A DNA stretch of 64,000 nt, taken from contig WRGR01000045.1 in the NCBI GenBank assembly GCA_009787085.1, forward strand, positions 64,075 through 128,074, in the 5' to 3' direction. A program made the translations under genes and the position numbers. Under the pieces are notes generated by a model. The model saw nothing but the letters and a program-made list of their open reading frames with translations, was not told where the DNA came from and ran no database searches. This document shows positions 1 to 64,000 of the stretch, one piece after another; within the stretch, counting starts at the first letter, position 1, and every line of letters begins with the position of its first letter. Source of the stretch: Actinomycetes bacterium (lineage in GTDB: Bacteria > Actinomycetota > Coriobacteriia > Coriobacteriales > UBA8131).

Positions 1-160
1 CGGCGGCCTCCAAGGCCTTCAGGGGCTCCGGCTCCAGCAGGTCGTCGGCCATCACTTCCCGTGACTCGGAGCCGTTGGCCGGGCCGACGATCCCCTTTTG
101 CTCCAAGTCGTCCATGATCCGCCCAGCGCGGCCATAGCCGACCTTCAGCTGCCGCTGTAG
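1..160 (-). pseudogene. FtsK/SpoIIIE gamma (winged-helix) domain fragment. Similarity begins abruptly at about 160 and the frame runs off the left edge.
   Basis: Reverse-strand translation of 160..1 reads LQRQLKVGYGRAGRIMDDLEQKGIVGPANGSESREVMADDLLEPEPLKALEAA, close to the FtsK gamma-domain consensus (LQRxLxIGYxRAxRxxDxxExxGIVGPxxGSxxREV). In-frame residues upstream, back to a stop near 233, show no FtsK motor similarity and no ATG. Confidence 0.5.
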
Positions 161-597
161 TCTTCCATAATATTTCGGATCAATTAGGTTCCTAAACACA
201 CTGTTTAGGGAAGCACTGACTTGATGCCCGAACTAGATATCCTCCCCTGTTATGCCCAGAAGCTTCGCTATCTGCCTATTGATTTTATGCGTTTCATTAT
301 TTGTCAGAGCCCCACTAACACTCCAGGCTCATTTCGTGCGACAGTGAGTATTTTTTTCTGTCATCACAAAGCTTGCCTGCTTCAAACTGTTGCTATTGCT
401 TGGATCAATCCTTACTTGCGTCGTAGTTTCGTGGCAATCAAAAGTTCTGAGCAGACATGGCACAACGGAATCTAACATGTCGCCAAGCTCGCCTTGGATA
501 AGTGTGAGAGTTAAAGACGGTTAGACAACGAGATTTTGGAACATTGAATTAGGCCTCCGTCAAAACGGATGACATACGCCTTGATATTAGGATAATC

Positions 598-795
598 TCA
601 ACTGGCTTTAACCAGTGAGGCGACATCGTATCCGTGTTCGCGCAGATACTCTGTCGCTGCCTTTTCGGTGAGGCCGATCGGCCTCGGCTTCGGATCCTTT
701 AGCTCATCGTAGTCCACCGGGTTGAAAGCATAGCATTTCCTCATATTCACAATGTTCGGACAATGGTAGCCATGGCGGCAATCTCTCCAACCCAC
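598..795 (-). CDS. Hypothetical small protein (65 aa) directly downstream of nrdJ
   Basis: The ORF starts 6 nt after the nrdJ stop on the same strand. It has 3 Cys in the first 21 aa (MGWRDCRHGYHCPNIVNMRKC). I recognise no family. Confidence 0.35.
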   Translation of the reverse strand: MGWRDCRHGYHCPNIVNMRKCYAFNPVDYDELKDPKPRPIGLTEKAATEYLREHGYDVASLVKAS

Positions 796-801
796 ATTCA
801 G

Positions 802-3450
802 TCAGCCGCATTTGGAGTAGCCGCAGTTGCGGCAGACTACGCAGGCCCCCTCGTGTTGCACTGGCTCGAAGCATTCCGGGCAAAGCGCTTGGTATTGGCC
901 GGGCAGCACGGGCGGAGCCGCTTCGGCCGCTGCTGCGGCAGCAGCTCCAGCAGCGGCTCCAGCAGTTGCCCCGGCAGCCACCGCGGCTTCAGCCGCCTGG
1001 CTCGCTTGGCTGCCAGACGGGCTGCATCCTGGCAAGACGGCAGCAGCAGCCCCGGGCAGCCCGGCAGCCCAGCCGTTTGCCCCCTCAGCACCGCCAGCTC
1101 CATCGCCCGCCATCTCGTCGCTGTCGGCTGCGGCGTCGGCGGCGGCCCCTGGCATCTTGCCTCGGCTGTTCTTGATCAGTTGGCTGGGCTTGATGGCCTC
1201 GGCGGTCAACGATCCACCCCGGCGGATGTGCTCGTCCACCTTCATCAGCACCCGGGCGATGGCATCGGGGCAGCTGGTGCAGCTCATGCTGTCTTGACGT
1301 ACCGTCGAGGGGCAGCGGATGCCCTTCAGTTGATTGCAGATCGACTTGACGGACATGCCGCTGCGCAGTGCCACGCTGGCCAAACGCGCCGTGGCCTCGC
1401 TTTGAGAGGGGCAGCCGCCCGCCTTGCCGGTGGATGTGAAAACCTCACAGATGCCCGTCTGATCGTAGTTCACCGTCACGTAGAGGTTGCCGCAGCCGAT
1501 CTTCATTTGCTCGGTGAAGCCGCTGGTCACCGCTGGCCGTAGGCGCGGCATGATTTCGCCGAAGGCCTGGACGGGCAGCGCAGCGACAGCCCCGCCACCA
1601 GCAATCCCAGCGGCTCCAGGCCCGGACTGTTCGTCACCCGCCATGCCCCCACTGGCGCTGCCCTTATCCCCATCTGCCCCAGCCCCGGCGTTGTCGGCGC
1701 CAATGACGCTCAGCACCTGACTGTCACGGCTGCCGTCGCGGTAGATGGTCACGCCCTTGCAACCCTCTTTAAAAGCCAGCACAAAGACCTCGGCCACGTC
1801 TTCGTGCGTCGCCGTGCTCGGAAAGTTCACAGTCTTGCTGACAGCGTTGTCCGTATGACGTTGGAAGGCAGCCTGCATGCGAATGTGATAAAGCGGGCTG
1901 ACATCGTGAGCGGTCATAAAGACCCGCCGGATGTCAGCCGGGATCGCATCGATACCCTCCAAACTGGCAGCGGCAGCCACTTGGCGCATCAACTCCTCCG
2001 AATACAGTCCGGCTGCCTCCAGACGCGCTCTAAGGATCGGGTTGACCTCCAAGAACTCATCACCGTCCATGATTCGCCGCAAAAACACAAAGGAAAAGAC
2101 CGGCTCCACTCCCGAAGAACAACCGGCGATGATAGAAAGCGTACCGGTGGGGGCAATGGTGGTGGTGGTGGCGTTACGCATGGCCTCACCACCAGCATAA
2201 ACGCTTTCCGCAAACAGTGGGAAACTGCCACGCTCCAAGGCCAGCTGGTGCGACGTGCGGCGTGCCTCGGTGGCGATGTAGGCCATAATCCGTTCGGCCA
2301 GCTCCAGGGCTTCCTCACTGGCATAGGGCACATCCAGCGCCAACAACATGTCCGCAAAGCCCATCACACCCAAGCCGATCTTGCGGGTGGCCTTAGTGGT
2401 ATCGGCGATCAACGGCAGCGGATAGCTATTGATCTCGATGACGTTGTCTAGAAAATGCACGGCCTCGGCCACTGTCTGCGAGAGCTGTTGCCAGTCGATG
2501 GCGTAGCTTAGAGCAGTTTGGCCGCTCTTGACCTTCGGATCGTCAGTGTCACGCTGGCGCAACATCCGCGACAGGTTAATGCTGCCCAAATTACAGCTCT
2601 CGTAGGGCAACAAGGGCTGTTCGCCACAGGGGTTGGTGGCCTCGATCTGGCCTTGTCCGGGCACTACGTTGTCACGGTTCAGGCGGTCCAAAAAGACAAT
2701 GCCCGGTTCGCCGTTGCGCCAAGCGGCATCGACGATATGCTCGAAGACCTCGCCAGCGCTTAAGCTGCCCGCCGCCTGCCCGGTATGCGGGTCGATCAGC
2801 CCGTATTCCTCGCCTTGCTCCTGAGCCCGCATGAACTCTTCAGTCAGGCCGACCGAGATATTGAAGTTCACGATATCGGCATTGCTCTTCTTGCAGTCGA
2901 TGAAGGCCATGATGTCCGGATGATCGACGCGCAGGATGCCCATGTTGGCACCCCGCCGCGTACCCCCTTGCTTGACTGCCTCTGTAGCCATGTTGAAGAC
3001 GCGCATGAAGCTCACTGGACCTGAGGCTACGCCGCCAGTGGAGTTGACGGTAGAACCAGCCGGACGCAGACGCGAGAACGAGAAGCCCGTGCCACCACCG
3101 GATTTATGGATCAAAGCGGCGTCTTTTACAGCCTCGAAAATCTCTTCCATACTGTCGCCGATGGGCAACACAAAACAGGCCGAGAGCTGACCCAGTGGCC
3201 GGCCGGCATTCATCAAGGTCGGCGAATTGGGCAAAAAAGCCAATGAGGTCATCATTTGGTAGAAGCGCTCTTCTAGCGCCTTGGCCTCGCTGCCGCATGT
3301 CCCAAAACGCAGATCGGCAGCGGCCACCGTGGCGGCCACTCGCCGAAACATCTGCTCCACAGTTTCGATAGTCTCGCCTCTTTCGTCTTTGATCAGATAA
3401 CGCTTGCGCAAAACCTCCAGCGCCGTACCAGTGATATCGCTGATAGCCAT
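802..3450 (-). CDS. nrdJ: Adenosylcobalamin-dependent (class II) ribonucleotide reductase
   Basis: 882 aa. The N-terminus MAISDITGTALEVLRKRYLIKDERGE and the core are typical of class II RNR. It has a TSCPD motif (MSCTSCPDAI) and a C-terminal Cys tail CPECFEPVQHEGACVVCRNCG. Two Ala/Gly-rich low-complexity linkers are present. Confidence 0.93.
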   Translation of the reverse strand: MAISDITGTALEVLRKRYLIKDERGETIETVEQMFRRVAATVAAADLRFGTCGSEAKALEERFYQMMTSLAFLPNSPTLMNAGRPLGQLSACFVLPIGDSMEEIFEAVKDAALIHKSGGGTGFSFSRLRPAGSTVNSTGGVASGPVSFMRVFNMATEAVKQGGTRRGANMGILRVDHPDIMAFIDCKKSNADIVNFNISVGLTEEFMRAQEQGEEYGLIDPHTGQAAGSLSAGEVFEHIVDAAWRNGEPGIVFLDRLNRDNVVPGQGQIEATNPCGEQPLLPYESCNLGSINLSRMLRQRDTDDPKVKSGQTALSYAIDWQQLSQTVAEAVHFLDNVIEINSYPLPLIADTTKATRKIGLGVMGFADMLLALDVPYASEEALELAERIMAYIATEARRTSHQLALERGSFPLFAESVYAGGEAMRNATTTTIAPTGTLSIIAGCSSGVEPVFSFVFLRRIMDGDEFLEVNPILRARLEAAGLYSEELMRQVAAAASLEGIDAIPADIRRVFMTAHDVSPLYHIRMQAAFQRHTDNAVSKTVNFPSTATHEDVAEVFVLAFKEGCKGVTIYRDGSRDSQVLSVIGADNAGAGADGDKGSASGGMAGDEQSGPGAAGIAGGGAVAALPVQAFGEIMPRLRPAVTSGFTEQMKIGCGNLYVTVNYDQTGICEVFTSTGKAGGCPSQSEATARLASVALRSGMSVKSICNQLKGIRCPSTVRQDSMSCTSCPDAIARVLMKVDEHIRRGGSLTAEAIKPSQLIKNSRGKMPGAAADAAADSDEMAGDGAGGAEGANGWAAGLPGAAAAVLPGCSPSGSQASQAAEAAVAAGATAGAAAGAAAAAAAEAAPPVLPGQYQALCPECFEPVQHEGACVVCRNCGYSKCG

Positions 3451-3529
3451 TATTGTCCTCTCGTTTTTAGCCTACGGGCGCTATGAGAATACCCGGTGGA
3501 AGTGCTCGACAGTACCCGATAATCTGAAA

Positions 3530-3577
3530 GCATCATATATTGTGCATGGTGACGGTTATCTATACTACTTATTGTGA
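3530..3577 (-). promoter_or_regulatory. Two candidate NrdR boxes upstream of nrdJ
   Basis: GCATCATATATTGTGC (3530-3545) and ATACTACTTATTGTGA (3562-3577). On the reverse strand each matches about 12 of 16 positions of the NrdR box consensus acaCwAtATaTwGtgt. The register offset is 32 bp, and the boxes lie 80-127 nt upstream of the nrdJ start. Confidence 0.45.
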
Positions 3578-3697
3578 GGAAACTGTCAAGCATCAAATTG
3601 TACTGCGCTCATTTCCGCAAGGCAGACGGTTTGCCGCAAATGCTGTGTTCTTCTTTATAATGGGCAATAGCAAACCGGCGATGAGAAAGGCCAGCCC

Positions 3698-4357
3698 ATG
3701 CCCCGTGAGTCAAAAGCCGCCAAACAGCAGCGTGCGCTGGCTGTTGCCGAACGGCTGTGCGTCACTTACCCCGAAGCCGAGTGCGCCCTGCACTTTTCTG
3801 ACCCCTTCACTTTGGTTATTGCCGTGCTGCTGTCTGCACAAACAACCGACATCGCCGTAAATAAAGTAACACCGGAACTCTTCAGACGCTGGCCGGATCC
3901 GGCGACGATGGCCGCTGCCGACCCCAGTGATGTGGCTGAGGTGATTCGGAGTATCGGCTTTTATCGGGTCAAGGCCGCACACTGCGTCCAAACCGCCCAG
4001 ACATTGCTCAGCGAATACGGCGGCAAAGTACCTGCCGAGATGGCCGCCCTCATCCGCCTGCCCGGGGTCGGCCGTAAGACCGCAAACATCGTTTTAACCA
4101 ACGCCTTCGGCATCGTCGAGGGCATTGCAGTGGATACCCACGTCTATCGCATCGCCCATAAATTGCGCTTTTCTACTGCCAACTCCGACACGCCAACCAA
4201 AGTGGAGCACGATCTGCTGGCTGTTTTCCCATCAAGGCTTTGGGGCGAAGTAAACCACCGTTGGGTGCTGTTTGGTCGGGAATACTGCGTCGCCCGGCGA
4301 CCGCGCTGCGCCGAATGCCCTTTGAGCGACCTTTGTCCATCCAATAAGTTACAATAA
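3698..4357 (+). CDS. nth: Endonuclease III (DNA glycosylase/AP lyase)
   Basis: HhH-GPD motif LPGVGRKTANIVL and C-terminal Fe-S loop CVARRPRCAECPLSDLC. Confidence 0.92.
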   Translation: MPRESKAAKQQRALAVAERLCVTYPEAECALHFSDPFTLVIAVLLSAQTTDIAVNKVTPELFRRWPDPATMAAADPSDVAEVIRSIGFYRVKAAHCVQTAQTLLSEYGGKVPAEMAALIRLPGVGRKTANIVLTNAFGIVEGIAVDTHVYRIAHKLRFSTANSDTPTKVEHDLLAVFPSRLWGEVNHRWVLFGREYCVARRPRCAECPLSDLCPSNKLQ

Positions 4358-4434
4358 TAACGTAGTCAGCCACTGCCGGGCCATTCGGAGAAAGCAACAC
4401 TCAACCATGTCGTGCCCGTTTAGAAAGGACAGCT

Positions 4435-5166
4435 GTGTCAGCACATATCCTGATTGTTGAGGACGACGAGAATATCGCCCATATGATCGAGGCCACTTTG
4501 GCCATGGGGCATTACACCAGCGAGATAGCCAGTGACGGCAGTGAGGCTATTGCCGCTATGCACGTCTGCAGCTTCGACCTGATACTTTTAGATGTCATGC
4601 TGCCAGGCAAGGACGGCTTTGAGGTATTTGGGGAACAGGGGCTTGGCACTCCTGACGCACCCCCGGTTATCTTCCTCACAGCCATGGACGATGTCCCGAG
4701 CAAGGTTCGCGGCTTGCGGATGGGAGCCGAGGACTACATAGTCAAACCCTTTGAGTCCGTTGAGTTGTTGGCCCGCATCGAAGTGGTGCTGCGACGCTCC
4801 CAACCACAACACCCGGCACTAAAATACGGTGCGATCAACATCGACCCCAGCCGCCATCTAGTGACCTTGCGCGGCAAGAAAGTCAGCTTGACACCCAAGG
4901 AATTTGACCTGCTGATTTTTTTCGTCAACAACATTGACATTGCCTTGACCCGTGAACGCCTACTTTCAGCCGTCTGGGGCTATGACTATTTTGGTGAAAC
5001 CCGTACTGTAGATACCCATATCCAGAAGCTACGCAGAAAACTCGACTTGTCCGACGACTTAGTTACTATCCCCCGTTTAGGCTACCGGTTGGAAATGCGC
5101 CACGACCAAAGCAACGGCCAGCATAACAATACGGATGCCAAGGAAGCACCTTCGGAAACACTGTGA
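4435..5166 (+). CDS. OmpR/PhoB-family response regulator
   Basis: Receiver domain (ILIVEDDENI, DLILLDVMLPGKDG) plus winged-helix output (LTPKEFDLLIFF, GYRL). GTG start preceded by AAAGGA. Confidence 0.9.
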   Translation: MSAHILIVEDDENIAHMIEATLAMGHYTSEIASDGSEAIAAMHVCSFDLILLDVMLPGKDGFEVFGEQGLGTPDAPPVIFLTAMDDVPSKVRGLRMGAEDYIVKPFESVELLARIEVVLRRSQPQHPALKYGAINIDPSRHLVTLRGKKVSLTPKEFDLLIFFVNNIDIALTRERLLSAVWGYDYFGETRTVDTHIQKLRRKLDLSDDLVTIPRLGYRLEMRHDQSNGQHNNTDAKEAPSETL

Positions 5167-6722
5167 AGCTCTGGCAAAAGATCTTTCTGACCACCTTGTC
5201 TTTAGTGATTGTAGTGGTCAATGCCTCGTCGTTGATCCTTCTCAAAAACAATCATGATTTGGCTATCGTGCATGAGCGTCAGACTGCCCTGACCCGTCAT
5301 AGCTATCTGGTGTCTGAGATCCAAAACAGCATCGTCTACAAGCAGCTGGTAGAGCGGACAGAGAACCTCAACGGCGATCAAATCAACGAAGTTCTAAACA
5401 GTGTATTCGAGCGTCAGAACGACGACATGGCCAGCAGTGCCGCCCTTTACTTTGGACGTCAGGCCACGTTTTCGACAAATACCTTGTCTGGCAGAGCAGA
5501 AGCCATACTGCTGGCACTCCCCGACTACTCGTCCACTATTGTCACCGACGGTAATAAGAACATCCTATTGGTGGTTTCAAGCCTCGTCCTCAACCAGCGT
5601 CCTTACCAGTTGATCACCTCATACGACATCACCTCGACCTACACCCTGTTTGATGCTGATTTCAACCAAATCCGCATCATCAGCATTGTCTCTGCCCTGA
5701 TTATTGCGGGAATCCTGCTGCTTTTAGTACGCACCTTGCTGCACCCGTTACAAAACCTCTCCAGCACCACCCGACAAATCGCCAGCGGCAATCTTAAGAA
5801 GCGGGTGCGTGTCCAAGGCAACGACGAGGTGGCCGAAGTGGCCCAAAACCTAAACCTGATGGCCGACTCCATCGAACAGAGTGTGACCGCCCTGAAACGC
5901 CTAGCAGAGTCCCGACAAGTCTTTATCGGCAACCTGACCCATGAGATGAAGACCCCTTTGACATCGATACTGGGCTTAGCCGACCTGCTGCGTGTTCGTC
6001 GTGAGGTTTCCGACAACGAACGTCAGGAGTTCGCAAATATCATCGTCAATGAGACCAAGCGCCTCCAAGGACTCTCCGGAAAGTTAATGGAGTTGCTCAG
6101 CGTCGGCAGCATCGCCCCCACACTGGAGTGTATCGATTTGCAGGAGCTTTCTGACGAGCTGGATGTTAGCCTACAGCCAGTGCTGGCCACTCAACACGCA
6201 ACACTGGTCTTCGAGGTGCCGGAAGATCCGTCGGAGCATACGATATTGGCAGATCAGGAACTTTTGCAATCCCTGATCTATAATCTTGTGGACAATGCGA
6301 TCAAAGCCTCCGGCAAAGACTCGACCATCATTTTCCGGGTGCAGGCAATAACGCTCCAAGCCGAGAAGAAGATCCGCATATCGATTATCGACAACGGCAT
6401 AGGCATCCCGGCCGATCAAATTCAACAGCTTACGGAGCCTTTCTATATGCTGGATAAAGCGCGCACTCGCAAGCATGGCGGTGCCGGTCTTGGCCTTGCC
6501 CTTTGCTATGAGATCGCCAAAAGCCATGGCTCAAACCTGCTGATCCAAAGCGAGCTGGGGGAAGGCACCTGTGCCAGCGTGGACTTCGAGCCATACTGTA
6601 ATCCAAGTGAGCCAGCCGAGCCAACCAAGAAAAAGGATAAGGCCACTGCAACTGCATCTGCCACAGAGTCCAGCAAGGACACATCAGATGTGACTGGCCG
6701 CAAACAGAAAAAGGCAGTATGA
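5163..6722 (+). CDS. Sensor histidine kinase (TM-HAMP-HisKA-HATPase)
   Basis: H-box HEMKTPLTSILG and ATPase boxes (DNAIKAS, DNGIGIP, GGAGLGLA). There are hydrophobic N-terminal and mid segments. The start overlaps the regulator's stop. Confidence 0.9.
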   Translation: MKLWQKIFLTTLSLVIVVVNASSLILLKNNHDLAIVHERQTALTRHSYLVSEIQNSIVYKQLVERTENLNGDQINEVLNSVFERQNDDMASSAALYFGRQATFSTNTLSGRAEAILLALPDYSSTIVTDGNKNILLVVSSLVLNQRPYQLITSYDITSTYTLFDADFNQIRIISIVSALIIAGILLLLVRTLLHPLQNLSSTTRQIASGNLKKRVRVQGNDEVAEVAQNLNLMADSIEQSVTALKRLAESRQVFIGNLTHEMKTPLTSILGLADLLRVRREVSDNERQEFANIIVNETKRLQGLSGKLMELLSVGSIAPTLECIDLQELSDELDVSLQPVLATQHATLVFEVPEDPSEHTILADQELLQSLIYNLVDNAIKASGKDSTIIFRVQAITLQAEKKIRISIIDNGIGIPADQIQQLTEPFYMLDKARTRKHGGAGLGLALCYEIAKSHGSNLLIQSELGEGTCASVDFEPYCNPSEPAEPTKKKDKATATASATESSKDTSDVTGRKQKKAV

Positions 6723-7804
6723 AGCGCAACTACAACAACCTGTTAACCGTGCTGTTAACAGCCTTGATCATTGCCGTTGGCATTATCTTGCCAACAATCC
6801 TCTATCCGACTTTGGATCAATACCGTAACAACGTCATCCGAATCACTGCTCCCAACGACGGAGCTGATGGTGTCTACGTCTTTGACAACCCGCTGCCACT
6901 TTACCCTTGGCGGCAATATTCCGTTCGCGACACCCGCCCTTTGACCGCCAATGAGCGCTCTATCCTCCACGACCATGGGGTGCCAGAATTCTTAGAGACA
7001 GTGCTGCGCGACCGGGGCATGAAGATTGTTGGGACTGACCCGGCCACCCGAAACCGATTGCTGACCAGCTTCACCTATCTCAACCTTGACGAAAGCAACG
7101 GGTCACCCTGTTACGTATTGAAGGACTTTGATCTGAATGGCGACGGACGCACCGACCTGAGTTGTGCAGTGAGTTTGACAGGCGATGTGATTTCTTTGTT
7201 GTTGTCACCGCAGTGGCAGACTGTCAGCCTACCAGAACAAGGAACCCCCAATGCCTTGATGCTTTTATCCGATGCCCAGAATAACCGGGCAAACAAGGCA
7301 ACAACGGCGACAGGCGCTGCGAGCGACTCTAAGACGACCTTCCCGGACAGCAGCAACAGCGCTCAACCCCTAGGCGGCGGGCAGATAGTCGGTCAAGGCA
7401 GCACAACCACCCCGAGCTCCGAAAACCTGACAACCTCATCTCCAGACAAGCGACCGCCCGTTGACAAAGACATGCGCATCTGGCCATTTGCCTATGCCAT
7501 AATGATTGAATCCCGGGCTAATGGCCAAACAAAACTGGCCAACCCCTTCTCGCAATTGGATAACTACTATCACTATTACTACGGCTACTCATATCTCGCC
7601 TACCTACGCTTTCGCGCCGGTATGCCTGCTGTTCTGGAAAGCACGACGGCCGTCAACGACACCGACCTTATCCCCGCGGCCTTTTCTACAGAAGACTACG
7701 ACCTCTATATCTACAATCTGAACCAGCCCACCTCGCTCCGCCTGATCCTTTATCTGGACAAAGAAAGCGGCTACTGCCTCGGCTTCAATATTCAGAATCT
7801 TTAG
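6719..7804 (+). CDS. Hypothetical membrane-anchored protein co-transcribed with the two-component pair
   Basis: The start overlaps the kinase stop (ATGA). It has an N-terminal TM helix (LLTVLLTALIIAVGIILPTILY), a DLNGDGRTDL Ca-binding-like motif, a Ser/Thr-rich segment and a Tyr-rich patch YYHYYYGYSY. Confidence 0.6.
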   Translation: MKRNYNNLLTVLLTALIIAVGIILPTILYPTLDQYRNNVIRITAPNDGADGVYVFDNPLPLYPWRQYSVRDTRPLTANERSILHDHGVPEFLETVLRDRGMKIVGTDPATRNRLLTSFTYLNLDESNGSPCYVLKDFDLNGDGRTDLSCAVSLTGDVISLLLSPQWQTVSLPEQGTPNALMLLSDAQNNRANKATTATGAASDSKTTFPDSSNSAQPLGGGQIVGQGSTTTPSSENLTTSSPDKRPPVDKDMRIWPFAYAIMIESRANGQTKLANPFSQLDNYYHYYYGYSYLAYLRFRAGMPAVLESTTAVNDTDLIPAAFSTEDYDLYIYNLNQPTSLRLILYLDKESGYCLGFNIQNL

Positions 7805-8113
7805 CAAAATTAGCAAAAATGACGGGATTGGCCAACGGCAGCCACGAGAAAGCTTGAGAGTTTAAGTTTTTACAATTTTCTGACAACTGATTGACTATAT
7901 ACCCAAAACATCAGAGTAACATAGATAGCGTTGAGAACTGAACAGAACGTGTTTCTCTCAGTGAGGCCGGATTGGAGGCAGCAGTTCCCCCGGGTTGGTT
8001 CTTCCTCCTTGTGATTCATCCCAAATCCTTTCTTTCAACTGCCTTTCATCCGACCTCGGCAACGCCCCACCCCCTTTTTGCCGTCCTTTACCAGCCACTA
8101 AAGAAACGGCAAC

Positions 8114-8144
8114 AAGCCCCACAAGCATATGCCTTGTGGGGCTT
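8114..8144. terminator. Bidirectional hairpin between convergent genes (6719-7804 and rsmI)
   Basis: AAGCCCCACAAG-catatgc-CTTGTGGGGCTT, a perfect 12 bp stem. T-rich tracts follow on both strands. Confidence 0.55.
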
Positions 8145-8151
8145 CGCTCTT

Positions 8152-8973
8152 TCAGTCATTATCTCTTACATTTCGCATACCGGGAGCGTACTTGTCTTTA
8201 TGGACCCGCTGTCCGGATTTTTTCAATGGCGCATCGATCAACAAAACGATCTCACCTTTCAGCGGACTGCCACCCGCGTCGGCACCAAGGCGATCTTCAG
8301 CTTGCTGCAAGACTTCCACTGCCGAAGCAACAATTACCTCCTCATGCATCTTGGTCAACTCACGTGCCAAACAGATCTGCCGTTCACCGAACATATCAGC
8401 CAAGACTCTTAATGAGGCCAGCAGACGATAAGGGGATTCATAGAATATCAGCACCGCATCGAGACTGGCCAGTTGGGCGAGAATGATTTGTTGGTCTTTT
8501 TCCCGGCGCGGCAAAAAGCCACCGAAATAGAAGGCCGAGCATTCAAAGCCACTGGCCACCAAGGCCGTAAGAACGGCACTGGCACCCGGCAACACTTCAA
8601 CTTGCAGCCCGGCAGCCCGCACCGCCGCTACCAAGACGGCACCCGGATCACTCACAGCGGGAGTGCCAGCATCGCTGACCAAGGCCAGATGCTCACCGGC
8701 CGCGATGCGCTCCACGATACCTGCCGTGCGTAGGCGGATAACGTTTTCGTCACAACGCTCGACCTTAACCTGCGCCCCAAGGCAGGAAAGCAGCTTCCTG
8801 GCCATCCGGGTGTCCTCTGCCAGCACTACGTCTGCCGCCTGCAAGGCCTCTCTTACCCTGGCAGTGATGTCGCCAAGGTTGCCGATCGGGGTAGCACATA
8901 CTGAAAGCTTACCGGTTTTCTGATCCGACGCGGCGGCATCCGGAATCGACATGTTGGCTTTATGCCCTGACAT
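8152..8973 (-). CDS. rsmI: 16S rRNA (cytidine1402-2'-O)-methyltransferase
   Basis: Tetrapyrrole-methylase fold with the RsmI N-terminal motif (LSVCATPIGNLGDIT, VLAEDTR). The start may instead be the internal Met at 8952. Confidence 0.85.
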   Translation of the reverse strand: MSGHKANMSIPDAAASDQKTGKLSVCATPIGNLGDITARVREALQAADVVLAEDTRMARKLLSCLGAQVKVERCDENVIRLRTAGIVERIAAGEHLALVSDAGTPAVSDPGAVLVAAVRAAGLQVEVLPGASAVLTALVASGFECSAFYFGGFLPRREKDQQIILAQLASLDAVLIFYESPYRLLASLRVLADMFGERQICLARELTKMHEEVIVASAVEVLQQAEDRLGADAGGSPLKGEIVLLIDAPLKKSGQRVHKDKYAPGMRNVRDND

Positions 8974-9511
8974 CCGGCTCTCCTGATTCGACTCCGATCA
9001 CTTTCCCATAAACCACATCGTCTGCCTTCAGCCTCCTGCCGTCGGCGAACAGATAGCCCGGTGCGACTTCTTGCAACGGAGTGACCACGAAATCCCGCTG
9101 CAAAGCGTAAAGGTGAGGCAGGCGCAGCAGCTCATCGTCGCTTCGCACTCCCTCAATGTCGATAATATCCAAATCCAGGGTGCGTGGCCCCCAATGCTCA
9201 TGTCGCAACCGCCCAAAACGCCGTTCCACAGCTTGCAATTGAGCAAGCAACACATAGGGGTCAAGGCCAGCGTCCAGCTCAACGAGCATCACTGCATTGA
9301 CGAACTCCGGCTGACCTTCCAAGTGCGCCGGTTCACTGCGGTAAAGTCGGCTGGCACGCACTAGTCGCAAGCCGGATATTTCCTGAACTGCCGCCATAGC
9401 ATCGCGTAAGGTGGCCTGAGCATCCCCCAAGTTCGCCCCCAAGGCGATCACCGCCCGTTTGCTAGATAAGATGTCGATGTTTGCTCCTCCAATCGTCTTG
9501 TACCCCGCCAA
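8960..9511 (-). CDS. folK: 6-hydroxymethyl-7,8-dihydropterin pyrophosphokinase (HPPK)
   Basis: AVIALGANLGD, QPEFVNAVMLVE, GPRTLDLDII, LPHLYALQRDFVVTPL. Confidence 0.85.
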   Translation of the reverse strand: MAGYKTIGGANIDILSSKRAVIALGANLGDAQATLRDAMAAVQEISGLRLVRASRLYRSEPAHLEGQPEFVNAVMLVELDAGLDPYVLLAQLQAVERRFGRLRHEHWGPRTLDLDIIDIEGVRSDDELLRLPHLYALQRDFVVTPLQEVAPGYLFADGRRLKADDVVYGKVIGVESGEPDVRA

Positions 9512-9595
9512 TTATTCCATCGCTGTGGCTACTGCCAGTAAATACCTTATCACTAAAAAGGTGCTATTCATGGTATACTTTTCCATCGTAGTCGT

Positions 9596-9673
9596 GGTGG
9601 GTGTAGCTCAGTTGGTTAGAGTGCCAGGTTGTGGCCCTGGAGGTCGTCGGTTCAAGTCCGATTACCCACCCCA
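9596..9673 (+). tRNA. tRNA-His (anticodon GTG)
   Basis: Cloverleaf folded by eye. The acceptor is GTGGGTG/TACCCAC with an extra 5' G(-1). The anticodon stem is CCAGG/CCTGG with loop TTGTGGC, the T-loop is TTCAAGT, and CCA is encoded. Confidence 0.9.
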
Positions 9674-9810
9674 GATTTTTCAGCTCCACGCGGGCTTTAG
9701 ATCGAATATAATGTATGCTTGTCTTTGAGTGTTAGATGAGTTACGGGCAGGGTATTTCCTGTTCTGGCAGCGATCCAGGCTACCATATGAAAGAAAATTG
9801 TTTTATGTTC

Positions 9811-9886
9811 GGGCCGTTAGCTCAGCTGGTAGAGCAGGGGACTCTTAATCCCAAGGTCCGGGGTTCGAGTCCCCGACGGCCCACCA
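9811..9886 (+). tRNA. tRNA-Lys (anticodon CTT)
   Basis: Acceptor GGGCCGT/ACGGCCC, D-arm AGCTCAGCTGGTAGAGC, anticodon loop CTCTTAA, T-arm CGGGG-TTCGAGT-CCCCG, encoded CCA. Confidence 0.9.
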
Positions 9887-10160
9887 GATATACTCACAAT
9901 CCATTGACCATTTTTAGCGGGTCGATGTTTTTTTGTCTCCTGCTACTTCTCCAAGGTTATAATGTCATTGACTTAAAAGTCAACGGTTAGGCGGACGAGG
10001 CTATTTGCTATTACGGCCTGATCCACAGCGAGAACAAGAAGGCAACTGGTGGCGAATTCTTGAACTGGATCATCTTCGACGAAGGCCAAGGCTGCGTCCA
10101 GCATGCTGGCTACATCCCACTTCGACAACACTGAACACGAACCTGAATAGGACTTGCACC

Positions 10161-10790
10161 ATGACAGACAATTATGAAAAAAACTATGAATCCTTGAGAT
10201 CTTGGCTGGCGGATTTGGATGTAGAGGCAGTTTATCAGCGGCTGGGACTGACGGAGCCAGTTGACGGTTGCCTGCATCTTGATTTACTGCGCCGCCATTA
10301 CCGTATCGATCAGCACGCAGTGCATGACGAAGGCGGCGAGGGCAAACCCAATGTCAACTGTCAAAGTGCCTTGATCTGGTATCTGACATATGGCGGTGTC
10401 GGCGAACCGCACTACAAGTTCCAACCCTTACGAGCATTCACCGAAGGATTGGTGTTCGCTGGCAACAACCAAGACGGCAACTGGCAAGCCAGTGCGACTG
10501 AACGGGCTTTTGCCAAAAACGAGGAAAGCATTGTCCAAGCCATGGGCATACTCGGAGCAGAGCCAATCGAAGCCGGTAGTGGCTTTGACTATGCTTGGCG
10601 GCTGCTGGTGTTGCCGAAGATGCCCATAGAGATTCGGTTTTGCCGCTCCGATGAGGAGTTCCCCTGCTCGATCAAGATTTACCCGGATGAGACGGCGATG
10701 AACTATCTGCCCTTTGAGGCATTGGCAGTTTTTATCGGCTGTATTTATGGTGAGATCACCCACATCGGCCGAACTTTGAACGGCGGCTGA
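10161..10790 (+). CDS. DUF3786-like protein (paralogue 1 of 3)
   Basis: MTDNYEKNYESL... The C-terminal block LPKMPIEIRFCRSDEEFPCSIKIYPDETAMNYLPFEALAV is shared with ORFs 19058-19753 and 19819-20442. The ORF-track start at 10005 adds a non-homologous Arg/Pro-rich leader, so the ATG at 10161 is preferred. Confidence 0.7.
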   Translation: MTDNYEKNYESLRSWLADLDVEAVYQRLGLTEPVDGCLHLDLLRRHYRIDQHAVHDEGGEGKPNVNCQSALIWYLTYGGVGEPHYKFQPLRAFTEGLVFAGNNQDGNWQASATERAFAKNEESIVQAMGILGAEPIEAGSGFDYAWRLLVLPKMPIEIRFCRSDEEFPCSIKIYPDETAMNYLPFEALAVFIGCIYGEITHIGRTLNGG

Positions 10791-10875
10791 AGGCCAATTA
10801 GCAGAGCCACTCCTCCGCCCCGTCTTCGCCCTATCCCTCGCCTATCCCCTCGTACCGTCTGCTATATCACTAATC

Positions 10876-10911
10876 GATAGGCTACGCCACCTGTCGGTGG
10901 CGTAGCCTATC
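10876..10911. terminator. Strong hairpin between the convergent DUF3786 gene and the ech operon
   Basis: GATAGGCTACGCCACC-tgtc-GGTGGCGTAGCCTATC, a perfect 16 bp stem. There is no clear U-tail. Confidence 0.6.
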
Positions 10912-10975
10912 GGGTACCACAGTACGGTTATGCTACCGTCCTCTAACGCACTCAGTGGCCGGAGGCACAGGACAG

Positions 10976-11350
10976 CTACTCTGCCGCAGCCACTGCCTTC
11001 TCATCATCCCCACCGGTCTTGACAAGTGTCTTGTATTCCTTGGTCGTGCTCGGCGCGGTATATTGCGCCAGCATGGTCAGGCAGTCCTTGGGGCAAGCCC
11101 GCACACAGGTGTAGCACTGAATGCAAGCAAAGGGGTCGATCTCCCAAGTCTTGCCCGGCTTATCAACATTGATAGCCAAACTCGGGCATTTCTTAGCGCA
11201 GATACTGCAAAGGCTACAAGCCTCAATATCGTTGACAATGCTGCCCTTGGTCATCGCCGTATAAGTCGGCGCAACCACTGGGTACATCTTGGTGGCGGGC
11301 TTCTTGAAAAGATTCCCGAAGGTCACACCACCCAAAACAAAGCTTCCCAT
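10976..11350 (-). CDS. echF: Energy-converting hydrogenase 2x[4Fe-4S] ferredoxin-like subunit
   Basis: Two CxxCxxCxxxCP motifs (CSLCSICAKKCP, CIQCYTCVRACP). It is the last gene of the six-gene operon. Confidence 0.8.
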   Translation of the reverse strand: MGSFVLGGVTFGNLFKKPATKMYPVVAPTYTAMTKGSIVNDIEACSLCSICAKKCPSLAINVDKPGKTWEIDPFACIQCYTCVRACPKDCLTMLAQYTAPSTTKEYKTLVKTGGDDEKAVAAAE

Positions 11351-11468
11351 CTAGTGGCTCCTCTCTTCTAGAGAAACGCCGGTTGATGCTGGTATGCCAA
11401 ACTCTAAGCCACGTTTGTCCATGGCGGCGTATCGCGCAAGCCGACGTAACATAATTAACCGATACTTC

Positions 11469-12557
11469 CTAACGCTCCGTGCAGCTGATGCAGGGGTCGA
11501 TAGTCAGGATGTTCAAGGGCACATCAGCAATGTCACAACCTTGCAGTATCTTGGTCATGCCACCAATGTTTTGCGCCGTAGGTGTACGGATACGGAAGCG
11601 CTCCAAGAATTTACTGCCATTGCCTTTGGCATAATAAAAACACTCACCGCGAGGCTGTTCCAAGCGGGAGGCCGAGACGCTACCGTCTTCGGGCGACCCC
11701 TTGACCTTGACCATTACCTCACCGTCAGGAATCTTGCTGACCAGCTCGACAATGATATCTATGGATTGCAAGACCTCTAGGGCACGAACTTTCGCCCGGC
11801 CATAACCGTCGCCGTCTTCACAGACTATCGGCTCAAACGCGCTCAAATAACCATAGCCGCCGAAACCGTAGCAACGGATGTCTTCCGCAACATTAGAAGC
11901 CCGGGCAAAGGGGCCGACCACGCAGTTGTCAATAGCATCCTGCTTGCTCAGATAGCCTACACCGATCAAGCGGCTCTTCACCGAGCCGTCGTTTAGGAAG
12001 GTCTTGGTCAGCTTGCTGTACTCGTTTCCCATGCCCTTCAGCACATCAACAATGCCCTTCAGTTCCTCATTCGTGATGTCATGGTAAACACCGCCGACGT
12101 TGCAGGCACTGAGGATCACCCGACCGCCCGTGGTGGCCTCAAAAATATCGAGAATGCGTTCACGTATCCGCCAGCATTGCATAAAAAGGTTCTCAAAGCC
12201 AAAGGCATCAGCCGCCAAGCCCATCCAAAGCAGGTGGCTATGAACACGGGACAGCTCATGCAGGATCACTCGCAGATACTCAGCGCGCTGGGGCACTTCA
12301 ATGCCCATCAGGATCTCAATAGTCTGCGAGTAGCCGAGGCTATGGCCGAAAGAGCAAATGCCGCAGATACGCTCAGTCACTGAGACAAAGGTGCTGTAAT
12401 CCTTTTTCTTTACCAGTTGCTCCAAGCCACGATGGACGAAGCCAATTTGCGGGATGGCTTCGACTACTGTCTCGTCCTCCACTACCAAGTCGAAGTGGAT
12501 GGGCTCTGGCAGAACTGGATGCTGAGGGCCAAAGGGGATTACTGTACGTTCAGCCAT
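11469..12557 (-). CDS. echE: Group 4 [NiFe]-hydrogenase large (catalytic) subunit
   Basis: 362 aa. N-terminal Ni-Fe ligand motif RICGICSFGH and C-terminal DPCISCTER, which is the last residue block with no cleavable extension. NuoD-like overall. The start overlaps the upstream stop (TAATG). Confidence 0.9.
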   Translation of the reverse strand: MAERTVIPFGPQHPVLPEPIHFDLVVEDETVVEAIPQIGFVHRGLEQLVKKKDYSTFVSVTERICGICSFGHSLGYSQTIEILMGIEVPQRAEYLRVILHELSRVHSHLLWMGLAADAFGFENLFMQCWRIRERILDIFEATTGGRVILSACNVGGVYHDITNEELKGIVDVLKGMGNEYSKLTKTFLNDGSVKSRLIGVGYLSKQDAIDNCVVGPFARASNVAEDIRCYGFGGYGYLSAFEPIVCEDGDGYGRAKVRALEVLQSIDIIVELVSKIPDGEVMVKVKGSPEDGSVSASRLEQPRGECFYYAKGNGSKFLERFRIRTPTAQNIGGMTKILQGCDIADVPLNILTIDPCISCTER

Positions 12558-12991
12558 TAGTTGCCCCCTTCCTGTCCGTCGGTGGGTTGGTCAGCAGATT
12601 TGCTGTCACGGTAGGTCACTGTGAAAGAATTGTCGACAAAGGGCGATTGCGGGTTCATCGGGGTTGGCACGCTGACACCATAGAACTTGCCGCCGAAGTC
12701 GATGGCAATGTCTTTAATGTTCACGCCGAACAAGTCGTGCACTTCGTTTTCAAACACCAGCGCGTTAAAGAAGATGTCACTCACAGCCGGCACCGTTGCG
12801 CCAGGCTCGGCCACCAAGCGCAACTGTTCAAACTCCTTAAAATCGGAAAACGAGTAAAGCAGCTCCACGCCACCAGGCACGGTCGAGCCAGTGAGAGCCA
12901 CAAAACGCCAGCCCTTTTGCTGGTAGTCACGCGCCTTGTCATGAATCTCGGCAATCGTGGTGTTAATAAAAACTTGGGGATCCATAGCCAT
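12557..12991 (-). CDS. echD: Hydrogenase NuoC-like subunit (EchD position)
   Basis: 144 aa with the NuoC-type motif ALVFENEVHDLFGVNI. Confidence 0.7.
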   Translation of the reverse strand: MAMDPQVFINTTIAEIHDKARDYQQKGWRFVALTGSTVPGGVELLYSFSDFKEFEQLRLVAEPGATVPAVSDIFFNALVFENEVHDLFGVNIKDIAIDFGGKFYGVSVPTPMNPQSPFVDNSFTVTYRDSKSADQPTDGQEGGN

Positions 12992-12994
12992 TGC

Positions 12995-13525
12995 TCATAC
13001 CTCCAATGCTGCTTTGACGGCTTCGTCAACCCGAACGCCATCAACGATCTTGGCAGCAGCGGTGACATCAGTGACCACCGGACGCGGAGCCAGCCGGTTC
13101 TCCTTCAAGGCGCTACGGCGCTCTTCGAGGATGCCCAAGCCGGTTACCACGGCATCGATAATCGCCTCCGGGCGAATAGCACACCCCGGAGCATAAACAT
13201 CGACCGGAATGGCATTGTCAACGCCGCCCAAAGTGTTGTAGCACTCCCGGAAGATACCGCCGGTACAGGCGCAAATTCCACAGGCAATGACCACTTTGGG
13301 GTCAGGTATCTGCTCATATATCTGTTGCAGCACTTTGATGTTCTGCTCATTGACACTGCCAGTGACCAAGAAAATATCAGCATGCTTGGGATTGCCAGTG
13401 TTGATGATGCCAAAACGCTCAACATCGTACATGGGTGTCAAACAGGCCAGTACCTCGATGTCACAGCCATTGCAGCTGGAAGCATCGTAGTGCAGCAGCC
13501 AAGGGGATTTTGCAGTTGCAGTCAC
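12995..13525 (-). CDS. echC: Hydrogenase small subunit (NuoB-like, one [4Fe-4S])
   Basis: SSCNGCDIE, ACGICACTGG and APGCAIRPE, the NuoB/EchC cysteine pattern. Confidence 0.88.
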   Translation of the reverse strand: MTATAKSPWLLHYDASSCNGCDIEVLACLTPMYDVERFGIINTGNPKHADIFLVTGSVNEQNIKVLQQIYEQIPDPKVVIACGICACTGGIFRECYNTLGGVDNAIPVDVYAPGCAIRPEAIIDAVVTGLGILEERRSALKENRLAPRPVVTDVTAAAKIVDGVRVDEAVKAALEV

Positions 13526-13534
13526 TATATCCTC

Positions 13535-14440
13535 CTAACCCAACCAGTGCCAATTAAGTGAGACCAAGTTAACAGTCACGCAAACTAACGTAACTATCCA
13601 AGACCATCTTAACATGGCACCCCACTTAACGCGGGCAAAGTTGTTGTCAATGAATATCTCCAGAAAATACACTACCAAAAGGGCAACGATCGCGATCGGA
13701 ATGGCCAGCCAATTTCCCCAGACGAAGAAGATGCCAGTCCATCCCAAGAAAAGGATGTTCTCGTACCAGTGGGTAACCTCGACCAAAGCCAAGGTGCGAC
13801 CGCTCATCTCCGTGGAGATACCCTTGACCAGCTCTTGGTGGGCATGATGTGAATAGCTAAGGTCAAATGGGCTTTTACGGAACTTGATGGTCAGGATGAA
13901 GAGGAAGCCAACGAAGATTAAGGGCAGACAAGTGATCAGCGGACGATCCAGTGCGAACACGGCGCTGGTGTCAAAAACACCTGGGTTACTAACCCCGTTC
14001 AGAACGTCCATGCCCAAATAAAAGGCGACGCAAAGCATGATGACCATCGGCTCATAGCTCATAACCTGGGCAATCTCGCGCTCAGCGCCGATCTCCGCAT
14101 AAGGGGAGCGGGTCGAATAGGCCGCGATCACGAAGAACAGGCTGGAAAGCGTGAGCACAAAAACCACCAGCAGGAAGTTGCCGCCGGCAAAGAAGATGAC
14201 GCCGGAGATGATGGCAAAGACCAGAGACATCAGGATATAAAAGCCCTGATAGCTGTTGACTGTCCACTTCTGCTTGTTCCAGAGCTTCAAAACGTCATAG
14301 AAGGGCTGTAGCAGGGGCGGGCCGACACGGCTTTGCAAACGGGCGGTGATCTTGCGGTCGACACCGGCCAACAAGCCGCCCAACAATGGGGCAAAGATGG
14401 TAAAGCAGACTAACGAAATGATGAAAGATACTATAGTCAT
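13535..14440 (-). CDS. echB: Hydrogenase integral membrane subunit (NuoH/HycD-like)
   Basis: 301 aa polytopic membrane protein of NuoH-like size, sitting between the antiporter-like and small subunits. Confidence 0.8.
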   Translation of the reverse strand: MTIVSFIISLVCFTIFAPLLGGLLAGVDRKITARLQSRVGPPLLQPFYDVLKLWNKQKWTVNSYQGFYILMSLVFAIISGVIFFAGGNFLLVVFVLTLSSLFFVIAAYSTRSPYAEIGAEREIAQVMSYEPMVIMLCVAFYLGMDVLNGVSNPGVFDTSAVFALDRPLITCLPLIFVGFLFILTIKFRKSPFDLSYSHHAHQELVKGISTEMSGRTLALVEVTHWYENILFLGWTGIFFVWGNWLAIPIAIVALLVVYFLEIFIDNNFARVKWGAMLRWSWIVTLVCVTVNLVSLNWHWLG

Positions 14441-14451
14441 GTGTCAGCCTC

Positions 14452-16458
14452 CTATATCTGAATGAAGTTCAGGCCGATGGAAATCGCCGCTGCCAAGCCA
14501 ATGACCAATAAGGCGATGGTCACAATATAGGATGGCAGATAAAGGGCTTTCTCCCCGAACACTTTGTCCAAATACCAGTTACGCTGGCTAGCCTTGGCAG
14601 TCTGGGAAAGCGAGTTGGTGTACTCCCGCTCCTCGGAGTTGGTGCCAACACCAGCCAAGTAAATGCCCACTTCGGCCTTGGAGCGTGGGCGGAAGAACTG
14701 GATGGCGAAGATTGCCAGCAAAAGCAAGGCGATCACGGCCATGATGATCAGGTTGTCCAAACTGATTGCAGCAGTGAGCAGCGTTGCGGGGAAGGCCGCC
14801 TTCAGATACGGAACCACCGAGAACTCCGAGATCAGCGGGAAGAACACGCACATGGCAAAGGCTAAGAAGGCCATCAGAGCCAACGAGAACCACTCCGTCT
14901 TATGCACACCCTTCTCGGCCTCATTACTGGCGTGGGAGACAGCAATGATCTTGCCCAGCCACTTCGACCAGAACATGAAGGTCGCCGCCGATCCGAAAGC
15001 CAAGATAACCAGCAATATCATGTTGCCGGTTTCGGCCAGCGAGACAATTGTCGCCCATTTGGAGATCAGCATGCCGAAGGGGGCAACGAACATGCAAAGG
15101 ATGCCTAGGGCAGTGAAACGCGAGATGTTCGGCAGACGGTCGAACAGCTCGTCCATGCTCTCGATATCGCGGCTGCCGATATGGTGCTCGGTAGTGCCGA
15201 CGCAAAGGAAGAGCAGAGACTTGGCCGCTGCGTGGAAGATCAACAAGAAGATGGCCGCCCAAACAGCCTCCGGCGTACCAACGCCGGCGCAGGCCACAAT
15301 CAGGCCAAGGTTGGCAATGGTGGAATAGGCCAGAACCCGTTTAGCGTTGGACTGCGAAATGGCCAAGCAAGAGCAGCCCAGGAAGGTCACGCCGCCGACT
15401 AAGACCACGATCCAGCCGTTGAAGTTCACAAGTCCGGTGGCAGTCGTAATACCTAGGCAAGGAGCCAGCTTGATAAGCATGAAGACACCGGCCTTGACCA
15501 TCGTCGAGGAGTGCAGCAAGGCCGAAGTCGGGGTTGGTGCCACCATGGCACCCAAAAGCCAAGTATGGAAGGGCATCTGCGCCGCCTTGGTGAAACCAGC
15601 CAGCGCTAGGAGCATCACCGGGAGCATCACCAAGACTGACGGCCCCTGGGCGATGAGTGCGCTCAACTCCAAAGTAGGCTTAGTGCCGGCTACTGCCCCG
15701 GAGGCCAAGATCACCAAAGCCACGGAGAAGGCGATACCGCCGAGCAGGTTCATGTAAATCTGCCTGAAGGAATTGCGGATAGCCTCATCAGTGCGGGTAT
15801 AGCCGATCAAGGCAAAGGAGCAAACGGTAGTGACTTCCCAACCGGTCAACAGCCAAGTCAGATCGTTGCTCAAAACAATAATGAACATCGCCGAGAGGAA
15901 GACAAACATCAGGGCAAAGAACACCGGTCGCCTGTCCTTTTTGCCATGTTCGTCCTCGTGTTTTTGGAAGTCTACCATGTAGCCGTTGGCATAGATGCAG
16001 ATGCCGCTACCGATAATGCCGATAACCAGCACCATAATCGCCGATAACCCGTCAATGTAGAGCTGATGGCTCATGCTCTCCAGAGCGTGATGCACCCAGA
16101 AGATCTCGAGGCAAACCACGACTACACCTTGCACCAAGGCCATCAACACCGCGAGGAAACGCTTATAGATAATACCCTTGGCAATTATGTAGACGCAGCA
16201 GATGATATCGATGGCCAAGGCAATATAGCCCAGCCACTCGGCATCCTTGATCAACAACGTGTCGCTGCCACCGGTTATGTAGCGCAGCCCAAAAGCCAGC
16301 GAAGCCAAAATGATCAAGGCGGCCAACACGACCACCAAGCCACCACGCACTTTTGCGTTACGAACCAAAAGCATAATCCCGGCAGCGATCACCGGAAGGA
16401 CAATTAGAACTGCTAGGTTCAGCTGTGTTATAAAGTCCATCTGTGTTACTACGTCCAT
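14452..16458 (-). CDS. echA: Hydrogenase antiporter-like membrane subunit (NuoL/HyfB-like)
   Basis: About 668 aa with many TM helices. The ATG at 16458 lies 6 nt after GAAGGAGG. The GTG at 16464 in the ORF track abuts the RBS and is less likely. Confidence 0.85.
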   Translation of the reverse strand: MDVVTQMDFITQLNLAVLIVLPVIAAGIMLLVRNAKVRGGLVVVLAALIILASLAFGLRYITGGSDTLLIKDAEWLGYIALAIDIICCVYIIAKGIIYKRFLAVLMALVQGVVVVCLEIFWVHHALESMSHQLYIDGLSAIMVLVIGIIGSGICIYANGYMVDFQKHEDEHGKKDRRPVFFALMFVFLSAMFIIVLSNDLTWLLTGWEVTTVCSFALIGYTRTDEAIRNSFRQIYMNLLGGIAFSVALVILASGAVAGTKPTLELSALIAQGPSVLVMLPVMLLALAGFTKAAQMPFHTWLLGAMVAPTPTSALLHSSTMVKAGVFMLIKLAPCLGITTATGLVNFNGWIVVLVGGVTFLGCSCLAISQSNAKRVLAYSTIANLGLIVACAGVGTPEAVWAAIFLLIFHAAAKSLLFLCVGTTEHHIGSRDIESMDELFDRLPNISRFTALGILCMFVAPFGMLISKWATIVSLAETGNMILLVILAFGSAATFMFWSKWLGKIIAVSHASNEAEKGVHKTEWFSLALMAFLAFAMCVFFPLISEFSVVPYLKAAFPATLLTAAISLDNLIIMAVIALLLLAIFAIQFFRPRSKAEVGIYLAGVGTNSEEREYTNSLSQTAKASQRNWYLDKVFGEKALYLPSYIVTIALLVIGLAAAISIGLNFIQI

Positions 16459-17087
16459 CGACACCCTCCTTCAAAGCTATTGGTGCCCACTTCCATCTGT
16501 TTAGCAGATGTTACTGACAATTTCGATTTCACAACTTCTCCTTCCAGCAAGATAGGGCGTACACGACTATCCAGTCGTCTTGGTGAAAACCGCGCAACCG
16601 CACTGCGAGTTACAACAACACGAGCCGCGGTGACCTAAGTTGGGATTGGCTCCTTCCGCAAAACCAGCTTCGCCGCATGACCTAGAAGATGTTTCCTGCC
16701 GCCCCCGACAGGGCGCCCCTGCCAGCTTCCCTATTGCTCAAAACGGCAATAGTCTTAGGCATCTCTTCTAGCTCCTCGTCCAAGACTCCCCAGCCCTGGT
16801 TCCAATCTCCAACCCGACAACAGAATGATAACGTGCTCTAAACTGTGATATTATATCGCACCTACAGCTGGGATGCAGTTCTGAGATTTACTATAAAGTT
16901 AAGATACTTTTCCTACAAAATGTATGAGAAGACAACGGCACTAGTCGGTGGCTTCCTGGGGAAGCAGCGTAAAAGATTGCGGCTCAAGGCCGCAATGACT
17001 GTACTTCGAGCATTGATCAACACTTCCCAAGCAGCACCTGTGTTAAAATCATCGGAACAAGTGCCTGTCAAACAGCGAGGAGTCCAA

Positions 17088-17669
17088 ATGCATGACAATC
17101 ACCATGGTCTTGACCAGACATCCAACGATCACGCCCACTCGCATGGGCACGGGCATGCACATACGCATGTGCATGAACATCCGCACACCCATACACATGA
17201 ACACCCGCACGACCATCCACATGCCGACAAGCATGAACATCCCCATGAGCACACACACAGCCACCCCCATGAACACACGCATGCCCATCCACATGAACAC
17301 CCGCACGACCATCCACATGCCGACAAGCATGAACATCCCCATGAGCACACACACAGCCACCCCCATGAGCACACGCATGCCCATCCAGATGAGCATGTGT
17401 GTGCAGAGGACCATGGTCACGACCACAGCCCGAGCCACAACAGCGCCGCCAACGGCAGCAACTCAGGCTTAAAAACATTGAAGTTGCTCTCTTACATGTT
17501 GGAGCACAATACCCAGCACACTCAGGAATTATCGGAGCTCGCCAACAAACTGGATAGCCATGGATTTGCTGAAGCCGCCCAACAAATGGCCCTCAGCGTC
17601 GAGCACTATCAGAGGGGCAATGATGCCTTAACAGCAGCGCTGCGCCTAGCAGAGAGGAAAGGGGCCTGA
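17088..17669 (+). CDS. Histidine-rich metal-binding protein (CooJ/Hpn-like function inferred) with a helical C-terminal domain
   Basis: The ATG at 17088 lies 6 nt after GAGGAG. I count about 49 His in the first ~113 residues (HxH/HEHPH repeats). The C-terminal ~75 aa are non-repetitive and helical (LKLLSYMLEHNTQHTQELSELANKL). A CooT-like gene follows directly. Confidence 0.8.
   Translation: MHDNHHGLDQTSNDHAHSHGHGHAHTHVHEHPHTHTHEHPHDHPHADKHEHPHEHTHSHPHEHTHAHPHEHPHDHPHADKHEHPHEHTHSHPHEHTHAHPDEHVCAEDHGHDHSPSHNSAANGSNSGLKTLKLLSYMLEHNTQHTQELSELANKLDSHGFAEAAQQMALSVEHYQRGNDALTAALRLAERKGA
17196..17387 (+). repeat. 96 bp x2 in-frame tandem duplication inside the His-rich gene
   Basis: 17196-17291 and 17292-17387 differ at one position as I read them (catgaAcacacgc versus catgaGcacacgc). 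Each copy encodes HEHPHDHPHADKHEHPHEHTHSHPHEHTHAHP. Confidence 0.95.
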
Positions 17670-17670
17670 A

Positions 17671-17874
17671 ATGTGCCTTTCGACTATCTATTATGCCGAT
17701 GATAAAAAACATGAAGAGCCACTGGCCGAAGATGTTACCGAGGTGCGCATAAGAGACGGTTGCCTTGTTTTTACCGACCTGATCGGCGCGGACACCGAGA
17801 TAGCCGGGGATATCGAGTGTATCGATTTTGTCCGCAGCTATATCACCGTGAGAAGACCCGAGGGCACTGCCTAG
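17671..17874 (+). CDS. cooT: CooT-family nickel-binding protein (CODH maturation)
   Basis: 67 aa starting MC (Cys2). The length and pattern resemble Rhodospirillum rubrum CooT (MCMAKVVL...). The start is 1 nt after the His-rich gene's stop. Confidence 0.7.
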   Translation: MCLSTIYYADDKKHEEPLAEDVTEVRIRDGCLVFTDLIGADTEIAGDIECIDFVRSYITVRRPEGTA

Positions 17875-17883
17875 GCTTGGCCT

Positions 17884-19008
17884 TTATCCTATACCCATCA
17901 GCTCAAAGGAAAGCAGCAGGTACCATTGAGATGGGATGTTCTCGTAATCGATTTGGATCAATTGCTTGATGCGGTCCAGCCGATAAGCCAAGGTGCTACG
18001 ATGGATAAAGAGCTCGTTAGCAGTACGGGTATAGTTGATGTTGTTCTTCAGTAGACTGCAAAGGGTATTGCAAAGCTCGCTGCCGTGCTGCTGATCGTAC
18101 TTTATCAAGGTTATTACATCAGGATCGCAAATCAAGTGAGCCGGCAGCCTTTCAGTACAAAGATCCAAAAGCATCGGTCGGACTACATTTTGAAAGCTGT
18201 GGCGGCAGGCTGTCGGCTGGATCTTACTGCCAACTAATAAGGCCAGTTCAGCCTGCGTATAATAGTAACGGAAGGCTTCAAACCCCGAAAACCAGTTGGA
18301 CATCCCCGCCTTGATCGAATTGTCCTGCAAAAACTGGTTAAAAACATTATCAAAATCCGCTTCATCGCCGGTAAAGATATCGAGGTTGACGAAGGAGACA
18401 ACATTGCCTTCATAAACAAACGTGCCATCCTGTGCAAACAGCGAAACAATGCGCTCACTGATAAAACGCAGGGGATGTTCGTTGCGATTCAATGGATCGA
18501 CATGCAATTTCAAGCACCGGTAATGGTGGCTGGACAGCCAACCATGGGGATGCAGGGCACTTTCCAAATTGTAATGGGTCAACGATTGGTCAGTCATATA
18601 GCAGCTGATGGTTCGGGAAAGGCTAAGACCCTGTAGGGCGTACTCGGGCAGTGCAACGCTGGTTTGGCCAATCATACTGTACTCAGCAAAGATTTCCTGT
18701 ATCCGGTTATGGATTTTTCCGAACGGTGCATCGCTGGCAAACGACAATACCGCGTTGAAGTGTTTTGCAAATTCATCGGGCAGCGAGCCTATGACCAGCA
18801 CAGTGGAGTCATAGTTGCCTTTGGGGGTCTCGACCACCTGATTGGCCTGGACTAAGTAAAGGCAGGAGTCGACCCATTCCATCTGCTCCTCTGCCAATAA
18901 AAGAACAGAGAGGCCAAGCTGGCTACTGGGCTGGCCGACAAGCTCGAACTTGAACTCCTCGCGCAGCCTTTCCACTATCGTAGCGGCACTGATTTGCATG
19001 GGCATCAC
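17884..19008 (-). CDS. PucR/CdaR-family transcriptional regulator
   Basis: C-terminal PucR-type HTH NYTRTANELFIHRSTLAYRLDRIKQL. It is the last gene on the acs-operon strand. Confidence 0.8.
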   Translation of the reverse strand: MMPMQISAATIVERLREEFKFELVGQPSSQLGLSVLLLAEEQMEWVDSCLYLVQANQVVETPKGNYDSTVLVIGSLPDEFAKHFNAVLSFASDAPFGKIHNRIQEIFAEYSMIGQTSVALPEYALQGLSLSRTISCYMTDQSLTHYNLESALHPHGWLSSHHYRCLKLHVDPLNRNEHPLRFISERIVSLFAQDGTFVYEGNVVSFVNLDIFTGDEADFDNVFNQFLQDNSIKAGMSNWFSGFEAFRYYYTQAELALLVGSKIQPTACRHSFQNVVRPMLLDLCTERLPAHLICDPDVITLIKYDQQHGSELCNTLCSLLKNNINYTRTANELFIHRSTLAYRLDRIKQLIQIDYENIPSQWYLLLSFELMGIG

Positions 19009-19057
19009 CTCTTAACGCCGCTCCCGAATAGAGCCGCTCCGGGGAAGCGCCGATCAA

Positions 19058-19753
19058 TCAGCTCACTTGCTTCCGACAGTACATCAGGTGGTCAACGAGA
19101 ATACCGCCGGCTACAGCCAAGTCCTCAGCGCTAAAGGCAAATTGTAAACTGGAGTCAAAGAGCAGCACCACCGAAGCCGGGAACTCATCGTCCTCGCGCC
19201 AAAATCGTAGGCTGACCGGTAGTCCATCCAAGAGGTCAAAGCGATAGCCCAAATCACAATTGTCGTCCAAAAGTTCGCCTTGAAAACCGTTGTTGCCCTC
19301 CATAATAGCCCGTAAGCTCTCCAAGTCTTTGGAGAAGCCCTTGATCAAACGACGGCTAACCCGGCCGTTGAAGCACTGTTCATAAGTGTTAGCGCTGGGC
19401 ATATCCCGATAATGCCATTCCTTTCCGGTAGCTGGGGCAAACTGTCCCTCGCAAAGATAGCGGATCACCAAAATACGCTCGTAGTCATTACCGTCAGGAT
19501 GTCCACCGATGCTGGTCATTGTGAAGTCCGGCCAACTAGCCCGATAACCAAACCCGGCCAAGGTAAAGCAAAATTCGCGGCTGTCCGAATCGTAGCGCAA
19601 ATTAGTGCGCTCAGACATAACCAGGGGGTCAAGGCTCTGGTAGATAGGGAGATAGTATTTGAGCGCATTAGTCGTGAGATTCTGCTGCCCCGGAACAAGG
19701 TTGTAGACTCCCTTTGACTCCAAACCGCTAGCGCTGCCATTTGCAACAATCAT
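19058..19753 (-). CDS. DUF3786-like protein (paralogue 2, the most divergent)
   Basis: Shares LPVSLRFWREDDEFPASVVLLFDSSLQFAFSAEDLAV with the other two copies. Confidence 0.65.
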   Translation of the reverse strand: MIVANGSASGLESKGVYNLVPGQQNLTTNALKYYLPIYQSLDPLVMSERTNLRYDSDSREFCFTLAGFGYRASWPDFTMTSIGGHPDGNDYERILVIRYLCEGQFAPATGKEWHYRDMPSANTYEQCFNGRVSRRLIKGFSKDLESLRAIMEGNNGFQGELLDDNCDLGYRFDLLDGLPVSLRFWREDDEFPASVVLLFDSSLQFAFSAEDLAVAGGILVDHLMYCRKQVS

Positions 19754-19818
19754 AAGATTTCCTCAATTCGATACTATACCGTTTACACTGTCCCCTTTGA
19801 TGTGGGATGAGATGCTGT

Positions 19819-20442
19819 TTACCGCTCAGCCTTCTGTTGTTGGATTATCTCACATAAGCCCCGGCCGAGGCTGGTAGAGAGGAAGGCCAAACACTCGAAG
19901 TCCATGTAAAACGGCGCAGTCTCATCGTACTGCACCTGCACTTCAGCAGGAAATTCTTCATCTGGCTCAAAATATAACAGGCGCATTGGCATTTTCGGGA
20001 AAACAAGAAACTGCCAACTGTGGCCGCTCATCAGCTTGCCCTCATAGGTGCCGCCCATTGCCTCAGCAGCCGCCGCAAACACATCGTATTTGCCCTTTGA
20101 CTCCCGAAGCAGGGCATCACAGATGAACCAGTTCTCATCGTCATGACCTTCCATCACGCCAGACAAGCGCCCGATGGGCACAAAGCTTAGCTTAGGCTCA
20201 ATGCCACCCTCGGAAAGGATGTAGTGGATCACTAAGCTGCGGTCGTTGATGTGTACCGGATCACGCCCGTCGACCTGTTCAACGCCCTGATTGGTTATCA
20301 GATAGCGATGTGTCAAGAAATTTATCGACACACTGCCATCGTCATTGGTGTTCAAGCCAAGGTTTTTAGCATGGCCGACAATGTCGCAAGTAGCGAGCTG
20401 GGGCAAAAGACCAATGTATATTTGCTCATAGCCAGTGGGCAT
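19819..20442 (-). CDS. DUF3786-like protein (paralogue 3)
   Basis: FPKMPMRLLYFEPDEEFPAEVQVQYDETAPFYMDFECLAF. The N-terminus YEQIYIGLLPQLATCDIVGHAKNLGL parallels paralogue 1 (YEKNYESLRSWLADLDVEAVYQRLGL). Confidence 0.7.
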   Translation of the reverse strand: MPTGYEQIYIGLLPQLATCDIVGHAKNLGLNTNDDGSVSINFLTHRYLITNQGVEQVDGRDPVHINDRSLVIHYILSEGGIEPKLSFVPIGRLSGVMEGHDDENWFICDALLRESKGKYDVFAAAAEAMGGTYEGKLMSGHSWQFLVFPKMPMRLLYFEPDEEFPAEVQVQYDETAPFYMDFECLAFLSTSLGRGLCEIIQQQKAER

Positions 20443-20458
20443 TGCTTGATCCTCTCTC

Positions 20459-20650
20459 TTATCCTTCTACCACTGCCGCATGATACTCACACATACCAGC
20501 ACAATCGCCGCAGCCACTGCATTTGTAGGAGTCAATCCAAGGTTTGTCAGATGGCTCTTCCCTGATGACTGCATACTTCGAACACTCCTCTTGCACCCTA
20601 CAAGACAGGCAATTGGCACAGAGCTTAGGATCAATATACACTGTCCTCAT
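20459..20650 (-). CDS. Small 2x[4Fe-4S]-type ferredoxin
   Basis: 63 aa with cysteine motifs CANCLSCRVQEEC and CSGCGDCAGMC. Confidence 0.8.
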   Translation of the reverse strand: MRTVYIDPKLCANCLSCRVQEECSKYAVIREEPSDKPWIDSYKCSGCGDCAGMCEYHAAVVEG

Positions 20651-20934
20651 TTGTAGGCTTGTGCCTTAGCAGCTTTTATCTTCTCTTCTGCGTTCTCCCT
20701 GCTAGCAGTCATCAACCTTTCATACATCTCTTCACCCAAACATTCCTTTGCCATCTTGCACCAGTTAATGCAAGAGATGACATCGTTAAAAACTACGAAC
20801 CCACAACTGGTGCAGGCCAGCTCGATATCGGTAGAAAACAACTGCACTTCCGCACCACACTCCGGGCAGGTCTTGACTTCAAGAGTCGGTGTGCCTGTGA
20901 AGTTGGCGGCTCCTGGACATCCGTTAATAGCCAT
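20647..20934 (-). CDS. Cys-rich small protein with a zinc-ribbon-like core (unknown family)
   Basis: 95 aa with motifs GCPGAANF, CPECG...CTSCG and CINWCKMAKEC. GAGGAAG lies 9 nt upstream of the ATG. Its stop overlaps the ferredoxin start (ATGA). Confidence 0.55.
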   Translation of the reverse strand: MAINGCPGAANFTGTPTLEVKTCPECGAEVQLFSTDIELACTSCGFVVFNDVISCINWCKMAKECLGEEMYERLMTASRENAEEKIKAAKAQAYK

Positions 20935-20989
20935 CTGCGATCACTTCCTCACTTCACGATAACCGGCTAACAATTCCGGGCTTGACTAG

Positions 20990-22909
20990 TTATCGTATTG
21001 TCTCAAACAATGAGGCATCAGTATGTGGTAAAAACAACGCAGCGCTATATTGATCCATATAACCCAGTTCAGTGGATAGATCCAAATAGGTCATCCGGTG
21101 GGCAACCTCGAAAAGAAGCTGCCGATGCCGTGCCGAAATCAATGCCATATGAGCACCACTAACCGAAGTGTTGCCAATGAAATGCACTTTGTCATGGATC
21201 AATTTCGGCAACAAACCGATAGCCATGGCATCGTCACTGTCCAGATAGCGGCCAAAACCGCCGGCAATCATCATCCCGGAAAGATCCTCAAATCCCAGCC
21301 CGACGTTTTGCAGAAGTAGATACATGGCAGAGAAAATCGCTGCTTTGGCGCGGATGATGTTTTGGATATCGTTCTCAGAAACCGCCACCCGCATATTCTC
21401 AGCGGGCTCAATTACATAGGTGGCGCTACGGCCATTGATCTCAATGGCCTTGCAAGGACGTTCGCGCTCCAACTGGCCAGCAAAGTCAATCCAGCCGCTA
21501 CGCAGCAGGTTGGCCACCAATGAGATCATGCCAGAGCCGCAGATGCCTTTAGGGGTTTGACCACCGATCACCGAATAAGTAGCCTCACCAGTCTCCGGGT
21601 CCACCGACACCCGCTCGATGGCACCCAAGGATGCTCGCATGCCCTGGTTGATGCCACCGCCCTCAAAAGCCGGTCCGGCCGAACAGGCGCATCCCATCAG
21701 AAAGTCACCATTGCCTAAGACCAGCTCGCCATTGGTACCGATATCCAAGAACAGATAGATATCGTCAGTGTTTTTAGAGAGGTCGGTGCAGAGTAGACCG
21801 GAGATGATGTCGCCACCCAGATAACTGCCTACCGAAGGCACGATCAATATCGGTGCCGCCGGGCAGATGTCAATACCCAAGTCCGCAGCAGTATACAGTG
21901 GCACCTCATAGACTGTTGGCACATAGGGATCGAGGCGAATGTATTCCGGTGGTACCCCCAACAGCAAATGCACCATGGTTGTGTTGGCAGCAACGGTCAT
22001 GTCATAGATACGCGCCGCCTGACCGCCAACTTCCTCCAACAATTCTTGAAGCAAATGATTGATGGTCTTAACAACCTTACTGCGCAGCTCTTCTAGACGA
22101 TCAGGTTTTTGAGCATAGTTGATACGGCTGATCACATCTAGGCCACATGCGATCTGGCCGTTGTAGTCTGTTTTCGATGCCACTATCCGTCCAGAAGTCA
22201 AATCGACCAGCTGTAGAGCCACTGTAGTGGTGCCGATATCCAAGGCAATGCCGAGACGCGCCGGAGCAGAAGCCTCATCAGAGGCTGATTTGGCCGGCAG
22301 CACGTCCACCACCCGAACCAAGGAACCCACAATGTGATAAGCAACTCGCAGTGCCTCATCTTCCCGAATCACTTCCGGAAGATCGCGCAAGAGCGCCAGC
22401 GGCAAATCAACATCCAACGAGCTGCCACTATCTAGGGCAGAGTCCAACGCCCCTCGCAAAGCAATAACAAAGCGGTCGTAGTCCGACCGACCGTCGCCGG
22501 CAACCGGCTGGACGGGCGTGATCTCAATCAAGCCAACCAAGGGCTGCAGATCGTCTTTGCTAGGCAAAAGTGCCGGGTCAACCAACATAATGTCTTCTGA
22601 TTGCTCGGAGAATACGCCTTTTTCGTTCTCTACATTAGAGAGCAAACGAACACGCACTTGCGTTGGATCGCTGAGCAGTGTCTTGCAAGCCAGCGCATAG
22701 CCTTCATCCAACATGTCCTTTTCCAGAAGGGGGTTATCCTCGCGGATAACCCCTCCTGAAAGCACCTGAACGATGCACTTCTTGCATATGCCCTTGCCAC
22801 CGCAAGGTATTTCCACCGCTAATCCTGCTTTGCGCGCCGCATCGAGAATGCTCTCGTTTACTTCGGCTTCAACCGTTACTCCGCTCGGCAAGAATGTAAC
22901 CGATGGCAC
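20990..22909 (-). CDS. acsV: Reductive activator of the corrinoid Fe-S protein (RACo/AcsV-like)
   Basis: N-terminal 2Fe-2S ferredoxin module (VEIPCGGKGICKKC) plus an ASKHA-type ATPase body (LGIALDIGTTTVALQ, FLDIGTNGELV). 639 aa, as in RACo. Confidence 0.85.
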   Translation of the reverse strand: MPSVTFLPSGVTVEAEVNESILDAARKAGLAVEIPCGGKGICKKCIVQVLSGGVIREDNPLLEKDMLDEGYALACKTLLSDPTQVRVRLLSNVENEKGVFSEQSEDIMLVDPALLPSKDDLQPLVGLIEITPVQPVAGDGRSDYDRFVIALRGALDSALDSGSSLDVDLPLALLRDLPEVIREDEALRVAYHIVGSLVRVVDVLPAKSASDEASAPARLGIALDIGTTTVALQLVDLTSGRIVASKTDYNGQIACGLDVISRINYAQKPDRLEELRSKVVKTINHLLQELLEEVGGQAARIYDMTVAANTTMVHLLLGVPPEYIRLDPYVPTVYEVPLYTAADLGIDICPAAPILIVPSVGSYLGGDIISGLLCTDLSKNTDDIYLFLDIGTNGELVLGNGDFLMGCACSAGPAFEGGGINQGMRASLGAIERVSVDPETGEATYSVIGGQTPKGICGSGMISLVANLLRSGWIDFAGQLERERPCKAIEINGRSATYVIEPAENMRVAVSENDIQNIIRAKAAIFSAMYLLLQNVGLGFEDLSGMMIAGGFGRYLDSDDAMAIGLLPKLIHDKVHFIGNTSVSGAHMALISARHRQLLFEVAHRMTYLDLSTELGYMDQYSAALFLPHTDASLFETIR

Positions 22910-22939
22910 TAAAACCTCCTTACTGATGACAGCGAGTGT

Positions 22940-24265
22940 TTACTTGGAGAGCACTGCCTTGACATAACTCTCAATGTCGCCGGCCTCTTGTGGGCCGATC
23001 AGCACTTTCCAGCCAGGCATAGCCTCTTCCAGCTCACCGCTGATCTGCGCAACATAGCCAGGGATGATGATCTCCCGTGTCTTGACTTGACCCTCCAAGT
23101 CAAAGGCTTGAGCGGCCTTGCCGATTTGCGCACCACCGAACTTACCGGCTGCCCAAGCAGTGAGAACTGACATGCCCTCACATTCTGGCAGCAGCAACCA
23201 AGCGCTAAGGCCGGCATTCTCGATTTCACCAGAAACGATGAAGTAGGTCAGCGAGAAGTTGGTGGTCACGAAGACCGGTGAATTCTCATCCGGATCCCCG
23301 ATCGGATAGACCTTCGGCTCTACCTGAATCGGCTTCTGCGGATCAGTGAAGATGTTCTGACGCAGGGTCATCAGGCAGACCAGCTGGGCAAGATCAAAGG
23401 TGGGCAGCACGACAACGCCACCGTACTTGTCAATCTCCAAGTTGGCCAGCATTGTGTCTTGCAGTATGTCACCACTGTCAATGAAGGTCAGCGTGGGATA
23501 GCCAACATCCTTGTTGCCGTCTTTCAACGCCGTACGGCGAATGATGGTGTTGAATTGCAGCCGCTGGGCAGCAGTTTTCCCACCAAGGTCAAGCAACAGG
23601 TTACCAAAACCGTCGGCCTTGAACTTTTTGGCCAAGTTGATAACATCGTCCAAACTGTCGCCGCTGACAGCCATGGTCAAACCATTGGCTTCTGCCAAGC
23701 CAAGCATCTGCGGTGCATTAGCAGCATTGACTCCGGCCAGGATGCTTTTGGTGTCCTTGACGGCAGCTGCTGCTGCCTCAGCAGCATTGGGGTTAGCGGC
23801 ATTGATAATAACCGCCTTGCCAGTGACTTCGGCAGCCTTTTTGACCAAGGCTGCAAAGGCATTGTCGTCGTCGGATTTCTGGGTGACAGCGATCGCCTCG
23901 ATGAGCAGCAGCTCACCAACCCGAATCAGCTCATAGTCCTTGACTGCTTGGATGGTTTTTTCCGCATCCGGGTCGTTGTCGTTGACGTTCACCGCAATGA
24001 TCGTTTGGTTGATGAAGGTCTTATCGTGACGATAAAGAACAGTCTCGCCACCAATCTTGAAATCGCCGACCTCGATCGTCTTTACTGGCGGCTCACTATC
24101 GGCACCGAGAATCTCCTTGGCCTCATCGGAGGCGTAAGGGCACTCCGCCAGACTGGCTTTCTTAGAAGCCAGCTTCATCGCGAAAGCAAGGCAGGTGTCA
24201 GAACCGCACTCCTTGCAGTTCGTTTTGGGCAACAGCTTTTGTATTTGAAGTCCACTTAATGCCAT
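22940..24265 (-). CDS. acsC: Corrinoid iron-sulfur protein large subunit
   Basis: N-terminal Fe-S motif LPKTNCKECGSDTCLAFAMKLA. The ATG at 24265 lies 8 nt after AGGAGG. The longer 24328 start would overlap the upstream gene. Confidence 0.9.
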   Translation of the reverse strand: MALSGLQIQKLLPKTNCKECGSDTCLAFAMKLASKKASLAECPYASDEAKEILGADSEPPVKTIEVGDFKIGGETVLYRHDKTFINQTIIAVNVNDNDPDAEKTIQAVKDYELIRVGELLLIEAIAVTQKSDDDNAFAALVKKAAEVTGKAVIINAANPNAAEAAAAAVKDTKSILAGVNAANAPQMLGLAEANGLTMAVSGDSLDDVINLAKKFKADGFGNLLLDLGGKTAAQRLQFNTIIRRTALKDGNKDVGYPTLTFIDSGDILQDTMLANLEIDKYGGVVVLPTFDLAQLVCLMTLRQNIFTDPQKPIQVEPKVYPIGDPDENSPVFVTTNFSLTYFIVSGEIENAGLSAWLLLPECEGMSVLTAWAAGKFGGAQIGKAAQAFDLEGQVKTREIIIPGYVAQISGELEEAMPGWKVLIGPQEAGDIESYVKAVLSK

Positions 24266-24281
24266 GACAACTATCCTCCTA

Positions 24282-27200
24282 TTACGCGTTCTGTTGATCG
24301 AGCATTTCGAATATTGCATTCTTGGCAACCTTGGCTGCCTCCGGATGGTACATCACCAAGATGTCGCCACCGGCTTGCAAGAGCGTCATCGCAGTGGTTA
24401 ACTCCCACATCGCAGAGCGCTTCTTGACATCGCCCCAAAGCGGGTAATCCGCCTCGGGAGCTTTGAACTCCTTGCACTTGGCACTCTCAAAGCCAGCCGT
24501 GACGATCATCGGTGCGCAAAGCATCTGGTCACCGCCAAGGCCGGTCAAACGGATACGCTCCATGACCGAATAGGTGTACTCAACACCGTAGCCGATTGAG
24601 CTGGACAGAGGATCCATGATGATCCGGTTCTGAGGCAAGCCCATGTTAGTAAGCAGAATGGCCATCTGCTTGCTGATGTTCACATCGATGGGTGCTTGGG
24701 AGACGAGCGAATGGCCATAAGCCATGGCAGCACCGGCGATGGTACGGTAGTTGTCCTGCTCAACCCAGTTCAACAACAGGTTCTCACCTTCGAAGCTCTG
24801 GGCGATAGCCTTGAACACCTCGTTGTTGGAATCAAAATGGCTGGTTCCAGTAACAATCAGGGGTACATCCACAGCCTTCAGAACCTCACCGACGAGATCC
24901 ACGGACTGCTGCGGGCTGCGGTTGCCTTTCTCAGGATGCGTGGCATCCAAGCGCACGGAGATCATGTCAGCGCCATACTTCTCCACACAGGCAGCAGCCA
25001 TAGCAGCCGGATCATTAACCAAATCTCCGTAAACCTCACGTAGAATCTCCGGGTACTTATCGGAAACCTCGTCGAAGACCTCCATGGCTAGCAGCGGTCG
25101 ATTGGGCATCTTGCCCTCGAAGAGCTGGAAGGGCATGCAGTTGTGGCCACCAACGGTATAGGTCTTGGCACGGGTGCCGCCTTCCTCCTTGGTTGCACCA
25201 AGCTTGACTTCCCAAATCTCATTCTCACAGACCTCTTTGTTCACCGGGAACGATGTGACTTCGGCGATCAGGTCAGCCGCCTTGGGCTGCGCACTGACGG
25301 AAACCGATGCACCAGCAGCAGCTGTACCGCCGGCTTCACCTAGGGACACGGACTTACCCAAGAACTTCTGGGAAAGAACCTCGATGATCGAGGCTACAAC
25401 GTCCTCAGTGACCGACGAGCGCACCTCGGTGGCCATCTGCTCACGCAGGGCCTCCATATCCGCACCGCTGAGCTCAGTTGTAGTGCCAGCGGCAGCGGCG
25501 GCAGTCTCGACCTCGGCAGCCTTCTCAGTCTTGTGCACAGCCGGAGTGTCGTCTTCTTTCTGCATGTACTCGGTCATGTCGTCCATCTCCAGAGCCGGAT
25601 GGTTGACCTTCTCCATAAAGGCACGCAGCTCCTCGGCAGTGGTGGCGATGGTCTCGTCAGCGATCTTGTCGAACATGTCCGCAACACCCTGCTCATCCAA
25701 GCGCTTCTTCATATCCTCGGCGATCGACTCTTTAAGCTCCTTGGGCATCCAAGCCAAGCGACGGAAGCCGCCCTCTGCCGAGCAGAATTTACGAGAGGTC
25801 AAGAAGACCTTGCCGATGCCGACAAAGCCCGGTGTCTGCATACCGCCGCCGACGTTACCGGCCAGTGATGAGAAGGTCATGCCGCAAGGCGTGTCGCCCA
25901 AAAACTCGCGGTTGACAACCATCACGCCGTTGACCTCCGGCACATAAGCCACGATCGCCTCAAAGCAACCGCAACTGGTCATCGGCCGATCCATGATGGA
26001 ATAGGCACAAAACTCCTCGATCGCTTTATGGCTGCTGGTGTAGACAAACTCGTTGATGCCTTCCCAGACGCCTTTGGACTCATCAAGACAAGTACCCTTG
26101 GCGATCGGTTGGTTGGGGCCGGTGGGGTCGATCTCGTGGGCGGCCTTGCCATCCAGCCAGTTATAGGCACCGCAGAGGCCAAGGCGCTCCGGTGTGATAA
26201 CACAAACGTGGTTCGGGGCAAAGCTCTGGCAGAGCAAGCAGGAGTAGAAGATGTCCACAGAGTCGTCAGTCATAGCCTCCAAGCGGCGGTTGCGCTCGTC
26301 ATAGACTTTGCGAGCAACAGCTTGGCGCTTCTCCACTTCCTCGGCATCGGTTACCAAGGTCACCTTGACCTTGTCGACGATGGCCGGGTAGTCGGCCAGC
26401 AGCTTGGCATGCAGGATCTCGCCGTAGTGGCGCATCCGCAAACCCTTGTTGTAGCCGTCCTTGGAAACACGGGTCCAAACGATGTCGCGCTGACCCATGT
26501 GCCAAATGCCCTCAGCACCGTTCACCATGTGGTGCACTTGACGCTCGAGGATCGGCTCGAAATCGACCTGCATCTTGCGACCGGCAGCCTCGACCCAGAT
26601 CGCCAAGGGCAATGCCGTACCCGGCTCGACCTCGTCGATATCCGGGCCGATCAGCTCGATCTCACCGTCCTCGATGTCTTCTGGCTCGACCATGGTGACA
26701 AACTCGAAGGCCGAGGTCTTGTTGCCGCCGAATTCGACCTGGGTGTCTTCCTTGCGGATCCGCTCGCCCTCGAAGGCCGGGCCGTAGGCCACTGGCACAG
26801 GAACGTCAACGATCTTGATCTTGCAGCCTCTGACATCCAGAGCCTTCTCCACGATGGTTTCCAGCGGCACGTTGGCAACAACATGCTCGTAGGTACAAAC
26901 GCCCGTAGGCAGGATCTCCGGAATGTTAGTGTCGGCGATGGTCGGGAAGCCGTAGTTGATGGCACCAGCAGCGGCGGCATATTTGTCCGGCGTAACCTCG
27001 CCCAACGCCAAGACAAAGGCGAAGATGCGGTCCTTGTTGTATTTCAGATGTGCCTCGAAGTCACCGGGTTTGACACCGCCGAAGGACATTGCGGCGCGGC
27101 TGGCGAAGCCGAGTGCGTAGATCAGGGCGGAGACATCGCTGCCGAAGGGCACCAAGCGGGTCTCCCAACCCAGCTGGACACCTTCTTCTTCCAGTTGCTC

Positions 27201-27749
27201 GGCAAACTGCTTGCCGTTGGAAGTGCCGCCCATGAAGACGTAGAGGTTGCGCTGCTGAAGCTCTTTGGCAATGCTCACGGCGGTGGCGTTATCGGCTACC
27301 GAGCCGCAGATGGCAGCAAAGCCAGGGGCTGTGCCGTCCACGAACTCAATGCCGCGCTCGCGCATGATAACATCGGTCGCCGCACCCAGCCAAATGCCGT
27401 CGACCGGCTTGGGGCCGACGAGGTACTTACAGGCCTCGAGTATCTCGCAAGCAAACAGAGCAGCCACGCCGGCATCCAAAGTGTTGCCTAGGTATGGCAG
27501 CCAAACATCGTCGACCGGGCGGGCGGGCAGCAAGTCCCGGGCACCCTTCAAGACTTCTTTGGCATCCTTCAGGGTCTCCACCTTCTTGCCGGTGAAACCA
27601 TAGATTACCGGCAGATAATACGCAGTGTCCGGAAACCCGACGGCGCCGTCCTCGCCAAATTCCTTGATAGCCTCGTCAAGCTTAGCCTCCGCTTTGACGA
27701 CCCATTCCACTGCTCCGTCAATCGCGGATGTTGCTATGATTTTAGACAT
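24282..27749 (-). CDS. Acetyl-CoA synthase (AcsB) fused in frame to the CFeSP small subunit (AcsD)
   Basis: 1155 aa. Residues ~1-735 are AcsB-like (GFPDTAYYLPVIYGFTG; A-cluster cysteines CLLCQSFAPNHVCVITPERLGLCGA and SCGCFE). A ~100 aa Ala/Thr/Glu-rich linker is encoded at about 25225-25555. The C-terminal ~320 aa are AcsD-like (IWEVKLGATKEEGGTRAKTYTVGGHNCMPFQLFEG, YGADMISVRLD, IMDPLSSSIGYGVEYTYSVMERIRL). There is no stop or frameshift between the parts. Confidence 0.9.
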   Translation of the reverse strand: MSKIIATSAIDGAVEWVVKAEAKLDEAIKEFGEDGAVGFPDTAYYLPVIYGFTGKKVETLKDAKEVLKGARDLLPARPVDDVWLPYLGNTLDAGVAALFACEILEACKYLVGPKPVDGIWLGAATDVIMRERGIEFVDGTAPGFAAICGSVADNATAVSIAKELQQRNLYVFMGGTSNGKQFAEQLEEEGVQLGWETRLVPFGSDVSALIYALGFASRAAMSFGGVKPGDFEAHLKYNKDRIFAFVLALGEVTPDKYAAAAGAINYGFPTIADTNIPEILPTGVCTYEHVVANVPLETIVEKALDVRGCKIKIVDVPVPVAYGPAFEGERIRKEDTQVEFGGNKTSAFEFVTMVEPEDIEDGEIELIGPDIDEVEPGTALPLAIWVEAAGRKMQVDFEPILERQVHHMVNGAEGIWHMGQRDIVWTRVSKDGYNKGLRMRHYGEILHAKLLADYPAIVDKVKVTLVTDAEEVEKRQAVARKVYDERNRRLEAMTDDSVDIFYSCLLCQSFAPNHVCVITPERLGLCGAYNWLDGKAAHEIDPTGPNQPIAKGTCLDESKGVWEGINEFVYTSSHKAIEEFCAYSIMDRPMTSCGCFEAIVAYVPEVNGVMVVNREFLGDTPCGMTFSSLAGNVGGGMQTPGFVGIGKVFLTSRKFCSAEGGFRRLAWMPKELKESIAEDMKKRLDEQGVADMFDKIADETIATTAEELRAFMEKVNHPALEMDDMTEYMQKEDDTPAVHKTEKAAEVETAAAAAGTTTELSGADMEALREQMATEVRSSVTEDVVASIIEVLSQKFLGKSVSLGEAGGTAAAGASVSVSAQPKAADLIAEVTSFPVNKEVCENEIWEVKLGATKEEGGTRAKTYTVGGHNCMPFQLFEGKMPNRPLLAMEVFDEVSDKYPEILREVYGDLVNDPAAMAAACVEKYGADMISVRLDATHPEKGNRSPQQSVDLVGEVLKAVDVPLIVTGTSHFDSNNEVFKAIAQSFEGENLLLNWVEQDNYRTIAGAAMAYGHSLVSQAPIDVNISKQMAILLTNMGLPQNRIIMDPLSSSIGYGVEYTYSVMERIRLTGLGGDQMLCAPMIVTAGFESAKCKEFKAPEADYPLWGDVKKRSAMWELTTAMTLLQAGGDILVMYHPEAAKVAKNAIFEMLDQQNA

Positions 27750-27814
27750 CCTAGTCTTTCCTTTCCTTCATCTAATAGACTGTGTTCTACGAGTCCGTTG
27801 ACAGACAAACACGA

Positions 27815-29800
27815 TTAATGAGCCGAGCGGCGATCAGCCATGTCGAACAGCTTGCGCTCAACCTTCTTGTTGATACCCAGAGCATCCCTAGCCGCGTTCA
27901 GTATCTCGATGATCCGCTCAACAGCCTCCATGGGATCCTCAATCAGATGGAACGATGCACCGAATAGTTCTTTGGTGTCCTCATACAAGAACTTGCTCAC
28001 TTTTTCGGAACCGGACACATAAAACTCGTTGCCCAAGATGACGTCAACACCCGATGCCACACAATAGCAACCGATGGCAATAGCCTTTTCGCTCATCCAT
28101 TCCGGAGCCACGCCAACTGCCGGCAGACCGGCGATATCGTCACCCAAGCCGCCTTCTTTAACAATCTCAGTGGCAGCTTCCAAGATACGGGAGTTGTCCA
28201 CGCAGCTGCCCATATGCAGGATCGGCGGAATGCCGACGGCCTCGCAGACCTCAGCCAAGCCGGCACCGGCATGCTCACGGGCATACTCCGGTGTCATGTA
28301 GCCGGCCTTACCGGCAGCGATAGCCGCACACCCGGTCTCGATAACCAAGACGTTCCGCTTGATCAGCTCTTCGGCCAAAATACCGCTGTAGCTGTCGGCA
28401 CGCTGCTTGGGATTGTTGCAGCCGACGATGCCGACGATGCCCAAGATCCGGTTTTGGATGATGGCGTCGTTCAGCGGCCGGAAGGAGGCACGATACTTAC
28501 CGCCCAGCATGTACTTGATAGCGTCCACCGAGAAACCGGCGATCAGCGGCTCATGCTCGGAGGGTATCTTGACCTTCTCTGGGTCGCGATTCTTGAAGTT
28601 ATCGATCGCCCGCTTGATGATGTTCTTGGCCGACTCGATGGGTGCCTCTTCATCGAAGCCCATGTGGGTGGCACCGGCCATCTTGGCGATCTCCTGGGTG
28701 GAGACGATCTCGGTGTGATAATGTGCAGCCACTTCCGGAAGTGCTGGCATGCAGCACTGGACATCGATGACCATCATCTCCACAGCACCGGTGATGACAG
28801 CCAGTTCCTGCTGCAGGGAGTTGCCGGCGATGACCACGCCCTGACGCATCAAGACCTCGTTGGCCGTGCAGCAAACGCCAGCGATGGTAATGCCCTCGGC
28901 ACCGGCAGCTTTGGCATATTCCGCGATCTCCGGGTCTTTGACGGCGAAGGTCAGCATCTCAGAGAGGGTCGGCTCATGACCGTGAATCAGAATGTTCACG
29001 GTTTCGTTCTTCAGAACGCCCAAGTTGGCCGCTGACTTCAGCGGCGCAGGGGTGCCGAAGAGAATGTCGGAAGTCATGGAAGCAATGCGGGCACCGCCCC
29101 AACCGTCGGCCAGCGAGGTACGGAAGGCATGCATCAAAAGGTTTTTGTAGTCGTGGTCCACGCCCATGGTGGTACGATGCATGGCCTCGACACACATCCG
29201 GTCAACGCCCTTGGGGGCAACGCCGGTCTGCTGCCAAATGCCTTGGCGTTTCTGAGGAGCCAGCGCCAACGTGGCCAAGTAGTCTTCCTGAGACATGAAG
29301 TCATGCAGGAAGATGTCGGTCAGCTCCAAGGCGATCTGAGAGGCCGTCTTGTCCTCGGTCTCAATGCCGTAGAGCTTGGCCACCCGAACCAGCGCCTTCT
29401 CGTCTTTGATGGTGTAGCCATGACCCTCGCCCTTGGCGATCTCCCGAAGCTTCAAAACCAGATGACGGCCATGGTCGGAGTGCGCAGCGGTACCGCCCAC
29501 TACCTCACGCAGGAAGTTGCGTGCGGCAATGGTGTCAGCGGTGGCACCGCAGATGCCCTTCGGAGCCTTAGGGGTGATGCGGCACGGACCCATGTGGCAA
29601 ATGCGGCAACAAACACCGGATTTGCCAAAAGTACACTGGTTCTTCTGGGTTTCCATGCGGTCGAAACAAGTTTCAACACAATCGTCCAAAGCCTTGTTCA
29701 ACATCGCCAAGGACGCATTGTCCACGACTTTGTTTGCGTTCTCAACAATCTTGTCTTTCAGTTCTTGGTCTTTGTCTTTCTTTTCTTTATCTGCTGCCAT
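27815..29800 (-). CDS. acsA: Anaerobic carbon-monoxide dehydrogenase catalytic subunit
   Basis: CRICHMGPCRI, HGHEP, GVCCTANE and GSCVDNSR, the cluster B/C/D ligand motifs of CooS/AcsA. Confidence 0.93.
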   Translation of the reverse strand: MAADKEKKDKDQELKDKIVENANKVVDNASLAMLNKALDDCVETCFDRMETQKNQCTFGKSGVCCRICHMGPCRITPKAPKGICGATADTIAARNFLREVVGGTAAHSDHGRHLVLKLREIAKGEGHGYTIKDEKALVRVAKLYGIETEDKTASQIALELTDIFLHDFMSQEDYLATLALAPQKRQGIWQQTGVAPKGVDRMCVEAMHRTTMGVDHDYKNLLMHAFRTSLADGWGGARIASMTSDILFGTPAPLKSAANLGVLKNETVNILIHGHEPTLSEMLTFAVKDPEIAEYAKAAGAEGITIAGVCCTANEVLMRQGVVIAGNSLQQELAVITGAVEMMVIDVQCCMPALPEVAAHYHTEIVSTQEIAKMAGATHMGFDEEAPIESAKNIIKRAIDNFKNRDPEKVKIPSEHEPLIAGFSVDAIKYMLGGKYRASFRPLNDAIIQNRILGIVGIVGCNNPKQRADSYSGILAEELIKRNVLVIETGCAAIAAGKAGYMTPEYAREHAGAGLAEVCEAVGIPPILHMGSCVDNSRILEAATEIVKEGGLGDDIAGLPAVGVAPEWMSEKAIAIGCYCVASGVDVILGNEFYVSGSEKVSKFLYEDTKELFGASFHLIEDPMEAVERIIEILNAARDALGINKKVERKLFDMADRRSAH

Positions 29801-29916
29801 ACTCTTTTCTCCTAACCTTCAAATCGTACATTGCGTCGAACTCCTCCTACTTGCCTCTTGCTATCCTTTGCGGGCAGATCATACGGACGACATCCGTCTG
29901 CACTCGTCCCGGAATT

Positions 29917-30675
29917 TTAGAAATTTTTGACAATCTCGTCGACTTTCTTAATGACGGCATTGTCTGAAGGAAGCTCCAAGAAAACTCGTGAATCCTCGGC
30001 GAACTTCGCCACTTCCTCATCGTCGGGCAAAAAGTAAATCTCGTCTGCCCCGGTCGCAACACGGACCTCTTCAGCAGCTTTCGGCACCTGGTCGCTACGC
30101 AAGCGGTTGATCACCAAGACCAACTTCTTGTAATTCAGCTTCATCTCATTGGCCAAATCATGCAAACGACCGAGCGTCCTGATACCCGCATTGGATGAGT
30201 CAGAAACCAGCATCAGCACGTCAACATCGGCCACAATGCGGCGAGAGAGGTTCTCTAGCCCGGCCTCATTGTCCAAAACAACATAGGGGTACTCGCCAGA
30301 CAGCTTCTGGATCACGGTTTTCAGCACACCGTTGGCGTAACAATAGCAGCCTGCTCCTTCTGGACGCCCCATCGATATCATGTCGAATCCCTTGGACTCC
30401 ACGAGGCTCTCGTTGATCTTCATTTGCAGCACCTCGGTATTAGAGATGCCGCTGTCTTTGTCCTGAGCGTTGTCCCGGGCTTCTTCACGGGCTGCGCCCA
30501 CGGATTTGGTAACCGTGACCCCCAGCGCCGTGTCTAGACAGCTATTCGGATCGGCATCAATAGCCAACACCGGCTTCTTGCCGGCCTCGATCAGCTGCTT
30601 GACGATCATTGACGAGATGGTTGTCTTGCCAACACCACCCTTTCCGGATATCGCCACAAAAAACGTCATGCGCAA
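29917..30675 (-). CDS. cooC: CooC/AcsF-family Ni-insertion ATPase (copy 2)
   Basis: P-loop SGKGGVGKTT and CxC metal motif GAGCYCYANG. The start may be the Met at 30669. Confidence 0.85.
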   Translation of the reverse strand: MRMTFFVAISGKGGVGKTTISSMIVKQLIEAGKKPVLAIDADPNSCLDTALGVTVTKSVGAAREEARDNAQDKDSGISNTEVLQMKINESLVESKGFDMISMGRPEGAGCYCYANGVLKTVIQKLSGEYPYVVLDNEAGLENLSRRIVADVDVLMLVSDSSNAGIRTLGRLHDLANEMKLNYKKLVLVINRLRSDQVPKAAEEVRVATGADEIYFLPDDEEVAKFAEDSRVFLELPSDNAVIKKVDEIVKNF

Positions 30676-31448
30676 ACCTCCAGTTTATCGAGTATTTCCT
30701 GATAGATAGCCACCAGCTCGGGGCTTGCGGTATCCAGAACCGATACGCCGTCACGATCCGCGGCCCGGATCGTGTCAGAATAGGGAATGATTCCCAGAGG
30801 CTCTGAGGGAAGCTGTTCGCGAACGTAGTCCTCTTCCCCGGCATTAGCTACCTTGTTAGCAACAAACTCCACATGCTGAAGGCCGATCTCTCTGGCCATC
30901 CGGTCTATGGTAATAGCAGCATCGATCGAACGCTGGCCGGGCTCGACGACACAAACCACCACATCCACGCCCTTGACAGTAGAACGCCCCAAATGCTCAA
31001 TGCCTGCTTCCATGTCCATAATCAAAGTCTGGTTTTGGAACAAGACCAAGTCGGTGGTCAAGGATTGTGCGAAGACGTTCTCCGGACACGCGCACCCTGA
31101 CCCACCGGCTTGGATCGCACCAAGCACTAGGAGCGAGATGTTGCCTCTTTTGTACGCGAACTTGTCAGCTACGTCATGCACCTCGGGATTGAGCTTGAAA
31201 ACCTGCCCATACCGGTTCACTTTCGCGCCAGTGCGCTCTTCGATCAGGGCGATCTGTTTGGAGATCGGCACGATCTTGCTTTGCTCGGCATGCGAGATGC
31301 CCAAGGCCTGAGCCAAGTTAGCATCCGGATCAGAGTCAAACGCCAGCACCTCGCCGCCCTCTTTGGAGAGCAGCAAGGCAAGCGCAGCAGCAAGGGTGGA
31401 TTTGCCTACTCCACCCTTACCGGTAACGGCGATTTTCTTTCCCGCCAT
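30666..31448 (-). CDS. cooC: CooC/AcsF-family Ni-insertion ATPase (copy 1)
   Basis: P-loop TGKGGVGKST and CxC motif GGSGCACPEN. Confidence 0.85.
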   Translation of the reverse strand: MAGKKIAVTGKGGVGKSTLAAALALLLSKEGGEVLAFDSDPDANLAQALGISHAEQSKIVPISKQIALIEERTGAKVNRYGQVFKLNPEVHDVADKFAYKRGNISLLVLGAIQAGGSGCACPENVFAQSLTTDLVLFQNQTLIMDMEAGIEHLGRSTVKGVDVVVCVVEPGQRSIDAAITIDRMAREIGLQHVEFVANKVANAGEEDYVREQLPSEPLGIIPYSDTIRAADRDGVSVLDTASPELVAIYQEILDKLEVCA

Positions 31449-31450
31449 TC

Positions 31451-32518
31451 TTAGAAACCGTACTTTTCCCTCATACGGGCACTGAGGGCCTGAAGCAGCT
31501 CGAATACGCGCTCGGCATCGTCGACCGCAATCGAGCCGGTACCGCAGGCCGGTGTGAGGAATGCCTGGTCGAGAATCAGGGATTTCTCGATACCAGCAGT
31601 GCTGGCCAGATGATCCATGACATACTCCAAGCGCTCCTCCAGCGAGTCCACCGTCTCATCACGGATCAACGATGAAGTCGGGCAGATGCCCCAAGCCAAG
31701 GTGCCGCCGCGCTCCAAATGGCGCTTGACATGCTCCGGATACATGGCGATGGTTTCGCCGAACTCAAAGGCATCGAAGTTGACGATATCCACACCAGCAT
31801 CGATCAGGATCGACCACTCGGTGTTGCCACAGCAGTGGATGCCGGCCAAACCACCGTCTTGGTGCACGGCATCGATGGTCTCGATCAGAATATTCACAAC
31901 ATCCTCACGCTGTACGGACACGTAAGTCGACGATCCGAAGGCCGAGAGGATCGGCTCATCGATAAAGCAGACAATGGTATCGGCGTAGGAAGCGAACTTC
32001 TGGATCTGCCAGCGGCATTTCATGGCGATGGCCTTGGTGATCATGTCGCGGAATTCCTCGTTGTAATAAATCGCCCGCTTGTCTTGGTCGACCAGCGTCA
32101 AGGCAATTGAGCAGGGCCCGGTGACCTGGACCTTCAGATAGGGCAGTTTGCCGCCCTTGGCCTTCAGCTGGCGCTCCATCTCGTAGATGCCATGAGAGTA
32201 CTCCTCGCTGATAGCCATAGCCGAACAGTCGCCATTGCCCTCATCAGGGTCCATGGCCATGATATAGGACTCGTAGAAGTTCGCAAACTCCTCCGAATAG
32301 TCACCGTCAGTCTGGAAGAACATCCGGCCCTTCTCGGTGTCCAGCACGGTGCAGGGCATACCCTCGCTGTATTGGATTTCCATCTGTTCTTTCAGCCCGA
32401 AATAACCAAGCTGTGGCCAGATCGGCACATCCAGCCGCTTCAAGGACAGCTCTACTGCGTACTTGGGGTCGTCAAAAGGCATCGAGCCAATTGCTGTTGT
32501 AATACATTGCGGTTTCAT
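31451..32518 (-). CDS. Core-MetE-like (Meth_synt_2 family) Zn methyltransferase
   Basis: 355 aa. TTAIGSMP, VTGPCS, FIDEPIL, the Zn-ligand pattern IHCCGN...VNFDAFE and LTPACGTGS parallel MetE catalytic-domain motifs (TTTIGSFP, GPVT, IDEPA, HMCY...IE, PDCGL). Confidence 0.7.
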   Translation of the reverse strand: MKPQCITTAIGSMPFDDPKYAVELSLKRLDVPIWPQLGYFGLKEQMEIQYSEGMPCTVLDTEKGRMFFQTDGDYSEEFANFYESYIMAMDPDEGNGDCSAMAISEEYSHGIYEMERQLKAKGGKLPYLKVQVTGPCSIALTLVDQDKRAIYYNEEFRDMITKAIAMKCRWQIQKFASYADTIVCFIDEPILSAFGSSTYVSVQREDVVNILIETIDAVHQDGGLAGIHCCGNTEWSILIDAGVDIVNFDAFEFGETIAMYPEHVKRHLERGGTLAWGICPTSSLIRDETVDSLEERLEYVMDHLASTAGIEKSLILDQAFLTPACGTGSIAVDDAERVFELLQALSARMREKYGF

Positions 32519-32571
32519 CAGGTCTCCTTCTCCTCTTCAGAGTGTTTCGTTTTCTTCGAAATCGATGCCGC

Positions 32572-33468
32572 TCAGAGAGCCTTGACAGCCTCTTTGATCG
32601 CCTTGATGTGGGCAGGAGTGGTGCCGCAGCAGCCGCCGATGATGTTGGCACCGGCCTTAACTAGATCGGGCACCAGCTTGGCCATGTCTTCCGGAGTGTC
32701 CGGGAAGGTGTCCTTGCCGTCTACCTGGATCGGCAGGCCAGCGTTGGCGTGCAGCAGGATGAAGGCATTCGGCTCAGCCTTGTGGATCCGCTCCACGATG
32801 GTCAGCATCCGGTCGACACCGTTGCCGCAGTTGGTGCCAACGATATCTGCCCCGGCCTCTAAGGCAGCCTTGGCAGCATCTTCTGGCGTGGTGCCCATCA
32901 TGGTACGATAATCGCCGTTCACCGTCTGCTCAAAGGTAAAGGTGCAGATCACCTCGAGGTTGGTGTTCTCTTTGGTGGCTTTGATGGCCAGTGCAGCCTC
33001 ATCGGTGGCAAACATGGTCTCGATGCAGACTGCATCCGCGCCGCCTTTCTCCAAGGCTATGACCTGTTCTTTATAGGCGTCGTACATTTCCTGCTCGGAC
33101 ACTTCCTCAGTAACCAGCAGCTTGCCGGTGGGGCCGGCAGAGGCGATTACCCAGTTGTCCTCACCAGCAGCGGCACGTGATGCCTTGGCCGCCGCCTCAT
33201 TGATCTCAGCAACTCGACCGGCCAAGCCGTAATGCTCCAGCTTATAGACAGTGCCACCGAAGCTGTCCGCCTCGACCATATCCGCACCTGCATCAATGTA
33301 GCTTTTTGCAATCTTAGTTACCTTGTCGCCGTGATCAACGGCCCAAAGCTCCGGACTCTCGCCTGGCTCCAAGCCCATCTCGATTAGAAAGGTTCCCCAG
33401 GCCCCGTCGGATACAAGAATCCTTCCCGCTTTAAGTGCATCAACGATTTTTCCACGAGTCATGCGCAC
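32572..33468 (-). CDS. Homocysteine S-methyltransferase-domain protein (stand-alone MetH Hcy-module-like)
   Basis: 298 aa with ILVSDGAWGTFL, GTNCGNG and GGCCGTTPAHI, the Zn-Cys3 pattern of the S-methyl_trans domain. It is the first gene of the acs operon. Confidence 0.8.
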   Translation of the reverse strand: MRMTRGKIVDALKAGRILVSDGAWGTFLIEMGLEPGESPELWAVDHGDKVTKIAKSYIDAGADMVEADSFGGTVYKLEHYGLAGRVAEINEAAAKASRAAAGEDNWVIASAGPTGKLLVTEEVSEQEMYDAYKEQVIALEKGGADAVCIETMFATDEAALAIKATKENTNLEVICTFTFEQTVNGDYRTMMGTTPEDAAKAALEAGADIVGTNCGNGVDRMLTIVERIHKAEPNAFILLHANAGLPIQVDGKDTFPDTPEDMAKLVPDLVKAGANIIGGCCGTTPAHIKAIKEAVKAL

Positions 33469-33669
33469 ATTCCTTTCTGCAAAACACCATTAGTCGGTTC
33501 GTTTACCGTTCGTCATAAACAGAAGATATGATACATTATCTGGCGAACAATGAACCGACCGTTTAGCAGTTCGCATAATATTTTTCTAGAAGCGTTAAAT
33601 TTCTACCAAAACATCAAGGTTTTGACCAACCGTCCGCGACGCGCTGTAGCGTGCGTCTGCAGTGTCTCT

Positions 33670-34773
33670 CTAAAGCTTTTTCCCTTCGTAGTAAGTGCAG
33701 TTCCGGCCACCCTCTTTCTTGGCACAATACATCTGTTGATCAGCCTCGTCAACCAGTTCTGCCAATTTTCCAGATATCGATGATTTCTTAAATATTATGC
33801 CTTGACTGACAGTTCTAGGAAATACTATACTTGCACTATTATACTTTTTTACTAGTTCACCCCATCCCGTATGCTCGGCTAGCTGGCTTTTGAACCGCTG
33901 GGAATATTCTATCACCTCACCTTCTGAACAGCCGTAGAGGCAGACCACGAACTCCTCCCCCCCCCATCTGGAGACAAGTATCCTACCCTTGCAGTCGGCC
34001 ATCGCACTTCTTGCCATTATCAGGGATTCTCCGTAGATTTTGAGCACATTGTCACCCTCGTCATGACCGCATACGTCATTGACTTCCTTGAACTTGTCAG
34101 CATCTGCCATGATGATCCCCAAGCTTTGCGACGACTGCTCGGCCTTTTTGTAGTCCCAGATCTTCTCTAAAGCAAAGCGATTGTATAAATCTTCAAGCAT
34201 TATTGCCTGAAAAAGGCGGTTATATAATCTGAGATTATCAATTATGGTATTGACGTTCATGTAACTGAAGAGGTATGGCATACCCTTGAAATCCAGAAGT
34301 CGGGGGACAAACAGCTCGGCCGGCTCAACCGAAAGTTCGTGCCTCAGCAACTTTGTAGCCTCTGGATTACAGACTCGAATATACATATACATAAATATCC
34401 AGATGAGTTTCTCGGCCTCTGGGTAATAGGTATCGTGATCCTCGCATTCCGCAGCAGAGGGAAACCTCTCAATGAGCATCGCTCGAACATAGGCTACGAG
34501 TATCCGCGTCAACGGAAACTCGTGGAACCTATAAGCCGCAAAGGCACCGTTTTCCTCCAAGGCTATCGCATGGATTCTCTCAAACGCTGCTGCAACTAGC
34601 CCGTCGTCCAACCCGTCTTTGTTGCACGCGAAGACCTTGCCATAAAGCTGACAAGCGCTTTGAAAAATCCTATACGTCTGCTGTTTGACGACTTCGTCGC
34701 TAAGAGCACTGTCCAATGTGCCTCCATATCGTTGAGGGAATAATTGCTCGACCTTCTGGACGATTAACCGCAA
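33670..34773 (-). CDS. Diguanylate cyclase (GGDEF) with an uncharacterised N-terminal domain
   Basis: RWGGEEFVV active-site motif in the C-terminal ~170 aa. No RxxD I-site is seen 5 aa upstream. The N-terminal ~190 aa are unassigned. Confidence 0.85.
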   Translation of the reverse strand: MRLIVQKVEQLFPQRYGGTLDSALSDEVVKQQTYRIFQSACQLYGKVFACNKDGLDDGLVAAAFERIHAIALEENGAFAAYRFHEFPLTRILVAYVRAMLIERFPSAAECEDHDTYYPEAEKLIWIFMYMYIRVCNPEATKLLRHELSVEPAELFVPRLLDFKGMPYLFSYMNVNTIIDNLRLYNRLFQAIMLEDLYNRFALEKIWDYKKAEQSSQSLGIIMADADKFKEVNDVCGHDEGDNVLKIYGESLIMARSAMADCKGRILVSRWGGEEFVVCLYGCSEGEVIEYSQRFKSQLAEHTGWGELVKKYNSASIVFPRTVSQGIIFKKSSISGKLAELVDEADQQMYCAKKEGGRNCTYYEGKKL

Positions 34774-34788
34774 TCATGCTTGGCACCG

Positions 34789-34986
34789 TCAATGTGGCAC
34801 CCCGGACCAGTCGCCGAACTGCTCCCTCAGCTCTTTGATGTAGGCATCGACGGCCTCCTTGATAGCCGTATCAGTAGCCGCTATCTCAGCATTGCCGATT
34901 TGCACATGGGTCTTCCTTGCTTGCAGCTCTTCTTTGCTGTAAGCACGATTCAAGAGCGACAACGCGCTCGTTGACTCTTCTTCCAT
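34789..34986 (-). CDS. Hypothetical small helical protein upstream of the GGDEF gene
   Basis: 65 aa with a 15 nt gap to the GGDEF start. A G-rich RBS (GGGGGGAA) precedes the ATG. I recognise no family. Confidence 0.4.
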   Translation of the reverse strand: MEEESTSALSLLNRAYSKEELQARKTHVQIGNAEIAATDTAIKEAVDAYIKELREQFGDWSGVPH

Positions 34987-35162
34987 ACCAACTTCCCCCC
35001 TTTGGCCAGTTGGCCAAATGTCTTTTATTCTTTCTGTACGCCATTTGTGTTTCTTTTCTTGCTATTTACAGTTTATCCTGTGATCCTTAAACATTCAACT
35101 GTCCGCAACCCAGATGGAGTAAATCCTTCGGAAAACTCGTTTGTTGCTGCACTTTACGCCCT

Positions 35163-35720
35163 TTAGCCGAGCAGCCGCTTCAGTCGCCGCAGTTTTTCTG
35201 GGTCGATACGGTCGCCCAAAGCGTATTTGACATGGGAGTCTTGGCTGTTGTCTTGCTCTCGCTCCACACTGAGCGACTCCATCTCAGTATAAAAGCCGTC
35301 GGCAGACATCCGGCTGACATGGTTGCCAAGCACTGTCCATTGGGTGGCGGCATCAGATGTCACCACCAGCACCTCCAAGCCGCGCTCCACCGCTGCCTTG
35401 GCCTGCTCTTCGATAACACTGTCCGCCGTTTCTCCGGCTGCCGAGAACACCACCTCAACGCCGCCCATCAGCGTCGAGCGACCGTCAGAGAAGGCATTGT
35501 TGCCGCCATCAAAGACCACCACCGACCGGTACTCATGACCGGCGAAGTTGACGACATCGTTGACCAAAGCGTCCCGGGCAGCGTTGAAACTCTCGTCGCC
35601 GTAGTCCGGCATACGCTCCAAGAACGCCCGATAGCGCCCACCGGAACGCAAAACGTTATAGCCGTCGACGATCAGCAGCTTTTTGGTTTGGGGGATACGT
35701 TGGTTCGGCCTCTTGGCCAT
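35163..35720 (-). CDS. yacP: NYN-domain RNase (YacP/Rae1-like)
   Basis: LLIVDGYNVL and VVVFDGG. Conserved position after cysS-rlmB. Confidence 0.8.
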   Translation of the reverse strand: MAKRPNQRIPQTKKLLIVDGYNVLRSGGRYRAFLERMPDYGDESFNAARDALVNDVVNFAGHEYRSVVVFDGGNNAFSDGRSTLMGGVEVVFSAAGETADSVIEEQAKAAVERGLEVLVVTSDAATQWTVLGNHVSRMSADGFYTEMESLSVEREQDNSQDSHVKYALGDRIDPEKLRRLKRLLG

Positions 35721-35784
35721 CCTACACCCTCCTTCAGGGGTTGCGGCAAAAGCAAAGAGCGGCCCTTGTCGCGCTCATCTTCCC

Positions 35785-36351
35785 TCATCGGTTGCGCCGT
35801 CGCCATTCGTACATGATAGCCGTGGCAGCTTGGGCGATATTCAGAGATTGGGTGCAACCATATTGCGGCAGCTTCAGCATAAAGTCGCAACTCTCACGCA
35901 CCAAGCGAGCCAGACCAGTGTCCTCGGCGCCCATCACCAGCACAATTCGCCCCTCCAAGGGAGCCTGCCAGACGTCTTGGTCGGCGCCCTCCCAAGCGCC
36001 GGCTACCCAGAAGCCTTCATCCTGCAAGCGCTTCAGCGCTGCAGACAGGTTAGCTTCGCAAGCCACCAGCAGATGCTCCACGGCACCGGCGGAAGTGCGA
36101 TAGACGGTTTCATTGACTTGGGCGGCGCGGCGGTTGGGGATCAGGACACCCGTCGCCCCGACCACCTCGGCACTACGGATCACCGCCCCGAGGTTGCCGA
36201 CATCGGTGATGTGATCCAAGGCCACAATCAGTGCGCTCTGCTTTCCCTGCGCCCGCTGGACTAAGTCCTGAAGGGTGGCGTACTGGTAAGAAAAGCCCTG
36301 TTCACGGGATTCAAAACCCCGGCTCTTATCCCGCCATTCCGTCATCGGCAC
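35785..36351 (-). CDS. TrmH/SpoU-family RNA 2'-O-methyltransferase (RlmB-like, short form)
   Basis: LDHITDVGNLGAVIRSAEVVGA, LVMGAEDTGL and LNIAQAATAIMYE. At 188 aa it lacks the usual N-terminal substrate-binding domain. It overlaps the cysS end by 10 nt. Confidence 0.8.
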   Translation of the reverse strand: MPMTEWRDKSRGFESREQGFSYQYATLQDLVQRAQGKQSALIVALDHITDVGNLGAVIRSAEVVGATGVLIPNRRAAQVNETVYRTSAGAVEHLLVACEANLSAALKRLQDEGFWVAGAWEGADQDVWQAPLEGRIVLVMGAEDTGLARLVRESCDFMLKLPQYGCTQSLNIAQAATAIMYEWRRRNR

Positions 36352-37919
36352 TCTCCTTGATCCCGTGAGACGAGCACCACTCGAGTACCCAAGGCTGTGT
36401 CTTCGACGGCCAAGCCCAGTGCTGTCAGGCCATCGCGAACAGCATCGGCCAACGGCCAGTCTTTGTGCGCCCTCGCCTCGCCCCGCAAAGCGAGCAGTGC
36501 CTCGGCGGCCTCAACCGGATCGCCGCCATTGTAGGCCGCCAACTGCTCGGCCAGCAACACCAAGCCGACGGGCAGGGCTGGCTGTTGGTCATCACTGGCG
36601 GCGGCGAGCACCACACCAAGCACAGCCAACAGCTCCTGAATGGCCTCGGCGGCCTCCTGCAGGGCTGCCAGTAGCTCCAAGGTGTCATCAGCGGCGGCCA
36701 AAGCGACATTGACCGCCGTAACCAGTCCGTAGATGGCAGCCACTGCAGCGGCGCTGTTGAAATCGTCGTCCATCTGCTCCACGAAACGTGTCCGGCAGGC
36801 CGCTGTCTGGGTGCGAAGCTTGGCGGCCGTATCAGATGCTGCCGGGATGCCGGATCTGCCCCCTTGTTCGGTCGGCGGCGCAGCAGACGCGGCGGCCTGG
36901 GAGGTGGGGCCGCCAGCCGCCAAGGCGGTCTGCCCCAAACGCCAAGCGACATTGCGCAAGACGGACTCGATGCGCTGCAGGGCAGATGCAGCCTCATCTA
37001 AACGCTCAGCGGAGTAGTCAAAGGGCGAACGGTAGTGGGTCTGGGCCATCAGCAGCCGCAGCGCCGCCGCCGGCACCTGCCGCAAAACGTCTTTTAGGAA
37101 CAAGGAGTTGCCTTCAGACTTGCTCATTTTCTCGGCATCAAGGGTCAGCATACCGCCGTGCAGCCAATAGCGGGCAAAGCCGGCCTGATGGCAGGCCTCG
37201 GACTGGGCGATCTCGTTTTCGTGGTGGGGGAAGATCAGGTCCTCGCCGCCGCCATGGATGTCAAAGGTGCAGCCCAAGTAGCGTTGGCTCATCGCCGAGC
37301 ACTCCAAGTGCCAGCCCGGACGACCGGGTCCCCAGGGGGACTCCCAGAACGGCTCGCCGGTCTTGGCCGCCTTCCAAAGCGCGAAATCCAGCGGGTCATG
37401 CTTGCGTTCGTCTGGCTCCACTCGCGCCCCGGCTTGCAACTGGTCGATATCCCGACCGGAAAGCACACCGTATTGCGAAAAACTGCGCACGGAGAAATAG
37501 ACATCGCCATCCACCTCGTAAGCATGCCCCTTGGCCACCAAGCAGCTCACCAGCTCGACCATCGCCTCGATTTCCTCGGTCGCCCGGGGCCGCACTGTAG
37601 GGTCAGCGACTCCTAGGGCACGCATCGAGTCGATGAAGGCTTGGGCATACTGGGTGGCTACTTCGTCCGGACGACGACCCTCATCTTGGGCGCGACGTAT
37701 TATTTTGTCGTCAACATCGGTAATATTTTGCACAAAACGCACCTTGTAGCCGGAATACTCCAGATAGCGGCGGATCATATCAAAGGAGATGAAGGTACGG
37801 GCATTGCCGATATGAATATCATTGTAAACCGTGGGACCACAGACATAGAACCCCACCTGCCCGGCCACCAGCGGCACGAATTCTTCTTTGCGGCGACTCA
37901 TACTGTTGTATAGCTTCAT
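36342..37919 (-). CDS. cysS: Cysteine--tRNA ligase
   Basis: HIGNARTF (HIGH) and KMSKSEGN (KMSKS). An Ala-rich insertion sits in the C-terminal half. Confidence 0.93.
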   Translation of the reverse strand: MKLYNSMSRRKEEFVPLVAGQVGFYVCGPTVYNDIHIGNARTFISFDMIRRYLEYSGYKVRFVQNITDVDDKIIRRAQDEGRRPDEVATQYAQAFIDSMRALGVADPTVRPRATEEIEAMVELVSCLVAKGHAYEVDGDVYFSVRSFSQYGVLSGRDIDQLQAGARVEPDERKHDPLDFALWKAAKTGEPFWESPWGPGRPGWHLECSAMSQRYLGCTFDIHGGGEDLIFPHHENEIAQSEACHQAGFARYWLHGGMLTLDAEKMSKSEGNSLFLKDVLRQVPAAALRLLMAQTHYRSPFDYSAERLDEAASALQRIESVLRNVAWRLGQTALAAGGPTSQAAASAAPPTEQGGRSGIPAASDTAAKLRTQTAACRTRFVEQMDDDFNSAAAVAAIYGLVTAVNVALAAADDTLELLAALQEAAEAIQELLAVLGVVLAAASDDQQPALPVGLVLLAEQLAAYNGGDPVEAAEALLALRGEARAHKDWPLADAVRDGLTALGLAVEDTALGTRVVLVSRDQGECR

Positions 37920-38626
37920 AATGGCAGCTTCTCCCGAGGCAAATCGCTATTCCCTTCGGGTGACTCGCTATTCTCCCGATGCAGATCGTTTAGATGACTG
38001 TTCAGATTTTCTTCCAACTTGGCTAGTCGCTGCTCCAATTGGGAGATCTGCGCCTCCACCGGGTCGGGCAACAGGTCGCGGCGGTAGGGGTCAGCTGGGC
38101 AGATGCGGATGCCTTGCTGGCTGACTACATGCCCGGGAATGCCGACCACAGTGGAATCCGGCGGCACGTTATCCAACACCACAGCGCCGGCTCCGACTTT
38201 GCTGCGAGCGCCAATGGTGATGTTGCCGAGCACCGCCGCGCCGACTCCGATCACGGCACCGGCCTCGACGTTCGGATGGCGCTTACCGCCCTCCTTGCCA
38301 GTGCCGCCCAAGGTCACCCCTTGGTAGATGGTAACATCGTCGGCCACGTCGGTAGTCTCGCCGATGATCACACCCATGCCATGGTCGATGAACACCCGGC
38401 GACCGATAATCGCGCCGGGATGGATCTCAATACCAGTGAAAAACCGCGTGACCTGAGACACGAAGCGGGCCAAACCGCGCCGCCCGTGCCGCCAAAGCCA
38501 ATGCTCGCAACGGTGCGCGGCCACCGCCTGAATGCCGGGATAGTTCACCAGAATGCCAAGAGTCGAGGTGGCCGCCGGATCACGTTCCTTAACGGCTTGG
38601 ATATCTTCTCGCAGGGCGCTTACCAT
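37916..38626 (-). CDS. cysE: Serine O-acetyltransferase
   Basis: Left-handed beta-helix hexapeptide repeats (GIEIHPGAIIGRRVFIDHGMGVIIGET) and a SATase N-terminal region. Confidence 0.9.
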   Translation of the reverse strand: MVSALREDIQAVKERDPAATSTLGILVNYPGIQAVAAHRCEHWLWRHGRRGLARFVSQVTRFFTGIEIHPGAIIGRRVFIDHGMGVIIGETTDVADDVTIYQGVTLGGTGKEGGKRHPNVEAGAVIGVGAAVLGNITIGARSKVGAGAVVLDNVPPDSTVVGIPGHVVSQQGIRICPADPYRRDLLPDPVEAQISQLEQRLAKLEENLNSHLNDLHRENSESPEGNSDLPREKLPL

Positions 38627-38630
38627 GGGC

Positions 38631-39146
38631 TCAATCTTGCCTCTTTCCCTCTAACAATGCAACAGCTGTGGCCGAAATACCTTCGCCTCGGCCTGTGAAC
38701 CCCAAACCCTCGCTAGTGGTCGCCTTGACACCAATCATCCGAGTGCTAATACCCATAGCCGCCGCCAAGGTTTGGCGCATTGCCTCTCGGTAACCAGCCA
38801 GCTTCGGCTGCTCGGCAACGACCACGGAGTCGATGTCTAGGATATAAAAACCCTCACCGGCAAGCATCTCGGCCACGTTCTTTAACAACAGCAGCGAATT
38901 GGCACCACAGTATGCCGGATCATCATCTGGGAAATGCGACCCGATGTCATCCATTCGAGCCGCTCCGAGCAATGCGTCGATTATAGCATGAACCAAAACG
39001 TCGGCATCAGAATGCCCCGACAAACCACGGAAATTCCGGATATGCACACCGCCAATGACCAACGGTCGGTTGTCGTTAGGTGCAGCAAAAGCATGCACAT
39101 CATGGCCGATGCCGATATGCAGACCAACACCTACTGGCAGGCTCAT
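38631..39146 (-). CDS. ispF: 2-C-methyl-D-erythritol 2,4-cyclodiphosphate synthase
   Basis: GIGHDVHAF, GHSDADVLVHAIIDALLGA, DIGSHFP. Confidence 0.92.
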   Translation of the reverse strand: MSLPVGVGLHIGIGHDVHAFAAPNDNRPLVIGGVHIRNFRGLSGHSDADVLVHAIIDALLGAARMDDIGSHFPDDDPAYCGANSLLLLKNVAEMLAGEGFYILDIDSVVVAEQPKLAGYREAMRQTLAAAMGISTRMIGVKATTSEGLGFTGRGEGISATAVALLEGKRQD

Positions 39147-39249
39147 AGCTGCACAGCCGAAACTTGGCTGGGGCGGTCCAGCTCACAATCTGGCATAACA
39201 GCATTGATCGGCATCTCCCTAAGAAAAGCGCCGCCGGCCACGAATGCCC

Positions 39250-40152
39250 TCATTCTGCCCCTTCATCCTTCAGCCGAATCATCAGGCCGGCTTCCACGGA
39301 TGCCCAATCCTCGGGTACCGTGATCTTGATGTTGTCCCTGGGACCGCGCACCAACACCACGTTCCCCTCGATCCGCTCCACCAGCGAGCTGTCGTCAGTG
39401 CCCACAAAGCCTTCAGCCAAAGCGGTGGCATGGGCAGTGCGGATCACCTCGGAGCGAAAGACCTGAGGGGTTTGAGCAACCCAAAGCAAAGAACGGTCCG
39501 GGGAACCGATGATATTGGTGCCGTTGACCACCTTCAGGGTATCGATAGCCGGATAACCCACCACCGCGCCATCAATCTCTAGGTTACCGCGGACAGTGGA
39601 GATAACATGATTGATCAACTCCGGGGTGATCAGCGGTCGGGCGCCATCGTGCACAGCTATCAGCTCATAGCCCTCAGGCACGGCATTAATGCCGACAAAG
39701 GACGACTCCTGACGGACCACCCCTGCCGCCACCATCACTATCGGGGTGACAAAGGGAAAGGCATCAATCGCCTGATGGCAGTATTCCTCCATCCGCCCTT
39801 CTGGTGCCGCTATGACGATCAGGCCGACATCAGCCACGGCATCAAAGGCCTCGGCGCTCCACGTCAGGATAGGCTTGCCATGGATCTCCAACAGCTGCTT
39901 GCCGCCAGTACGACCGAAGCGCTCTCCGGCACCACCGGCCACGATCACGGCAGCCGTGCTCGGGTGGTCGGAAACCTGGCCTTTGATGGCCGTCAATGCA
40001 GCAACCACACCGTCCAAACGCCCCTGTTTCAGCAAAACCCCGGGAGCCTCCAGCACCGCTGGCGTTTTTACCGGATCCCGGGAACCACCGGCAGTCGATT
40101 GTTTGTTCAACCGGTTATTCGCACTAACGGGATTTGCGGGATACTCTGGCAT
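39250..40152 (-). CDS. ispD: 2-C-methyl-D-erythritol 4-phosphate cytidylyltransferase
   Basis: AAVIVAGGAGERFG and the downstream IspD core. About 60 N-terminal residues of the ORF show no similarity, so the true start may be an internal non-ATG codon. Confidence 0.85.
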   Translation of the reverse strand: MPEYPANPVSANNRLNKQSTAGGSRDPVKTPAVLEAPGVLLKQGRLDGVVAALTAIKGQVSDHPSTAAVIVAGGAGERFGRTGGKQLLEIHGKPILTWSAEAFDAVADVGLIVIAAPEGRMEEYCHQAIDAFPFVTPIVMVAAGVVRQESSFVGINAVPEGYELIAVHDGARPLITPELINHVISTVRGNLEIDGAVVGYPAIDTLKVVNGTNIIGSPDRSLLWVAQTPQVFRSEVIRTAHATALAEGFVGTDDSSLVERIEGNVVLVRGPRDNIKITVPEDWASVEAGLMIRLKDEGAE

Positions 40153-40178
40153 GGCTGACCAATACTGTTCTTCGGCTC

Positions 40179-40721
40179 TTAAGTGTTACCCAAAATGGCG
40201 GGGTTCTTAGCTATTATGATCAAAGTGATAATAAGAACGGCTGCAGCAATGACAACGCTCAGTAGCGACACGATCAGGCCAATCTGCGCCAACTCCCGGC
40301 GTGGCCCGTAAAGACCCAAAGCGGAAAGCACCACACCGGAGACAGCAGGGAGAAACGCTATCCCACCCAGCCAACTGAGCAGCAAAGCCATGCTGCCAAG
40401 CGCGAAACCGGCTACTGCACAGCCCTGCAAGCGCCGCTGCTTGGCAGCCTCATCACTTGTTACCGGACGATTGGGGCTGCCGGGCGTTGACCGATTGGAG
40501 AAGGGGAAAACGCTTTGGCCAAAACCTGCGGCAGGGCGCTCCTGTGTCTGCTCGGATTGCCCAGCCTCTCCGGAACCGGCAGCCGAGACAACGCAACCAG
40601 GATTGTCCATAAGCCTGTCTGTCCACTTCTCACCATCCCAGAAACGGATTTTATCAGAACCCCTTTTGGGGTCGGGATACCAACCTGCAGGTACCTCTGA
40701 CACGTCTCCTCCTTTTGCCAA
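40179..40721 (-). CDS. DUF2510-domain membrane protein
   Basis: GWYPDPKRGSDKIRFWDGEKWT motif plus C-terminal TM helices. Confidence 0.7.
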   Translation of the reverse strand: MAKGGDVSEVPAGWYPDPKRGSDKIRFWDGEKWTDRLMDNPGCVVSAAGSGEAGQSEQTQERPAAGFGQSVFPFSNRSTPGSPNRPVTSDEAAKQRRLQGCAVAGFALGSMALLLSWLGGIAFLPAVSGVVLSALGLYGPRRELAQIGLIVSLLSVVIAAAVLIITLIIIAKNPAILGNT

Positions 40722-41028
40722 TTACCGACTCTACTTATCTGCGCCGCGCCGCAGCATGGCGGCTTGACTGTTGGGTTTTGAAATTATACCACGTCCCCAA
40801 AGAAAGGCCGATCAATGCTGCTGGACGTGCTATGCGAGGCAAAGGGCAGGGCAAGGGAACACCCTTTTTCGTAGGTTATATGCAACTTGCTCTGTCTTTT
40901 TATCATACTGGCGGCACCAGCCAATGAATCGGAGCAGCTATGTTATGATTGTGGTTTGTGATTAACCATTTGGTTTATCGATTATTCAGCACCTTCTTGG
41001 GGAGAGACAGGGAAAGGAAAAAATAAAG

Positions 41029-42771
41029 ATGCATTCTCGCTTCCGCGTAGTTGTTGCCTTGTTCATGAGCCTGCTGCTGATAGGTTTTTCGCCCACGTCT
41101 TATGCTGCTGGCAATGGATCCGTGCCTAACCCAGCCGATGCCAACAGCAGCCCGTCTGACGCTGCCAGTGTTGCTGCAGCCCCGACAGGCACCGTCTCGA
41201 ATGGTGCCATGACCAACCCGGCCGATGCCCCTACAGATGCCAGCGCTGGCGGCACTGCGGGTGCCACTACTGATGAGCCGACACCTGAACCTGATCCAAC
41301 GCCAACTCCCACCCCGGTTCCAACACCAACACCAACACCAACGCCAACACCCACTCCACAGCCCACACCCAAACCGACCCCAGAGCCAATGCCCGCCCCA
41401 GAGCCTGCACCGATGCTGGAGCAGATACTCCCCGGCAGCATCTACAGCATTGTCTCAAACAGCAACGCCGGCCTTTGTGTGACCATCTCAGGCGGCTTAC
41501 GCAAAACCGGCACTGAAGCGGTGGCATCAGTATTCGCAGACGAGCTGTCGCAGAAGTTCATGGCCGTGAAGACCGGCAGCGACACAGTCGCCTTCCAAGC
41601 CATCCACTCCGGGCATTACTTGTCAATCATCAACGGCAAGGTGGTGCAGCGAAACGGCTCTGTCGGCCCCGGTGCCGCCCAGAATTTCAAGCTGCTTCGC
41701 GCTGAGGGCGGCACATTGTTATTTAACGCCGCCAGCAACTGCTACCTAAGTGTTTCGGCATCTGGCAGACTGGTGCTTTCCCAGTCTGCCAGCGACAGCA
41801 AAAACCTCTTCAGCCTGTGCAAAGTCAATGTGCTAGACTCCGGGCATTATCGTTTTTACACGCCGAACAAGGGCTTTATCAGCATCAAGTCGGCCTCTAA
41901 GAAAAGTGGTGGCAAAGCGGTGTTGGCCAAAAGCAGCACAAGTGCCGCCCAAATCTGGACAGCCAGTGTCTCGGCTTCAGCAGACACCATGAGATTGGCC
42001 AACTATCAGTCGGTGTTAAGCCTGTCTTTGAACGGCGGCTCTACCGCAAACGGCACAGCCTTGGTACAGACGGCCTACAAAAGCCAACAAAGCCAGCTTT
42101 TCTCTCTGCTGCCAGCAGGCGGCGGTTGGTTTGTGCTGAAGAGCAATCTCGGTGTCTATGTCACGGCATCAAGCGGCAAGGTCGGTGCCTACCTAAAAAC
42201 CACTACCAACAAAAACAAAGCCTTGAGGTTGCGTTTCCAGAGCAAAGACTATAAACTGCCGGGAGCAAAAAGGGACTATCGCCAAGGTTTGATCCATGAC
42301 TACAAGCCTTGGGAAGACCAGCGCTATATCGTCTTGCATGACACTGAGGGACTAGGCACCCCGGCATCGGTGCTCAACTGGTGGTCGCGTCCCAAAAACC
42401 CCGGGGTGGCAACACATTTCGTCATCGGTCGTGATGGCAGCGTCTTGCAAGCCGTACCTTTGGACAACGTCGCCTATCATGCTGGCAGTGGCGTACCCAA
42501 GCTCTACAGCACCTTTAAGACACCGTATGGCATGAACTACCACTCCATCGGCATTGAGATGATCCATGTGGGACGCGACCAGTCACACCCCTATACCAAA
42601 GCACAGCTACAGGCGCTTGACCGGGTAATCGCCTATATCGACGGCTATTACGGCAAAAAGTGTACGATCATCGACCATAAAGCCTGGGCAATCGGCAACT
42701 CCGACACCTCGCCGGAATTCGCTAGGTACCTGAAAAACTACAAGAAGTACCGCAGCTATAAGAATCCCTAG
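41029..42771 (+). CDS. Secreted N-acetylmuramoyl-L-alanine amidase with a PT-rich linker and lectin-like repeats
   Basis: Signal peptide ([26 protein letters not shown]), a (PT)n linker, beta-trefoil-like repeats with QxW-like motifs, and a C-terminal Amidase_2/PGRP domain ([28 protein letters not shown]). Confidence 0.8.
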
Positions 42772-43017
42772 GGAAGCGCCGCTCCAACACCCAAACCCCA
42801 GTCATTGCGGGCCCAGGGACGGCAATTTTTCCCTTGGTCAGCAGGGTGGACGTGGTGCCGTAGTGGGCGTGCCGCAGTGGGCCTTGATGCCTCTGGCGGG
42901 AACCTGTGCGCCCGCCTCGGACAGGGCGGCCGCCCCGACCGGGCAACCGGTCAAGGCGCCCAGACGGGCATCCCAGCTCGGCCAGCCAGCTCGGCCAGCC
43001 AGCCTTGCCCGGCCGAC

Positions 43018-45585
43018 TTAGCCCTCAGCCTGCAGGCCGTCACCGGAGCCGGAGGCCGAGCCAGAGCCGACTCCAGAGAAGATCGGGGTGATTAGCTCCT
43101 GCTCGCGCTGGATGCTGGTGCGCTGACGCGGTCGGGGAATCTCGCCGGCATGGCCATCGAAGACAATGCCGCTGCCGTCATAGTCCACATCGATGATCGT
43201 TCCCGGCTGCCATCTGCCCTCTAAGACCTGCTCTGAGATGGGGTCTTCGACCAAACGCTGGATAGCACGGCGTAACGGCCGGGCACCGAAGGTGGAATCC
43301 GTCCCCTCATCAGCAATGTAGGTGCGAGCAGCCTCGGAAAGCTCGATGCTCATCCCCTGCCCGATCAACCGGTCACGGAGATCAGAAACCATCAGCTCGA
43401 CGATGGCGGCGATCTGCTCTCTGTTCAGCGACTTGAAGACGATGATCTCGTCGATACGGTTCAAGAACTCCGGACGGAAGAGCTTCTTCATCTCGCTCAT
43501 CACTCGGCTGTTGATCTCGCGGTCGGAAAGGCCGCTCTTGCCGTCACCGGAGCCAAAGCCGATCGGGGTGTCTTTAGCGATCTCCCGTGCCCCAACATTG
43601 GAGGTCATGATGATCACAGTGTTGCGGAAATCAACCTTGCGCCCTTGGCCGTCGGTCAGGCGCCCCTCCTCCAGAATCTGCAATAGGATGTTGAAGACGT
43701 CCGGGTGGGCCTTCTCGATCTCGTCGAAGAGGATCACCGAGTACGGCCGTTGGCGCACCGCCTTGGTCAGCTGTCCGCCCTCATCGTAGCCGACATAGCC
43801 GGGAGGCGAGCCCACCAAGCGGGAGACAGTGTGCTTCTCCATATATTCACTCATGTCGAAGGAGAGCAGGGCATCCTCGGAGTTGAAGAGGAACTCGGCC
43901 AAGGCCTTGGAAAGCTCGGTCTTGCCAACGCCTGATGGGCCCAGGAAGATGAAGGAACCAGCCGGGCGCTTGGGGTCTTTGAGGCCGGCACGGGAACGGC
44001 GGATGGCCTTGGACACCGCGCACACCGCCTCTTCTTGGCCGATGATCCGCTCGTGCAGCACGTTTTCCATGCGCAGCAGCTTCTCGGTCTCGGCCTCTGT
44101 CAGGTCAGCGACCGGCACGCCGGTAGTCATGGAGACGATATCGGCGATCTCCCGCCCAGTCACCGCGACCACTTCCTTGACGCTGTCCTCGCGCCATTTC
44201 TCCTCCAAGGCGCGGCGCTGGTTCATCAACTGGCGCTCCTCGTCGCGGAGCTTGGCCGCAGTCTCGAATTCTTGGGTGGCTATGGCCTCGTCCTTCTCGG
44301 CACGGACTTTGCGGATCTCCTCGTCCATGCTGTGGACATCGGCCGGAATGGTCATGTTGCGGATGCGCATCCGGGCTCCGGCCTCGTCGATAACATCAAT
44401 GGCCTTATCCGGCAAGAAGCGGTCTTGGACATAGCGGTCGGCCAGGCTCACTGCCGCCTGCAGTGCCTCGTCCGTGAAGCGCACCCGGTGGTGCGCCTCA
44501 TAGCGGTCGCGCAGCCCGGTCAGGATCCGTACCGCCTGCTCTTGGCTCGGCTCGTTGATCATCACGGTCTGGAAACGTCGCTCCAAGGCAGCGTCCTTCT
44601 CAATATGCTTGCGATACTCTTCAGAAGTGGCAGCGCCGATCACTTGGATCTCACCACGGGAAAGCGGCGGCTTGAGAATGGCTGCGGCGTCGATGGAGCC
44701 CTCGGCCGAGCCGGCACCGATGATGGTGTGCATCTCGTCGATGAACAAGATGATGTCATCGCGCTCCTTGGCCTCTTTGACCACGCGCTTCATGCGGTCC
44801 TCGAACTCGCCGCGGTACTTGCTGCCGGCCACTAGGGCCGAAACATCCAAAGTGATCAGCTGTTTATGGCGGAGGATGTCCGGCACCTGCTCGCTGGCAA
44901 TCAGCTGCGCCAAGCCTTCGGCGATAGCCGTCTTGCCAACGCCCGGATCGCCGAGCAAAAGCGGGTTGTTCTTGGAACGGCGCGAGAGTATCTGCATCAC
45001 CCGCTCGATCTCCGCCTCCCGGCCGACCACCGGGTCGAGCTTGTTTTGCTTGGCCTGTTCAGTGAGGTTGGTACCGAAGTCATCTAGGAAGCTCTCGCCT
45101 TCCTGAAAATCCTCTTCATCGCGGGCCTGAGGGCCAGCGAAAGCCGATGATTTGTGGAGGATCTCGATCACTGCACCCCTGACCCTTGCAGCATCAATGC
45201 CCAGTTGGGACAAAGCTTGGACGGCAATGCCGTTGCCCTCGCGCATCATGCCTAACAACAGGTGCTCGGTGGAGATATAGTTCTGTCCCAACTGCATCGT
45301 CTCACGCAAGGCATACTCCATCACCCTCTTGACCCGCGGCGTGAAGCTGAGGTGGCCACTGGGGGCCTCTGAGCCTTCTTCGGTCAAATTGGTGACTTGC
45401 GCCAAGATGTCGTCATAGCCGACGTTCAAGGACTCCAAAGCCTGCGCGGCGATGCCGTCCTTCTCCCTCAGTAGCCCGAGCAACAGATGCTCGGTGCCTA
45501 CAAAAGACTGTTTGAGGTTGCGGGCCTCATCTTGTGCCATGGCCAGCACGTTACGAGCTTTATCGGTAAACCTATCAAATGACAT
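43018..45585 (-). CDS. clpC: ATP-dependent Clp protease ATP-binding subunit ClpC
   Basis: Clp_N repeats (FTDKARNVLAMAQDEARNL) and two AAA+ P-loops (GDPGVGKTAI, GPSGVGKTEL). The ATG at 45585 (MSFDRFTDKA) lies after AAGGGAG. Confidence 0.92.
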   Translation of the reverse strand: MSFDRFTDKARNVLAMAQDEARNLKQSFVGTEHLLLGLLREKDGIAAQALESLNVGYDDILAQVTNLTEEGSEAPSGHLSFTPRVKRVMEYALRETMQLGQNYISTEHLLLGMMREGNGIAVQALSQLGIDAARVRGAVIEILHKSSAFAGPQARDEEDFQEGESFLDDFGTNLTEQAKQNKLDPVVGREAEIERVMQILSRRSKNNPLLLGDPGVGKTAIAEGLAQLIASEQVPDILRHKQLITLDVSALVAGSKYRGEFEDRMKRVVKEAKERDDIILFIDEMHTIIGAGSAEGSIDAAAILKPPLSRGEIQVIGAATSEEYRKHIEKDAALERRFQTVMINEPSQEQAVRILTGLRDRYEAHHRVRFTDEALQAAVSLADRYVQDRFLPDKAIDVIDEAGARMRIRNMTIPADVHSMDEEIRKVRAEKDEAIATQEFETAAKLRDEERQLMNQRRALEEKWREDSVKEVVAVTGREIADIVSMTTGVPVADLTEAETEKLLRMENVLHERIIGQEEAVCAVSKAIRRSRAGLKDPKRPAGSFIFLGPSGVGKTELSKALAEFLFNSEDALLSFDMSEYMEKHTVSRLVGSPPGYVGYDEGGQLTKAVRQRPYSVILFDEIEKAHPDVFNILLQILEEGRLTDGQGRKVDFRNTVIIMTSNVGAREIAKDTPIGFGSGDGKSGLSDREINSRVMSEMKKLFRPEFLNRIDEIIVFKSLNREQIAAIVELMVSDLRDRLIGQGMSIELSEAARTYIADEGTDSTFGARPLRRAIQRLVEDPISEQVLEGRWQPGTIIDVDYDGSGIVFDGHAGEIPRPRQRTSIQREQELITPIFSGVGSGSASGSGDGLQAEG

Positions 45586-45636
45586 TTCCGGCTCCCTTGA
45601 CATGCTCCTGGCAATACAGCCCGGAGCGGCTTATGC

Positions 45637-47133
45637 TTATGATTCTTCGCGCATATGGGGAAAGAGCAGCACATCCCGGATGGATGCCGAATCGGTAAGC
45701 AACATCACCAAACGATCGATACCGATGCCGACTCCGCCAGCTGGCGGCATACCGTACTCCAAGGCCCGAATGTAGTCTTCGTCATACCCCATTGCCTCTT
45801 CGTCACCGGCAGCCTTCGCCGCCATTTGGGCGGCGAAACGTTCCTGTTGGTCAACCGGGTCGTTAAGCTCTGAGAAGGCGTTGGCATACTCAGAACCACA
45901 AATCAAAAGTTCAAAACGATCGGTGACATTAGGGTCGTCGGCTTTCTTTTTCGCCAGTGGCGAAGTTTCCAGCGGGTGTTCAGTCACAAACGTGGGCTGT
46001 ATCAGATGATGTTCGACCAGCTTCTCATACAGCTCAGTGATTATCTTACCTTTCCCCCAAGACTCTTGTAAGGAAATCTGATACTGGTTCGCTAAGATTT
46101 TTAGTTCTGTTAGTGTCCTGTTAAACGACACCTCTTCACCCGCTGCCTCGCTCACCAGATCGATCATCGTCTTACTATCCCACTCGCCACCAAGGTCAAT
46201 GGCCTGTCCCTGATACTCTATCTGCAGACAGCCATTGGCAGCCTGGCAGGCTTCTTGGATGATGTAGCGGGTCAGCTCCTTCATGCCGTTGATGTCGGTA
46301 AATGCTTGATAGGCCTCAAAGGTGGTGAACTCCGGGTTATGGAAGGGGTCCATGCCCTCGTTGCGAAAGTTGCGGTTAATCTCGAAAACCCGCTCAAAGC
46401 CGCCGACCAGCAGCCGTTTGAGATGCAGCTCAGGAGCCACACGCAGGTAGAAGTCACGGCTGAGAGTGTTATGGAAGGTACTGAAGGGGCGGGCGGTGGC
46501 ACCACCGGGAATGGGATGGAGCATCGGTGTCTCCACCTCGACGAAGCCGCGGGCTTGAGCGGCCGTGCGAATGGCGGCGATGATCGCAAAGCGCTTGCTG
46601 AAGACCTCTTTGACTTCCGGGTTGACGATCAGGTCAACGTAGCGTTGGCGATAGCGGGTCTCTTTGTTCACCAGGCCATGGAACTTCTCCGGCAATGGCC
46701 TTAGCGACTTGGAAAGCAGGGTGATTTGGCTGGGAAGCACGGAGAGTTGGCCGCGACGGCTGCGCAACATACTGCCCTCAGCACCTATCCAGTCCCCACA
46801 GTCGAGATCCTTGGCTGCGGCAAACTGCTCATGACCAAGCACGTCTTGGCGCACAAAGAGCTGGAGGTCACCCGTAGCGTCTCGGAGCACAACAAACATC
46901 AGCTTGCCTTGGTCACGGATAGCCATCACCCGACCGGCCACACTGACCACATCGTCGGTGCTAGCACCGTCCTCCAAGTCACAGTAGCGCTCCTCCAGAT
47001 CGACGGTATGCGCCGTGACTTCAAAGCTACGCCGATAAGGCTCTTGGGCAGATTCGATCAGTCGCTGGCGCTTGGCCCGGCGGCGCTCGCTGTCTTCGGT
47101 CGAGACTTGATCCGGCAAGTTGTCTGTCGCCAC
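45637..47133 (-). CDS. lysS: Lysine--tRNA ligase (class II)
   Basis: OB-fold N-terminal domain, FRNEGMD, and class II motifs through the C-terminus GIGIDRLVMLL. Confidence 0.93.
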   Translation of the reverse strand: MATDNLPDQVSTEDSERRRAKRQRLIESAQEPYRRSFEVTAHTVDLEERYCDLEDGASTDDVVSVAGRVMAIRDQGKLMFVVLRDATGDLQLFVRQDVLGHEQFAAAKDLDCGDWIGAEGSMLRSRRGQLSVLPSQITLLSKSLRPLPEKFHGLVNKETRYRQRYVDLIVNPEVKEVFSKRFAIIAAIRTAAQARGFVEVETPMLHPIPGGATARPFSTFHNTLSRDFYLRVAPELHLKRLLVGGFERVFEINRNFRNEGMDPFHNPEFTTFEAYQAFTDINGMKELTRYIIQEACQAANGCLQIEYQGQAIDLGGEWDSKTMIDLVSEAAGEEVSFNRTLTELKILANQYQISLQESWGKGKIITELYEKLVEHHLIQPTFVTEHPLETSPLAKKKADDPNVTDRFELLICGSEYANAFSELNDPVDQQERFAAQMAAKAAGDEEAMGYDEDYIRALEYGMPPAGGVGIGIDRLVMLLTDSASIRDVLLFPHMREES

Positions 47134-47136
47134 AGT

Positions 47137-47604
47137 TCAGCCGATCTTCATAATCGTCAGTTCCAAGGTATTGCCGTTGGGCAGCTCAGCAGTGGCGACT
47201 TCGCCCTTCTTCTTGCCCAGCAACGCCGCGCCCACCGGCGACTCGTTGGAGATGCGGCCCTCTGAGGAATCCGCCTCGGCAGCTCCGACGATGGTAAAGC
47301 GGCGCTCTTCGCCATCGGCCATTTTAACCAAGACGCTCGACCCCACAGATACCTTGCTTGGCCGCTTGGGCGGCTCGGCGATCACCGATCTGGCCAAAAC
47401 CTGTGTGATCTCAGCAATCCGGCTTTCCAGCCAAGCCTGCGCGTTTTTGGCATCATCATACTCGGAGTTCTCACTAATATCGCCGAACTCCCGTGCTATC
47501 CTGATCCGCTCGCCGATCTCGACGCGCTTCACCGTTTCCAGCTCATATAGCTCTTGTTCCAGCTTCTGTTTACCTTCAGCTGTAAGCATAGTCTCTTTCG
47601 CCAC
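47137..47604 (-). CDS. greA: Transcription elongation factor GreA
   Basis: LTAEGKQKLEQELYELETVKRVEIGERIRIAREFGDISENSEYDDAK. The start is ambiguous: GTG at 47604 lies 10 nt after GAAGGAG, with an ATG at 47589 as the alternative. The ORF-track start at 47664 is unlikely. Confidence 0.88.
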   Translation of the reverse strand: MAKETMLTAEGKQKLEQELYELETVKRVEIGERIRIAREFGDISENSEYDDAKNAQAWLESRIAEITQVLARSVIAEPPKRPSKVSVGSSVLVKMADGEERRFTIVGAAEADSSEGRISNESPVGAALLGKKKGEVATAELPNGNTLELTIMKIG

Positions 47605-47701
47605 GGCGCTCACTCTCCTTCGCAGTCCGCTTGGTTGAAACAAACAACGCGGTGAACGTAACAATAGTCACGCACACCGCGCAAATCCATCGACGCTTCC
47701 G

Positions 47702-47989
47702 TTAGTTTGAAGAGGACTTCCTAGCCCGTTTTTTCTTGGGAGCAGGCTCTTCTTCCTCGTATTCTTCCTCGTCGTCAACACTCTCTTCCGCGTTAACGAT
47801 CTCTCCTTCGTCCAGCTCCTTACCCTCAATGCCATCTCGGACATTCTTCACAGTCCGACCTAAAGACGCACCGAGCTTCGGCAGGTTCCTCGGGCCAAAG
47901 ATCAAGAGCACTACCACTAAGATGATGACAAGTTCCATAGGGCCCATCCCGAGAAACCTGGCAGCATACATCACAGGCATCTGCATCAT
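47702..47989 (-). CDS. tatA: Twin-arginine translocase subunit TatA/E
   Basis: MELVIILVVVLLIFGPRNLPKLGASLGRTVKNVRDG followed by an acidic tail. Start is ambiguous among 47947 (homologue-length MGPMEL), 47989 (after GGAG) and 48007. Confidence 0.8.
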   Translation of the reverse strand: MMQMPVMYAARFLGMGPMELVIILVVVLLIFGPRNLPKLGASLGRTVKNVRDGIEGKELDEGEIVNAEESVDDEEEYEEEEPAPKKKRARKSSSN

Positions 47990-48016
47990 ATTTTCTCCAA
48001 TATCCAATCATGATCG

Positions 48017-48133
48017 GAATGCCGAGAGCAACCGACCCGTTTTCATTGCAAAGTGCAGACGATAGGTTACCACGAAACCAAGGCGCTGTCTGCACTGAAG
48101 CCCGAAAAGGCGATCCACGATTGATCGGCATTT
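48017..48133. repeat. Possible divergent member of the TIR repeat family
   Basis: The ends GAATGCCGA and TCGGCATTT are inverted repeats related to AGATGCCGA. It shares the internal TCATTGC block with the 51140 copy and has an internal stem GTGCAGAC...GTCTGCAC. Confidence 0.35.
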
Positions 48134-48135
48134 AC

Positions 48136-48990
48136 CTAACCCCGCCGTGGCGCCAGACGGGCGTTGGTCTCTAGCCAGCCTTCGACAGTGCCTACGTCAT
48201 AGCCTTCTTCAGCATCGATGACCAAGGCATACATCTCCTCTTCGGCCAACAGCGCCACCATCGCGTCAGTAAGCTGGATCTCACCGCCAGCACCCGGTTT
48301 GGTTTCAGCCAAAAGCTCCATGATCCGCGGCGAGAACAGGTAGCGCCCGAATATCGCCAGGCGGCTGGGAGCAGCTTCTGGGCTGGGCTTCTCCACCAGC
48401 TGCTCTACCTGCCAAACGCCTTCCGTCGCCTGTAGCGGGCAACCACCAATAATGCCATAGCGACCGACTTCCTCGGCCGGCACCTCGACCACGGCTATCA
48501 CGTTGGCTTGCCGATGGGCTTCGGAGATGGCCTTCATCCGGGGCAACAGCTGTGCATCGGGTATCAAGGCATCTCCGAGCAGCACGTAAAAGGGCTCAGG
48601 TGTTGGGCTACCCGAGCCGCTCGGATCACTCGGGCTGCCCAACACCGCCCCGCTGGCCGAGAGTACTGCGTGCCCCAATCCCAAAGGCGCAGACTGGTAG
48701 ACAAAGCCCACGGGCATCTTGCCAACCGCCTCCACCGCTTGGGCATAATCGTGCTTGCCAGCTGCCAGCAATTGGGCGACCAGCTCCGGGTCAGGCGAAA
48801 AGTGCCGTTCAATGGCCGGTTTTGCCCGATTGGTAATCACCAGCACCTCGTCGGAGCCGGCCACCAAAGCCTCTTCCACCACATATTGGATCGCCGGCTT
48901 GTCCAACACTGGCAGCATTTCTTTGGGAACCGCCTTGGTGGCTGGCAAAAAGCGAGTTCCAAGGCCGGCGGCAGGAATTAGTGCTTTCAT
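48136..48990 (-). CDS. galU: UTP--glucose-1-phosphate uridylyltransferase
   Basis: MKALIPAAGLGTRFLPATKAVPKEMLPVLDKPAIQYVVEE. Confidence 0.9.
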   Translation of the reverse strand: MKALIPAAGLGTRFLPATKAVPKEMLPVLDKPAIQYVVEEALVAGSDEVLVITNRAKPAIERHFSPDPELVAQLLAAGKHDYAQAVEAVGKMPVGFVYQSAPLGLGHAVLSASGAVLGSPSDPSGSGSPTPEPFYVLLGDALIPDAQLLPRMKAISEAHRQANVIAVVEVPAEEVGRYGIIGGCPLQATEGVWQVEQLVEKPSPEAAPSRLAIFGRYLFSPRIMELLAETKPGAGGEIQLTDAMVALLAEEEMYALVIDAEEGYDVGTVEGWLETNARLAPRRG

Positions 48991-49306
48991 GGGTTTGGTC
49001 TCCTTAATTCCAAGCAGCAGGGCGCCAGCCCTCCTGTTTGAATGGTATATCCAGCTAATAATCTTAACTTTTCACACTGCGTATCAAGACAGTATCTGTC
49101 ATAATAGCGTAAGAGGAAAAACCAGTGTGGCAAGTCCTATATAACAACTGTCCTCCTACATGTCCTCCGGGGATTCCCGAGAGGACGCATAGGCTGCAGC
49201 AGGTACCCCCAATCCTGTACGCCCCCTGTGGCCTATGTGTTCTCTCGGGAATTTAGGAAAACACCGTTTTAATCATGTTACGTCATTTGGAGAATCCGGA
49301 GAACGA

Positions 49307-51085
49307 ATGAAAACAAGTGGGTCAATCCAGAACATTTCCATTTCCAACCCGAACGGCCCTCGAATCGATAGTGTTCATTTTGGAACAGACGGCTGGCGGG
49401 CAATTCTGGACGAGGACTTCAACCCCTGCTCTGTGGCTAGGGTAGCCGATGCCTGCGCTCGGGCATTCTCCCGTCAGCTAGACGACTGGGCGGCCAACGC
49501 TGCATCTGGGAGAACCGCCACTGCTGTCGACGATATCAGCGGCGCCGTTGCTGCTGCTGCCAACGGTGCCAGCAGCGCCATTGCTGCTGCCAACATTACC
49601 CTCAACGCATTGGCCACGTCTAGACGAACGGGGCAAACGGAGCAACAACCGGCCTTGGTTATCGGCTATGACTGCCGTCGGGAGGCCGGCAAATATGCAG
49701 CCTTGGTTGCTGCCGTAGTCGCCGCTCACGGGTTTCAGGCCATAGTCTCCGACCGCTATTGTCCCACACCGGCACTCTGTTGGTCGATTGCCCATCTTCC
49801 TCAAGCCATCGGCGGCATCATGCTCACGTCTTCCCATAACCCTGCTGAATACCTAGGTATCAAGCTGCGCATGGCCGACGGTGGTGCCTCGCCTAAGAGT
49901 TTCACTGACGAAGTGGAATCATTGCTCTCAGACGATCTGCCAGACTGCTACCCCCATGCCTTGGCGGCCTTTGCGGCAGCGGTCAACGCCACCCCGGAGA
50001 ACCCGGCATCAGCACTGAGCTTGGCACCGGAGCTTTGTTTCGCCAACCTGATGGGCGACTATCTGGAGGCACTGGTGGCCAGCGTCGATACCGAGATGAT
50101 CCGTCAGGCAGAGCTGCAGGTGGTGCTCGACCCGCTGTTCGGTGCTGGGCGCGGCTACCAAGCACAAGTGCTGGCCAACATGGGGGTACAGGTATCCGAG
50201 GTCAATGGTGCTGCCGACCCCAGCTTCCAAGGCTTGCATCCAGAGCCGATACTGCCTTGGGTAAGCACCGGCCAAGCCGAAGTGGTGTGCTTGGGCTATG
50301 ATGCCTGCCTGATCACCGACGGTGATGCCGACCGCATCGGTGCCATTGATGAGCATGGCAACTACGTTACCTCACACCGCATCATGGCCTTGCTCATCTC
50401 GCATCTAGCCGAGGACCGCGGCCAGCGCGGTCGGGTGGTGCGCACCTCGGCCGGCTCGAACCTCTTGATGCGTCAGTGCCAACGCCTAGGACTAGAGCTG
50501 GCCACCCGTCCGATCGGCTTCAAGTGGATCTATGCGGAAATGCTAAAAGGCGACGTACTGATCGGCGGTGAGGAAAGCGGCGGTATCGGCTTTCCGACGC
50601 ATGTTCGCGAACGCGACGGACTGCTGGCCGGGCTGCTGCTGGTAGAAATGATGGCGCAGCGGCAAAAATCGCTCTCAGCGCTGGTCGAAGAGTTGCTGGC
50701 CGAACTGGGCTGCTTGGAGTATGCCCGCCGCGATCTGCGTTTAAGCGAAAGCCAAAAAACGCAATTTGTAGAGAAACACCTGGCAGTGGCAAGCAGCGAA
50801 GCTCCCGGCGGCCTATCTGCTGGAGACATCTCCCCCTGCCCAGCGGCCGTCGGCGGCAATGCCCTGCCCTCATTCTACCAACCACTCTTTGCGGCACTCC
50901 ATGAAGAGCTGATAGATGTGGATCAAAGTGACGGCATCATGTTCCGCTTCGCCTCCGATGCTTGGCTGCTGGTACGCACTTCCGGCACTGAGCCGCTGGT
51001 CAGGGTGTATTCCGAAGCCAGCGACAAAAGCCGGGTGGATGAGCTGTTGGACATCGGCTGCGCACTGGCCGAGGGCGAGATTTAA
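49307..51085 (+). CDS. Phosphoglucomutase/phosphomannomutase-family phosphohexomutase
   Basis: FGTDGWRA, catalytic loop TSSHNPAEYLGIK and Mg loop DGDADR. The ATG at 49307 is preferred over the ORF-track start at 49235. There is an Ala-rich insertion near the N-terminus. Confidence 0.85.
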   Translation: MKTSGSIQNISISNPNGPRIDSVHFGTDGWRAILDEDFNPCSVARVADACARAFSRQLDDWAANAASGRTATAVDDISGAVAAAANGASSAIAAANITLNALATSRRTGQTEQQPALVIGYDCRREAGKYAALVAAVVAAHGFQAIVSDRYCPTPALCWSIAHLPQAIGGIMLTSSHNPAEYLGIKLRMADGGASPKSFTDEVESLLSDDLPDCYPHALAAFAAAVNATPENPASALSLAPELCFANLMGDYLEALVASVDTEMIRQAELQVVLDPLFGAGRGYQAQVLANMGVQVSEVNGAADPSFQGLHPEPILPWVSTGQAEVVCLGYDACLITDGDADRIGAIDEHGNYVTSHRIMALLISHLAEDRGQRGRVVRTSAGSNLLMRQCQRLGLELATRPIGFKWIYAEMLKGDVLIGGEESGGIGFPTHVRERDGLLAGLLLVEMMAQRQKSLSALVEELLAELGCLEYARRDLRLSESQKTQFVEKHLAVASSEAPGGLSAGDISPCPAAVGGNALPSFYQPLFAALHEELIDVDQSDGIMFRFASDAWLLVRTSGTEPLVRVYSEASDKSRVDELLDIGCALAEGEI

Positions 51086-51139
51086 GGAGGGGCCGCTCAG
51101 CTGGCAAGCTGGCATAGCGGCATTGATCGCTGTCTAGGA

Positions 51140-51264
51140 AGATGCCGATTAATCCCAAACCGCAGTCATTGCCGACTTGACCGCTAATCTTTCTCCTGAT
51201 CAGCAGGGCTAAATATTGTGACTCGGGAGCCCTGTGGGACGGAATTGTGAGTCGATCGGCGACT
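51140..51264 (+). repeat. Structured TIR repeat element, copy E1
   Basis: Aligns by eye over its whole length with the reverse complement of 58061-58186. Shared blocks are AGATGCCGATTAA, GTCATTGCCGACTTGACCG, CCTGATCAGCAGGG and CGGGAGCC. The right terminus is degenerate (GTCGATCGGCGACT). Confidence 0.7.
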
Positions 51265-51266
51265 CT

Positions 51267-51542
51267 TTAAACCTTGTACATAAAGTTGAAGAGGTCCTCA
51301 CGCTGCAACACCACCTGCATGTTCAAGGCGGCGGCATCAGCCGCCAAAAGCTCCTGTAACCCGTCAAAGCTGGTAATCTCTTCGTCCACCGTGACCAGCA
51401 TGGTCATTGAGAACATCTGGCCGAGGATGGTTTGCTGGATGTCATCGATGTTCGCCCCCGCCTGGTAAAGGGTGGTGGCTATCGTCGCCACCACACCCTT
51501 GCGGTCACGTCCGAGCACACTCAATACTGCCTTGGTCAACAT
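51267..51542 (-). CDS. ACT-domain protein (UPF0237-like)
   Basis: 91 aa: VLSVLGRDRKGVVATIATTLYQAGANIDDIQQTILGQMFSMTMLV. Confidence 0.8.
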   Translation of the reverse strand: MLTKAVLSVLGRDRKGVVATIATTLYQAGANIDDIQQTILGQMFSMTMLVTVDEEITSFDGLQELLAADAAALNMQVVLQREDLFNFMYKV

Positions 51543-51554
51543 AAACGCTCCTTG

Positions 51555-51681
51555 GAAGCCGACGGTCGTTACAAGTAGGCTCTTAAGCCCCAGTCAAGCC
51601 TCTCTATTATAGGGAAAGGGCTTGGCGAAACGCTTGGGGCAGCCCAGTTGCCAAGATGGCGTGGCCTGACTAATCGGCATC
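51555..51681 (-). repeat. Possible degenerate copy (E3) of the TIR repeat element
   Basis: The right end TAATCGGCATC (51671-51681) matches the element terminus exactly. The left end GAAGCCGACGG is only weakly similar. Interior similarity is limited (GCCCCA..., TTGCC...). Confidence 0.35.
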
Positions 51682-51698
51682 GCCGCCCTAAACCGATT

Positions 51699-51726
51699 TT
51701 GGCTTTCTTGGGGATGGATGTATAAT
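51699..51726 (+). promoter_or_regulatory. Candidate sigma-70-type promoter for the LCP gene
   Basis: TTGGCT (51699-51704), a 16 bp spacer, then TATAAT (51721-51726). It lies about 40 nt upstream of the GTG start, which follows AAAGGAG. Confidence 0.4.
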
Positions 51727-51767
51727 CGGATGGACACGTACCGAATCGGACAAAGGAGCTTTATCTG

Positions 51768-52886
51768 GTGGGTGAGATATACCGCCGTCCCAATAAAGAC
51801 CAATGTGGAGCAGAGGCTCCGCGCTCCGATGCCATGCAGGCCAACAGCCGCAGGGCTTGGGAAGAACGCTTGCAGGCCGAAGGCATGCCCAACGGCATGC
51901 CCGGTCGGAAGCGGCTTGGCCGCCGCCGTGCCAAAAAGATTGCCGTTGCTATCGGGGTCTGTCTGCTGGTGGCAATTGTCGGCCTTGGTGCTTGGCTGTT
52001 TTACTTCAACAACCAAATAAACGCCAACCTGCAGGACTTTGCCGCTGGTGATCTGGAGGCTTTACGGGGAATACTACAGGCACCAGCAAGCGCTGACAGC
52101 CCCTACTACGTGTTGGTGGTCGGAACAGACTCACGCGGGTCCAGCGACCCCGAGCGCTCGGACACCATCATGCTCTGCCGCATCGACCCGGTGAAGAAGC
52201 AGACCTCAATACTGTCGATTCCCCGTGATGTCAAAATCGAGCTGCCCGGCTATGGTGCCCAGAAGATCAACGCTGCCATGGTCTATGGCGGACCAGACGG
52301 GTCTGGCGGGCCAGCCGGAGTGGTCATGGCGGTATCGAATTTCGTGGGTGTGCCTATTTCGCACTATGTGCAAATAGATTTTTCCGGCTTCCGGAAAATC
52401 ATCGATGCCCTCGGCGGTGTCACGGTGACCGTCCCGGCCTACACCTATTACGACGGCATCTCGCTGCAACCCGGCAAGCAAAAACTCAACGGCAAACAGG
52501 CCTTGGTCTTCGCCCGGTGCCGCAAGACCTATGCCACTGGCGACTTTCAGCGTGCCGCCAACCAGCGCCAGTTGATGAAAGTAGTGGCCCAGGAGATCTT
52601 GGGATCGCCGCCGACCGAGATGCCCGGCCTGATCACCAGCATCTCCGAGTGTGTACGCACCGACCTAACTGCCAGCGGCATTCTGCAGATAGCAGACAGG
52701 ATGCGGGGCATGAACACCGCCAGCGACATGTCCGCCGGCCAAGTGCCCTGCACCGCTAGCTATATTTCCGGAGTCTCCTACGATCTCCCCGATGCCGACA
52801 AGTGGCCAGCAGTGAGACGGAAGTTCATCGACGGCGTGGTACCCTTCGTCTCCGACAGCGAAAAACAGCCAGGAGTCGACGAGTAG
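51768..52886 (+). CDS. LytR-CpsA-Psr (LCP) family cell-envelope transferase
   Basis: N-terminal TM anchor, then YYVLVVGTDSRG, RSDTIMLCRIDP, SIPRDV. Confidence 0.88.
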   Translation: MGEIYRRPNKDQCGAEAPRSDAMQANSRRAWEERLQAEGMPNGMPGRKRLGRRRAKKIAVAIGVCLLVAIVGLGAWLFYFNNQINANLQDFAAGDLEALRGILQAPASADSPYYVLVVGTDSRGSSDPERSDTIMLCRIDPVKKQTSILSIPRDVKIELPGYGAQKINAAMVYGGPDGSGGPAGVVMAVSNFVGVPISHYVQIDFSGFRKIIDALGGVTVTVPAYTYYDGISLQPGKQKLNGKQALVFARCRKTYATGDFQRAANQRQLMKVVAQEILGSPPTEMPGLITSISECVRTDLTASGILQIADRMRGMNTASDMSAGQVPCTASYISGVSYDLPDADKWPAVRRKFIDGVVPFVSDSEKQPGVDE

Positions 52887-52955
52887 GGAACGAGGGCGGC
52901 ATGCCTCGCCACAATATCACTTGAGGATCTCCTTCGGCATTCCCACTAGAATCAC

Positions 52956-53276
52956 TTACTTAGGCAGCAGCAAAGTGCGCGCCAAAGTCAGCCGCTGCTG
53001 CTCGCCGCCGGAAAGCAGCTTGGCTTTGTGCTTGGCTTTATCCTTGGCTTTGTGCTTGGCTTTGTGCTGCAGCCCTAGCTGCTCGAGCCGCTCGTTGATG
53101 GCCAAGTCAGCCTCTGCGAACCCGTTGTTGCCGGTCAGCACGAGGCATAGGAGCAAGTTGTCGTAGACGGTGAAATCTTCGAACAGGTTGTGATCCTGGA
53201 AAATGTAGCCCATGGCCTCCCGCAGCAGCCTCTTCTTCTCCTCTTCGTTGAGGGTATTTGTCGGCATCCTCGGCAT
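52956..53276 (-). pseudogene. Decayed ABC-transporter ATPase fragment (Q-loop to signature motif only)
   Basis: It encodes ...GYIFQDHNLF...LSGGEQQRLTLARTLLLPK then a stop. There is no Walker A upstream, where the sequence is AT-rich non-coding. Past the stop the frame reads VILVGMPKEILK instead of the expected Walker B ILLADEPT. It carries a (H/D)KAK x4 insertion just before LSGG. Confidence 0.7.
53019..53066 (-). repeat. 12 bp x4 tandem repeat inside the ABC fragment
   Basis: CTTGGCTTTGTG / CTTGGCTTTATC / CTTGGCTTTGTG / CTTGGCTTTGTG, encoding HKAK-HKAK-DKAK-HKAK on the minus strand. Confidence 0.9.
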
Positions 53277-53386
53277 TGTCCAAGCTCAACATATATTTTT
53301 ACCAATTCTACATATTTCTGAAAAATGGATACTTATTAAGTTATCAACTACTTCATCAGTCTTGGTTTAACGTTACCCCCAGCGGC

Positions 53387-54478
53387 TCATTCAGATCTTA
53401 CGGCTACCCGCAGACTAGCTGCAACCAGCAACAGACCGGCCACTACCAACGCTGCCACCAAAAGTACCGTCACACCCGTTAGGTCAGTGCCGCTAACAGC
53501 AGATACTGCAACGACTGGCACCACAGGTGAGCACCAAGCCGGCAGCGCCGACTCGGCCCAAAGCCCGCCACCGATGGTCATGCTCAGCAAGAACAGCGGT
53601 AGGAATAGCCAAGTCGTAGCATGGTGGCCAAACAGCTGTGCGGCCAAGCTGCCCAAAAGCGACACGTAGAGCACCACTGCCAGAAAACCAAGGCCGCACC
53701 AAAGGTCAGGCGCAGCGCCTAGCAACAGGGCCATGAAGGCCAGATAGAGCAGGATCACCACCGTCCAGACCAGCCAGACCACCGTCAAAGAAATCACAAG
53801 TTGACGCAGGTAGGCACGGCGGCCATGAACCAGCAGACGCTTATCCTGGTGGCTGGGAACTGTCAGGGCCGCATGCAAAAAGGCCAACAGCAACAGCAGG
53901 GCAGATACGCCATGCACCGGAGCCGGGCTGCCAGCGGGTATCGGAGTACCCGGGCCATCGTAGGCCACGTCCAACAGGTCACCGGTTGGAGGCAATGTGA
54001 CTTGGTTGTCTGCCGCGCTAAGGCTACCCAAAGCCACCTGAAGGGCATGTTTTGCCCGCATCTGCAATATCACATCAGCGATCTGCTCCCGAGCGAAGGC
54101 ATAGTTGGTGATCCCCGGAGCCAAACGATAGACCACCGGTAAGCGCTTGCCTTGGTCAAGGGCGTTGCCAAAGCCATCGGGAATAACCAGCAACCCTTGA
54201 ACAACATTTTGGGCAAACACCACCTCCGAGCTAAGGGAGTTGTCGACGCTGACAACATCTAGGCCGGAAATCGTGCTCAGGCCGTCTACCAGTTCAGAGG
54301 CCTGCGCAGAGCCATCGATATTTTGAACCGCTATGCTCAACGGCGGGTTGCGGTCGGCCAGCACATAGGAACTGGCCTGAGCCAACAGCAGTTGAAAAAC
54401 CACGACCACCACAAGCAACACCAAGAGGTGGCGCTGGGACTTCAGCTTCAACCAAAACTGCCCGGCCATCAGCACCAT
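53387..54478 (-). CDS. ABC-2-type transporter permease
   Basis: 363 aa with an N-terminal TM helix, a large extracytoplasmic loop and a C-terminal cluster of TM helices. It is the last intact gene of the exporter operon. Confidence 0.7.
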   Translation of the reverse strand: MVLMAGQFWLKLKSQRHLLVLLVVVVVFQLLLAQASSYVLADRNPPLSIAVQNIDGSAQASELVDGLSTISGLDVVSVDNSLSSEVVFAQNVVQGLLVIPDGFGNALDQGKRLPVVYRLAPGITNYAFAREQIADVILQMRAKHALQVALGSLSAADNQVTLPPTGDLLDVAYDGPGTPIPAGSPAPVHGVSALLLLLAFLHAALTVPSHQDKRLLVHGRRAYLRQLVISLTVVWLVWTVVILLYLAFMALLLGAAPDLWCGLGFLAVVLYVSLLGSLAAQLFGHHATTWLFLPLFLLSMTIGGGLWAESALPAWCSPVVPVVAVSAVSGTDLTGVTVLLVAALVVAGLLLVAASLRVAVRSE

Positions 54479-54578
54479 CGCCTAATGAAGCGCTGATTCA
54501 ATGCAAAAGGCCTGTTATTGCAGATCAGATCCGCAATGACTGTAGTTTGGCCATGATTGGCCAACATTTTGCTAGCAC

Positions 54579-55772
54579 TCACAAGGACCGCCGCCACTCC
54601 AAGTAGCCCACTGCACAGGCCACGGCCATGGGTACTAAAAACAATAGCAGTTGCATGATGTCCAGGGGGGCGCCGAGGCTCCAAACGGAGAGTTGGTTGG
54701 AAAGCCAACTGGGGTTAAAGATGCGGATATTGGACTGCATCAAAGCGGTCGGATAAAAACCGCCGCCAGCAAAAAGCAAAAAGAAAAGAACAGCCAAACA
54801 GCCGATCAGCGTCCGGGTCGTTGCCACTTGAAGCTGCTGGCGAAAGCCACTGAACATCAAGTAAACCGGGCAAAGCAGCAAAGACAGCAAGACCGCAGAA
54901 AGCATAAGGCGTAAAATGTTCGGCCCTTCACCAACCAGTTGCAATATCAGCCCCAAGACCAGCCCCAAAACCAAGGCAATACTGGCGGACAGCAAAAGCT
55001 GGGAGGCGATCAAGTGACGGTAGCGAACGCGCTTGGTGTAAAGGTGGCGAAAATAGCCGCCAGCATATTGCCGCGCCGCAACCACCGCAACATAAAAACA
55101 GGCGATAGAAACCGTCAAGAAGAGGATCAAGGTCAGGGCTTGGGCATAATAGGGGGACACCGTTTGCGGAACATCAACATTGCTGGTGCGGGTAAAGGCC
55201 TCACCGATCAGCTTCATGTCAAAGCTGTCGGTCGCATCACTTAACTCTGCATAGCTGGAGAAAAAACTCTGAGCCCCCTGCCTAAACAGCAGCGAATAGC
55301 CCTGTAGCTGATCCAGTGTGTCTACGGCACTGTTGGCCACCGTGTAAATCACCGGACCCAGAAACGGATCATCTGACTTCACGGTGATGGTGGCATGGCC
55401 GCCATATACCAAGACATCCAGTGTATCGGCGGGCAAATAAATAGCTGCGTCCACCTGATGGGTAGCCAGTAAAGTCTCAGCCGCATCAGTACTACACATT
55501 TGAACGCTTTTAACAAATTTTATAGTACTTAATTGACTGTTTAAATTGCGAACCAGCGCATCATTGATATTGCCATCACCGTAAACGACGGCCAAAGACA
55601 CTTGGGGGACATCCTGTGCACTGAACAACTGCTTGGGCAAGCTGAGCAAAACGACAGCGATCAATGCCAGAAGCACGGCCAACAAGACCGCCACAAAACG
55701 TAGGGTAGCTTTCAAATTTGCCAAATAGAGCGCCACGGTCTTCTGAAGGCCGCCCAGCACAAAGCTCAACAC
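54579..55772 (-). CDS. ABC-2-type transporter permease
   Basis: 397 aa with the same topology as its neighbour. The start overlaps the ATPase stop. Confidence 0.7.
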   Translation of the reverse strand: MLSFVLGGLQKTVALYLANLKATLRFVAVLLAVLLALIAVVLLSLPKQLFSAQDVPQVSLAVVYGDGNINDALVRNLNSQLSTIKFVKSVQMCSTDAAETLLATHQVDAAIYLPADTLDVLVYGGHATITVKSDDPFLGPVIYTVANSAVDTLDQLQGYSLLFRQGAQSFFSSYAELSDATDSFDMKLIGEAFTRTSNVDVPQTVSPYYAQALTLILFLTVSIACFYVAVVAARQYAGGYFRHLYTKRVRYRHLIASQLLLSASIALVLGLVLGLILQLVGEGPNILRLMLSAVLLSLLLCPVYLMFSGFRQQLQVATTRTLIGCLAVLFFLLFAGGGFYPTALMQSNIRIFNPSWLSNQLSVWSLGAPLDIMQLLLFLVPMAVACAVGYLEWRRSL

Positions 55773-56383
55773 AAAGTAACCTCGGCTTTTGGCAGTGCCA
55801 AAATGTGCTCACAAATGCCCGAGAAGTCCTCGCGGTCATGTGAAACCATGACAATAGCCGCACCCCTCTCCTTCTCCGCATAAAGCACATGCCGCGCCTG
55901 TTCGCGTGAGTCCTCATCAAGGAAGGCAAAGACCTCATCGAGCAAGAGTATTTGCGGACTAGAAAGCAAAGCAGCAGCAATGGCACACCTAGCGCGCATC
56001 CCTGAAGAGCCTTTGGAGAAGACCTTCTTCATAAAAGGCAGTATCTCCAGCCGTGCTGCCACCAGCTGCACTTGCTGACGAGCCTGCTTGCCGCGCAGGC
56101 CGCTGAGGTAGGCTTCCAGCAACAAGTTGTCGGAAAAGCTCAACGACTCCTGAAAGCCACCGTGTTGCATCACGTAGCCGATGCTGCCGTTGACGCTGAC
56201 GCTGCCCGCCGTCGGCCGCTCCAAGCCGGCGATGATATCCAGTAGGCTGGTTTTGCCGGTGCCGTTACGGCCGACAATGCCCAAGCCCTCCCCAGCTTGG
56301 AGCTGGCAAGTAACCGGGGCGAATAAATCTTCGCCCCGGCGCTTTTTGATAGCGTTCAAACTGACTATTGCCACTGTTGGCAC
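55766..56383 (-). CDS. ABC transporter ATP-binding protein
   Basis: Walker A GRNGTGKTS, a degenerate signature SSGMRARCAIA, Walker B ILLLDE and an H-loop VSHD. Confidence 0.85.
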   Translation of the reverse strand: MPTVAIVSLNAIKKRRGEDLFAPVTCQLQAGEGLGIVGRNGTGKTSLLDIIAGLERPTAGSVSVNGSIGYVMQHGGFQESLSFSDNLLLEAYLSGLRGKQARQQVQLVAARLEILPFMKKVFSKGSSGMRARCAIAAALLSSPQILLLDEVFAFLDEDSREQARHVLYAEKERGAAIVMVSHDREDFSGICEHILALPKAEVTLC

Positions 56384-56409
56384 ACTCTCACGAAACCCGG
56401 GATAACCCT

Positions 56410-57891
56410 TCAGCTAGCCTTGGCATAGGCAGAAAGCGAATCCTGATTAGATGAGAACAGGTTGCCCCCATAGGGCGACTCCGGGGCATCCATGATCTGC
56501 TGAAGCTTGGAGTCGCCATCCAAGTGGGTGCTGTTAATGCCAGTAATCTGAACATTGCAGACGATGGGAACCCCTTCCGATGTAAAGCTCATCTTGAGCT
56601 TGGTGAGAATATCGGCATCAACAGTGAAGCCGATGTCGATGTTGCCTAGGGTTGATTGCTGAAGTGAGCTTGTCGCTTGTACGCAATAAGATCGCAGCTG
56701 ATCAGCGGCATCCGCATAGCTGCTGTCTTTGTCGCCAACACTTTTCGCATAGTCGCCAAGTGCCTGTATCATGGCCTGCGGATTGATCGTACCCTGATAG
56801 TCAGTGGCACTGCCGTTAACTTTAGTGCTGGCATTGCTCATGAACTTGTCTTGAACATCCTGCTTATTCACTTCCACAGTCATGAAATCACTGATGATTT
56901 TAGCCAGCTTGTCAGCGTTTTCGCTGTCCACACCCAAGCCGTACATTGGATTAGAGCTGAGGTCACTACCAGCGGCATCACTGAGCTTCTGGGACATCTG
57001 CTCGATGTAGGCCCTGTCCAACTTGCCGTTGTTGACTATCTTGTTCAGGTCAATGCCGATATTGTATTCTTCGTTGATAGCAACATTGGCATAGTCGATG
57101 ACACCGCTTTGCTTCGCGACAACTTGGATGCCTGATCCGCCGGAAGCCGAGCTGCTGGCACTACTAGCCTGATAGACAATCAATGTGTTATTACGCAAGA
57201 CCACACCATAATCACCAACATAGCCCCAGATGGTCGAGCTGGCGAGATCTTTGCCAAGCTCCCATTTAGCAGTCAGGCTAGTACCCATTTCCGCTGTGAC
57301 AGTAGCGCTACTGGTATTGAAGAGGAGGTTCTCCGTACCCTTGGACATGGCCTCTAAAGCAGTTTGCTGCTTCGGCTTGACTAGGCCGGGAAGCACTAAG
57401 GCCACCACGACTATCGCAGCAACAAGCAAGACAGCGATGCCGCCGATGATGAAGGGCAGAGCGCTACGCTTCTTCGGAGCCTCTTGAGCTGTTTCAGGGA
57501 CTGCCGATACTCCGGCCGGGTATGCTGCCGGTGGCACTGGCGGCTGCTGGTCGATGCCGGGCTGCGGAACTGGCGGAACCTGTGGCTGCAGCACTACCGG
57601 TTGGGCTACCGACTGCGGTTCGACCACCGGTTGCGGAGCCGGCGGCTGCGCAGCAACGGCCTCGGTTGGCACTGGGGGCACTACGGGCGGCTCAACGGGC
57701 ATTGCCGGAGGCGGCGCAGCTGGTTCCGGAACTGCCGACTGACTGATGTCGGGCACTGCAGCCGCAGCGGCCACGGAAGCGGCGGCAGCGGCCTGATTGG
57801 CAGCATCTTGCTGATCAGCACCGCAATAGGGACAAAATCTCGAAGTGTCGGGGACTTCTTTGTCACACTTCCAACATTGCATGACACCCAT
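56410..57891 (-). CDS. Zinc-ribbon membrane protein with a Pro-rich linker and an extracellular domain
   Basis: CWKCDKEVPDTSRFCPYCG, a Pro/Ala/Val-rich segment, one TM helix (LPFIIGGIAVLLVAAIVVVALVLPGL) and a ~330 aa C-terminal domain. It is the first gene of the ABC operon. Confidence 0.7.
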   Translation of the reverse strand: MGVMQCWKCDKEVPDTSRFCPYCGADQQDAANQAAAAASVAAAAAVPDISQSAVPEPAAPPPAMPVEPPVVPPVPTEAVAAQPPAPQPVVEPQSVAQPVVLQPQVPPVPQPGIDQQPPVPPAAYPAGVSAVPETAQEAPKKRSALPFIIGGIAVLLVAAIVVVALVLPGLVKPKQQTALEAMSKGTENLLFNTSSATVTAEMGTSLTAKWELGKDLASSTIWGYVGDYGVVLRNNTLIVYQASSASSSASGGSGIQVVAKQSGVIDYANVAINEEYNIGIDLNKIVNNGKLDRAYIEQMSQKLSDAAGSDLSSNPMYGLGVDSENADKLAKIISDFMTVEVNKQDVQDKFMSNASTKVNGSATDYQGTINPQAMIQALGDYAKSVGDKDSSYADAADQLRSYCVQATSSLQQSTLGNIDIGFTVDADILTKLKMSFTSEGVPIVCNVQITGINSTHLDGDSKLQQIMDAPESPYGGNLFSSNQDSLSAYAKAS

Positions 57892-58060
57892 CCTTTCTTG
57901 TTAGTTGTTCACTGCTAGTATGATCCTTTATATTGTAACCTTGAAAACCATCAACCAAGCAGCCCAAATTGAGATTTTGCTGTATATCGCTATGAAATTA
58001 TTTCGGATGCCCTCACCAAGAATCACAGCACTGAACAGAGTCTGAAAAAACACCCTGGGG

Positions 58061-58186
58061 AGATGCCGATTAGCCCCAAACTCCGCCCCACACGGCTCCC
58101 GGGCCGCAATCTTTAACCCTGCTGATCAGGGGGAAGATTGCCGGTCAAGTCGGCAATGACCGCAGTTTATGAGTTAATCGGCATCT
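58061..58186 (-). repeat. Structured TIR repeat element, copy E2 (best preserved)
   Basis: Perfect 12 bp terminal inverted repeats AGATGCCGATTA / TAATCGGCATCT. Nested internal stems are GCAATCTT...AAGATTGC enclosing CCCTG-ctgat-CAGGG, and CGGTCA...TGACCG. It is the reverse complement of E1. Confidence 0.75.
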
Positions 58187-58294
58187 CTCTAGCTGTATTA
58201 TGATTGTTTGCAATAGATGTTGTAGCGGCTTAGGTGGCGGCCGGCGTGAGTGAAGCCCATGGGCAGCCAGAGCAATAGGAAGGGAGCTAGCAAA

Positions 58295-58768
58295 ATGAAT
58301 GTGCATTACTATGAGTACCCGGTTGGGGTTGTCGGCATAGAGGCAACAGGCGATGCGATAACGGGCATTTTCTTCGGTAACCGCAAAAAGGCAGATGACG
58401 TTATTGGAGAGACAAGCGTCATCAAAAGCGCGGCGACACAGCTTGACGAGTACTTCGCTGGGAACCGTAAGGGGTTTGACTTGCCGCTTTGCGCTCACGG
58501 GACAAGTTTTCAGCAATCCGTCTGGAAAGCCTTGTGCTCCATCCCCTATGGCGAAACTAGGAGTTACGGAGAAGTGGCACGCGCTGTGGGCAACGCGAAT
58601 GCCTTCCGTGCCGTAGGGGCGGCGAACCACTGCAACCCGATTGCGATTGTGGTTCCCTGCCATCGCGTTGTTCGCCAAGGGGGCAGTCTAGGCGGATACG
58701 CGGGCGGCTTGGACATAAAAAAATACTTGCTCGAATTGGAGAAGTCATGCTCTTTTTCTCTTGGCTAA
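58295..58768 (+). CDS. ogt: Methylated-DNA--protein-cysteine methyltransferase
   Basis: Active site PCHRVV and the helix-turn-wing region YGEVARAVGNANAFRAVGAANHCNPIAIVVPCHRVV. The ATG at 58295 follows GGAAGGGAG. Confidence 0.9.
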   Translation: MNVHYYEYPVGVVGIEATGDAITGIFFGNRKKADDVIGETSVIKSAATQLDEYFAGNRKGFDLPLCAHGTSFQQSVWKALCSIPYGETRSYGEVARAVGNANAFRAVGAANHCNPIAIVVPCHRVVRQGGSLGGYAGGLDIKKYLLELEKSCSFSLG

Positions 58769-58791
58769 ACCAGCACGGTTCTATCGTGCCA

Positions 58792-58829
58792 GTCACAACT
58801 GTTGTCATGCCTTTGATGACAGTTGTGAC
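58792..58829. terminator. Hairpin downstream of ogt
   Basis: GTCACAACTGT(tgt)CAT-gcctttg-ATGACAGTTGTGAC, about 14 bp with a 3 nt bulge. Confidence 0.45.
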
Positions 58830-58841
58830 TGAAAACAGATA

Positions 58842-58871
58842 CAGGGTGCCGCTGGTAGTTGCGGCACCCTG
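58842..58871. terminator. Hairpin downstream of clpB
   Basis: CAGGGTGCCGC-tggtagtt-GCGGCACCCTG, a perfect 11 bp stem followed on the minus strand by a T-rich tract (TATCTGTTTTC). Confidence 0.6.
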
Positions 58872-58900
58872 GTGGTTGACCCGCTATGGCTTGCTACTCT

Positions 58901-61738
58901 CTACGAGGTCACTTTGACTGCGTACTCTGAGCGGTCGTCTAGGTCTACCAGCAGATGATCGCCCTCGTGAATCTGGCCGGCCACGATTTTGGTGGCCAAG
59001 AGGTCGACGATGTTTCGCTGGATCAGGCGCTTCAGTGGCCGTGCCCCGTATACCGGATCAAAGCCATCGATGGCCAGCTGTTCGGCTGCCGCCGGTGCCA
59101 CTTGGACACTGATCTTGCGGCCTTCTAGGCGCTGGCAGACCTCAGCCAGTTGCAGATCGACGATGACATCAATGTCGGACATGTCCAAGGCTTGGAAGAT
59201 GATGATGTCGTCGATGCGGTTTAAGAACTCCGGCCGGAAGGTGGCCCGCAGGGCTTCGTCGATCGCCCGTTCCAAGCGGCGACGGCTAAGCTGCTCGGCT
59301 TGGGGCCCAAACTCGGCTTGGCCGGACCCACCTGAGCGCTTGACCGAGTGTTTGGAGCCGGTGCCCTCCATGCCCAGCCGCTCGGAGATCTCGCTGACCA
59401 TTCCGTCGACCATGCCCTTCATGCCGCCGGCATCAGAGAGCTGCGCCGCCATGTCGCCCTTGTCCGCCCCGAAGGATGAGCCCAGCTTATCCAAGGTGCC
59501 TGTCGGCTCTTCGCCGCCGGCGAACTGACGGGCGTTGAACTCCCGAATGAACTGCGAGCCAACGTTAGAGGTCATGATGATGATGGCGTTGCGGAAGCTC
59601 ACCTGCCGTCCCTGGCCGTCGGTCAGGCGGCCGTCGTCGAGTACCTGCAGCAAGACATTGAAGACATCCGGATGAGCCTTCTCGATCTCATCTAGCAGAA
59701 TCACGCTGTAGGGGCGGCGGCGCACAGCCTCTGTCAGTTGGCCGCCCTCGTCATAGCCAACATAGCCGGGAGGTGCGCCGATCAGCCGCTGGACGCTGAA
59801 CTTCTCCATATACTCGCTCATGTCGATGCGCACCATCGCCCGCTCGTCGTCGAAGAGGAAGGCCGCCAAGGTCTTAGCCAGCTCGGTCTTGCCTACTCCT
59901 GTGGGGCCTAGGAAGAGGAAGGTGCCGATGGGCTTCTCTGGGTCGGCCAAGCCAGCCCGCGAGCGACGGATAGCGCCGGAGACCGCAGCCACCGCCTCAT
60001 CTTGGCCGACCACCCGTTTGTGCAGTTCGTCTTCTAAATGCACCAGCTTCTCCAGCTCGCCTTGCATCATCTTGCTCACTGGAATGCCCGTCCAAGTAGA
60101 GACGACTGCGGCGATCTCCTCCTCGCTGACCTCTTCTTTGAGAATGCCGCCGTCGGCCTGCTTGTTCTCCAGCAGCTTGGTGGCAGCTTCTAAGTCGTTT
60201 TGCAGCTGGGGGATCCGCCCATAGCGCAGCTCACTGGCCTGCTGCAGGTCGCCGTCACGGGTGGCGCGTTCGTATTCGCCCTGTGCTTGGTCGAGATCGG
60301 CCTTCAGCGTCTGCACCCGGGTGATAGCGTCCTTCTCGTTTGCCCAGCCGGCCTTCATGCCGTCCAACTTCTGCTTCAGGTCGGCCATGTCGCGGCGGAG
60401 GTTGTCCAAGCGCTCCTGGGAGGCCTTGTCGCTTTCTTTGAGCAGAGCTTGCTCCTCGATCTGCATCTGGATCAACTGGCGGTCAGTGGCATCTATTTCC
60501 TCGGGCATCGAGTCGATCTCGATGCGTAGGCGACTGGCAGCCTCGTCCATCAGGTCGATGGCCTTGTCCGGCAGAAAACGGTCAGAGATATAGCGATAAG
60601 AGAGCTCGGCAGCAGCCACTAAGGCGGTGTCGGTAATGCGCACCCCGTGGTGGATCTCGTATTTCTCCTTCAGGCCACGCAGTATCGAGATAGTGTCCTC
60701 AACGCTTGGCTCACCAACGTAGACCGGCTGGAAGCGGCGCTCCAAGGCGGCATCTTTCTCCACATACTTGCGGTACTCGTCCAGCGTGGTGGCACCAATG
60801 GTGTGCAGCTGGCCGCGCGAGAGAGCGGGCTTCAGCATATTGCCAGCATCCAGTGAGCCCTCACCGCCGGTACCGGCTCCGACTATCGTGTGCAGCTCGT
60901 CGATGAACAAGATGACATGGCCATCAGAGTTCTCCACTTCGCGCAGCACAGCCTTGAAGCGGTCCTCGAACTCACCGCGGTACTTGGCACCAGCCAGCAT
61001 GGCAGCGATGTCCAAAGCCACGATGTCCCGGTCTTTGAGCGAGGATGGCACGTCACCGGCAACGATGCGCTGTGCCAAGCCCTCGACAATGGCCGTCTTG
61101 CCGGTGCCTGGCTCGCCGATCAACACTGGGTTGTTCTTGGTGCGGCGGCTGAGCACCTGGATGGTGCGGCGGATCTCCTCAGCCCGACCGATCACCGGGT
61201 CGAGCTTGCCGGCCCGAGCGGCCTCGGTGAGGTTTCGCCCATAGTGCTCCAAGGCATCGAACTCGGTTTTAGCATCCTGGTCGGTAACCCGGGTGTCACC
61301 ACGCAGCTCGTCATAGGCCTGCTCTAGGCGGGCATGGGTCACCCCAGCCATACTCAACACCTTGCCGGCAGCACCTTTGTCCTCGGTCAGGGCAATCAAC
61401 AGATGCTCGGTGGTGGTGAAGCTGTCTTCCATCTTAGCCGCAATCTTCTCTGCCGCATCAATACAGCGGACAAAACGTTGCGAGGGCACCGGCACACCCA
61501 AGCCGTTGTTACCGCTGACCTTGGGGGCTTGTTTCAGCTCGTCGCTGACCGCAGTCTCTAGAGCCCCGGCCGATGCCCCAACCCGTTCAATAATACTGGT
61601 CAGGTTGGCCTCGTGGGAGTCGAGCAGCGCTTTCAACAGATGCTCGGGCTCCATGGTGCTGCTTTGATAGTCTGATGCGACACCCATTGCCTGTTGGAAT
61701 GCCTCCTGTGCGGAGACTGCCAGTTTATCAAGTCTCAT
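58901..61738 (-). CDS. clpB: Chaperone disaggregase ClpB
   Basis: Two AAA+ P-loops ([20 protein letters not shown]) and a long coiled-coil M-domain. There is a ~75 aa insertion before [10 protein letters not shown]. Confidence 0.93.
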
Positions 61739-61757
61739 ATATATACCTACCCCTCAC

Positions 61758-62144
61758 TCATTCACCTTCAAATATCCGCAGCGCCTGATTGGTAGTGCGC
61801 GCCAATGCTACGATGCGGTTGCGCAGCTCGTACTCATGGAGTTGCTGCTCCATGTTGCTGATTTTCTTGCGCAGCAAGTCGGCCTCATCGCTTTTTTGAT
61901 CCAAGCGATTCTGAAGGTCGATGATGCGCATTACACCGGCTAGGTTGATGCCTTCAGCAGTCAGCTGGCCGATCAACTCTAGGCGGTCGATGTCGGCCTG
62001 AGAATAGAGCCGGGTGTTGCCAGCCGAACGCTGTGGCGTCACCAAGCCGCGGGTCTCGTAGATGCGCAGCGTTTGTGGGTGCAGCCCGGCCAGCTCAGCA
62101 GCAACACTGATCATGTAAAGCGGACGGTTGCGGTCAGTGGACAT
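61758..62144 (-). CDS. hspR: Heat-shock MerR-family repressor HspR
   Basis: [40 protein letters not shown]. The ATG at 62144 (MSTDRNRP) overlaps the dnaJ stop. The ORF-track start at 62273 lies inside dnaJ. Confidence 0.85.
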
Positions 62145-63180
62145 GTTCTTCCCTGCTTTCTTTCTTCGCCACTGGGGCGCTGCCGAGGGCTTGGGCGATC
62201 TTTGGCCGAATGTCGGTGCCGGCCGGGTCGCTGGCTTGGGCAAAAGCTTCCAAAGCGGCCTTTTGGCCATCATTGAGCTGGCTGGGCAGGGTCAAGTGAG
62301 CTATGACTTTCAGATCACCAGCACCCTCGCCTTTGACCCGGGGCGCGCCCTTGCTGCGCACCACGAAGGTCTTGCCGTCGGCTGTACCCGCCGGAATGCG
62401 CAACTTGACCCGGCTGCCGTCGGGAGCAGGAACTATGATTTGCGCCCCCAGGGCTGCTTCGGCTACCGAAACCGGCAGGTCCAACTCGACATCAGCGCCA
62501 TCGCGGCGATACAGCGGATGGGGCAAGATATTCGTAACGATCACCAAATCGCCCTTGCCGCCCGCGCCTTGGCCGGCCGATCCCCGGCCTTTGTAGCGTA
62601 ATTTGCCACCGCTCACTGCCCCGGCCGGCACCTTGACCTCGATGTTCTGCTCTTTGCCATCACCGGTCTTGATAGTCACTCGCTTATTTGCGCCCTTGAA
62701 GGCCTCTTCGAAGCTGACGTCCAAGTTGACTTGGACGTCCCGCCCCTTGGCTGTGCCTTGGGGGAACTCCCAGTCAGTGCCGAAGGCTCCCTCACCGCGG
62801 CTGATGCGGCTGAAAATATCACCAAGGTTGCCGAAGTCACCAACCACAGTGCGCCAGGATTTTCCGCCCTTGCCACCACCGCCTTGGCCGCCGGCCCAGT
62901 TGAAAGGCCCGCCCGCACCACCATAGCCAGCCGCCCCAGCCCCGGCCGCGCCGGCGGCACCGCCAAATGCACCGAAACGCAACAGGTTGTCGTACTCGCT
63001 GCGCTTCTCCTTGTCTGAGAGCACGTCGTAGGCGTTGGATACTTCTTTGAACTTGGCCTCATCACCGCCGGCATCTGGATGATGCTTGCGCGCCAGCTTC
63101 TTGAAGGCCTTCTTTATTTCATCGGTGGAGGCACTCTGTTTGACACCGAGTATCTCGTAGTAGTTCTTTTCTGTTGCCAT
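62134..63180 (-). CDS. dnaJ: DnaJ-class co-chaperone lacking the zinc-finger domain (type II/CbpA-like)
   Basis: J domain with HPD ([10 protein letters not shown]), a Gly-rich region and C-terminal substrate-binding domains. The 348 aa contain no cysteine. Confidence 0.88.
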
Positions 63181-63231
63181 CGCCTCCCACCTCCTTTTTG
63201 TCCTGTGTCGGATGCCTTGACGGATCAGCGC

Positions 63232-64000
63232 CTAAACAGCGCTGCTGCAACTGGCATCCTTGTCGTTTTCGTTGTCGTCTGCGGCCGTAGCCGCTGTTGC
63301 CTTGTTATTGCCCACAGCAAACGCATCGGAAACATCAGGGGCAACACGGGCAGGCCCGCCACTGGAAACCGCAACCATGGCGCTACGCAGCACCCGATCA
63401 CCCATCCCATAACCTTTCTGGTAAACCTGGGTCACCGTCTCATCTGGCAGGCTGGGGTCATCGACCCTGGCCACCGCTTGGTGCAGGTTGATGTCAAAGG
63501 CCTCGCCTTCGGGATCTATCTCCATCACGCCTTCCTTGGCCAAGGCCTCTTTCAGCTTGGCCAGTACCGCTGTGATGCCCTCGGCCAAGCTCTCAATACT
63601 GGCAGTATCGATATGCCCGACCGCCCGTTCCATGTCGTCAATGACCGGCAGAATTCGCTCCACTAGATGAGCGGCGGCCCGCTGCCGTTCTGCCTCGCGC
63701 TCAGCGGCCGTGCGCTTGCGGTAGTTGTCCCACTCGGCCTGCAAACGCAAGAAGCGGTCGTTCATCTCAGCCAGCGCGGCTTGGCTGGCTGCCAAGTCAT
63801 CTGTCACTTCTTCCTGACAGGCATCTACACCCTCGGAGTGCTCCGCCGCTGCGTCATAGGATGCCTCTACATCCCCGACCGCAGCAGCGGCATCACTGGC
63901 CGCTGTCCGACCGACTGCCACATCACGCTTCGCCGTCGCCCGACCAGTCGCCGGTGCGGCTGGGGCTGCGGCCTTGCCGTCCGCTGCCGATTTCTTGTTG
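63232..64000 (-). CDS. grpE: Nucleotide exchange factor GrpE (5' end probably beyond the window)
   Basis: Coiled-coil region plus the C-terminal beta domain (VTQVYQKGYGMGDRVLRSAMVAV). The frame stays open from the GTG at 63921 to the right edge. Confidence 0.85.
   Translation of the reverse strand, partial: NKKSAADGKAAAPAAPATGRATAKRDVAVGRTAASDAAAAVGDVEASYDAAAEHSEGVDACQEEVTDDLAASQAALAEMNDRFLRLQAEWDNYRKRTAAEREAERQRAAAHLVERILPVIDDMERAVGHIDTASIESLAEGITAVLAKLKEALAKEGVMEIDPEGEAFDINLHQAVARVDDPSLPDETVTQVYQKGYGMGDRVLRSAMVAVSSGGPARVAPDVSDAFAVGNNKATAATAADDNENDKDASCSSAV

What the first reader, a model, noticed from the sequence alone, without database searches (positions are those of the whole stretch)
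10161..33468. Compact Ech hydrogenase, Ni-chaperone and CODH/ACS super-locus in an actinobacterial backbone
Seen: within 23 kb lie a complete six-subunit energy-converting [NiFe]-hydrogenase, a His-rich protein with CooT, two CooC ATPases, CODH, ACS, CFeSP and its ATP-dependent activator, a ferredoxin and a regulator. No folate-branch genes (fhs, folD, metF) are in the window. Established: Ech-type hydrogenases couple ferredoxin to H+/H2 and ion translocation, and they serve as the coupling site in some acetogens and in acetate-cleaving Methanosarcina. CODH with a group 4 hydrogenase supports CO-dependent H2 formation in carboxydotrophs. Inference: the locus could run CO or acetyl-CoA oxidation to H2, or H2-driven CO2 reduction, using ferredoxin as the only carrier.
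Basis: partly seen in the sequence, partly recalled or inferred. Interest (0 to 1): 0.75.

Follow-up and report, generated by a model that had tools for sequence, protein, structure and literature searches.

The report
Ech hydrogenase beside AcsE-less CODH/ACS cassette
A gut-type actinobacterium (class Coriobacteriia) carries its own membrane hydrogenase next to a horizontally acquired CO-dehydrogenase/acetyl-CoA-synthase gene cassette that has no folate methyltransferase and instead encodes two homocysteine (methionine-forming) methyltransferases, so the locus is real but is an unusual variant of the classical acetogenesis gene cluster.

Summary
Window 10161-33468 holds echABCDEF with intact NiFe ligands, a His-rich protein, CooT, two CooC-type ATPases, CODH, ACS, CFeSP, RACo, a small ferredoxin and a PucR regulator. 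The window has no fhs, folD, metF or hyp genes.

- ACS is fused to the CFeSP small subunit (AcsB::AcsD, 1155 aa).
- There is no AcsE.
- The operon opens with a MetH-type homocysteine-binding protein and a MesB-like core methionine synthase that no Pfam model recognises.
- There are three DUF3786 paralogues.

The block from the homocysteine methyltransferase to RACo is a cassette. It is conserved at 60-80% identity in at least 80 loci from more than ten phyla, always in unrelated flanks and never with AcsE. Ech is native to Coriobacteriia. It lies next to the cassette only here and in one termite-gut relative.

The most likely mechanism is a ferredoxin circuit: ACS/CFeSP exchanges the acetyl-CoA methyl group with homocysteine/methionine, CODH interconverts CO and CO2, and Ech couples ferredoxin to H2 and an ion gradient. 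The direction of flux, and whether an AcsE lies elsewhere in the genome, are unresolved.

I rate this a new variant of a known kind, of moderate interest.

The parts
10161..10790 (+). DUF3786 paralogue c, convergent with echF
   Evidence: PF12654 at 8.7e-30. Called as a 209-aa gene on the 402-kb contig.
10976..11350 (-). EchF, 2x[4Fe-4S] NuoI-like subunit
   Evidence: Fer4 family hits. Two CxxCxxCxxxCP motifs are visible in the sequence.
11469..12557 (-). EchE, [NiFe] large subunit
   Evidence: Complex1_49kDa and NiFeSe_Hases. RICGIC and DPCISC motifs, with no C-terminal extension. Best solved relatives are MbhL 6cfw_L (1.8e-68) and HycE 7z0s_E. Homologues are labelled 'ech hydrogenase subunit E' by JGI.
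12557..12991 (-). EchD, small NuoC-like subunit
   Evidence: Complex1_30kDa at 6.4e-07.
12995..13525 (-). EchC, NuoB-like small subunit
   Evidence: Oxidored_q6 at 6.2e-30. Cys motifs CNGC, GICAC and GC are visible in the sequence.
13535..14440 (-). EchB, NuoH-like membrane subunit
   Evidence: NADHdh at 3.1e-39.
14452..16464 (-). EchA, antiporter-like membrane subunit (670 aa)
   Evidence: Proton_antipo_M and Proton_antipo_N.
17088..17669 (+). His-rich protein, a putative Ni-storage or delivery protein analogous to CooJ
   Evidence: 53 His in 193 aa. The His-rich part is a 96-nt tandem repeat, 2.3 copies. No Pfam hit. The start codon is inferred.
17671..17874 (+). CooT nickel chaperone
   Evidence: PF10133 at 1.2e-14.
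17884..19008 (-). PucR-type HTH regulator, last gene of the cassette strand
   Evidence: HTH_30 at 8.6e-15.
19058..19753 (-). DUF3786 paralogue a
   Evidence: PF12654 at 1.2e-39. AF2 model pLDDT 79.7 with no PDB fold match.
19819..20442 (-). DUF3786 paralogue b
   Evidence: PF12654 at 3.7e-34.
20459..20650 (-). 63-aa 2x[4Fe-4S] ferredoxin ORF
   Evidence: Two CxxCxxC-type motifs. Weak ferredoxin-domain hits in NCBIfam. The public gene caller did not call it and it was not found in related loci.
20647..20934 (-). 95-aa Cys-rich protein of unknown family
   Evidence: Recurs next to the cassette in 11 of 80 loci. Only a sub-threshold zinc-ribbon hit.
20990..22909 (-). RACo, ATP-dependent reductive activator of CFeSP
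   Evidence: Fer2, RACo_linker, Raco_middle and RACo_C_ter.
22940..24265 (-). AcsC, CFeSP large subunit
   Evidence: FeS (PF04060) and CdhD. Called as a 441-aa gene.
24282..27749 (-). AcsB::AcsD fusion: acetyl-CoA synthase plus CFeSP small subunit, 1155 aa, with a roughly 110-aa Ala/Glu/Thr-rich linker
   Evidence: CODH_A_N, CdhC and ACS_CODH_B_C over residues 21-725, and CdhD over 848-1084. NF040764 at 1058 bits over 10-725 and the delta-subunit model NF003376 at 368 bits over 837-1150. PDB: ACS 9fr0_A for residues 9-725 and Moorella AcsD 4djd_D for 845-1148. A-cluster Cys motifs are present.
27815..29800 (-). Ni-CODH catalytic subunit (AcsA/CooS type)
   Evidence: Prismane at 2.3e-166. TIGR01702 at 643 bits against a cutoff of 478.
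29917..30675 (-). Second CooC-type ATPase, divergent and possibly AcsF-like
   Evidence: CbiA and AAA_31. 72 bits to CooC1 3kje_A. CYC motif.
30666..31448 (-). CooC nickel-insertion ATPase
   Evidence: 167 bits to C. hydrogenoformans CooC1 3kje_A. CAC motif.
31451..32518 (-). 355-aa MesB-like 'core' methionine synthase, annotated as hypothetical in public records
   Evidence: No Pfam hit. Weak hit to archaeal methionine synthase PRK00957. H228, D249 and C325 are invariant and C230 is at least 90% conserved, and the IGSxP and DEP motifs are conserved. The ligand spacing is identical to D. mccartyi MesB H215/C217/D236/C312. AF2 pLDDT 97.8; fold matches are MetE, UROD and MtaA. Present in nearly all cassette loci.
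32572..33468 (-). Stand-alone MetH-type homocysteine-binding methyltransferase, first gene of the operon
   Evidence: PF02574 at 3.4e-67. Matches the T. maritima MetH N-terminal domain 1q7m_A at 9.9e-41. The Zn triad C214/C280/C281 is invariant in 28 cassette homologues.

Best explanation
The locus joins two modules.

**Module 1** is echABCDEF, a six-subunit group-4 [NiFe] hydrogenase that is native to Coriobacteriia.

**Module 2** is a horizontally mobile CODH/ACS cassette: Hcy-methyltransferase, MesB-like protein, CooC, CooC, CODH, ACS::AcsD, AcsC and RACo, followed by a Cys-rich protein, a ferredoxin, two DUF3786 genes and PucR. The cassette has no AcsE. Its only encoded methyl-transfer enzymes act on homocysteine.

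**Proposed mechanism:**
- ACS and CFeSP interconvert acetyl-CoA with CO plus CH3-Co(III)-CFeSP.
- The MesB-like enzyme and the MetH-type Hcy domain pass the methyl group to homocysteine, giving methionine. This is the D. mccartyi-type folate-independent route.
- CODH oxidises the CO to CO2 and reduces ferredoxin.
- Ech reoxidises ferredoxin to H2 while translocating ions.
- RACo, the two CooC proteins, CooT and the His-rich protein keep the cobalt and nickel centres active.

**Shown:** the gene content, the intact active-site motifs, the conservation of the cassette across phyla, the absence of AcsE from the locus, and the coriobacterial ancestry of Ech.

**Inferred:** that CFeSP is the methyl donor of the two methyltransferases, the net direction of flux, and the functional coupling to Ech.
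For: - **Anatomy and motifs:**
- **Cassette order is conserved.** It is kept at 60-80% aa identity in 80 loci labelled Coriobacteriia, Bacillota, Treponema, Lentisphaerae, Bacteroidota, Verrucomicrobiota, KSB1, Planctomycetota, Synergistaceae and others. 451 loci in all encode a relative of the fusion protein.
- **Flanks differ from locus to locus and never hold AcsE or folate-branch genes**. A cassette that spreads in this way should carry its own methyl port.
- **The 355-aa protein looks like MesB.** It has MetE-type Hcy and Zn motifs with the same ligand spacing as the biochemically characterised MesB and a MetE/MT2 fold.
- **A 40%-identical homologue is corrinoid-linked.** Its gene overlaps a gene for a B12-binding plus Met_synt_B12 protein, which links the family to corrinoid-dependent methionine synthesis.
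- **Literature precedent.** Price et al. predict CFeSP as the MesB methyl donor and report mesB-acsC-acsD operons (PMC7857596).
- **The PF02574 protein keeps its Zn triad**.
- **Ech adjacency recurs.** In the sister lineage (L002/L130) Ech lies next to the cassette again, there directly downstream on the same strand.
- **In 14 cultured acetogens acsE is always clustered with acsBCD** (PMC5039349). Its absence from all 80 loci is therefore systematic.
Against: - The rest of the genome could not be inventoried, so an unlinked acsE, metF, fhs or folD is not excluded.
- The AcsD domain is closest to Moorella AcsD, which does work with AcsE.
- No SAM or cobalamin riboswitch or other methionine-type leader precedes the cassette in the window or in 15 other loci, including Bacillota loci.
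- A 12-gene Ni/Co/Fe-S machine is an expensive way to make methionine.
- Two homocysteine methyltransferases in one operon are not explained.
- Membership of the 355-aa protein in MesB proper was not tested against the reference sequence.
- Ech adjacency is seen in only two lineages. Related Coriobacteriia keep Ech next to uvrA with no cassette nearby.
Confidence: 0.4

Rival explanations
1. This is an ordinary Ech-type Wood-Ljungdahl acetogen. AcsE and the folate branch lie elsewhere in the genome. The cassette is the carbonyl branch running in the reductive direction in an H2-rich gut. Ech is the chemiosmotic coupling site, as in Thermoanaerobacter kivui. The two Hcy methyltransferases are only an anabolic side tap on CH3-CFeSP.
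For: - CODH, ACS, CFeSP and RACo are all canonical bacterial types with intact sites.
- The relatives come from termite guts, where reductive acetogenesis dominates.
- The Wood-Ljungdahl pathway is already reported in Actinobacteria, including Coriobacteriia.
- There is no methionine-type riboswitch.
Against: - acsE is absent from all 80 cassette neighbourhoods, whereas in cultured acetogens it is always clustered with acsBCD.
- Many carriers are labelled as lineages not known, to my knowledge, as acetogens (Victivallis, Bacteroidales, Lentisphaerae).
- The window has no folate, fdh, hydABC or rnf genes.
Confidence: 0.35
2. This is a carboxydotrophic hydrogenogenesis unit. CODH oxidises external CO and Ech evolves H2, as with the CODH/Coo hydrogenase of Carboxydothermus or Rhodospirillum.
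For: CODH, a ferredoxin, Ni chaperones and a group-4 hydrogenase lie within 23 kb.
Against: - The CODH is embedded in an ACS/CFeSP operon, not next to the hydrogenase.
- There is no CooF or CooA.
- The gene order is echABCDEF, not cooMKLXUH, and EchA is 670 aa.
- The cassette usually occurs without any hydrogenase.
Confidence: 0.08
3. The cassette runs as a methyl-thioether-fed acetyl-CoA synthase. The two Zn methyltransferases work in reverse and load CFeSP from methionine or another S-methyl compound, while Ech supplies reduced ferredoxin from H2 for CO2 reduction.
For: - Both methyltransferases have thiol-activating Zn sites.
- From my own knowledge, Methanosarcina MtsA and MtpA show that thioether-to-Co(I) transfer exists.
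- From my own knowledge, Ech provides reduced ferredoxin for ACDS in Methanosarcina barkeri.
Against: - By established MetH chemistry, demethylating methionine onto Co(I) is strongly unfavourable.
- The Hcy-binding motifs (IGSxP, DEP) point to homocysteine as the acceptor.
- No transporter or lyase for S-methyl compounds is in the locus.
Confidence: 0.07

Closest known systems
Dehalococcoides mccartyi incomplete Wood-Ljungdahl pathway with MesB (core-MetE, cbdbA481/DET0516)
   Same: - ACS plus CFeSP without AcsE.
- A roughly 345-aa core methionine synthase with His-x-Cys...Asp...Cys zinc ligands at identical spacing.
- The methyl group of acetyl-CoA is proposed to go to homocysteine through CFeSP.
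   Different: Here CODH, two CooC proteins and an adjacent Ech could dispose of the CO as CO2 plus H2.
- Here mesB-like is the second gene of the acs operon, a MetH-type Hcy domain is added, and AcsB is fused to AcsD.
- Sequence membership in MesB was not tested.
Bacterial acs gene clusters of cultured acetogens (Moorella, Acetobacterium, Clostridium, T. kivui, T. primitia)
   Same: CODH, ACS, CFeSP, CooC/AcsF and RACo/AcsV-type activator, with intact metal sites. From my own knowledge, Ech is the coupling site in T. kivui and Moorella.
   Different: - acsE is always in the cluster in those organisms (PMC5039349). It is absent here and in all 80 related loci.
- AcsB and AcsD are separate polypeptides there.
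- Hcy methyltransferases are not listed among the cluster genes.
Methanosarcina barkeri Ech hydrogenase (echABCDEF) with ACDS
   Same: Identical six-gene order and subunit types. From my own knowledge, Ech links H2 to ferredoxin for the CO2/CO step of acetyl-CoA synthesis or cleavage.
   Different: That system is archaeal, uses Cdh-type ACDS and H4SPT, and its genes are not adjacent. Here the CODH/ACS is of the bacterial type.
CODH-Coo hydrogenase (group 4c) of Rhodospirillum rubrum and Carboxydothermus hydrogenoformans
   Same: Ni-CODH, CooC, CooT/CooJ-like Ni proteins and a six-subunit group-4 hydrogenase in one neighbourhood.
   Different: There is no CooF or CooA, the hydrogenase has a different gene order and a short EchA, and the CODH belongs to an ACS operon.
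Wood-Ljungdahl loci described in Actinobacteria (Merino 2020; Jiao 2021, not readable here)
   Same: An actinobacterial host with CODH/ACS. From my own recollection of the Jiao abstract, group-4-related hydrogenases are reported in those MAGs.
   Different: The Hakuba genomes carry hybrid cdhABC-acsCDE clusters that include acsE. The present cassette is a different, cross-phylum type.

Membership tests
Group 4 (Ech-type, 4e) energy-converting [NiFe] hydrogenase | Large subunit with N-terminal RxCGxCxxxH and C-terminal DPCxxC NiFe-binding motifs | tested here: met
   RICGICSFGH and DPCISCTER in EchE.
Group 4 (Ech-type, 4e) energy-converting [NiFe] hydrogenase | Six subunits in the order echABCDEF: antiporter-like, NuoH-like, NuoB-like, small NuoC-like, NuoD-like, NuoI-like | tested here: met
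   Pfam assignments and gene order. The same order is found in 13 related loci.
Group 4 (Ech-type, 4e) energy-converting [NiFe] hydrogenase | Large subunit closer to group-4 hydrogenases than to complex I or to groups 1-3 | tested here: met
   Full-length hits to MbhL at 1.8e-68 and HycE at 1.1e-62. Complex I subunits align only over the first ~280-290 residues at 1e-48 or weaker (one MBS-type NuoD homologue, 6u8y_L, aligns near full length at 4.5e-36), and group 3 scores 1e-17 or weaker.
Group 4 (Ech-type, 4e) energy-converting [NiFe] hydrogenase | Phylogenetic placement in subgroup 4e (HydDB) | not testable with these tools
   No HydDB or reference tree was on hand. Only JGI's label 'ech hydrogenase subunit E' on homologues is available.
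Bacterial CODH/ACS with CFeSP (acs cluster) | Ni-CODH catalytic subunit and ACS with A-cluster ligands | tested here: met
   TIGR01702 at 643 bits against a cutoff of 478. NF040764 at 1058 bits against a cutoff of 800. The CxxC...C...C and CGC motifs are present.
Bacterial CODH/ACS with CFeSP (acs cluster) | CFeSP made of separate large (AcsC) and small (AcsD) subunits | tested here: not met
   AcsD is the C-terminal domain of the ACS polypeptide. The same fusion is seen in 80 loci.
Bacterial CODH/ACS with CFeSP (acs cluster) | Methyl-H4folate:CFeSP methyltransferase AcsE (Pterin_bind) encoded in the cluster | tested here: not met
   No PF00809 hit on any ORF of the window. Among 80 related loci, none of the ten largest recurrent neighbour-gene clusters read by eye and none of 29 neighbour ORFs scanned with Pfam is AcsE. 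Presence elsewhere in the genome was not tested.
MesB family of core methionine synthases (Price et al. 2021) | Zinc ligands His-x-Cys...Asp...Cys and homocysteine-binding residues conserved | tested here: met
   H228, D249 and C325 are invariant and C230 is at least 90% conserved in 137 family members. IGSxP and DEP are nearly invariant. The spacing equals MesB H215/C217/D236/C312.
MesB family of core methionine synthases (Price et al. 2021) | At least 173 bits (phmmer) to DET0516 | not testable with these tools
   The reference sequence could not be obtained. The family profile finds no PDB sequence, the window protein has no Meth_synt_2 hit, and only 10 of 137 family members hit Meth_synt_2 weakly. 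The family may therefore be a sister group.
MesB family of core methionine synthases (Price et al. 2021) | Occurs only in genomes with AcsC and AcsD | tested here: inconclusive
   Close homologues (over 65% identity) lie in the cassette. Homologues at 35-40% identity stand alone or sit with a MetH C-terminal half, and their genomes were not inventoried.
MetH homocysteine-binding domain (PF02574) | S-methyl_trans barrel with the Cys...Cys-Cys zinc triad | tested here: met
   227.7 bits against a cutoff of 22. Hit to 1q7m_A residues 6-285. C214, C280 and C281 are invariant.
MetH homocysteine-binding domain (PF02574) | Covalently linked pterin-binding, B12-binding and reactivation domains (full MetH) | tested here: not met
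   The 298-aa protein is a single domain.
CO-induced Coo hydrogenase system (group 4c) | cooMKLXUH order with a long CooM, plus CooF and CooA next to cooS | tested here: not met
   The gene order and sizes differ. No CooF-type or CRP-type genes are in the locus.

The most novel reading that the evidence does not exclude
The cassette is a self-contained, folate-independent C1 module. CODH/ACS uses the homocysteine/methionine pair, served by a MesB-like enzyme and a MetH-type Hcy domain, as its methyl port instead of tetrahydrofolate. The cassette has spread by horizontal transfer into many lineages not known as acetogens. In termite-gut Coriobacteriia it has been docked onto the native Ech, so that acetyl-CoA + homocysteine gives methionine + CO2 + H2 using ferredoxin only. 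If so, many MAGs scored as having an 'incomplete Wood-Ljungdahl pathway' would really carry a different pathway.
Probability: 0.3. Interest if true: 0.75.

Novelty: new variant of a known kind. Interest (0 to 1): 0.5.

Why it matters
CODH/ACS genes in metagenomes are routinely read as markers of acetogenesis or autotrophy. This cassette is found in hundreds of species-level genomes. It lacks the enzyme that links the pathway to folate and carries two homocysteine methyltransferases instead.

If the cassette works without AcsE, those organisms exchange carbon between acetyl-CoA and methionine rather than fixing CO2 by the textbook route, and pathway-completeness scoring misclassifies them. Surveys of termite-gut MAGs found no complete acsABCDE set outside one family.

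The 355-aa family has about 1800 clusters at 50% identity. It is annotated as 'hypothetical' and no Pfam model covers it, so naming it would improve annotation widely.

The Ech adjacency gives a compact, testable ferredoxin circuit.

Tried and rejected
- **DUF3786 function.** The AF2 model (pLDDT 79.7) has no significant PDB fold match, there is no PDB sequence hit, and the one paper that mentions the family is unrelated. Function remains unknown.
- **Intrinsic pterin methyltransferase in the AcsD domain.** I considered that the fused AcsD domain might be archaeal CdhD-like and so replace AcsE. This is rejected as unsupported. Its best solved relative is Moorella AcsD (4djd_D, 307 bits), and the model that matches it above its cutoff is of bacterial length.
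- **Riboswitch test for methionine or B12 regulation.** No Rfam hit other than tRNAs in the window and 15 cassette loci.
- **Promoter and terminator scans.** Counts are close to shuffled expectation and uninformative.
- **GC-content island test.** Ech is 53.5%, the cassette 54.8% and the flanks 55-58%, so there is no clear signal.
- **Sequence searches for the 355-aa protein.** The single sequence and the family profile both find nothing in the PDB. Only fold comparison worked.
- **Organism names for distant homologues.** Most have none.
- **Extending the window to the right.** The GrpE product is not on record.
- **Papers not held.** Jiao 2021 and Adam 2018 could not be read.
- **Assembly chimera.** I considered and rejected this. 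The cassette-to-CooT/His-rich stretch is identical in an independent Logan assembly, and the Ech junction recurs in a second lineage.

Full report
**1. Check of the observation**

ORF listing and Pfam/NCBIfam scans confirm a compact, almost gap-free set of genes on the minus strand.
- echABCDEF occupies 16464 down to 10976.
- A 15.6-kb operon runs from 33468 down to 17884. Intergenic gaps range from -10 to 116 nt.
- Between the two, on the plus strand, lie a His-rich ORF and cooT.

EchE carries both NiFe-binding motifs and ends at DPCISCTER with no C-terminal extension. Its best solved relatives are the group-4 enzymes MbhL and HycE over the full length.

CODH and ACS score above the NCBIfam equivalog cutoffs, and the A-cluster cysteines are present. 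Both CooC-type ATPases keep the CxC motif.

No fhs, folD, metF, fdh or hyp gene is present in the 64 kb, or in 10 kb further left on the 402-kb parent contig.

**2.

- ACS is fused to the CFeSP small subunit in one 1155-aa protein with a low-complexity linker of roughly 110 aa.
- There is no AcsE (Pterin_bind) gene.
- The first two genes of the operon are a stand-alone MetH-type homocysteine-binding domain (PF02574, 227.7 bits) and a 355-aa protein with no Pfam hit.
- Three DUF3786 paralogues are present, along with a 95-aa Cys-rich ORF.

**3. The 355-aa protein**

- It is labelled 'hypothetical' in public records (MCL1880295.1).
- It belongs to a very large family: 1822 representatives at 50% identity with E<=1e-3.
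- Across 137 members down to 29% identity, H228, D249 and C325 are invariant and C230 is at least 90% conserved. An N-terminal IGSxP motif and a DEP motif, the MetE homocysteine-binding signatures, are nearly invariant.
- The ligand spacing (+2, +19, +76) equals that of the biochemically characterised D. mccartyi core methionine synthase MesB (H215, C217, D236, C312; 343 aa; PMC7005905).
- An AlphaFold model (pLDDT 97.8) matches the MetE catalytic barrel, UROD and the methylcobamide:CoM methyltransferase fold at 12-15% identity.
- Only 10 of 137 relatives weakly hit Meth_synt_2, and the family profile finds no PDB sequence.
- One 40%-identical homologue overlaps a gene for a B12-binding plus Met_synt_B12 protein, the C-terminal half of MetH. 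Other homologues stand alone.

I read the protein as a MesB-type, corrinoid-protein-dependent methionine synthase. Formal membership, defined as a bit score against DET0516, could not be tested.

**4. The cassette**

A genome-collection scan with the fusion protein found 451 loci, and the 80 best were fetched. A tblastn synteny table shows this order kept at 60-80% aa identity: Hcy-MT, MesB-like, CooC, CooC, CODH, AcsB::AcsD, AcsC, RACo, often followed by the Cys-rich ORF and a DUF3786 gene.

The MAGs carrying it are labelled Coriobacteriia, Bacillota, Treponema, Lentisphaerae/Victivallales, Bacteroidota, Verrucomicrobiota, Kiritimatiellia, Planctomycetota, KSB1, Synergistaceae, Leptospirales and others.

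The MesB-like gene is present in nearly every locus that has room upstream. The PF02574 gene is present in about three quarters of them.

Outside the block nothing recurs. The largest neighbour clusters reach 8 of 80 loci and are mostly antisense artefacts. Pfam scans of 29 neighbouring ORFs in seven loci gave unrelated housekeeping, regulatory or mobile-element genes.

In contrast, a comparison of 14 cultured acetogens reports that acsB, C, D, E and F are always clustered (PMC5039349). The absence of AcsE is therefore a property of this cassette type and not an accident of this genome.

**5. Ech**

The closest EchE homologues (66-80% identity) that carry an organism label are nearly all from Coriobacteriia, Coriobacteriales, Eggerthellaceae or Raoultibacter (two are labelled only 'Actinomycetota bacterium' and 'bacterium'), and JGI labels them 'ech hydrogenase subunit E'.

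Thirteen longer metagenome loci keep echABCDEF but have no cassette gene within reach. In L090 and L131, Ech lies beside uvrA among housekeeping genes.

The cassette and Ech are adjacent only in two places:
- in the window;
- in the termite-gut MAG Lab288P4bin32, where L002 and L130 are 99.75% identical to each other and about 74% identical in nucleotides to the window. There echA follows the DUF3786 genes directly on the same strand.

So Ech is native to the class, the cassette was acquired, and the juxtaposition is lineage-specific. In the window, the PucR gene and the divergent His-rich/cooT pair sit between the two modules.

**6. Mechanism**

Shown:
- all catalytic and maturation parts for acetyl-CoA synthesis or cleavage are present (ACS, CFeSP, RACo);
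- the parts for CO/CO2 interconversion are present (CODH, CooC, CooT, the His-rich protein);
- a small ferredoxin and a ferredoxin-dependent, ion-translocating hydrogenase are present;
- the only methyl-transfer enzymes encoded are two Zn-dependent homocysteine methyltransferases.

Inferred: CH3-Co(III)-CFeSP is their methyl donor, following the prediction of Price et al. for MesB. The locus would then work like the D. mccartyi route, in which the acetyl-CoA methyl goes to methionine, but with CODH and Ech to turn the CO into CO2 and H2.

One argument favours a cassette-borne methyl port. A block that has moved between many phyla needs to function on arrival, and recipient genomes would not be expected to supply AcsE.

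Evidence against this reading:
- no SAM or cobalamin riboswitch lies upstream in 16 loci;
- the AcsD domain is most similar to Moorella AcsD, which partners with AcsE;
- the genome could not be inventoried.

I give this model 0.40 and ordinary Ech-type acetogenesis with an unlinked AcsE 0.35. The smaller shares go to CO-driven hydrogenogenesis and to a reversed route fed by S-methyl compounds.

**7. Comparison and novelty**

Each component is a known kind, and so is the idea of coupling Ech to CODH/ACS. Examples are Methanosarcina, T. kivui and actinobacterial Wood-Ljungdahl MAGs. MesB and its link to CFeSP are published.

I did not find described, in the library I could search, the cassette architecture itself: the AcsB::AcsD fusion, the systematic lack of AcsE, a MesB-like gene plus a MetH Hcy-domain gene at the head of the operon, cross-phylum spread, and docking to Ech. 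This negative result is limited by missing subscription papers.

Verdict: the feature is real, it is a new variant of a known kind, and I score its interest at about 0.5.

Noticed in passing
window 17088-17669 (+): The His-rich protein is 27% His. Its metal-binding part is encoded by a 96-nt tandem repeat of 2.3 copies at 94% match (17172-17392). It has a C-terminal helical domain of about 70 aa with no family hit. An independent short-read assembly breaks inside this gene.
   Followed up: partly
window 10161-10790 (+), 19058-19753 (-), 19819-20442 (-): Three DUF3786 paralogues share only 22-25% identity with each other. DUF3786 genes recur beside the cassette in about 23 of 80 loci from other phyla. 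The predicted fold has no PDB match, so this is an uncharacterised CODH/ACS-associated family.
   Followed up: partly
window 20647-20934 (-): A 95-aa Cys-rich protein (CPG...CPECG...CTSCG...CINWC...C) recurs in 11 cassette loci, sometimes as the N-terminus of a longer protein. It has no family assignment.
   Followed up: no
L084 8001-10261: A 40%-identical homologue of the 355-aa protein overlaps by 7 nt a gene for a B12-binding plus Met_synt_B12 protein (the MetH C-terminal half). This may be a split methionine synthase in which a MetE-core-like barrel replaces the MetH N-terminal half.
   Followed up: no
L130 11879-12475: In the sister lineage, a 198-aa B12-binding protein (PF02607+PF02310) is encoded just downstream of echF on the opposite strand, followed by glutamate dehydrogenase and a DDE transposase.
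   Followed up: no
window 9597-9673 and 9811-9886 (+): tRNA-His(GTG) and tRNA-Lys(CTT) lie about 300 nt from the left edge of the locus. HPPK (folate biosynthesis) and a TP_methylase gene (8152-9511) lie just beyond them.
   Followed up: no
window 802-3450 (-): A ribonucleotide reductase large subunit with a TSCPD domain. This is probably the B12-dependent class II type, which would make it a further cobamide-dependent enzyme in this genome.
   Followed up: no
window 43018-45603 and 58901-61738 (-): Two paralogous Clp/Hsp100 AAA+ chaperone genes lie in the right flank, one ClpC-like with a UVR motif and one ClpB-like, next to dnaJ and grpE. These are ordinary actinobacterial housekeeping genes.
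   Followed up: no
window 20459-20650 (-): The 63-aa 2x[4Fe-4S] ferredoxin ORF overlaps the upstream gene by 4 nt. The public gene caller did not call it, and it has no counterpart in the 80 related loci. Whether it is expressed is uncertain.
   Followed up: partly

Follow-up and report, generated by a model that had tools for sequence, protein, structure and literature searches.

The described systems closest to the gene reported here are the CooJ proteins and the hp/nbp pair of C. autoethanogenum. CooJ of R. rubrum consists of a helical N-terminal domain followed by a C-terminal tail carrying 16 His, and this tail binds 4 Ni with a Kd of 4.3 uM (PMC6006190). [quoted passage not shown] According to a 2026 preprint (bioRxiv 10.64898/2026.03.10.710785), CooJ is difficult to detect by sequence; the same preprint, citing Darrouzet et al. 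2021, describes CooJ proteins whose His-rich region is N-terminal, namely SfCooJ of Shewanella fodinae and the protein of Clostridium pasteurianum BC1, both of which are reported to keep the HWxxHxxxH Ni site. A genomic-context study places CooJ with CooT in clade E CODH operons tied to one-carbon metabolism. In C. autoethanogenum, the His-rich gene hp and the CooT-family gene nbp flank the C1 cluster and are kept in many acetogens. Deletion of either gene altered growth and lowered AcsB and CooS1, and the phenotype of the nbp deletion was unaffected by extra nickel (PMC10230548).

The gene described here lies in a 64,000-nucleotide stretch, hereafter the window, of a Coriobacteriia MAG (1.83-Mb assembly, 94% complete), and encodes a protein of 193 aa. 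Like hp (CAETHG_1604 / LABRINI_07945) and nbp, the window pair is a small His-rich gene beside a CooT-family gene at a Wood-Ljungdahl (CODH/ACS) cluster; the window protein and hp are likened by architecture and context, not by sequence. The segment deleted in the hp mutant, 341 bp, is consistent with the protein size typical of the family to which we assign the window gene (PMC10230548). The window protein differs from hp in its origin, in its length of 193 aa and in its His count, about 4-7 times the usual one. SfCooJ and BC1 CooJ share with the window protein a disordered N-terminal His region, a helical domain of about 60 residues and a His motif on the first helix, and they are likewise encoded with CooT and CooC beside CODH; the gene order in those systems is C-T-J, in contrast to the J-like gene followed by T (then C in relatives) found here. 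The preliminary description had called the layout of the window protein opposite to that of R. rubrum CooJ. This holds against the R. rubrum protein, in which the 16-His tail is C-terminal while the tract of the window protein is N-terminal, but not against the CooJ proteins of S. fodinae and C. pasteurianum BC1. In view of the match to the published hp/nbp pair and to the N-terminal-His layout of CooJ, the kind of gene is already known, and the window copy is an extreme member of it.

The His-rich gene and its locus

The plus-strand open frame spans 16845 to 17669, and the ATG at 17088 is the credible start within it (Table 1). This start is favoured because it is preceded by a Shine-Dalgarno-like GAGGAG and because it yields the M-H-D/E N-terminus that is common to the homologues; Met-His begins 66% of the family (264 sequences). 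The N-terminal M-H-E of HypA is a Ni site, which the M-H start of the window protein recalls.

The product is the His-densest ORF of its genome. It contains 48 His in residues 1-113, 49 ahead of the conserved motif described below and 53 in total, arranged mostly in strict (H-x)n alternation with HEHPH-type units. The extreme His richness and the HxH/HEHPH pattern given in the preliminary description are thus borne out, the count of about 49 in the first 113 or so residues being corrected to 48. In the AlphaFold2 (AF2) full-length model, residues 1-123 have a pLDDT of about 50 and are without secondary structure. Among 144 family representatives in which the motif could be located, the number of N-terminal His has a median of 7.5 and a 95th percentile of about 28, and the next-highest count is 35, so that the 49 of the window protein make its tract the longest; without the internal duplication, the protein would have 34 His and still stand close to the top of these representatives. 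On another contig of the genome, a second His-rich ORF is located 3' of two CobW-type GTPase genes. Disordered His tracts that buffer Ni are also found in Hpn and Hpn-like of Helicobacter pylori, in some HypB proteins, and in the tails of SlyD and UreE; the folded domains and client enzymes of Hpn, HypB, SlyD and UreE differ from those of the window protein, and no homology is implied.

The pairing with CooT, also pointed out in the preliminary description, is supported by a PF10133 match (E=1.2e-14, against a 27-bit cut-off) directly 3' of the His-rich gene. The cooT start lies 1 nt past the TGA stop of that gene, and CooT begins with M-C-L-S. To the right of cooT, the minus strand carries in succession the PucR-type regulator, two DUF3786 genes, genes for a ferredoxin, a Zn-ribbon protein and RACo, and then an AcsC-like gene, the ACS-CdhD fusion, CODH, two CooC-type ATPases and a homocysteine S-methyltransferase-type gene. 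CODH and the two CooC-type genes are therefore in the same island as the pair, 10-13 kb away. Since both the hydrogenase operon on the left and the CODH/ACS operon on the right are on the minus strand, the pair forms its own small plus-strand unit between them. A homologous PucR-type regulator adjoins the pair in several relatives, and the nearest named relatives of the regulator are from Coriobacteriia and Coriobacteriales MAGs. An Rfam scan of 16300-17300 found no family, for example no NiCo riboswitch, and a scan for promoter and terminator consensus sequences around the pair gave nothing above chance.

Table 1. Positions, strands and supporting evidence for the His-rich gene, its internal features and its neighbours in the window
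Feature	Position	Strand	Evidence or remark
His-rich CooJ-like / hp-type protein gene, 193 aa	17088..17669 (stop codon included)	+	Translation and homologues
Shine-Dalgarno-like GAGGAG	17077..17082	+	Sequence reading; 5 nt 5' of ATG
N-terminal His-rich region, residues 1-123, predicted disordered, M-H start	17088..17456	+	His count and AF2
Copy 1 of 96-bp unit (32 aa, 15 His), A at 17273	17196..17291	+	Repeat analysis
Copy 2 of 96-bp unit (32 aa, 15 His), G at 17369	17292..17387	+	Repeat analysis
C-terminal helical hairpin, residues 124-192, family-defining	17457..17663	+	AF2; PF26551 tag on homologues
Conserved motif Y136-M-L-E-H140-N141-T-Q-H144-T-Q-E147-L148, helix 1, putative metal site	17493..17531	+	Alignments
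Invariant G177-N178, helix 2, predicted opposite H140/H144	17616..17621	+	Alignments and hairpin register
cooT, 67 aa, Cys2, translationally coupled partner	17671..17874	+	Pfam PF10133, E=1.2e-14
PucR-type HTH regulator converging on cooT, 9 nt between stops	17884..19008	-	Pfam HTH_30
ACS fused to CdhD/AcsD-like module, 1155 aa, second Ni enzyme	24282..27749	-	PF03598, PF19436, PF03599
CODH (Prismane/CooS family), presumed client	27815..29800	-	PF03063, E=2e-166
Two tandem CooC-type (CbiA/MinD family) ATPase genes, upstream of CODH gene	29917..31448	-	PF01656, E=3e-14 and 2e-17
Ech/complex-I-like [NiFe] hydrogenase operon, left of the His-rich gene	11469-16464	-	Divergent from His-rich gene

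The C-terminal hairpin family

The non-repetitive helical C-terminal domain noted earlier is predicted by AF2 as a hairpin: two helices, 124-157 and 161-192, are joined by a loop at 158-160 and have pLDDT values of 96-98 in the full-length model, and the hairpin domain modelled alone has a pLDDT of 90. The preliminary description had proposed looking for homologues of this domain, and a family was found. With residues 118-193 as the query, phmmer retrieved 185 representative clusters at E<=1e-3 (best 1.4e-13, 57% identity); the proteins are 53-220 aa long, and in almost all of them the match is at the C-terminus. The family members are built alike: their His-rich N-terminal stretch varies, and the domain behind it, of about 57 residues, is conserved. 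A family profile search collected 454 proteins, and every match listed carries the precomputed tag PF26551.1; membership of the window protein in PF26551 rests on similarity to these tagged homologues, not on a direct HMM score. When the whole protein and the C-terminal domain were each compared with Pfam and NCBIfam, no family was recognised, and the matches were chance ones only. A word-index homologue search limited to the C-terminus retrieved nothing, and it was the later exhaustive search that found the family. No mention of PF26551 was found in the literature, and none of ten family representatives looked up by cluster led to a cultured organism.

Two 72-sequence alignments (A2 and A4), built without motif filtering, show the same invariant positions, namely Y136, M137, H140, N141, H144, E147, A164, G177, N178, L181 and A184. 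In the window protein, helix 1 has all of Y-M-x-x-H-N-x-x-H-x-x-E and helix 2 has G-N, and Y-M occupies the first two motif positions in 223 of the 264 family sequences. According to the hydrophobic periodicity, N141, H144 and N178 fall at core heptad positions, flanked by H140 and E147. G177-N178 should face H140/H144 in the model, a placement that follows from the hairpin register with its loop at 158-160. A conserved polar layer inside a helical bundle has the look of a structured metal site, and we regard it as a putative one.

R. rubrum CooJ (PDB 6HK5) resembles the window protein in combining a helical hairpin with a His tract, and it acts with CooT and CooC. Superposition of the predicted hairpin on CooJ 6HK5_E covers 62 columns with TMq 0.72, TMt 0.84, an rmsd of 1.4 A and 18% identity; this match has a Foldseek E of 2, ranks 31st among generic hairpins and is no better than many of those. 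Neither the family profile nor the single sequence matched 6HK5 at E<=10 when searched against all PDB sequences; the profile retrieved designed helical proteins only, and the single sequence low-complexity matches only, such as circumsporozoite protein and zinc fingers. Some features of canonical CooJ are present, including the His-rich tract, which has 48 His in 113 residues and lies at the N-terminus like those of SfCooJ and BC1 CooJ, and the context, with cooT adjacent and cooC-type and CODH genes in the same island. The canonical motif H-(W/F)-x-x-H-x-x-x-H, on the other hand, is kept at only two of its three His (H140 and H144), the first His being replaced by Tyr and the W/F by Met; set against the HWxxHxxxH reported for SfCooJ and BC1 CooJ, the window protein reads Y-M-L-E-H-N-T-Q-H. 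Because of this motif mismatch, the lack of sequence similarity and the generic nature of the fold match, we file the gene under the PF26551-tagged, hp-type family, as a member that would work like CooJ, and leave homology to CooJ aside.

Of 41 genomes compared, all from the same family and order, eight encode the hairpin domain, including the window genome, and CooT is confined to the same eight. In all seven relatives that carry the domain, it is encoded directly 5' of the CooT gene, and CooC often comes next, giving the gene order J-T-C. ACS is found in seven of the eight genomes with the domain and CooT, and convincingly in none of the rest of the 41. In addition, named loci were scanned in species genomes with a 10-sequence alignment as the query, which gave 58 loci from Oscillospiraceae, Lachnospiraceae, other Clostridia, termite-gut Treponema and Coriobacteriales. 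A CooT gene, scored as an ORF of 61-81 aa with M-C-(L/I)-(S/A) a few nucleotides downstream, directly follows the domain in at least 49 of these loci; within 6 kb there is a CooC-like gene in 29 and ACS in 13, and many have ACS or CODH. No match to the CobW-type proteins of the genome was found in the 58 loci by tblastn, nor any match to CooT in plasmids.

The 96-bp duplication and its copy number

The sequence confirms the earlier observation that a 32-residue unit is duplicated in tandem within the His-rich tract with one nucleotide difference. Each copy is 96 nt long and the sole difference is the A at 17273 versus the G at 17369; this GAA/GAG change is synonymous, and both copies therefore encode the same 32 residues, HEHPHDHPHADKHEHPHEHTHSHPHEHTHAHP. 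Tandem Repeats Finder reports a period of 96 with 2.3 copies and 94% match, together with older sub-periods of 24, 36 and 48 nt, which indicates that the tract grew through successive duplications of a HEHPHxHx unit of 8 residues. The 96-bp duplication, which adds 15 His, probably arose by slippage or unequal recombination in this tract of 24-nt sub-repeats, and the same process could delete the unit again. At the junction, copy 1 ends in GCCCATCCA and copy 2 begins with CATGAACACCCG, and the 31-mer across it is ACGCATGCCCATCCACATGAACACCCGCACG.

Copy number was assessed from the break points of independent assemblies that carry an identical CooT or EchA protein. Two Logan k=31 contigs are 100% identical to the window; the one from SRR5247074 stops at 17223, and the one from SRR5247073 begins at 17339. 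In the two-copy sequence, repeated 31-mers begin at 17194-17242 and at 17290-17338; on this template, the last unique 31-mer on the left ends at 17223, and the first unique one on the right, which is also the first to contain the G of copy 2, starts at 17339. No repeated 31-mer was found in the one-copy sequence, in which the longest exact repeat is 14 nt, and the repeated 31-mers have no other occurrence in the genome. Both breaks thus match the two-copy prediction and are unexplained by a one-copy template, which supports the duplication. Meanwhile, a contig of ENA assembly ERZ27257311 (402 kb, k141), 99.9% identical with 7 mismatches in about 6.2-6.3 kb, carries exactly one 96-bp unit, of the G variant. 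This single unit is either a true allele, ancestral or produced by an unequal-recombination deletion, or a collapsed assembly loop. A metagenome scan with the exact 40-mer flanking the repeat gave no match.

The independent one-unit contig might be taken to mean that the two-copy repeat is an assembly artefact and that the organism has a single 96-bp unit and a 161-aa protein. We consider this unlikely. A single base distinguishes the two copies, and its A variant is 19 nt from the copy junction; a de Bruijn assembler would be unable to invent that junction. In addition, the contigs of two runs break where the two-copy template predicts, and a one-copy sequence, with its 31-mers all unique and none of the repeated ones found elsewhere in the genome, offers no cause for either break; the one-copy contig may, for its part, stem from the collapse of a loop, and the G variant would be left in that case too. 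The 96-bp duplication is therefore probably real. The copy-number instability proposed in the preliminary description is upheld in part by a 99.9%-identical assembly that has one copy, although assembly collapse is possible there, and the repeat copy number may vary between strains.

Probable nickel supply to CODH/ACS and alternative functions

We consider it likely that the gene encodes a CooJ-like ('hp'-type) Ni metallochaperone or buffer which, with the co-translated CooT and probably via the two CooC-type ATPases, supplies Ni(II) to the CODH/ACS whose genes lie 10 kb away. The Ni accessory role for CODH is supported by the translational coupling to CooT and by the preservation of the pair across phyla beside CooC, CODH and ACS. 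In the mechanism that we propose, the hairpin would dimerise into a four-helix bundle, as in R. rubrum CooJ, and the H-x3-H-x2-E face together with the core Asn layer would form a defined Ni site of higher affinity. The His tract would hold many further Ni at micromolar affinity as a local reservoir; at about 4 His per Ni, as in the R. rubrum tail, each chain might carry about 10-12 Ni. Ni would then pass to Cys2 of CooT, on to CooC, and finally to the C- and A-clusters.

A different metal is conceivable. The protein could be a general buffer for divalent metals (Co or Zn) or a cobalt chaperone, with the corrinoid protein of the ACS locus as one conceivable client, in place of a Ni chaperone for CODH: NCBI names the family members 'cobalt transporter' or 'hypothetical protein', and His tracts lack metal specificity. 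A few members have no CooT, precede a gene for a pterin-binding methyltransferase, or form fusions with a CobW-C-like piece or with a methyltransferase, and the domain may therefore serve other metals or clients. Nevertheless, the near-obligate partner CooT binds Ni, the commonest further neighbours are CooC-type Ni-insertion ATPases, and the name 'cobalt transporter' is given to a small soluble hairpin with no membrane segment and without transporter features. A cobalt or zinc role for the window protein is, in our opinion, quite unlikely.

The preliminary description regarded the protein as a Ni buffer or chaperone for both CODH and the Ech hydrogenase. The CODH part of this proposal is strengthened by the coupling to CooT and by the conserved CooC/CODH/ACS context, but the Ech part is not. 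That the divergent Ech-type [NiFe] hydrogenase is a client of the pair, either beside CODH/ACS or in its place, is suggested by adjacency, the His-rich gene being divergent from echA across a 620-bp intergenic region, and by the need of both Ech and CODH/ACS for Ni. However, genes for HypD, HypA and a HypB-like GTPase are present at other sites of the genome, which leaves a service to Ech unsupported; in the relatives and the named loci, the neighbours are CooC, CODH and ACS, and the pair co-occurs with ACS in the relatives. The R. rubrum precedent is also contrary, CooCTJ being reported to have no part in hydrogenase maturation (PMC6006190). We thus regard service to Ech as very unlikely.

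Finally, it is scarcely credible that there is no gene here, only an antisense ORF or non-coding low-complexity DNA: on the ENA contig, the gene caller missed the plus-strand gene and predicted an antisense ORF of 77 aa in its stead, and the exact 193-aa product was not found under any of 10 in-frame starts in a collection of 15 billion proteins that holds the CooT and regulator proteins of that contig, but the C-terminal domain is conserved across phyla with E-values down to 1e-13 and invariant residues, a Shine-Dalgarno sequence, coupling to cooT and the conserved M-H start are present, and the sole difference between the repeat copies is synonymous in the plus frame.

Returning to a Ni chaperone for CODH/ACS, a broader version can be put forward as a speculation that we hold to be doubtful. 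The Y-M-x-x-H-N-x-x-H-x-x-E hairpins might constitute a separate metallochaperone family, not a diverged CooJ, with a buried His/Asn/Glu Ni site in a four-helix bundle, and might be the protein with which CooT obligately pairs in CODH/ACS organisms of at least four phyla. His-tract length would then be a slippage-driven, fast-evolving capacity dial, polymorphic in natural populations (one versus two 96-bp units), that tunes Ni near CODH/ACS.

The finding bears on how the C- and A-clusters of CODH/ACS obtain their Ni. Annotation of the His-rich CooT partner is poor: it appears as 'cobalt transporter' or 'hypothetical' in relatives and was missed by one gene caller. The conserved H-N-H-E/G-N layer supplies specific residues for mutation, and if the one-unit and two-unit alleles, each unit with 15 His, are both real, their near-identical backgrounds would allow a test of tract length against Ni capacity. 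Otherwise, an accessory gene of this sort is to be expected at a Wood-Ljungdahl locus.

Possible residue-2 ligands and a hint of likeness to di-metal proteins

A Met-His start was found in 66% of the sequences (n=264) of the His-hairpin family to which the window protein belongs, in forms such as MHD, MHE, MHL, MHI, MHG and so on. In HypA, a residue-2 ligand lies at the free N-terminus, in the sequence M-H-E, to which the family start is similar. By this analogy, the Met-His start together with Cys2 of CooT suggests that in both partners the N-terminus is free and residue 2 serves as a ligand.

When the predicted structure model m90ed4dad4fc8 was used as the Foldseek query, the hairpins of sulerythrin and rubrerythrin, which are di-metal four-helix-bundle proteins, superposed on the predicted hairpin of the window protein with an rmsd of about 1.1 A over 60 residues, and a di-Ni form was among these matches; the E-values were non-significant. 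There is thus only a hint, at the level of the model, that the layer of H-x2-E and Asn could form a metal site inside the bundle.

Neighboring genes in the window and in relatives

The coordinates of the features discussed here are listed in the table. The PucR-type regulator is at most 374 aa long in the window and is called at 332 aa in the public record. Most homologues from related Coriobacteriia have 498-507 aa, and only ~67-70% of the query is aligned with them; the regulator of this genome may be N-terminally truncated or rearranged. At ACS, the relative G011 has an open frame of 1207 aa. In the relative G010 (locus L005), the His-hairpin/CooT pair is accompanied by CooC and by the start of a CODH gene, and no ACS was detected. 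The homologue in G018 (L007) carries an additional Ala/Pro-rich tail C-terminal to the hairpin, due to which the gap between hairpin and CooT is ~200 nt.

Features in the window and on other contigs
Feature	Position	Strand	Remarks
Met-His start of window protein	17088-17096
Antisense ORF region over His tract	17049-17478; locus L068, 2475-2708	minus strand of window
PucR-type regulator	17884-19008	minus
ACS fused in frame to CdhD/AcsD-like module	24282-27749	minus	1155 aa; CODH_A_N, CdhC, ACS_CODH_B_C
Two tandem CobW/COG0523-type GTPase genes, then His-rich ORF	same genome (G000), contig C40, about 38346-40450

The His tract is mishandled by gene callers: the annotation of the ENA assembly has an antisense ORF of 77 aa there and leaves the plus-strand gene without a call. 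No exact plus-strand His-rich product was found in a 15-billion-protein collection with 10 possible starts tried; the collection does include CooT and the regulator of the same contig.

Possible other partners and a second His-rich ORF

A CobW-C-terminal-like segment is fused to two family members (P0049 and P0015), and a third (P0065) has a SAM-methyltransferase-like domain at its N-terminus. Other members precede a methyltransferase or pterin-binding gene, without CooT (loci L011, L015, L037 and L058). Therefore, the partners of the hairpin domain may not be limited to CooT. The second His-rich ORF, on contig C40, has 17 His in 40 residues, including ...HPHDHDHDCEHGHSHSHPHAHDDHEHH..., and with the CobW-type genes it could constitute another metal-chaperone set of the same small genome.

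What the first reader, a model, noticed from the sequence alone, without database searches (positions are those of the whole stretch)
19058..20442. Three DUF3786-like paralogues embedded in the Ech and CODH/ACS locus
Seen: ORFs 19058-19753 and 19819-20442 sit in tandem at the operon tail, and ORF 10161-10790 sits beside ech. All three share a clear C-terminal block, (L/F)P..P....(F/Y)....D(E/D)EFP(A/C).(V/I)....(D).....(F/Y)..(F/A)E.LA. Two of them also share an N-terminal YE..Y..L......D block. From memory this matches DUF3786, an uncharacterised family that tends to sit near corrinoid, methyltransferase and CODH genes in anaerobes. Three diverged copies in one locus suggest a dedicated but unknown role, perhaps in CFeSP/ACS maturation, cofactor handling or substrate-specific adaptors.
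Basis: partly seen in the sequence, partly recalled or inferred. Interest (0 to 1): 0.65.

Follow-up and report, generated by a model that had tools for sequence, protein, structure and literature searches.

The report
Uncharacterised DUF3786 genes in acetyl-CoA synthase locus
Three diverged copies of a small protein of unknown function (DUF3786) really do sit in this carbon-fixation gene island, and one of them belongs to a subfamily found almost only inside CO-dehydrogenase/acetyl-CoA-synthase gene clusters, so it is probably an unnamed helper of that enzyme system, although what it does is still unknown.

Summary
ORFs 19058-19753(-), 19819-20442(-) and 10161-10790(+) all match Pfam PF12654 (DUF3786) over their full length (E 1e-39, 4e-34, 4.5e-30). 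They are only 20-27% identical to each other.

The three copies are not equivalent. Copy "a" (19058-19753) belongs to a distinct subfamily. All 8 members sampled without regard to context lie inside CODH/ACS clusters, in three different arrangements. This subfamily also supplies the gene directly downstream of RACo/AcsV in 8 of 55 metagenomic RACo loci. Copies "b" and "c" belong to a broader subfamily in which only 8 of 74 genes are ACS-adjacent. Its neighbours show no recurrent corrinoid or methyltransferase partner. RACo is the only specific recurrent neighbour.

Copy c is convergent with ech, so it is not co-transcribed with it.

Two AlphaFold models are confident (pLDDT 88.6 and 91.6) but have no significant match in the PDB. 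The proteins are acidic, have no conserved Cys or His, and share a D-x-E-F-P...D...E motif. Some relatives carry an N-terminal AcsC-type 4-Cys Fe-S domain.

No paper characterises the family. Acetogen genome papers list a "hypothetical protein" or "orf1/orf2" after acsV.

My best reading is an accessory factor of the corrinoid Fe-S protein/RACo branch. The mechanism is inferred, not shown. These are new members of a known unknown, of moderate interest.

The parts
19058..19753 (-). DUF3786 copy a (231 aa), of the 'acs-cluster' subfamily
   Evidence: PF12654 E 1.2e-39. It scores 215 bits with the a-type profile against 156 with the b-type profile. Its best non-orthologous hits are RACo-adjacent DUF3786 proteins at 31-37% identity. 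AF2 pLDDT is 91.6.
19819..20442 (-). DUF3786 copy b (207 aa), of the broad subfamily
   Evidence: PF12654 E 3.7e-34. Orthologues at 55-63% identity occupy the same position after RACo and the Zn-ribbon gene in related Coriobacteriia contigs. AF2 pLDDT is 88.6.
10161..10790 (+). DUF3786 copy c (209 aa), a divergent member of the broad subfamily, convergent with echF
   Evidence: PF12654 E 4.5e-30. b-type profile 217 bits against a-type 54. The closest sequence in any fetched locus is only 37% identical.
20459..20650 (-). 63-aa ferredoxin-like ORF with two Cys clusters. Its ATG overlaps the stop of the Zn-ribbon gene, and it ends 16 nt before copy b.
   Evidence: Translation. Weak NCBIfam 4Fe-4S ferredoxin-type hits. 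Called as a gene with faint Fer4 hits in one public assembly (L003). ATGA overlap seen.
20647..20934 (-). 95-aa Cys-rich zinc-ribbon protein following RACo
   Evidence: Translation. Only sub-threshold zinc-ribbon Pfam hits. Homologues follow RACo or flank b-type DUF3786 in Coriobacteriia and Synergistaceae loci and in L090.
20990..22909 (-). RACo/AcsV, the ATP-dependent reductive activator of the corrinoid Fe-S protein
   Evidence: Fer2 + RACo_linker + Raco_middle + RACo_C_ter.
22940..24265 (-). AcsC, the large subunit of the corrinoid Fe-S protein, with an N-terminal PF04060 Fe-S domain
   Evidence: PF04060 + PF03599.
24282..27749 (-). AcsB fused to AcsD (1155 aa)
   Evidence: CODH_A_N + CdhC + ACS_CODH_B_C + CdhD in one ORF. 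The fusion is conserved in relatives.
27815..29800 (-). CODH (AcsA/CooS)
   Evidence: PF03063 E 2e-166.
29917..31448 (-). Two CooC/AcsF-type maturation ATPases
   Evidence: CbiA/ParA-type hits.
31451..33468 (-). Head of the operon: a PF02574 S-methyltransferase-domain protein (32572-33468) and a 355-aa protein with no Pfam family (31451-32518)
   Evidence: The pair is conserved with the CODH/ACS genes in other phyla.
17884..19008 (-). PucR/CdaR-type HTH regulator directly downstream of copy a
   Evidence: PF13556 and NCBIfam CdaR-family hits. The adjacent pair a-orthologue + PucR also occurs in relative L168, at a different place relative to the operon.
16845..17874 (+). His-rich 274-aa ORF followed by CooT, a Ni chaperone for CODH
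   Evidence: Translations. The CooT Pfam annotation comes from the gene calls.
10976..16464 (-). Ech-type membrane [NiFe] hydrogenase, six genes
   Evidence: Proton_antipo_M, NADHdh, Oxidored_q6, Complex1_30kDa, Complex1_49kDa/NiFeSe_Hases and Fer4.
9597..9883 (+). Two tRNA genes upstream of copy c. The 84-aa ORF 9736-9990 is therefore spurious.
   Evidence: Rfam RF00005, 63.7 and 69.2 bits.

Best explanation
The three genes encode small (about 205-230 aa), acidic (pI about 4.7), soluble alpha+beta proteins of the uncharacterised DUF3786 family. They have no conserved Cys or His. They share a carboxylate/aromatic motif (Tyr ... D-x-E-F-P ... D ... E) that probably forms the functional site.

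Copy a belongs to a subfamily that is a conserved but unnamed accessory gene of bacterial CODH/ACS gene clusters. Copy b is co-transcribed with RACo, a zinc-ribbon protein and a mini-ferredoxin at the tail of the acs operon. Copy c is a stand-alone divergent paralogue.

The mechanism I commit to is inferred, not shown. [quoted passage not shown] They would dock onto the AcsC-type Fe-S domain and/or hold the corrinoid while the cofactor is loaded, or while RACo reductively reactivates it. On this reading they are needed in small amounts, are dispensable in many lineages, and exist as specialised paralogues.

Shown: family membership, the subfamily split, operon position, context statistics, the Fe-S-domain fusions in relatives, and the lack of any solved structural relative.

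Inferred: the partner (CFeSP/RACo) and the activity.
For: - Family: PF12654 full-length hits.
- Subfamily: copy a is closer to RACo-adjacent DUF3786 proteins of unrelated lineages (31-37% identity, E 1e-30 to 1e-41) than to b or c.
These are RACo->DUF, AcsE->DUF as the last operon gene (followed by unrelated genes), and AcsB->DUF->CODH.
- RACo link: in 55 metagenomic RACo loci with enough downstream DNA, the next gene is DUF3786 in 8. By inference, a family with a few copies per genome would give about 0.1% by chance.
- Operon structure in the window: same strand, gaps of 16-65 nt, an ATGA start/stop overlap, SD sequences, and no intergenic terminator.
- Conservation: the tail RACo-ZnR-DUF-DUF is kept in relatives at about 60% identity.
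- Fusions: all 12 anammox DUF3786 proteins, plus P0095, P0121 and P0187, carry an N-terminal 4-Cys domain. In P0187 it is annotated PF04060, the domain at the N-terminus of AcsC.
- Transport neighbours: a CbiMQ/ABC transporter or an ECF S-component follows RACo-DUF in two loci.
- Literature: in E. limosum, cooC1-acsV-'hypothetical protein' is one operon by TSS mapping (PMC5651825). In A. woodii, acsV is followed by orf1 and orf2 of 647 and 659 bp (PMC3315566, PMC6925170).
Against: - No direct evidence of any binding or activity.
- Most acs/RACo loci lack DUF3786 (45 of 55 RACo loci with downstream DNA; 28 of 35 with ACS genes visible). It cannot be an essential part of the machinery.
- The b/c subfamily is mostly (66 of 74) in unrelated contexts, including Acidobacteriaceae MAGs, with no recurrent partner.
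- The anammox Fe-S fusions sit among unrelated housekeeping genes.
- No cobalamin riboswitch was found in the window or in 18 b-type loci.
- In the closest relatives the a-orthologue is not in the operon tail. It is divergent from the operon head, or paired with a PucR regulator upstream. That fits a regulatory role equally well.
- The a-type sample is dominated by one lineage (6 of 8 share the AcsE->DUF layout), so the counts are not independent.
- The identity of A. woodii orf1/orf2 and ELIM_c1649 as DUF3786 rests on size and position only.
Confidence: 0.45

Rival explanations
1. DUF3786 is a small-molecule or redox-state sensing domain that works with transcription factors. Copy a together with the adjacent PucR/CdaR-type regulator would control expression of the acs/ech/Ni-chaperone island. 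The other copies would be sensors for other inputs.
For: - The a-orthologue + PucR-type gene pair is kept as a unit in relative L168 although it has moved to the other end of the operon. In the window copy a is followed by PucR after 49 nt.
- One representative protein (P0069) reads as a LacI-type repressor fused to two DUF3786 domains.
- The weak, non-significant Foldseek hits are mostly ligand-binding alpha+beta folds: IclR ligand domain, GAF/PAS, SRPBCC.
- The scattered genomic contexts of the b-type fit a generic sensor module.
Against: - In relative L166 the a-orthologue has no adjacent regulator.
- In the Clostridia-type and Desulfobacterales-like clusters it is an operon-internal or terminal gene with no regulator next to it.
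- TetR, LysR and two-component genes each appear only 2-3 times among 267 neighbours.
- P0069 is a single metagenomic gene call and may be a run-through.
- All structural hits are insignificant (E >= 0.09, TM <= 0.28).
Confidence: 0.2
2. DUF3786 proteins are helpers of metal-centre assembly for CODH/ACS. They would handle Ni or Co through the conserved carboxylate cluster and act alongside CooC, CooT and His-rich chaperones, rather than acting on the corrinoid protein.
For: - Copy a and its regulator abut CooT and a His-rich ORF.
- P0197 context: CooT-CooC-RACo-DUF3786-CsoR-like-CbiM/CbiQ/ABC.
- L175: AcsB-DUF3786-CODH-CooC with overlapping start.
- L166, L168 and L004 carry CooT close by.
- Conserved D/E residues could bind a divalent cation.
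Against: - There is no conserved His or Cys, which are the usual Ni/Co ligands in CooJ, CooT, HypB and CooC.
- CooC is a very common neighbour of RACo irrespective of DUF3786 (12 of 55), so the co-occurrence may only reflect cluster membership.
- In the Desulfobacterales-like layout the gene follows AcsE, far from cooC.
Confidence: 0.12
3. Only copy a is tied to CODH/ACS. Copies b and c are generic paralogues with a function unrelated to acetyl-CoA synthesis, and they lie in this island through local duplication and rearrangement.
For: - 66 of 74 b-type genes in GTDB species genomes have no ACS gene within 8 kb.
- Their hosts include taxa not known for the Wood-Ljungdahl pathway, such as Acidobacteriaceae and Oscillospiraceae.
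- Copy c is on the opposite strand, downstream of tRNA genes, and has no orthologue above 37% identity.
- The paralogue content of the island differs between close relatives.
Against: - Copy b is tightly packed in the acs operon tail, and that position is kept at about 60% identity.
- b-type genes flank acs operons in Synergistaceae too (L015, L019, L021, L022, L023).
- An adjacency rate of 11% is still roughly ten times what a random gene would show (inference).
- RACo is the most frequent specific neighbour family.
Confidence: 0.2

Closest known systems
Pfam PF12654 (DUF3786), a domain of unknown function
   Same: All three proteins match the model over its full length, far above the gathering threshold. 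They have the typical length of about 200 aa, are single-domain, and carry the conserved D-x-E-F-P...D...E block.
   Different: Nothing differs at family level. This work adds a split into an acs-cluster subfamily (copy a) and a broad subfamily (b, c). The family has no assigned function, no NCBIfam model, no solved structure by sequence or by fold, and no paper in the searchable library that discusses it.
'Hypothetical protein' / orf1-orf2 after acsV in the carbonyl-branch clusters of Acetobacterium woodii, Eubacterium limosum and related Eubacteriaceae
   Same: Same position (directly after the RACo homologue AcsV) and same size (647 and 659 bp). They occur as one or two tandem copies and are co-transcribed with cooC1-acsV in E. 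limosum (PMC3315566, PMC6925170, PMC10625859, PMC5651825). Metagenomic gut-type clusters with the same layout do carry an a-type DUF3786 there.
   Different: I could not fetch those sequences, so their membership of DUF3786 is inferred from size and position, not tested. In the window the pair is b + a with two extra small genes before it. In the window's closest relatives the pair is b + b'.
RACo/AcsV, the ATP-dependent reductive activator of the corrinoid Fe-S protein
   Same: It is the most consistent neighbour and a probable functional partner. Both are accessory rather than catalytic components of the acetyl-CoA pathway.
   Different: The fold and domains are unrelated. RACo is a 640-aa [2Fe-2S] + ASKHA ATPase. 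DUF3786 has no nucleotide-binding or cluster-binding motif, and Foldseek does not link the two.
CODH/ACS maturation factors CooC/AcsF, CooT and CooJ
   Same: They are small accessory genes embedded in the same clusters, patchily distributed and dispensable in some lineages.
   Different: Those proteins are P-loop ATPases or Cys/His-based Ni binders. DUF3786 has no conserved Cys or His and no P-loop.
Fe-S-domain + DUF3786 fusion proteins (anammox Planctomycetota and others)
   Same: They share the DUF3786 core.
   Different: They carry an N-terminal 4-Cys domain of about 45 aa, which all three window copies lack. In the window a separate 63-aa ferredoxin-like gene precedes copy b instead.

Membership tests
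Pfam PF12654 DUF3786 | Whole-protein score above the curated gathering threshold (27 bits) | tested here: met
   136.1, 118.2 and 104.9 bits for a, b and c.
Pfam PF12654 DUF3786 | Match covers essentially the whole 176-position model as a single domain | tested here: met
   Model positions 1-175, 6-172 and 1-173 of 176.
Pfam PF12654 DUF3786 | Family-wide conserved residues (Tyr in the central helix; D-x-E-F-P; downstream D; E at the start of the C-terminal helix) | tested here: met
   a: Y99, D188, E190, F191, P192, D200, E210. b: Y74, D161, E163, F164, P165, D173, E183. c aligns identically.
acs-cluster ('a-type') DUF3786 subfamily, defined here | Scores higher with the a-type profile (A8) than with the broad profile (A4) | tested here: met
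   Copy a: 214.6 against 155.6 bits. Not met for copy b (45 against 240) or copy c (54 against 217). Caveat: copy a is itself a row of both alignments.
acs-cluster ('a-type') DUF3786 subfamily, defined here | Subfamily-invariant residues Y115, R116, Y124, F128, R131, D188, F199, E210, D211 | tested here: met
   Eight of these nine are invariant, and R116 is conserved in 99% of rows, across the 120 sequences of A8 including copy a. The Y-R ... Y..F..R block is absent from b and c.
acs-cluster ('a-type') DUF3786 subfamily, defined here | Gene lies within a CODH/ACS gene cluster | tested here: met
   Copy a lies 1.2 kb from RACo on the same strand. 8 of 8 sampled members do likewise.
Fe-S-domain + DUF3786 fusion class | N-terminal CxxCx(3-5)Cx(10-25)C Fe-S domain | tested here: not met
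   Pfam reports only PF12654 for all three window copies. The N-termini lack the motif that the 12 anammox proteins carry.
Orf1/Orf2 of the A. woodii carbonyl-branch cluster | Sequence homology to WP_014355458.1 / WP_014355459.1 | not testable with these tools
   Those sequences were not retrievable here. Only gene sizes and order are available.

The most novel reading that the evidence does not exclude
DUF3786 is a new fold that binds a corrinoid, or docks the AcsC-type [4Fe-4S] domain. [quoted passage not shown]
Probability: 0.15. Interest if true: 0.75.

Novelty: new member of a known kind. Interest (0 to 1): 0.4.

Why it matters
The Wood-Ljungdahl pathway is among the best-studied carbon-fixation routes and a platform for gas fermentation. 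Even so, a gene that recurs inside its core operon in several phyla still has no name, structure or function.

Showing that one DUF3786 subfamily is essentially confined to CODH/ACS clusters turns a vague 'hypothetical protein' into a defined candidate. It could be tested in genetically tractable acetogens. If the protein helps load or re-activate the oxygen-sensitive corrinoid protein, it could matter for heterologous expression of CODH/ACS and for the robustness of industrial acetogens. If it does not, the finding remains a routine annotation of a domain of unknown function.

Tried and rejected
- **Sequence search of the PDB.** Single proteins and a 132-sequence profile gave nothing below E 0.3.
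- **Foldseek of both confident AF2 models against the PDB.** The best hits were E 0.09-0.1 with TM <= 0.28: partial KA1/AMPK, IclR-LBD, SRPBCC and PGM domain IV. I rejected all of them as insignificant.
- **NCBIfam.** No model exists for the three proteins.
- **Conserved partner search.** I ran Pfam on 117 immediate and 150 second- and third-position neighbours of b-type genes. No family exceeded 3-4 members. BLAST clustering of neighbours gave the same picture.
- **Neighbours of anammox Fe-S-DUF3786 genes.** They are unrelated housekeeping genes: PPDK, NAD synthase, ThiF, FAD oxidase.
- **Cobalamin riboswitch test for a corrinoid link.** None in the window (only two tRNAs) and none in 18 b-type loci. 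A crude regex over all GTDB loci gave nothing upstream of a DUF3786 gene.
- **Promoter and terminator scan of 9.5-21.2 kb.** Counts were no different from shuffles, so it is uninformative.
- **Second ORFs after RACo-DUF in gut-type clusters.** I suspected divergent paralogues, but they are FchA, Fhs or an ECF S-component.
- **An apparent RACo-DUF3786 fusion in L087.** It is an out-of-frame long ORF, not a fusion.
- **The 633-aa gene after DUF3786 in L175.** I suspected RACo, but it is CODH.
- **Looking for named cultured hosts (A. woodii) through cluster look-up.** Only MAG names came back.
- **Literature searches for DUF3786, PF12654 and IPR024264.** One irrelevant paper and otherwise nothing.
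Full report
**What is in the sequence**

They translate cleanly and each matches Pfam PF12654 (DUF3786) over the whole 176-position model. The scores are 136, 118 and 105 bits against a threshold of 27 (E 1.2e-39, 3.7e-34, 4.5e-30). NCBIfam has no model for them.

The copies are old paralogues, only 20-27% identical to one another. The N-terminal YE..Y..L block is present in two of them.

Small corrections are needed.
- The 'LP..P' element is absent from copy a.
- Copy c starts at ATG 10161. The mechanical ORF starts at TTG 10005.
- Copy c lies on the strand opposite to ech, convergent with echF, just downstream of two tRNA genes at 9597-9670 and 9811-9883. It is therefore next to ech but not in the ech transcript.

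**The surroundings**

A single minus-strand gene array runs from 33468 down to about 17884, in this order.
1. A PF02574 S-methyltransferase-domain protein.
2. A 355-aa protein with no Pfam family.
3. Two CooC ATPases.
4. CODH.
5. An AcsB-AcsD fusion of 1155 aa.
6. AcsC.
7. RACo.
8. A 95-aa Cys-rich zinc-ribbon protein.
9. A 63-aa ferredoxin-like ORF.
10. DUF3786 copy b.
11. DUF3786 copy a.
12. A PucR/CdaR-type regulator.

In the tail the gaps are 16-65 nt. The ferredoxin-like ORF starts with an ATGA overlap on the preceding stop codon. Copies a and b have GAGGA Shine-Dalgarno sequences. No intergenic terminator was predicted, although that scan was no better than shuffles.

A His-rich ORF and CooT lie on the plus strand (16845-17874). 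The six ech genes follow on the minus strand (16464-10976), then copy c. The rest of the window, 36-64 kb, is housekeeping.

The window is identical to a 402-kb metagenomic contig. The closest named relatives are Coriobacteriia MAGs.

**Conservation in close relatives**

A contig with about 60% identical proteins keeps CooC-CODH-AcsBD-AcsC-RACo-ZnR-DUF-DUF. There, however, both tail genes are b-type.

[quoted passage not shown] In a second relative the a-orthologue is followed by a PucR-type regulator and CooT upstream of the operon, while the tail pair b-b' runs directly into echA.

So the island always holds several DUF3786 genes. Which paralogue sits where varies, and copy a travels with the PucR-type regulator in two of the three genomes.

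**Two subfamilies with different behaviour**

A profile search of 1.84 billion representative proteins finds 2404 clusters at E <= 1e-3, almost all stand-alone proteins of about 200 aa.

*The b-type.* A scan of one genome per GTDB species returned 79 loci, all of the b-type. Only 8 of 74 genes there have CODH, AcsB, AcsC, AcsD or RACo within 8 kb, and these are in Coriobacteriia, Synergistaceae and Adiutrix MAGs. Pfam scans of 117 immediate neighbours and 150 second- or third-position neighbours found no dominant partner. The commonest specific family was RACo, at 4 of 150. No B12-binding or methyltransferase family stood out.

*The a-type.* Copy a is much closer to DUF3786 proteins from unrelated lineages that sit next to RACo (31-37% identity, E 1e-30 to 1e-41) than to copies b or c. 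A profile of this a-type found 1563 proteins at E <= 1e-5. I looked up eight of them, chosen only for contig length or similarity. All eight are inside CODH/ACS clusters.
- One has the layout CooT-CooC-RACo-DUF.
- Six have (RACo)-AcsD-(CODH)-AcsB-AcsC-AcsE-DUF. DUF is the last gene, and different unrelated genes follow it.
- One has AcsB-DUF-CODH-CooC.

*The reverse test.* I fetched 80 metagenomic loci anchored on RACo. Ten carry a DUF3786 gene, all a-type. Nine of the ten are directly downstream of RACo. Among 55 loci with at least 900 bp downstream of RACo, the next gene is DUF3786 in 8 and CooC in 12.

The gut-type clusters read CooC-CODH-CooC-AcsB-AcsD-AcsC-AcsE-RACo-DUF3786-(Fhs)-FchA.

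These counts are not phylogenetically independent, but at least four different layouts and several phyla are involved. The a-type is also far from universal: most acs clusters in the sample lack it.

**What the proteins look like**

AlphaFold2 gives confident models for copy b (pLDDT 88.6, pTM 0.84) and copy a (pLDDT 91.6, pTM 0.86). Both show the same layout.
- N-terminal helices.
- A three-stranded beta-meander.
- Central helices.
- A three- to four-stranded antiparallel sheet.
- A long C-terminal helix.

Foldseek finds nothing significant in the PDB for either model (best E about 0.1, TM <= 0.28). Sequence and profile searches of the PDB are also empty.

The proteins are acidic (pI 4.65-4.82) and have no conserved Cys or His. 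The family-wide conserved residues are a Tyr, the D-x-E-F-P hairpin loop, an Asp at the end of the next strand, and a Glu at the start of the last helix. The a-type adds an invariant Y-R...Y..F..R block. I could not inspect model coordinates, so the idea that these residues form one site is inference from the secondary-structure map.

**Domain fusions**

All 12 anammox (Brocadia, Kuenenia, Scalindua) DUF3786 proteins in the sample carry an N-terminal 4-Cys motif. So do P0095 and P0121. P0187 has a precomputed PF04060 + PF12654 architecture. PF04060 is the domain at the N-terminus of AcsC in the window.

One metagenomic protein reads as a LacI-type repressor followed by two DUF3786 domains.

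The anammox genes have no informative neighbours.

**How it most likely works**

The position inside acs operons, and the repeated pairing with RACo, make it very likely that at least the a-type serves the CODH/ACS system. The lack of catalytic-looking Cys or His and the patchy distribution point the same way. So does the recurrent association with small Fe-S modules, which appear fused, adjacent, or as the [2Fe-2S] domain of RACo.

I commit to an accessory role in the corrinoid iron-sulfur protein branch. The protein would dock onto the AcsC-type Fe-S domain or hold the corrinoid during cofactor loading or RACo-driven reactivation. Established knowledge used here is that RACo is the ATP-dependent reductive activator of Co(II)-CFeSP (reviewed in PMC7317905, listed). 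No partner or activity has been shown for DUF3786, so this step is inference. I put the whole statement at 0.45.

The rivals are as follows.
- A sensor that works with transcription factors. This is supported by the conserved a-PucR pair and the LacI fusion.
- A helper of Ni/Fe-S centre assembly alongside CooC and CooT.
- A reading in which only copy a is tied to CODH/ACS and copies b and c are generic paralogues.

A cobalamin-riboswitch test for a corrinoid link was negative. That withholds support from a corrinoid link but does not exclude it.

**Comparison with what is known**

DUF3786 is a catalogued Pfam domain of unknown function. Full-text searches for DUF3786, PF12654 and IPR024264 found one irrelevant paper and nothing else.

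Acetogen genome papers do record the gene without naming it.
- A. woodii cluster III is cooC1-acsV-orf1-orf2-acsD-acsC-acsE-acsA-cooC2-acsB, with orf1 and orf2 of 647 and 659 bp (PMC3315566, PMC6925170).
- E. limosum has the operon cooC1-acsV-'hypothetical protein' ELIM_c1649, defined by TSS mapping (PMC5651825).
- Related Eubacteriaceae differ in whether orf2 is present (PMC10625859).

I could not fetch those sequences, so their identity as DUF3786 is inferred from size and position.

**Verdict**

The neighbourhood claim is right for one subfamily and weak for the other. The functional proposal is reasonable but untested.

These are new members of a known, uncharacterised family. What this work adds is the subfamily split and the near-exclusive link of the a-type to CODH/ACS clusters. 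I rate the interest as moderate (0.4). This is a well-defined 'known unknown' in a central pathway that is now testable in tractable acetogens, but it is not a surprising new system.

Noticed in passing
window 31451-33468 (-); whole window for the negative result: The acs operon has no AcsE-type pterin-binding methyltransferase anywhere in the 64 kb. tblastn with two AcsE proteins found nothing below E 2. Instead the operon begins with a PF02574 homocysteine-S-methyltransferase-domain protein and a 355-aa protein. The latter has no Pfam family and only a weak, far sub-threshold NCBIfam 'methionine synthase' hit (E 3.6e-7). The pair travels with CooC-CODH-AcsB in Coriobacteriia, Synergistaceae and several metagenome loci. 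It may be an alternative methyl-transfer module, or a link from CFeSP to methionine synthesis.
   Followed up: partly
window 24282-27749 (-): AcsB (acetyl-CoA synthase) and AcsD (small CFeSP subunit) are fused in one 1155-aa ORF. The fusion is conserved in relatives, and ORFs of similar length (1139-1358 aa) labelled AcsB occur in metagenome loci L088, L106, L114 and L118.
   Followed up: partly
window 16845-17874 (+): A 274-aa ORF is packed with H-x-H repeats (HAHSHGHGHAHTHVHEHPH...) and matches no Pfam or NCBIfam family. It is immediately followed by CooT. It looks like a CooJ-like His-rich nickel store or chaperone for CODH or the Ech hydrogenase.
   Followed up: no
window 20459-20650 (-): A 63-aa ferredoxin-like ORF with two Cys clusters is translationally coupled (ATGA overlap) to the zinc-ribbon gene and ends 16 nt before DUF3786 copy b. 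Only one of three public assemblies of this sequence calls it as a gene. A 63-aa Fer4 gene sits at a different place in the relative L005.
   Followed up: partly
window 20647-20934 (-): A 95-aa protein with 8 Cys (CPECG...CTSCG plus CINWCKMAKEC) and no family assignment follows RACo. Homologues follow RACo or flank b-type DUF3786 genes in Coriobacteriia, Synergistaceae and locus L090.
   Followed up: partly
window 9597-9670 and 9811-9883 (+): Two tRNA genes lie between HPPK and DUF3786 copy c. The 84-aa ORF 9736-9990 overlaps one of them and is spurious.
   Followed up: yes
loci L059-L084 (anammox Planctomycetota genomes): Every anammox DUF3786 protein in the sample (12 of 12) has an N-terminal AcsC-like 4-Cys Fe-S motif. 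The genes sit among unrelated housekeeping genes that differ between genera.
   Followed up: partly
protein P0069 (763 aa, metagenomic representative): This is an apparent LacI-type repressor (HTH + sugar-binding-like domain) fused to two tandem DUF3786 domains. It may be a real sensor fusion or a run-through gene call.
   Followed up: no
loci L169 (7001-11072) and L144 (2054-3682): In two a-type loci RACo-DUF3786 is followed by metal or vitamin uptake genes. L169 has a CsoR-like repressor plus CbiM/CbiQ/ABC, and L144 has an ECF-transporter S component.
   Followed up: no
locus L033 6361-6487 (+): A Moco/tungsten riboswitch (67.7 bits) lies about 4 kb downstream of a b-type DUF3786 gene in a Clostridia MAG. 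It is probably unrelated to that gene.
   Followed up: no
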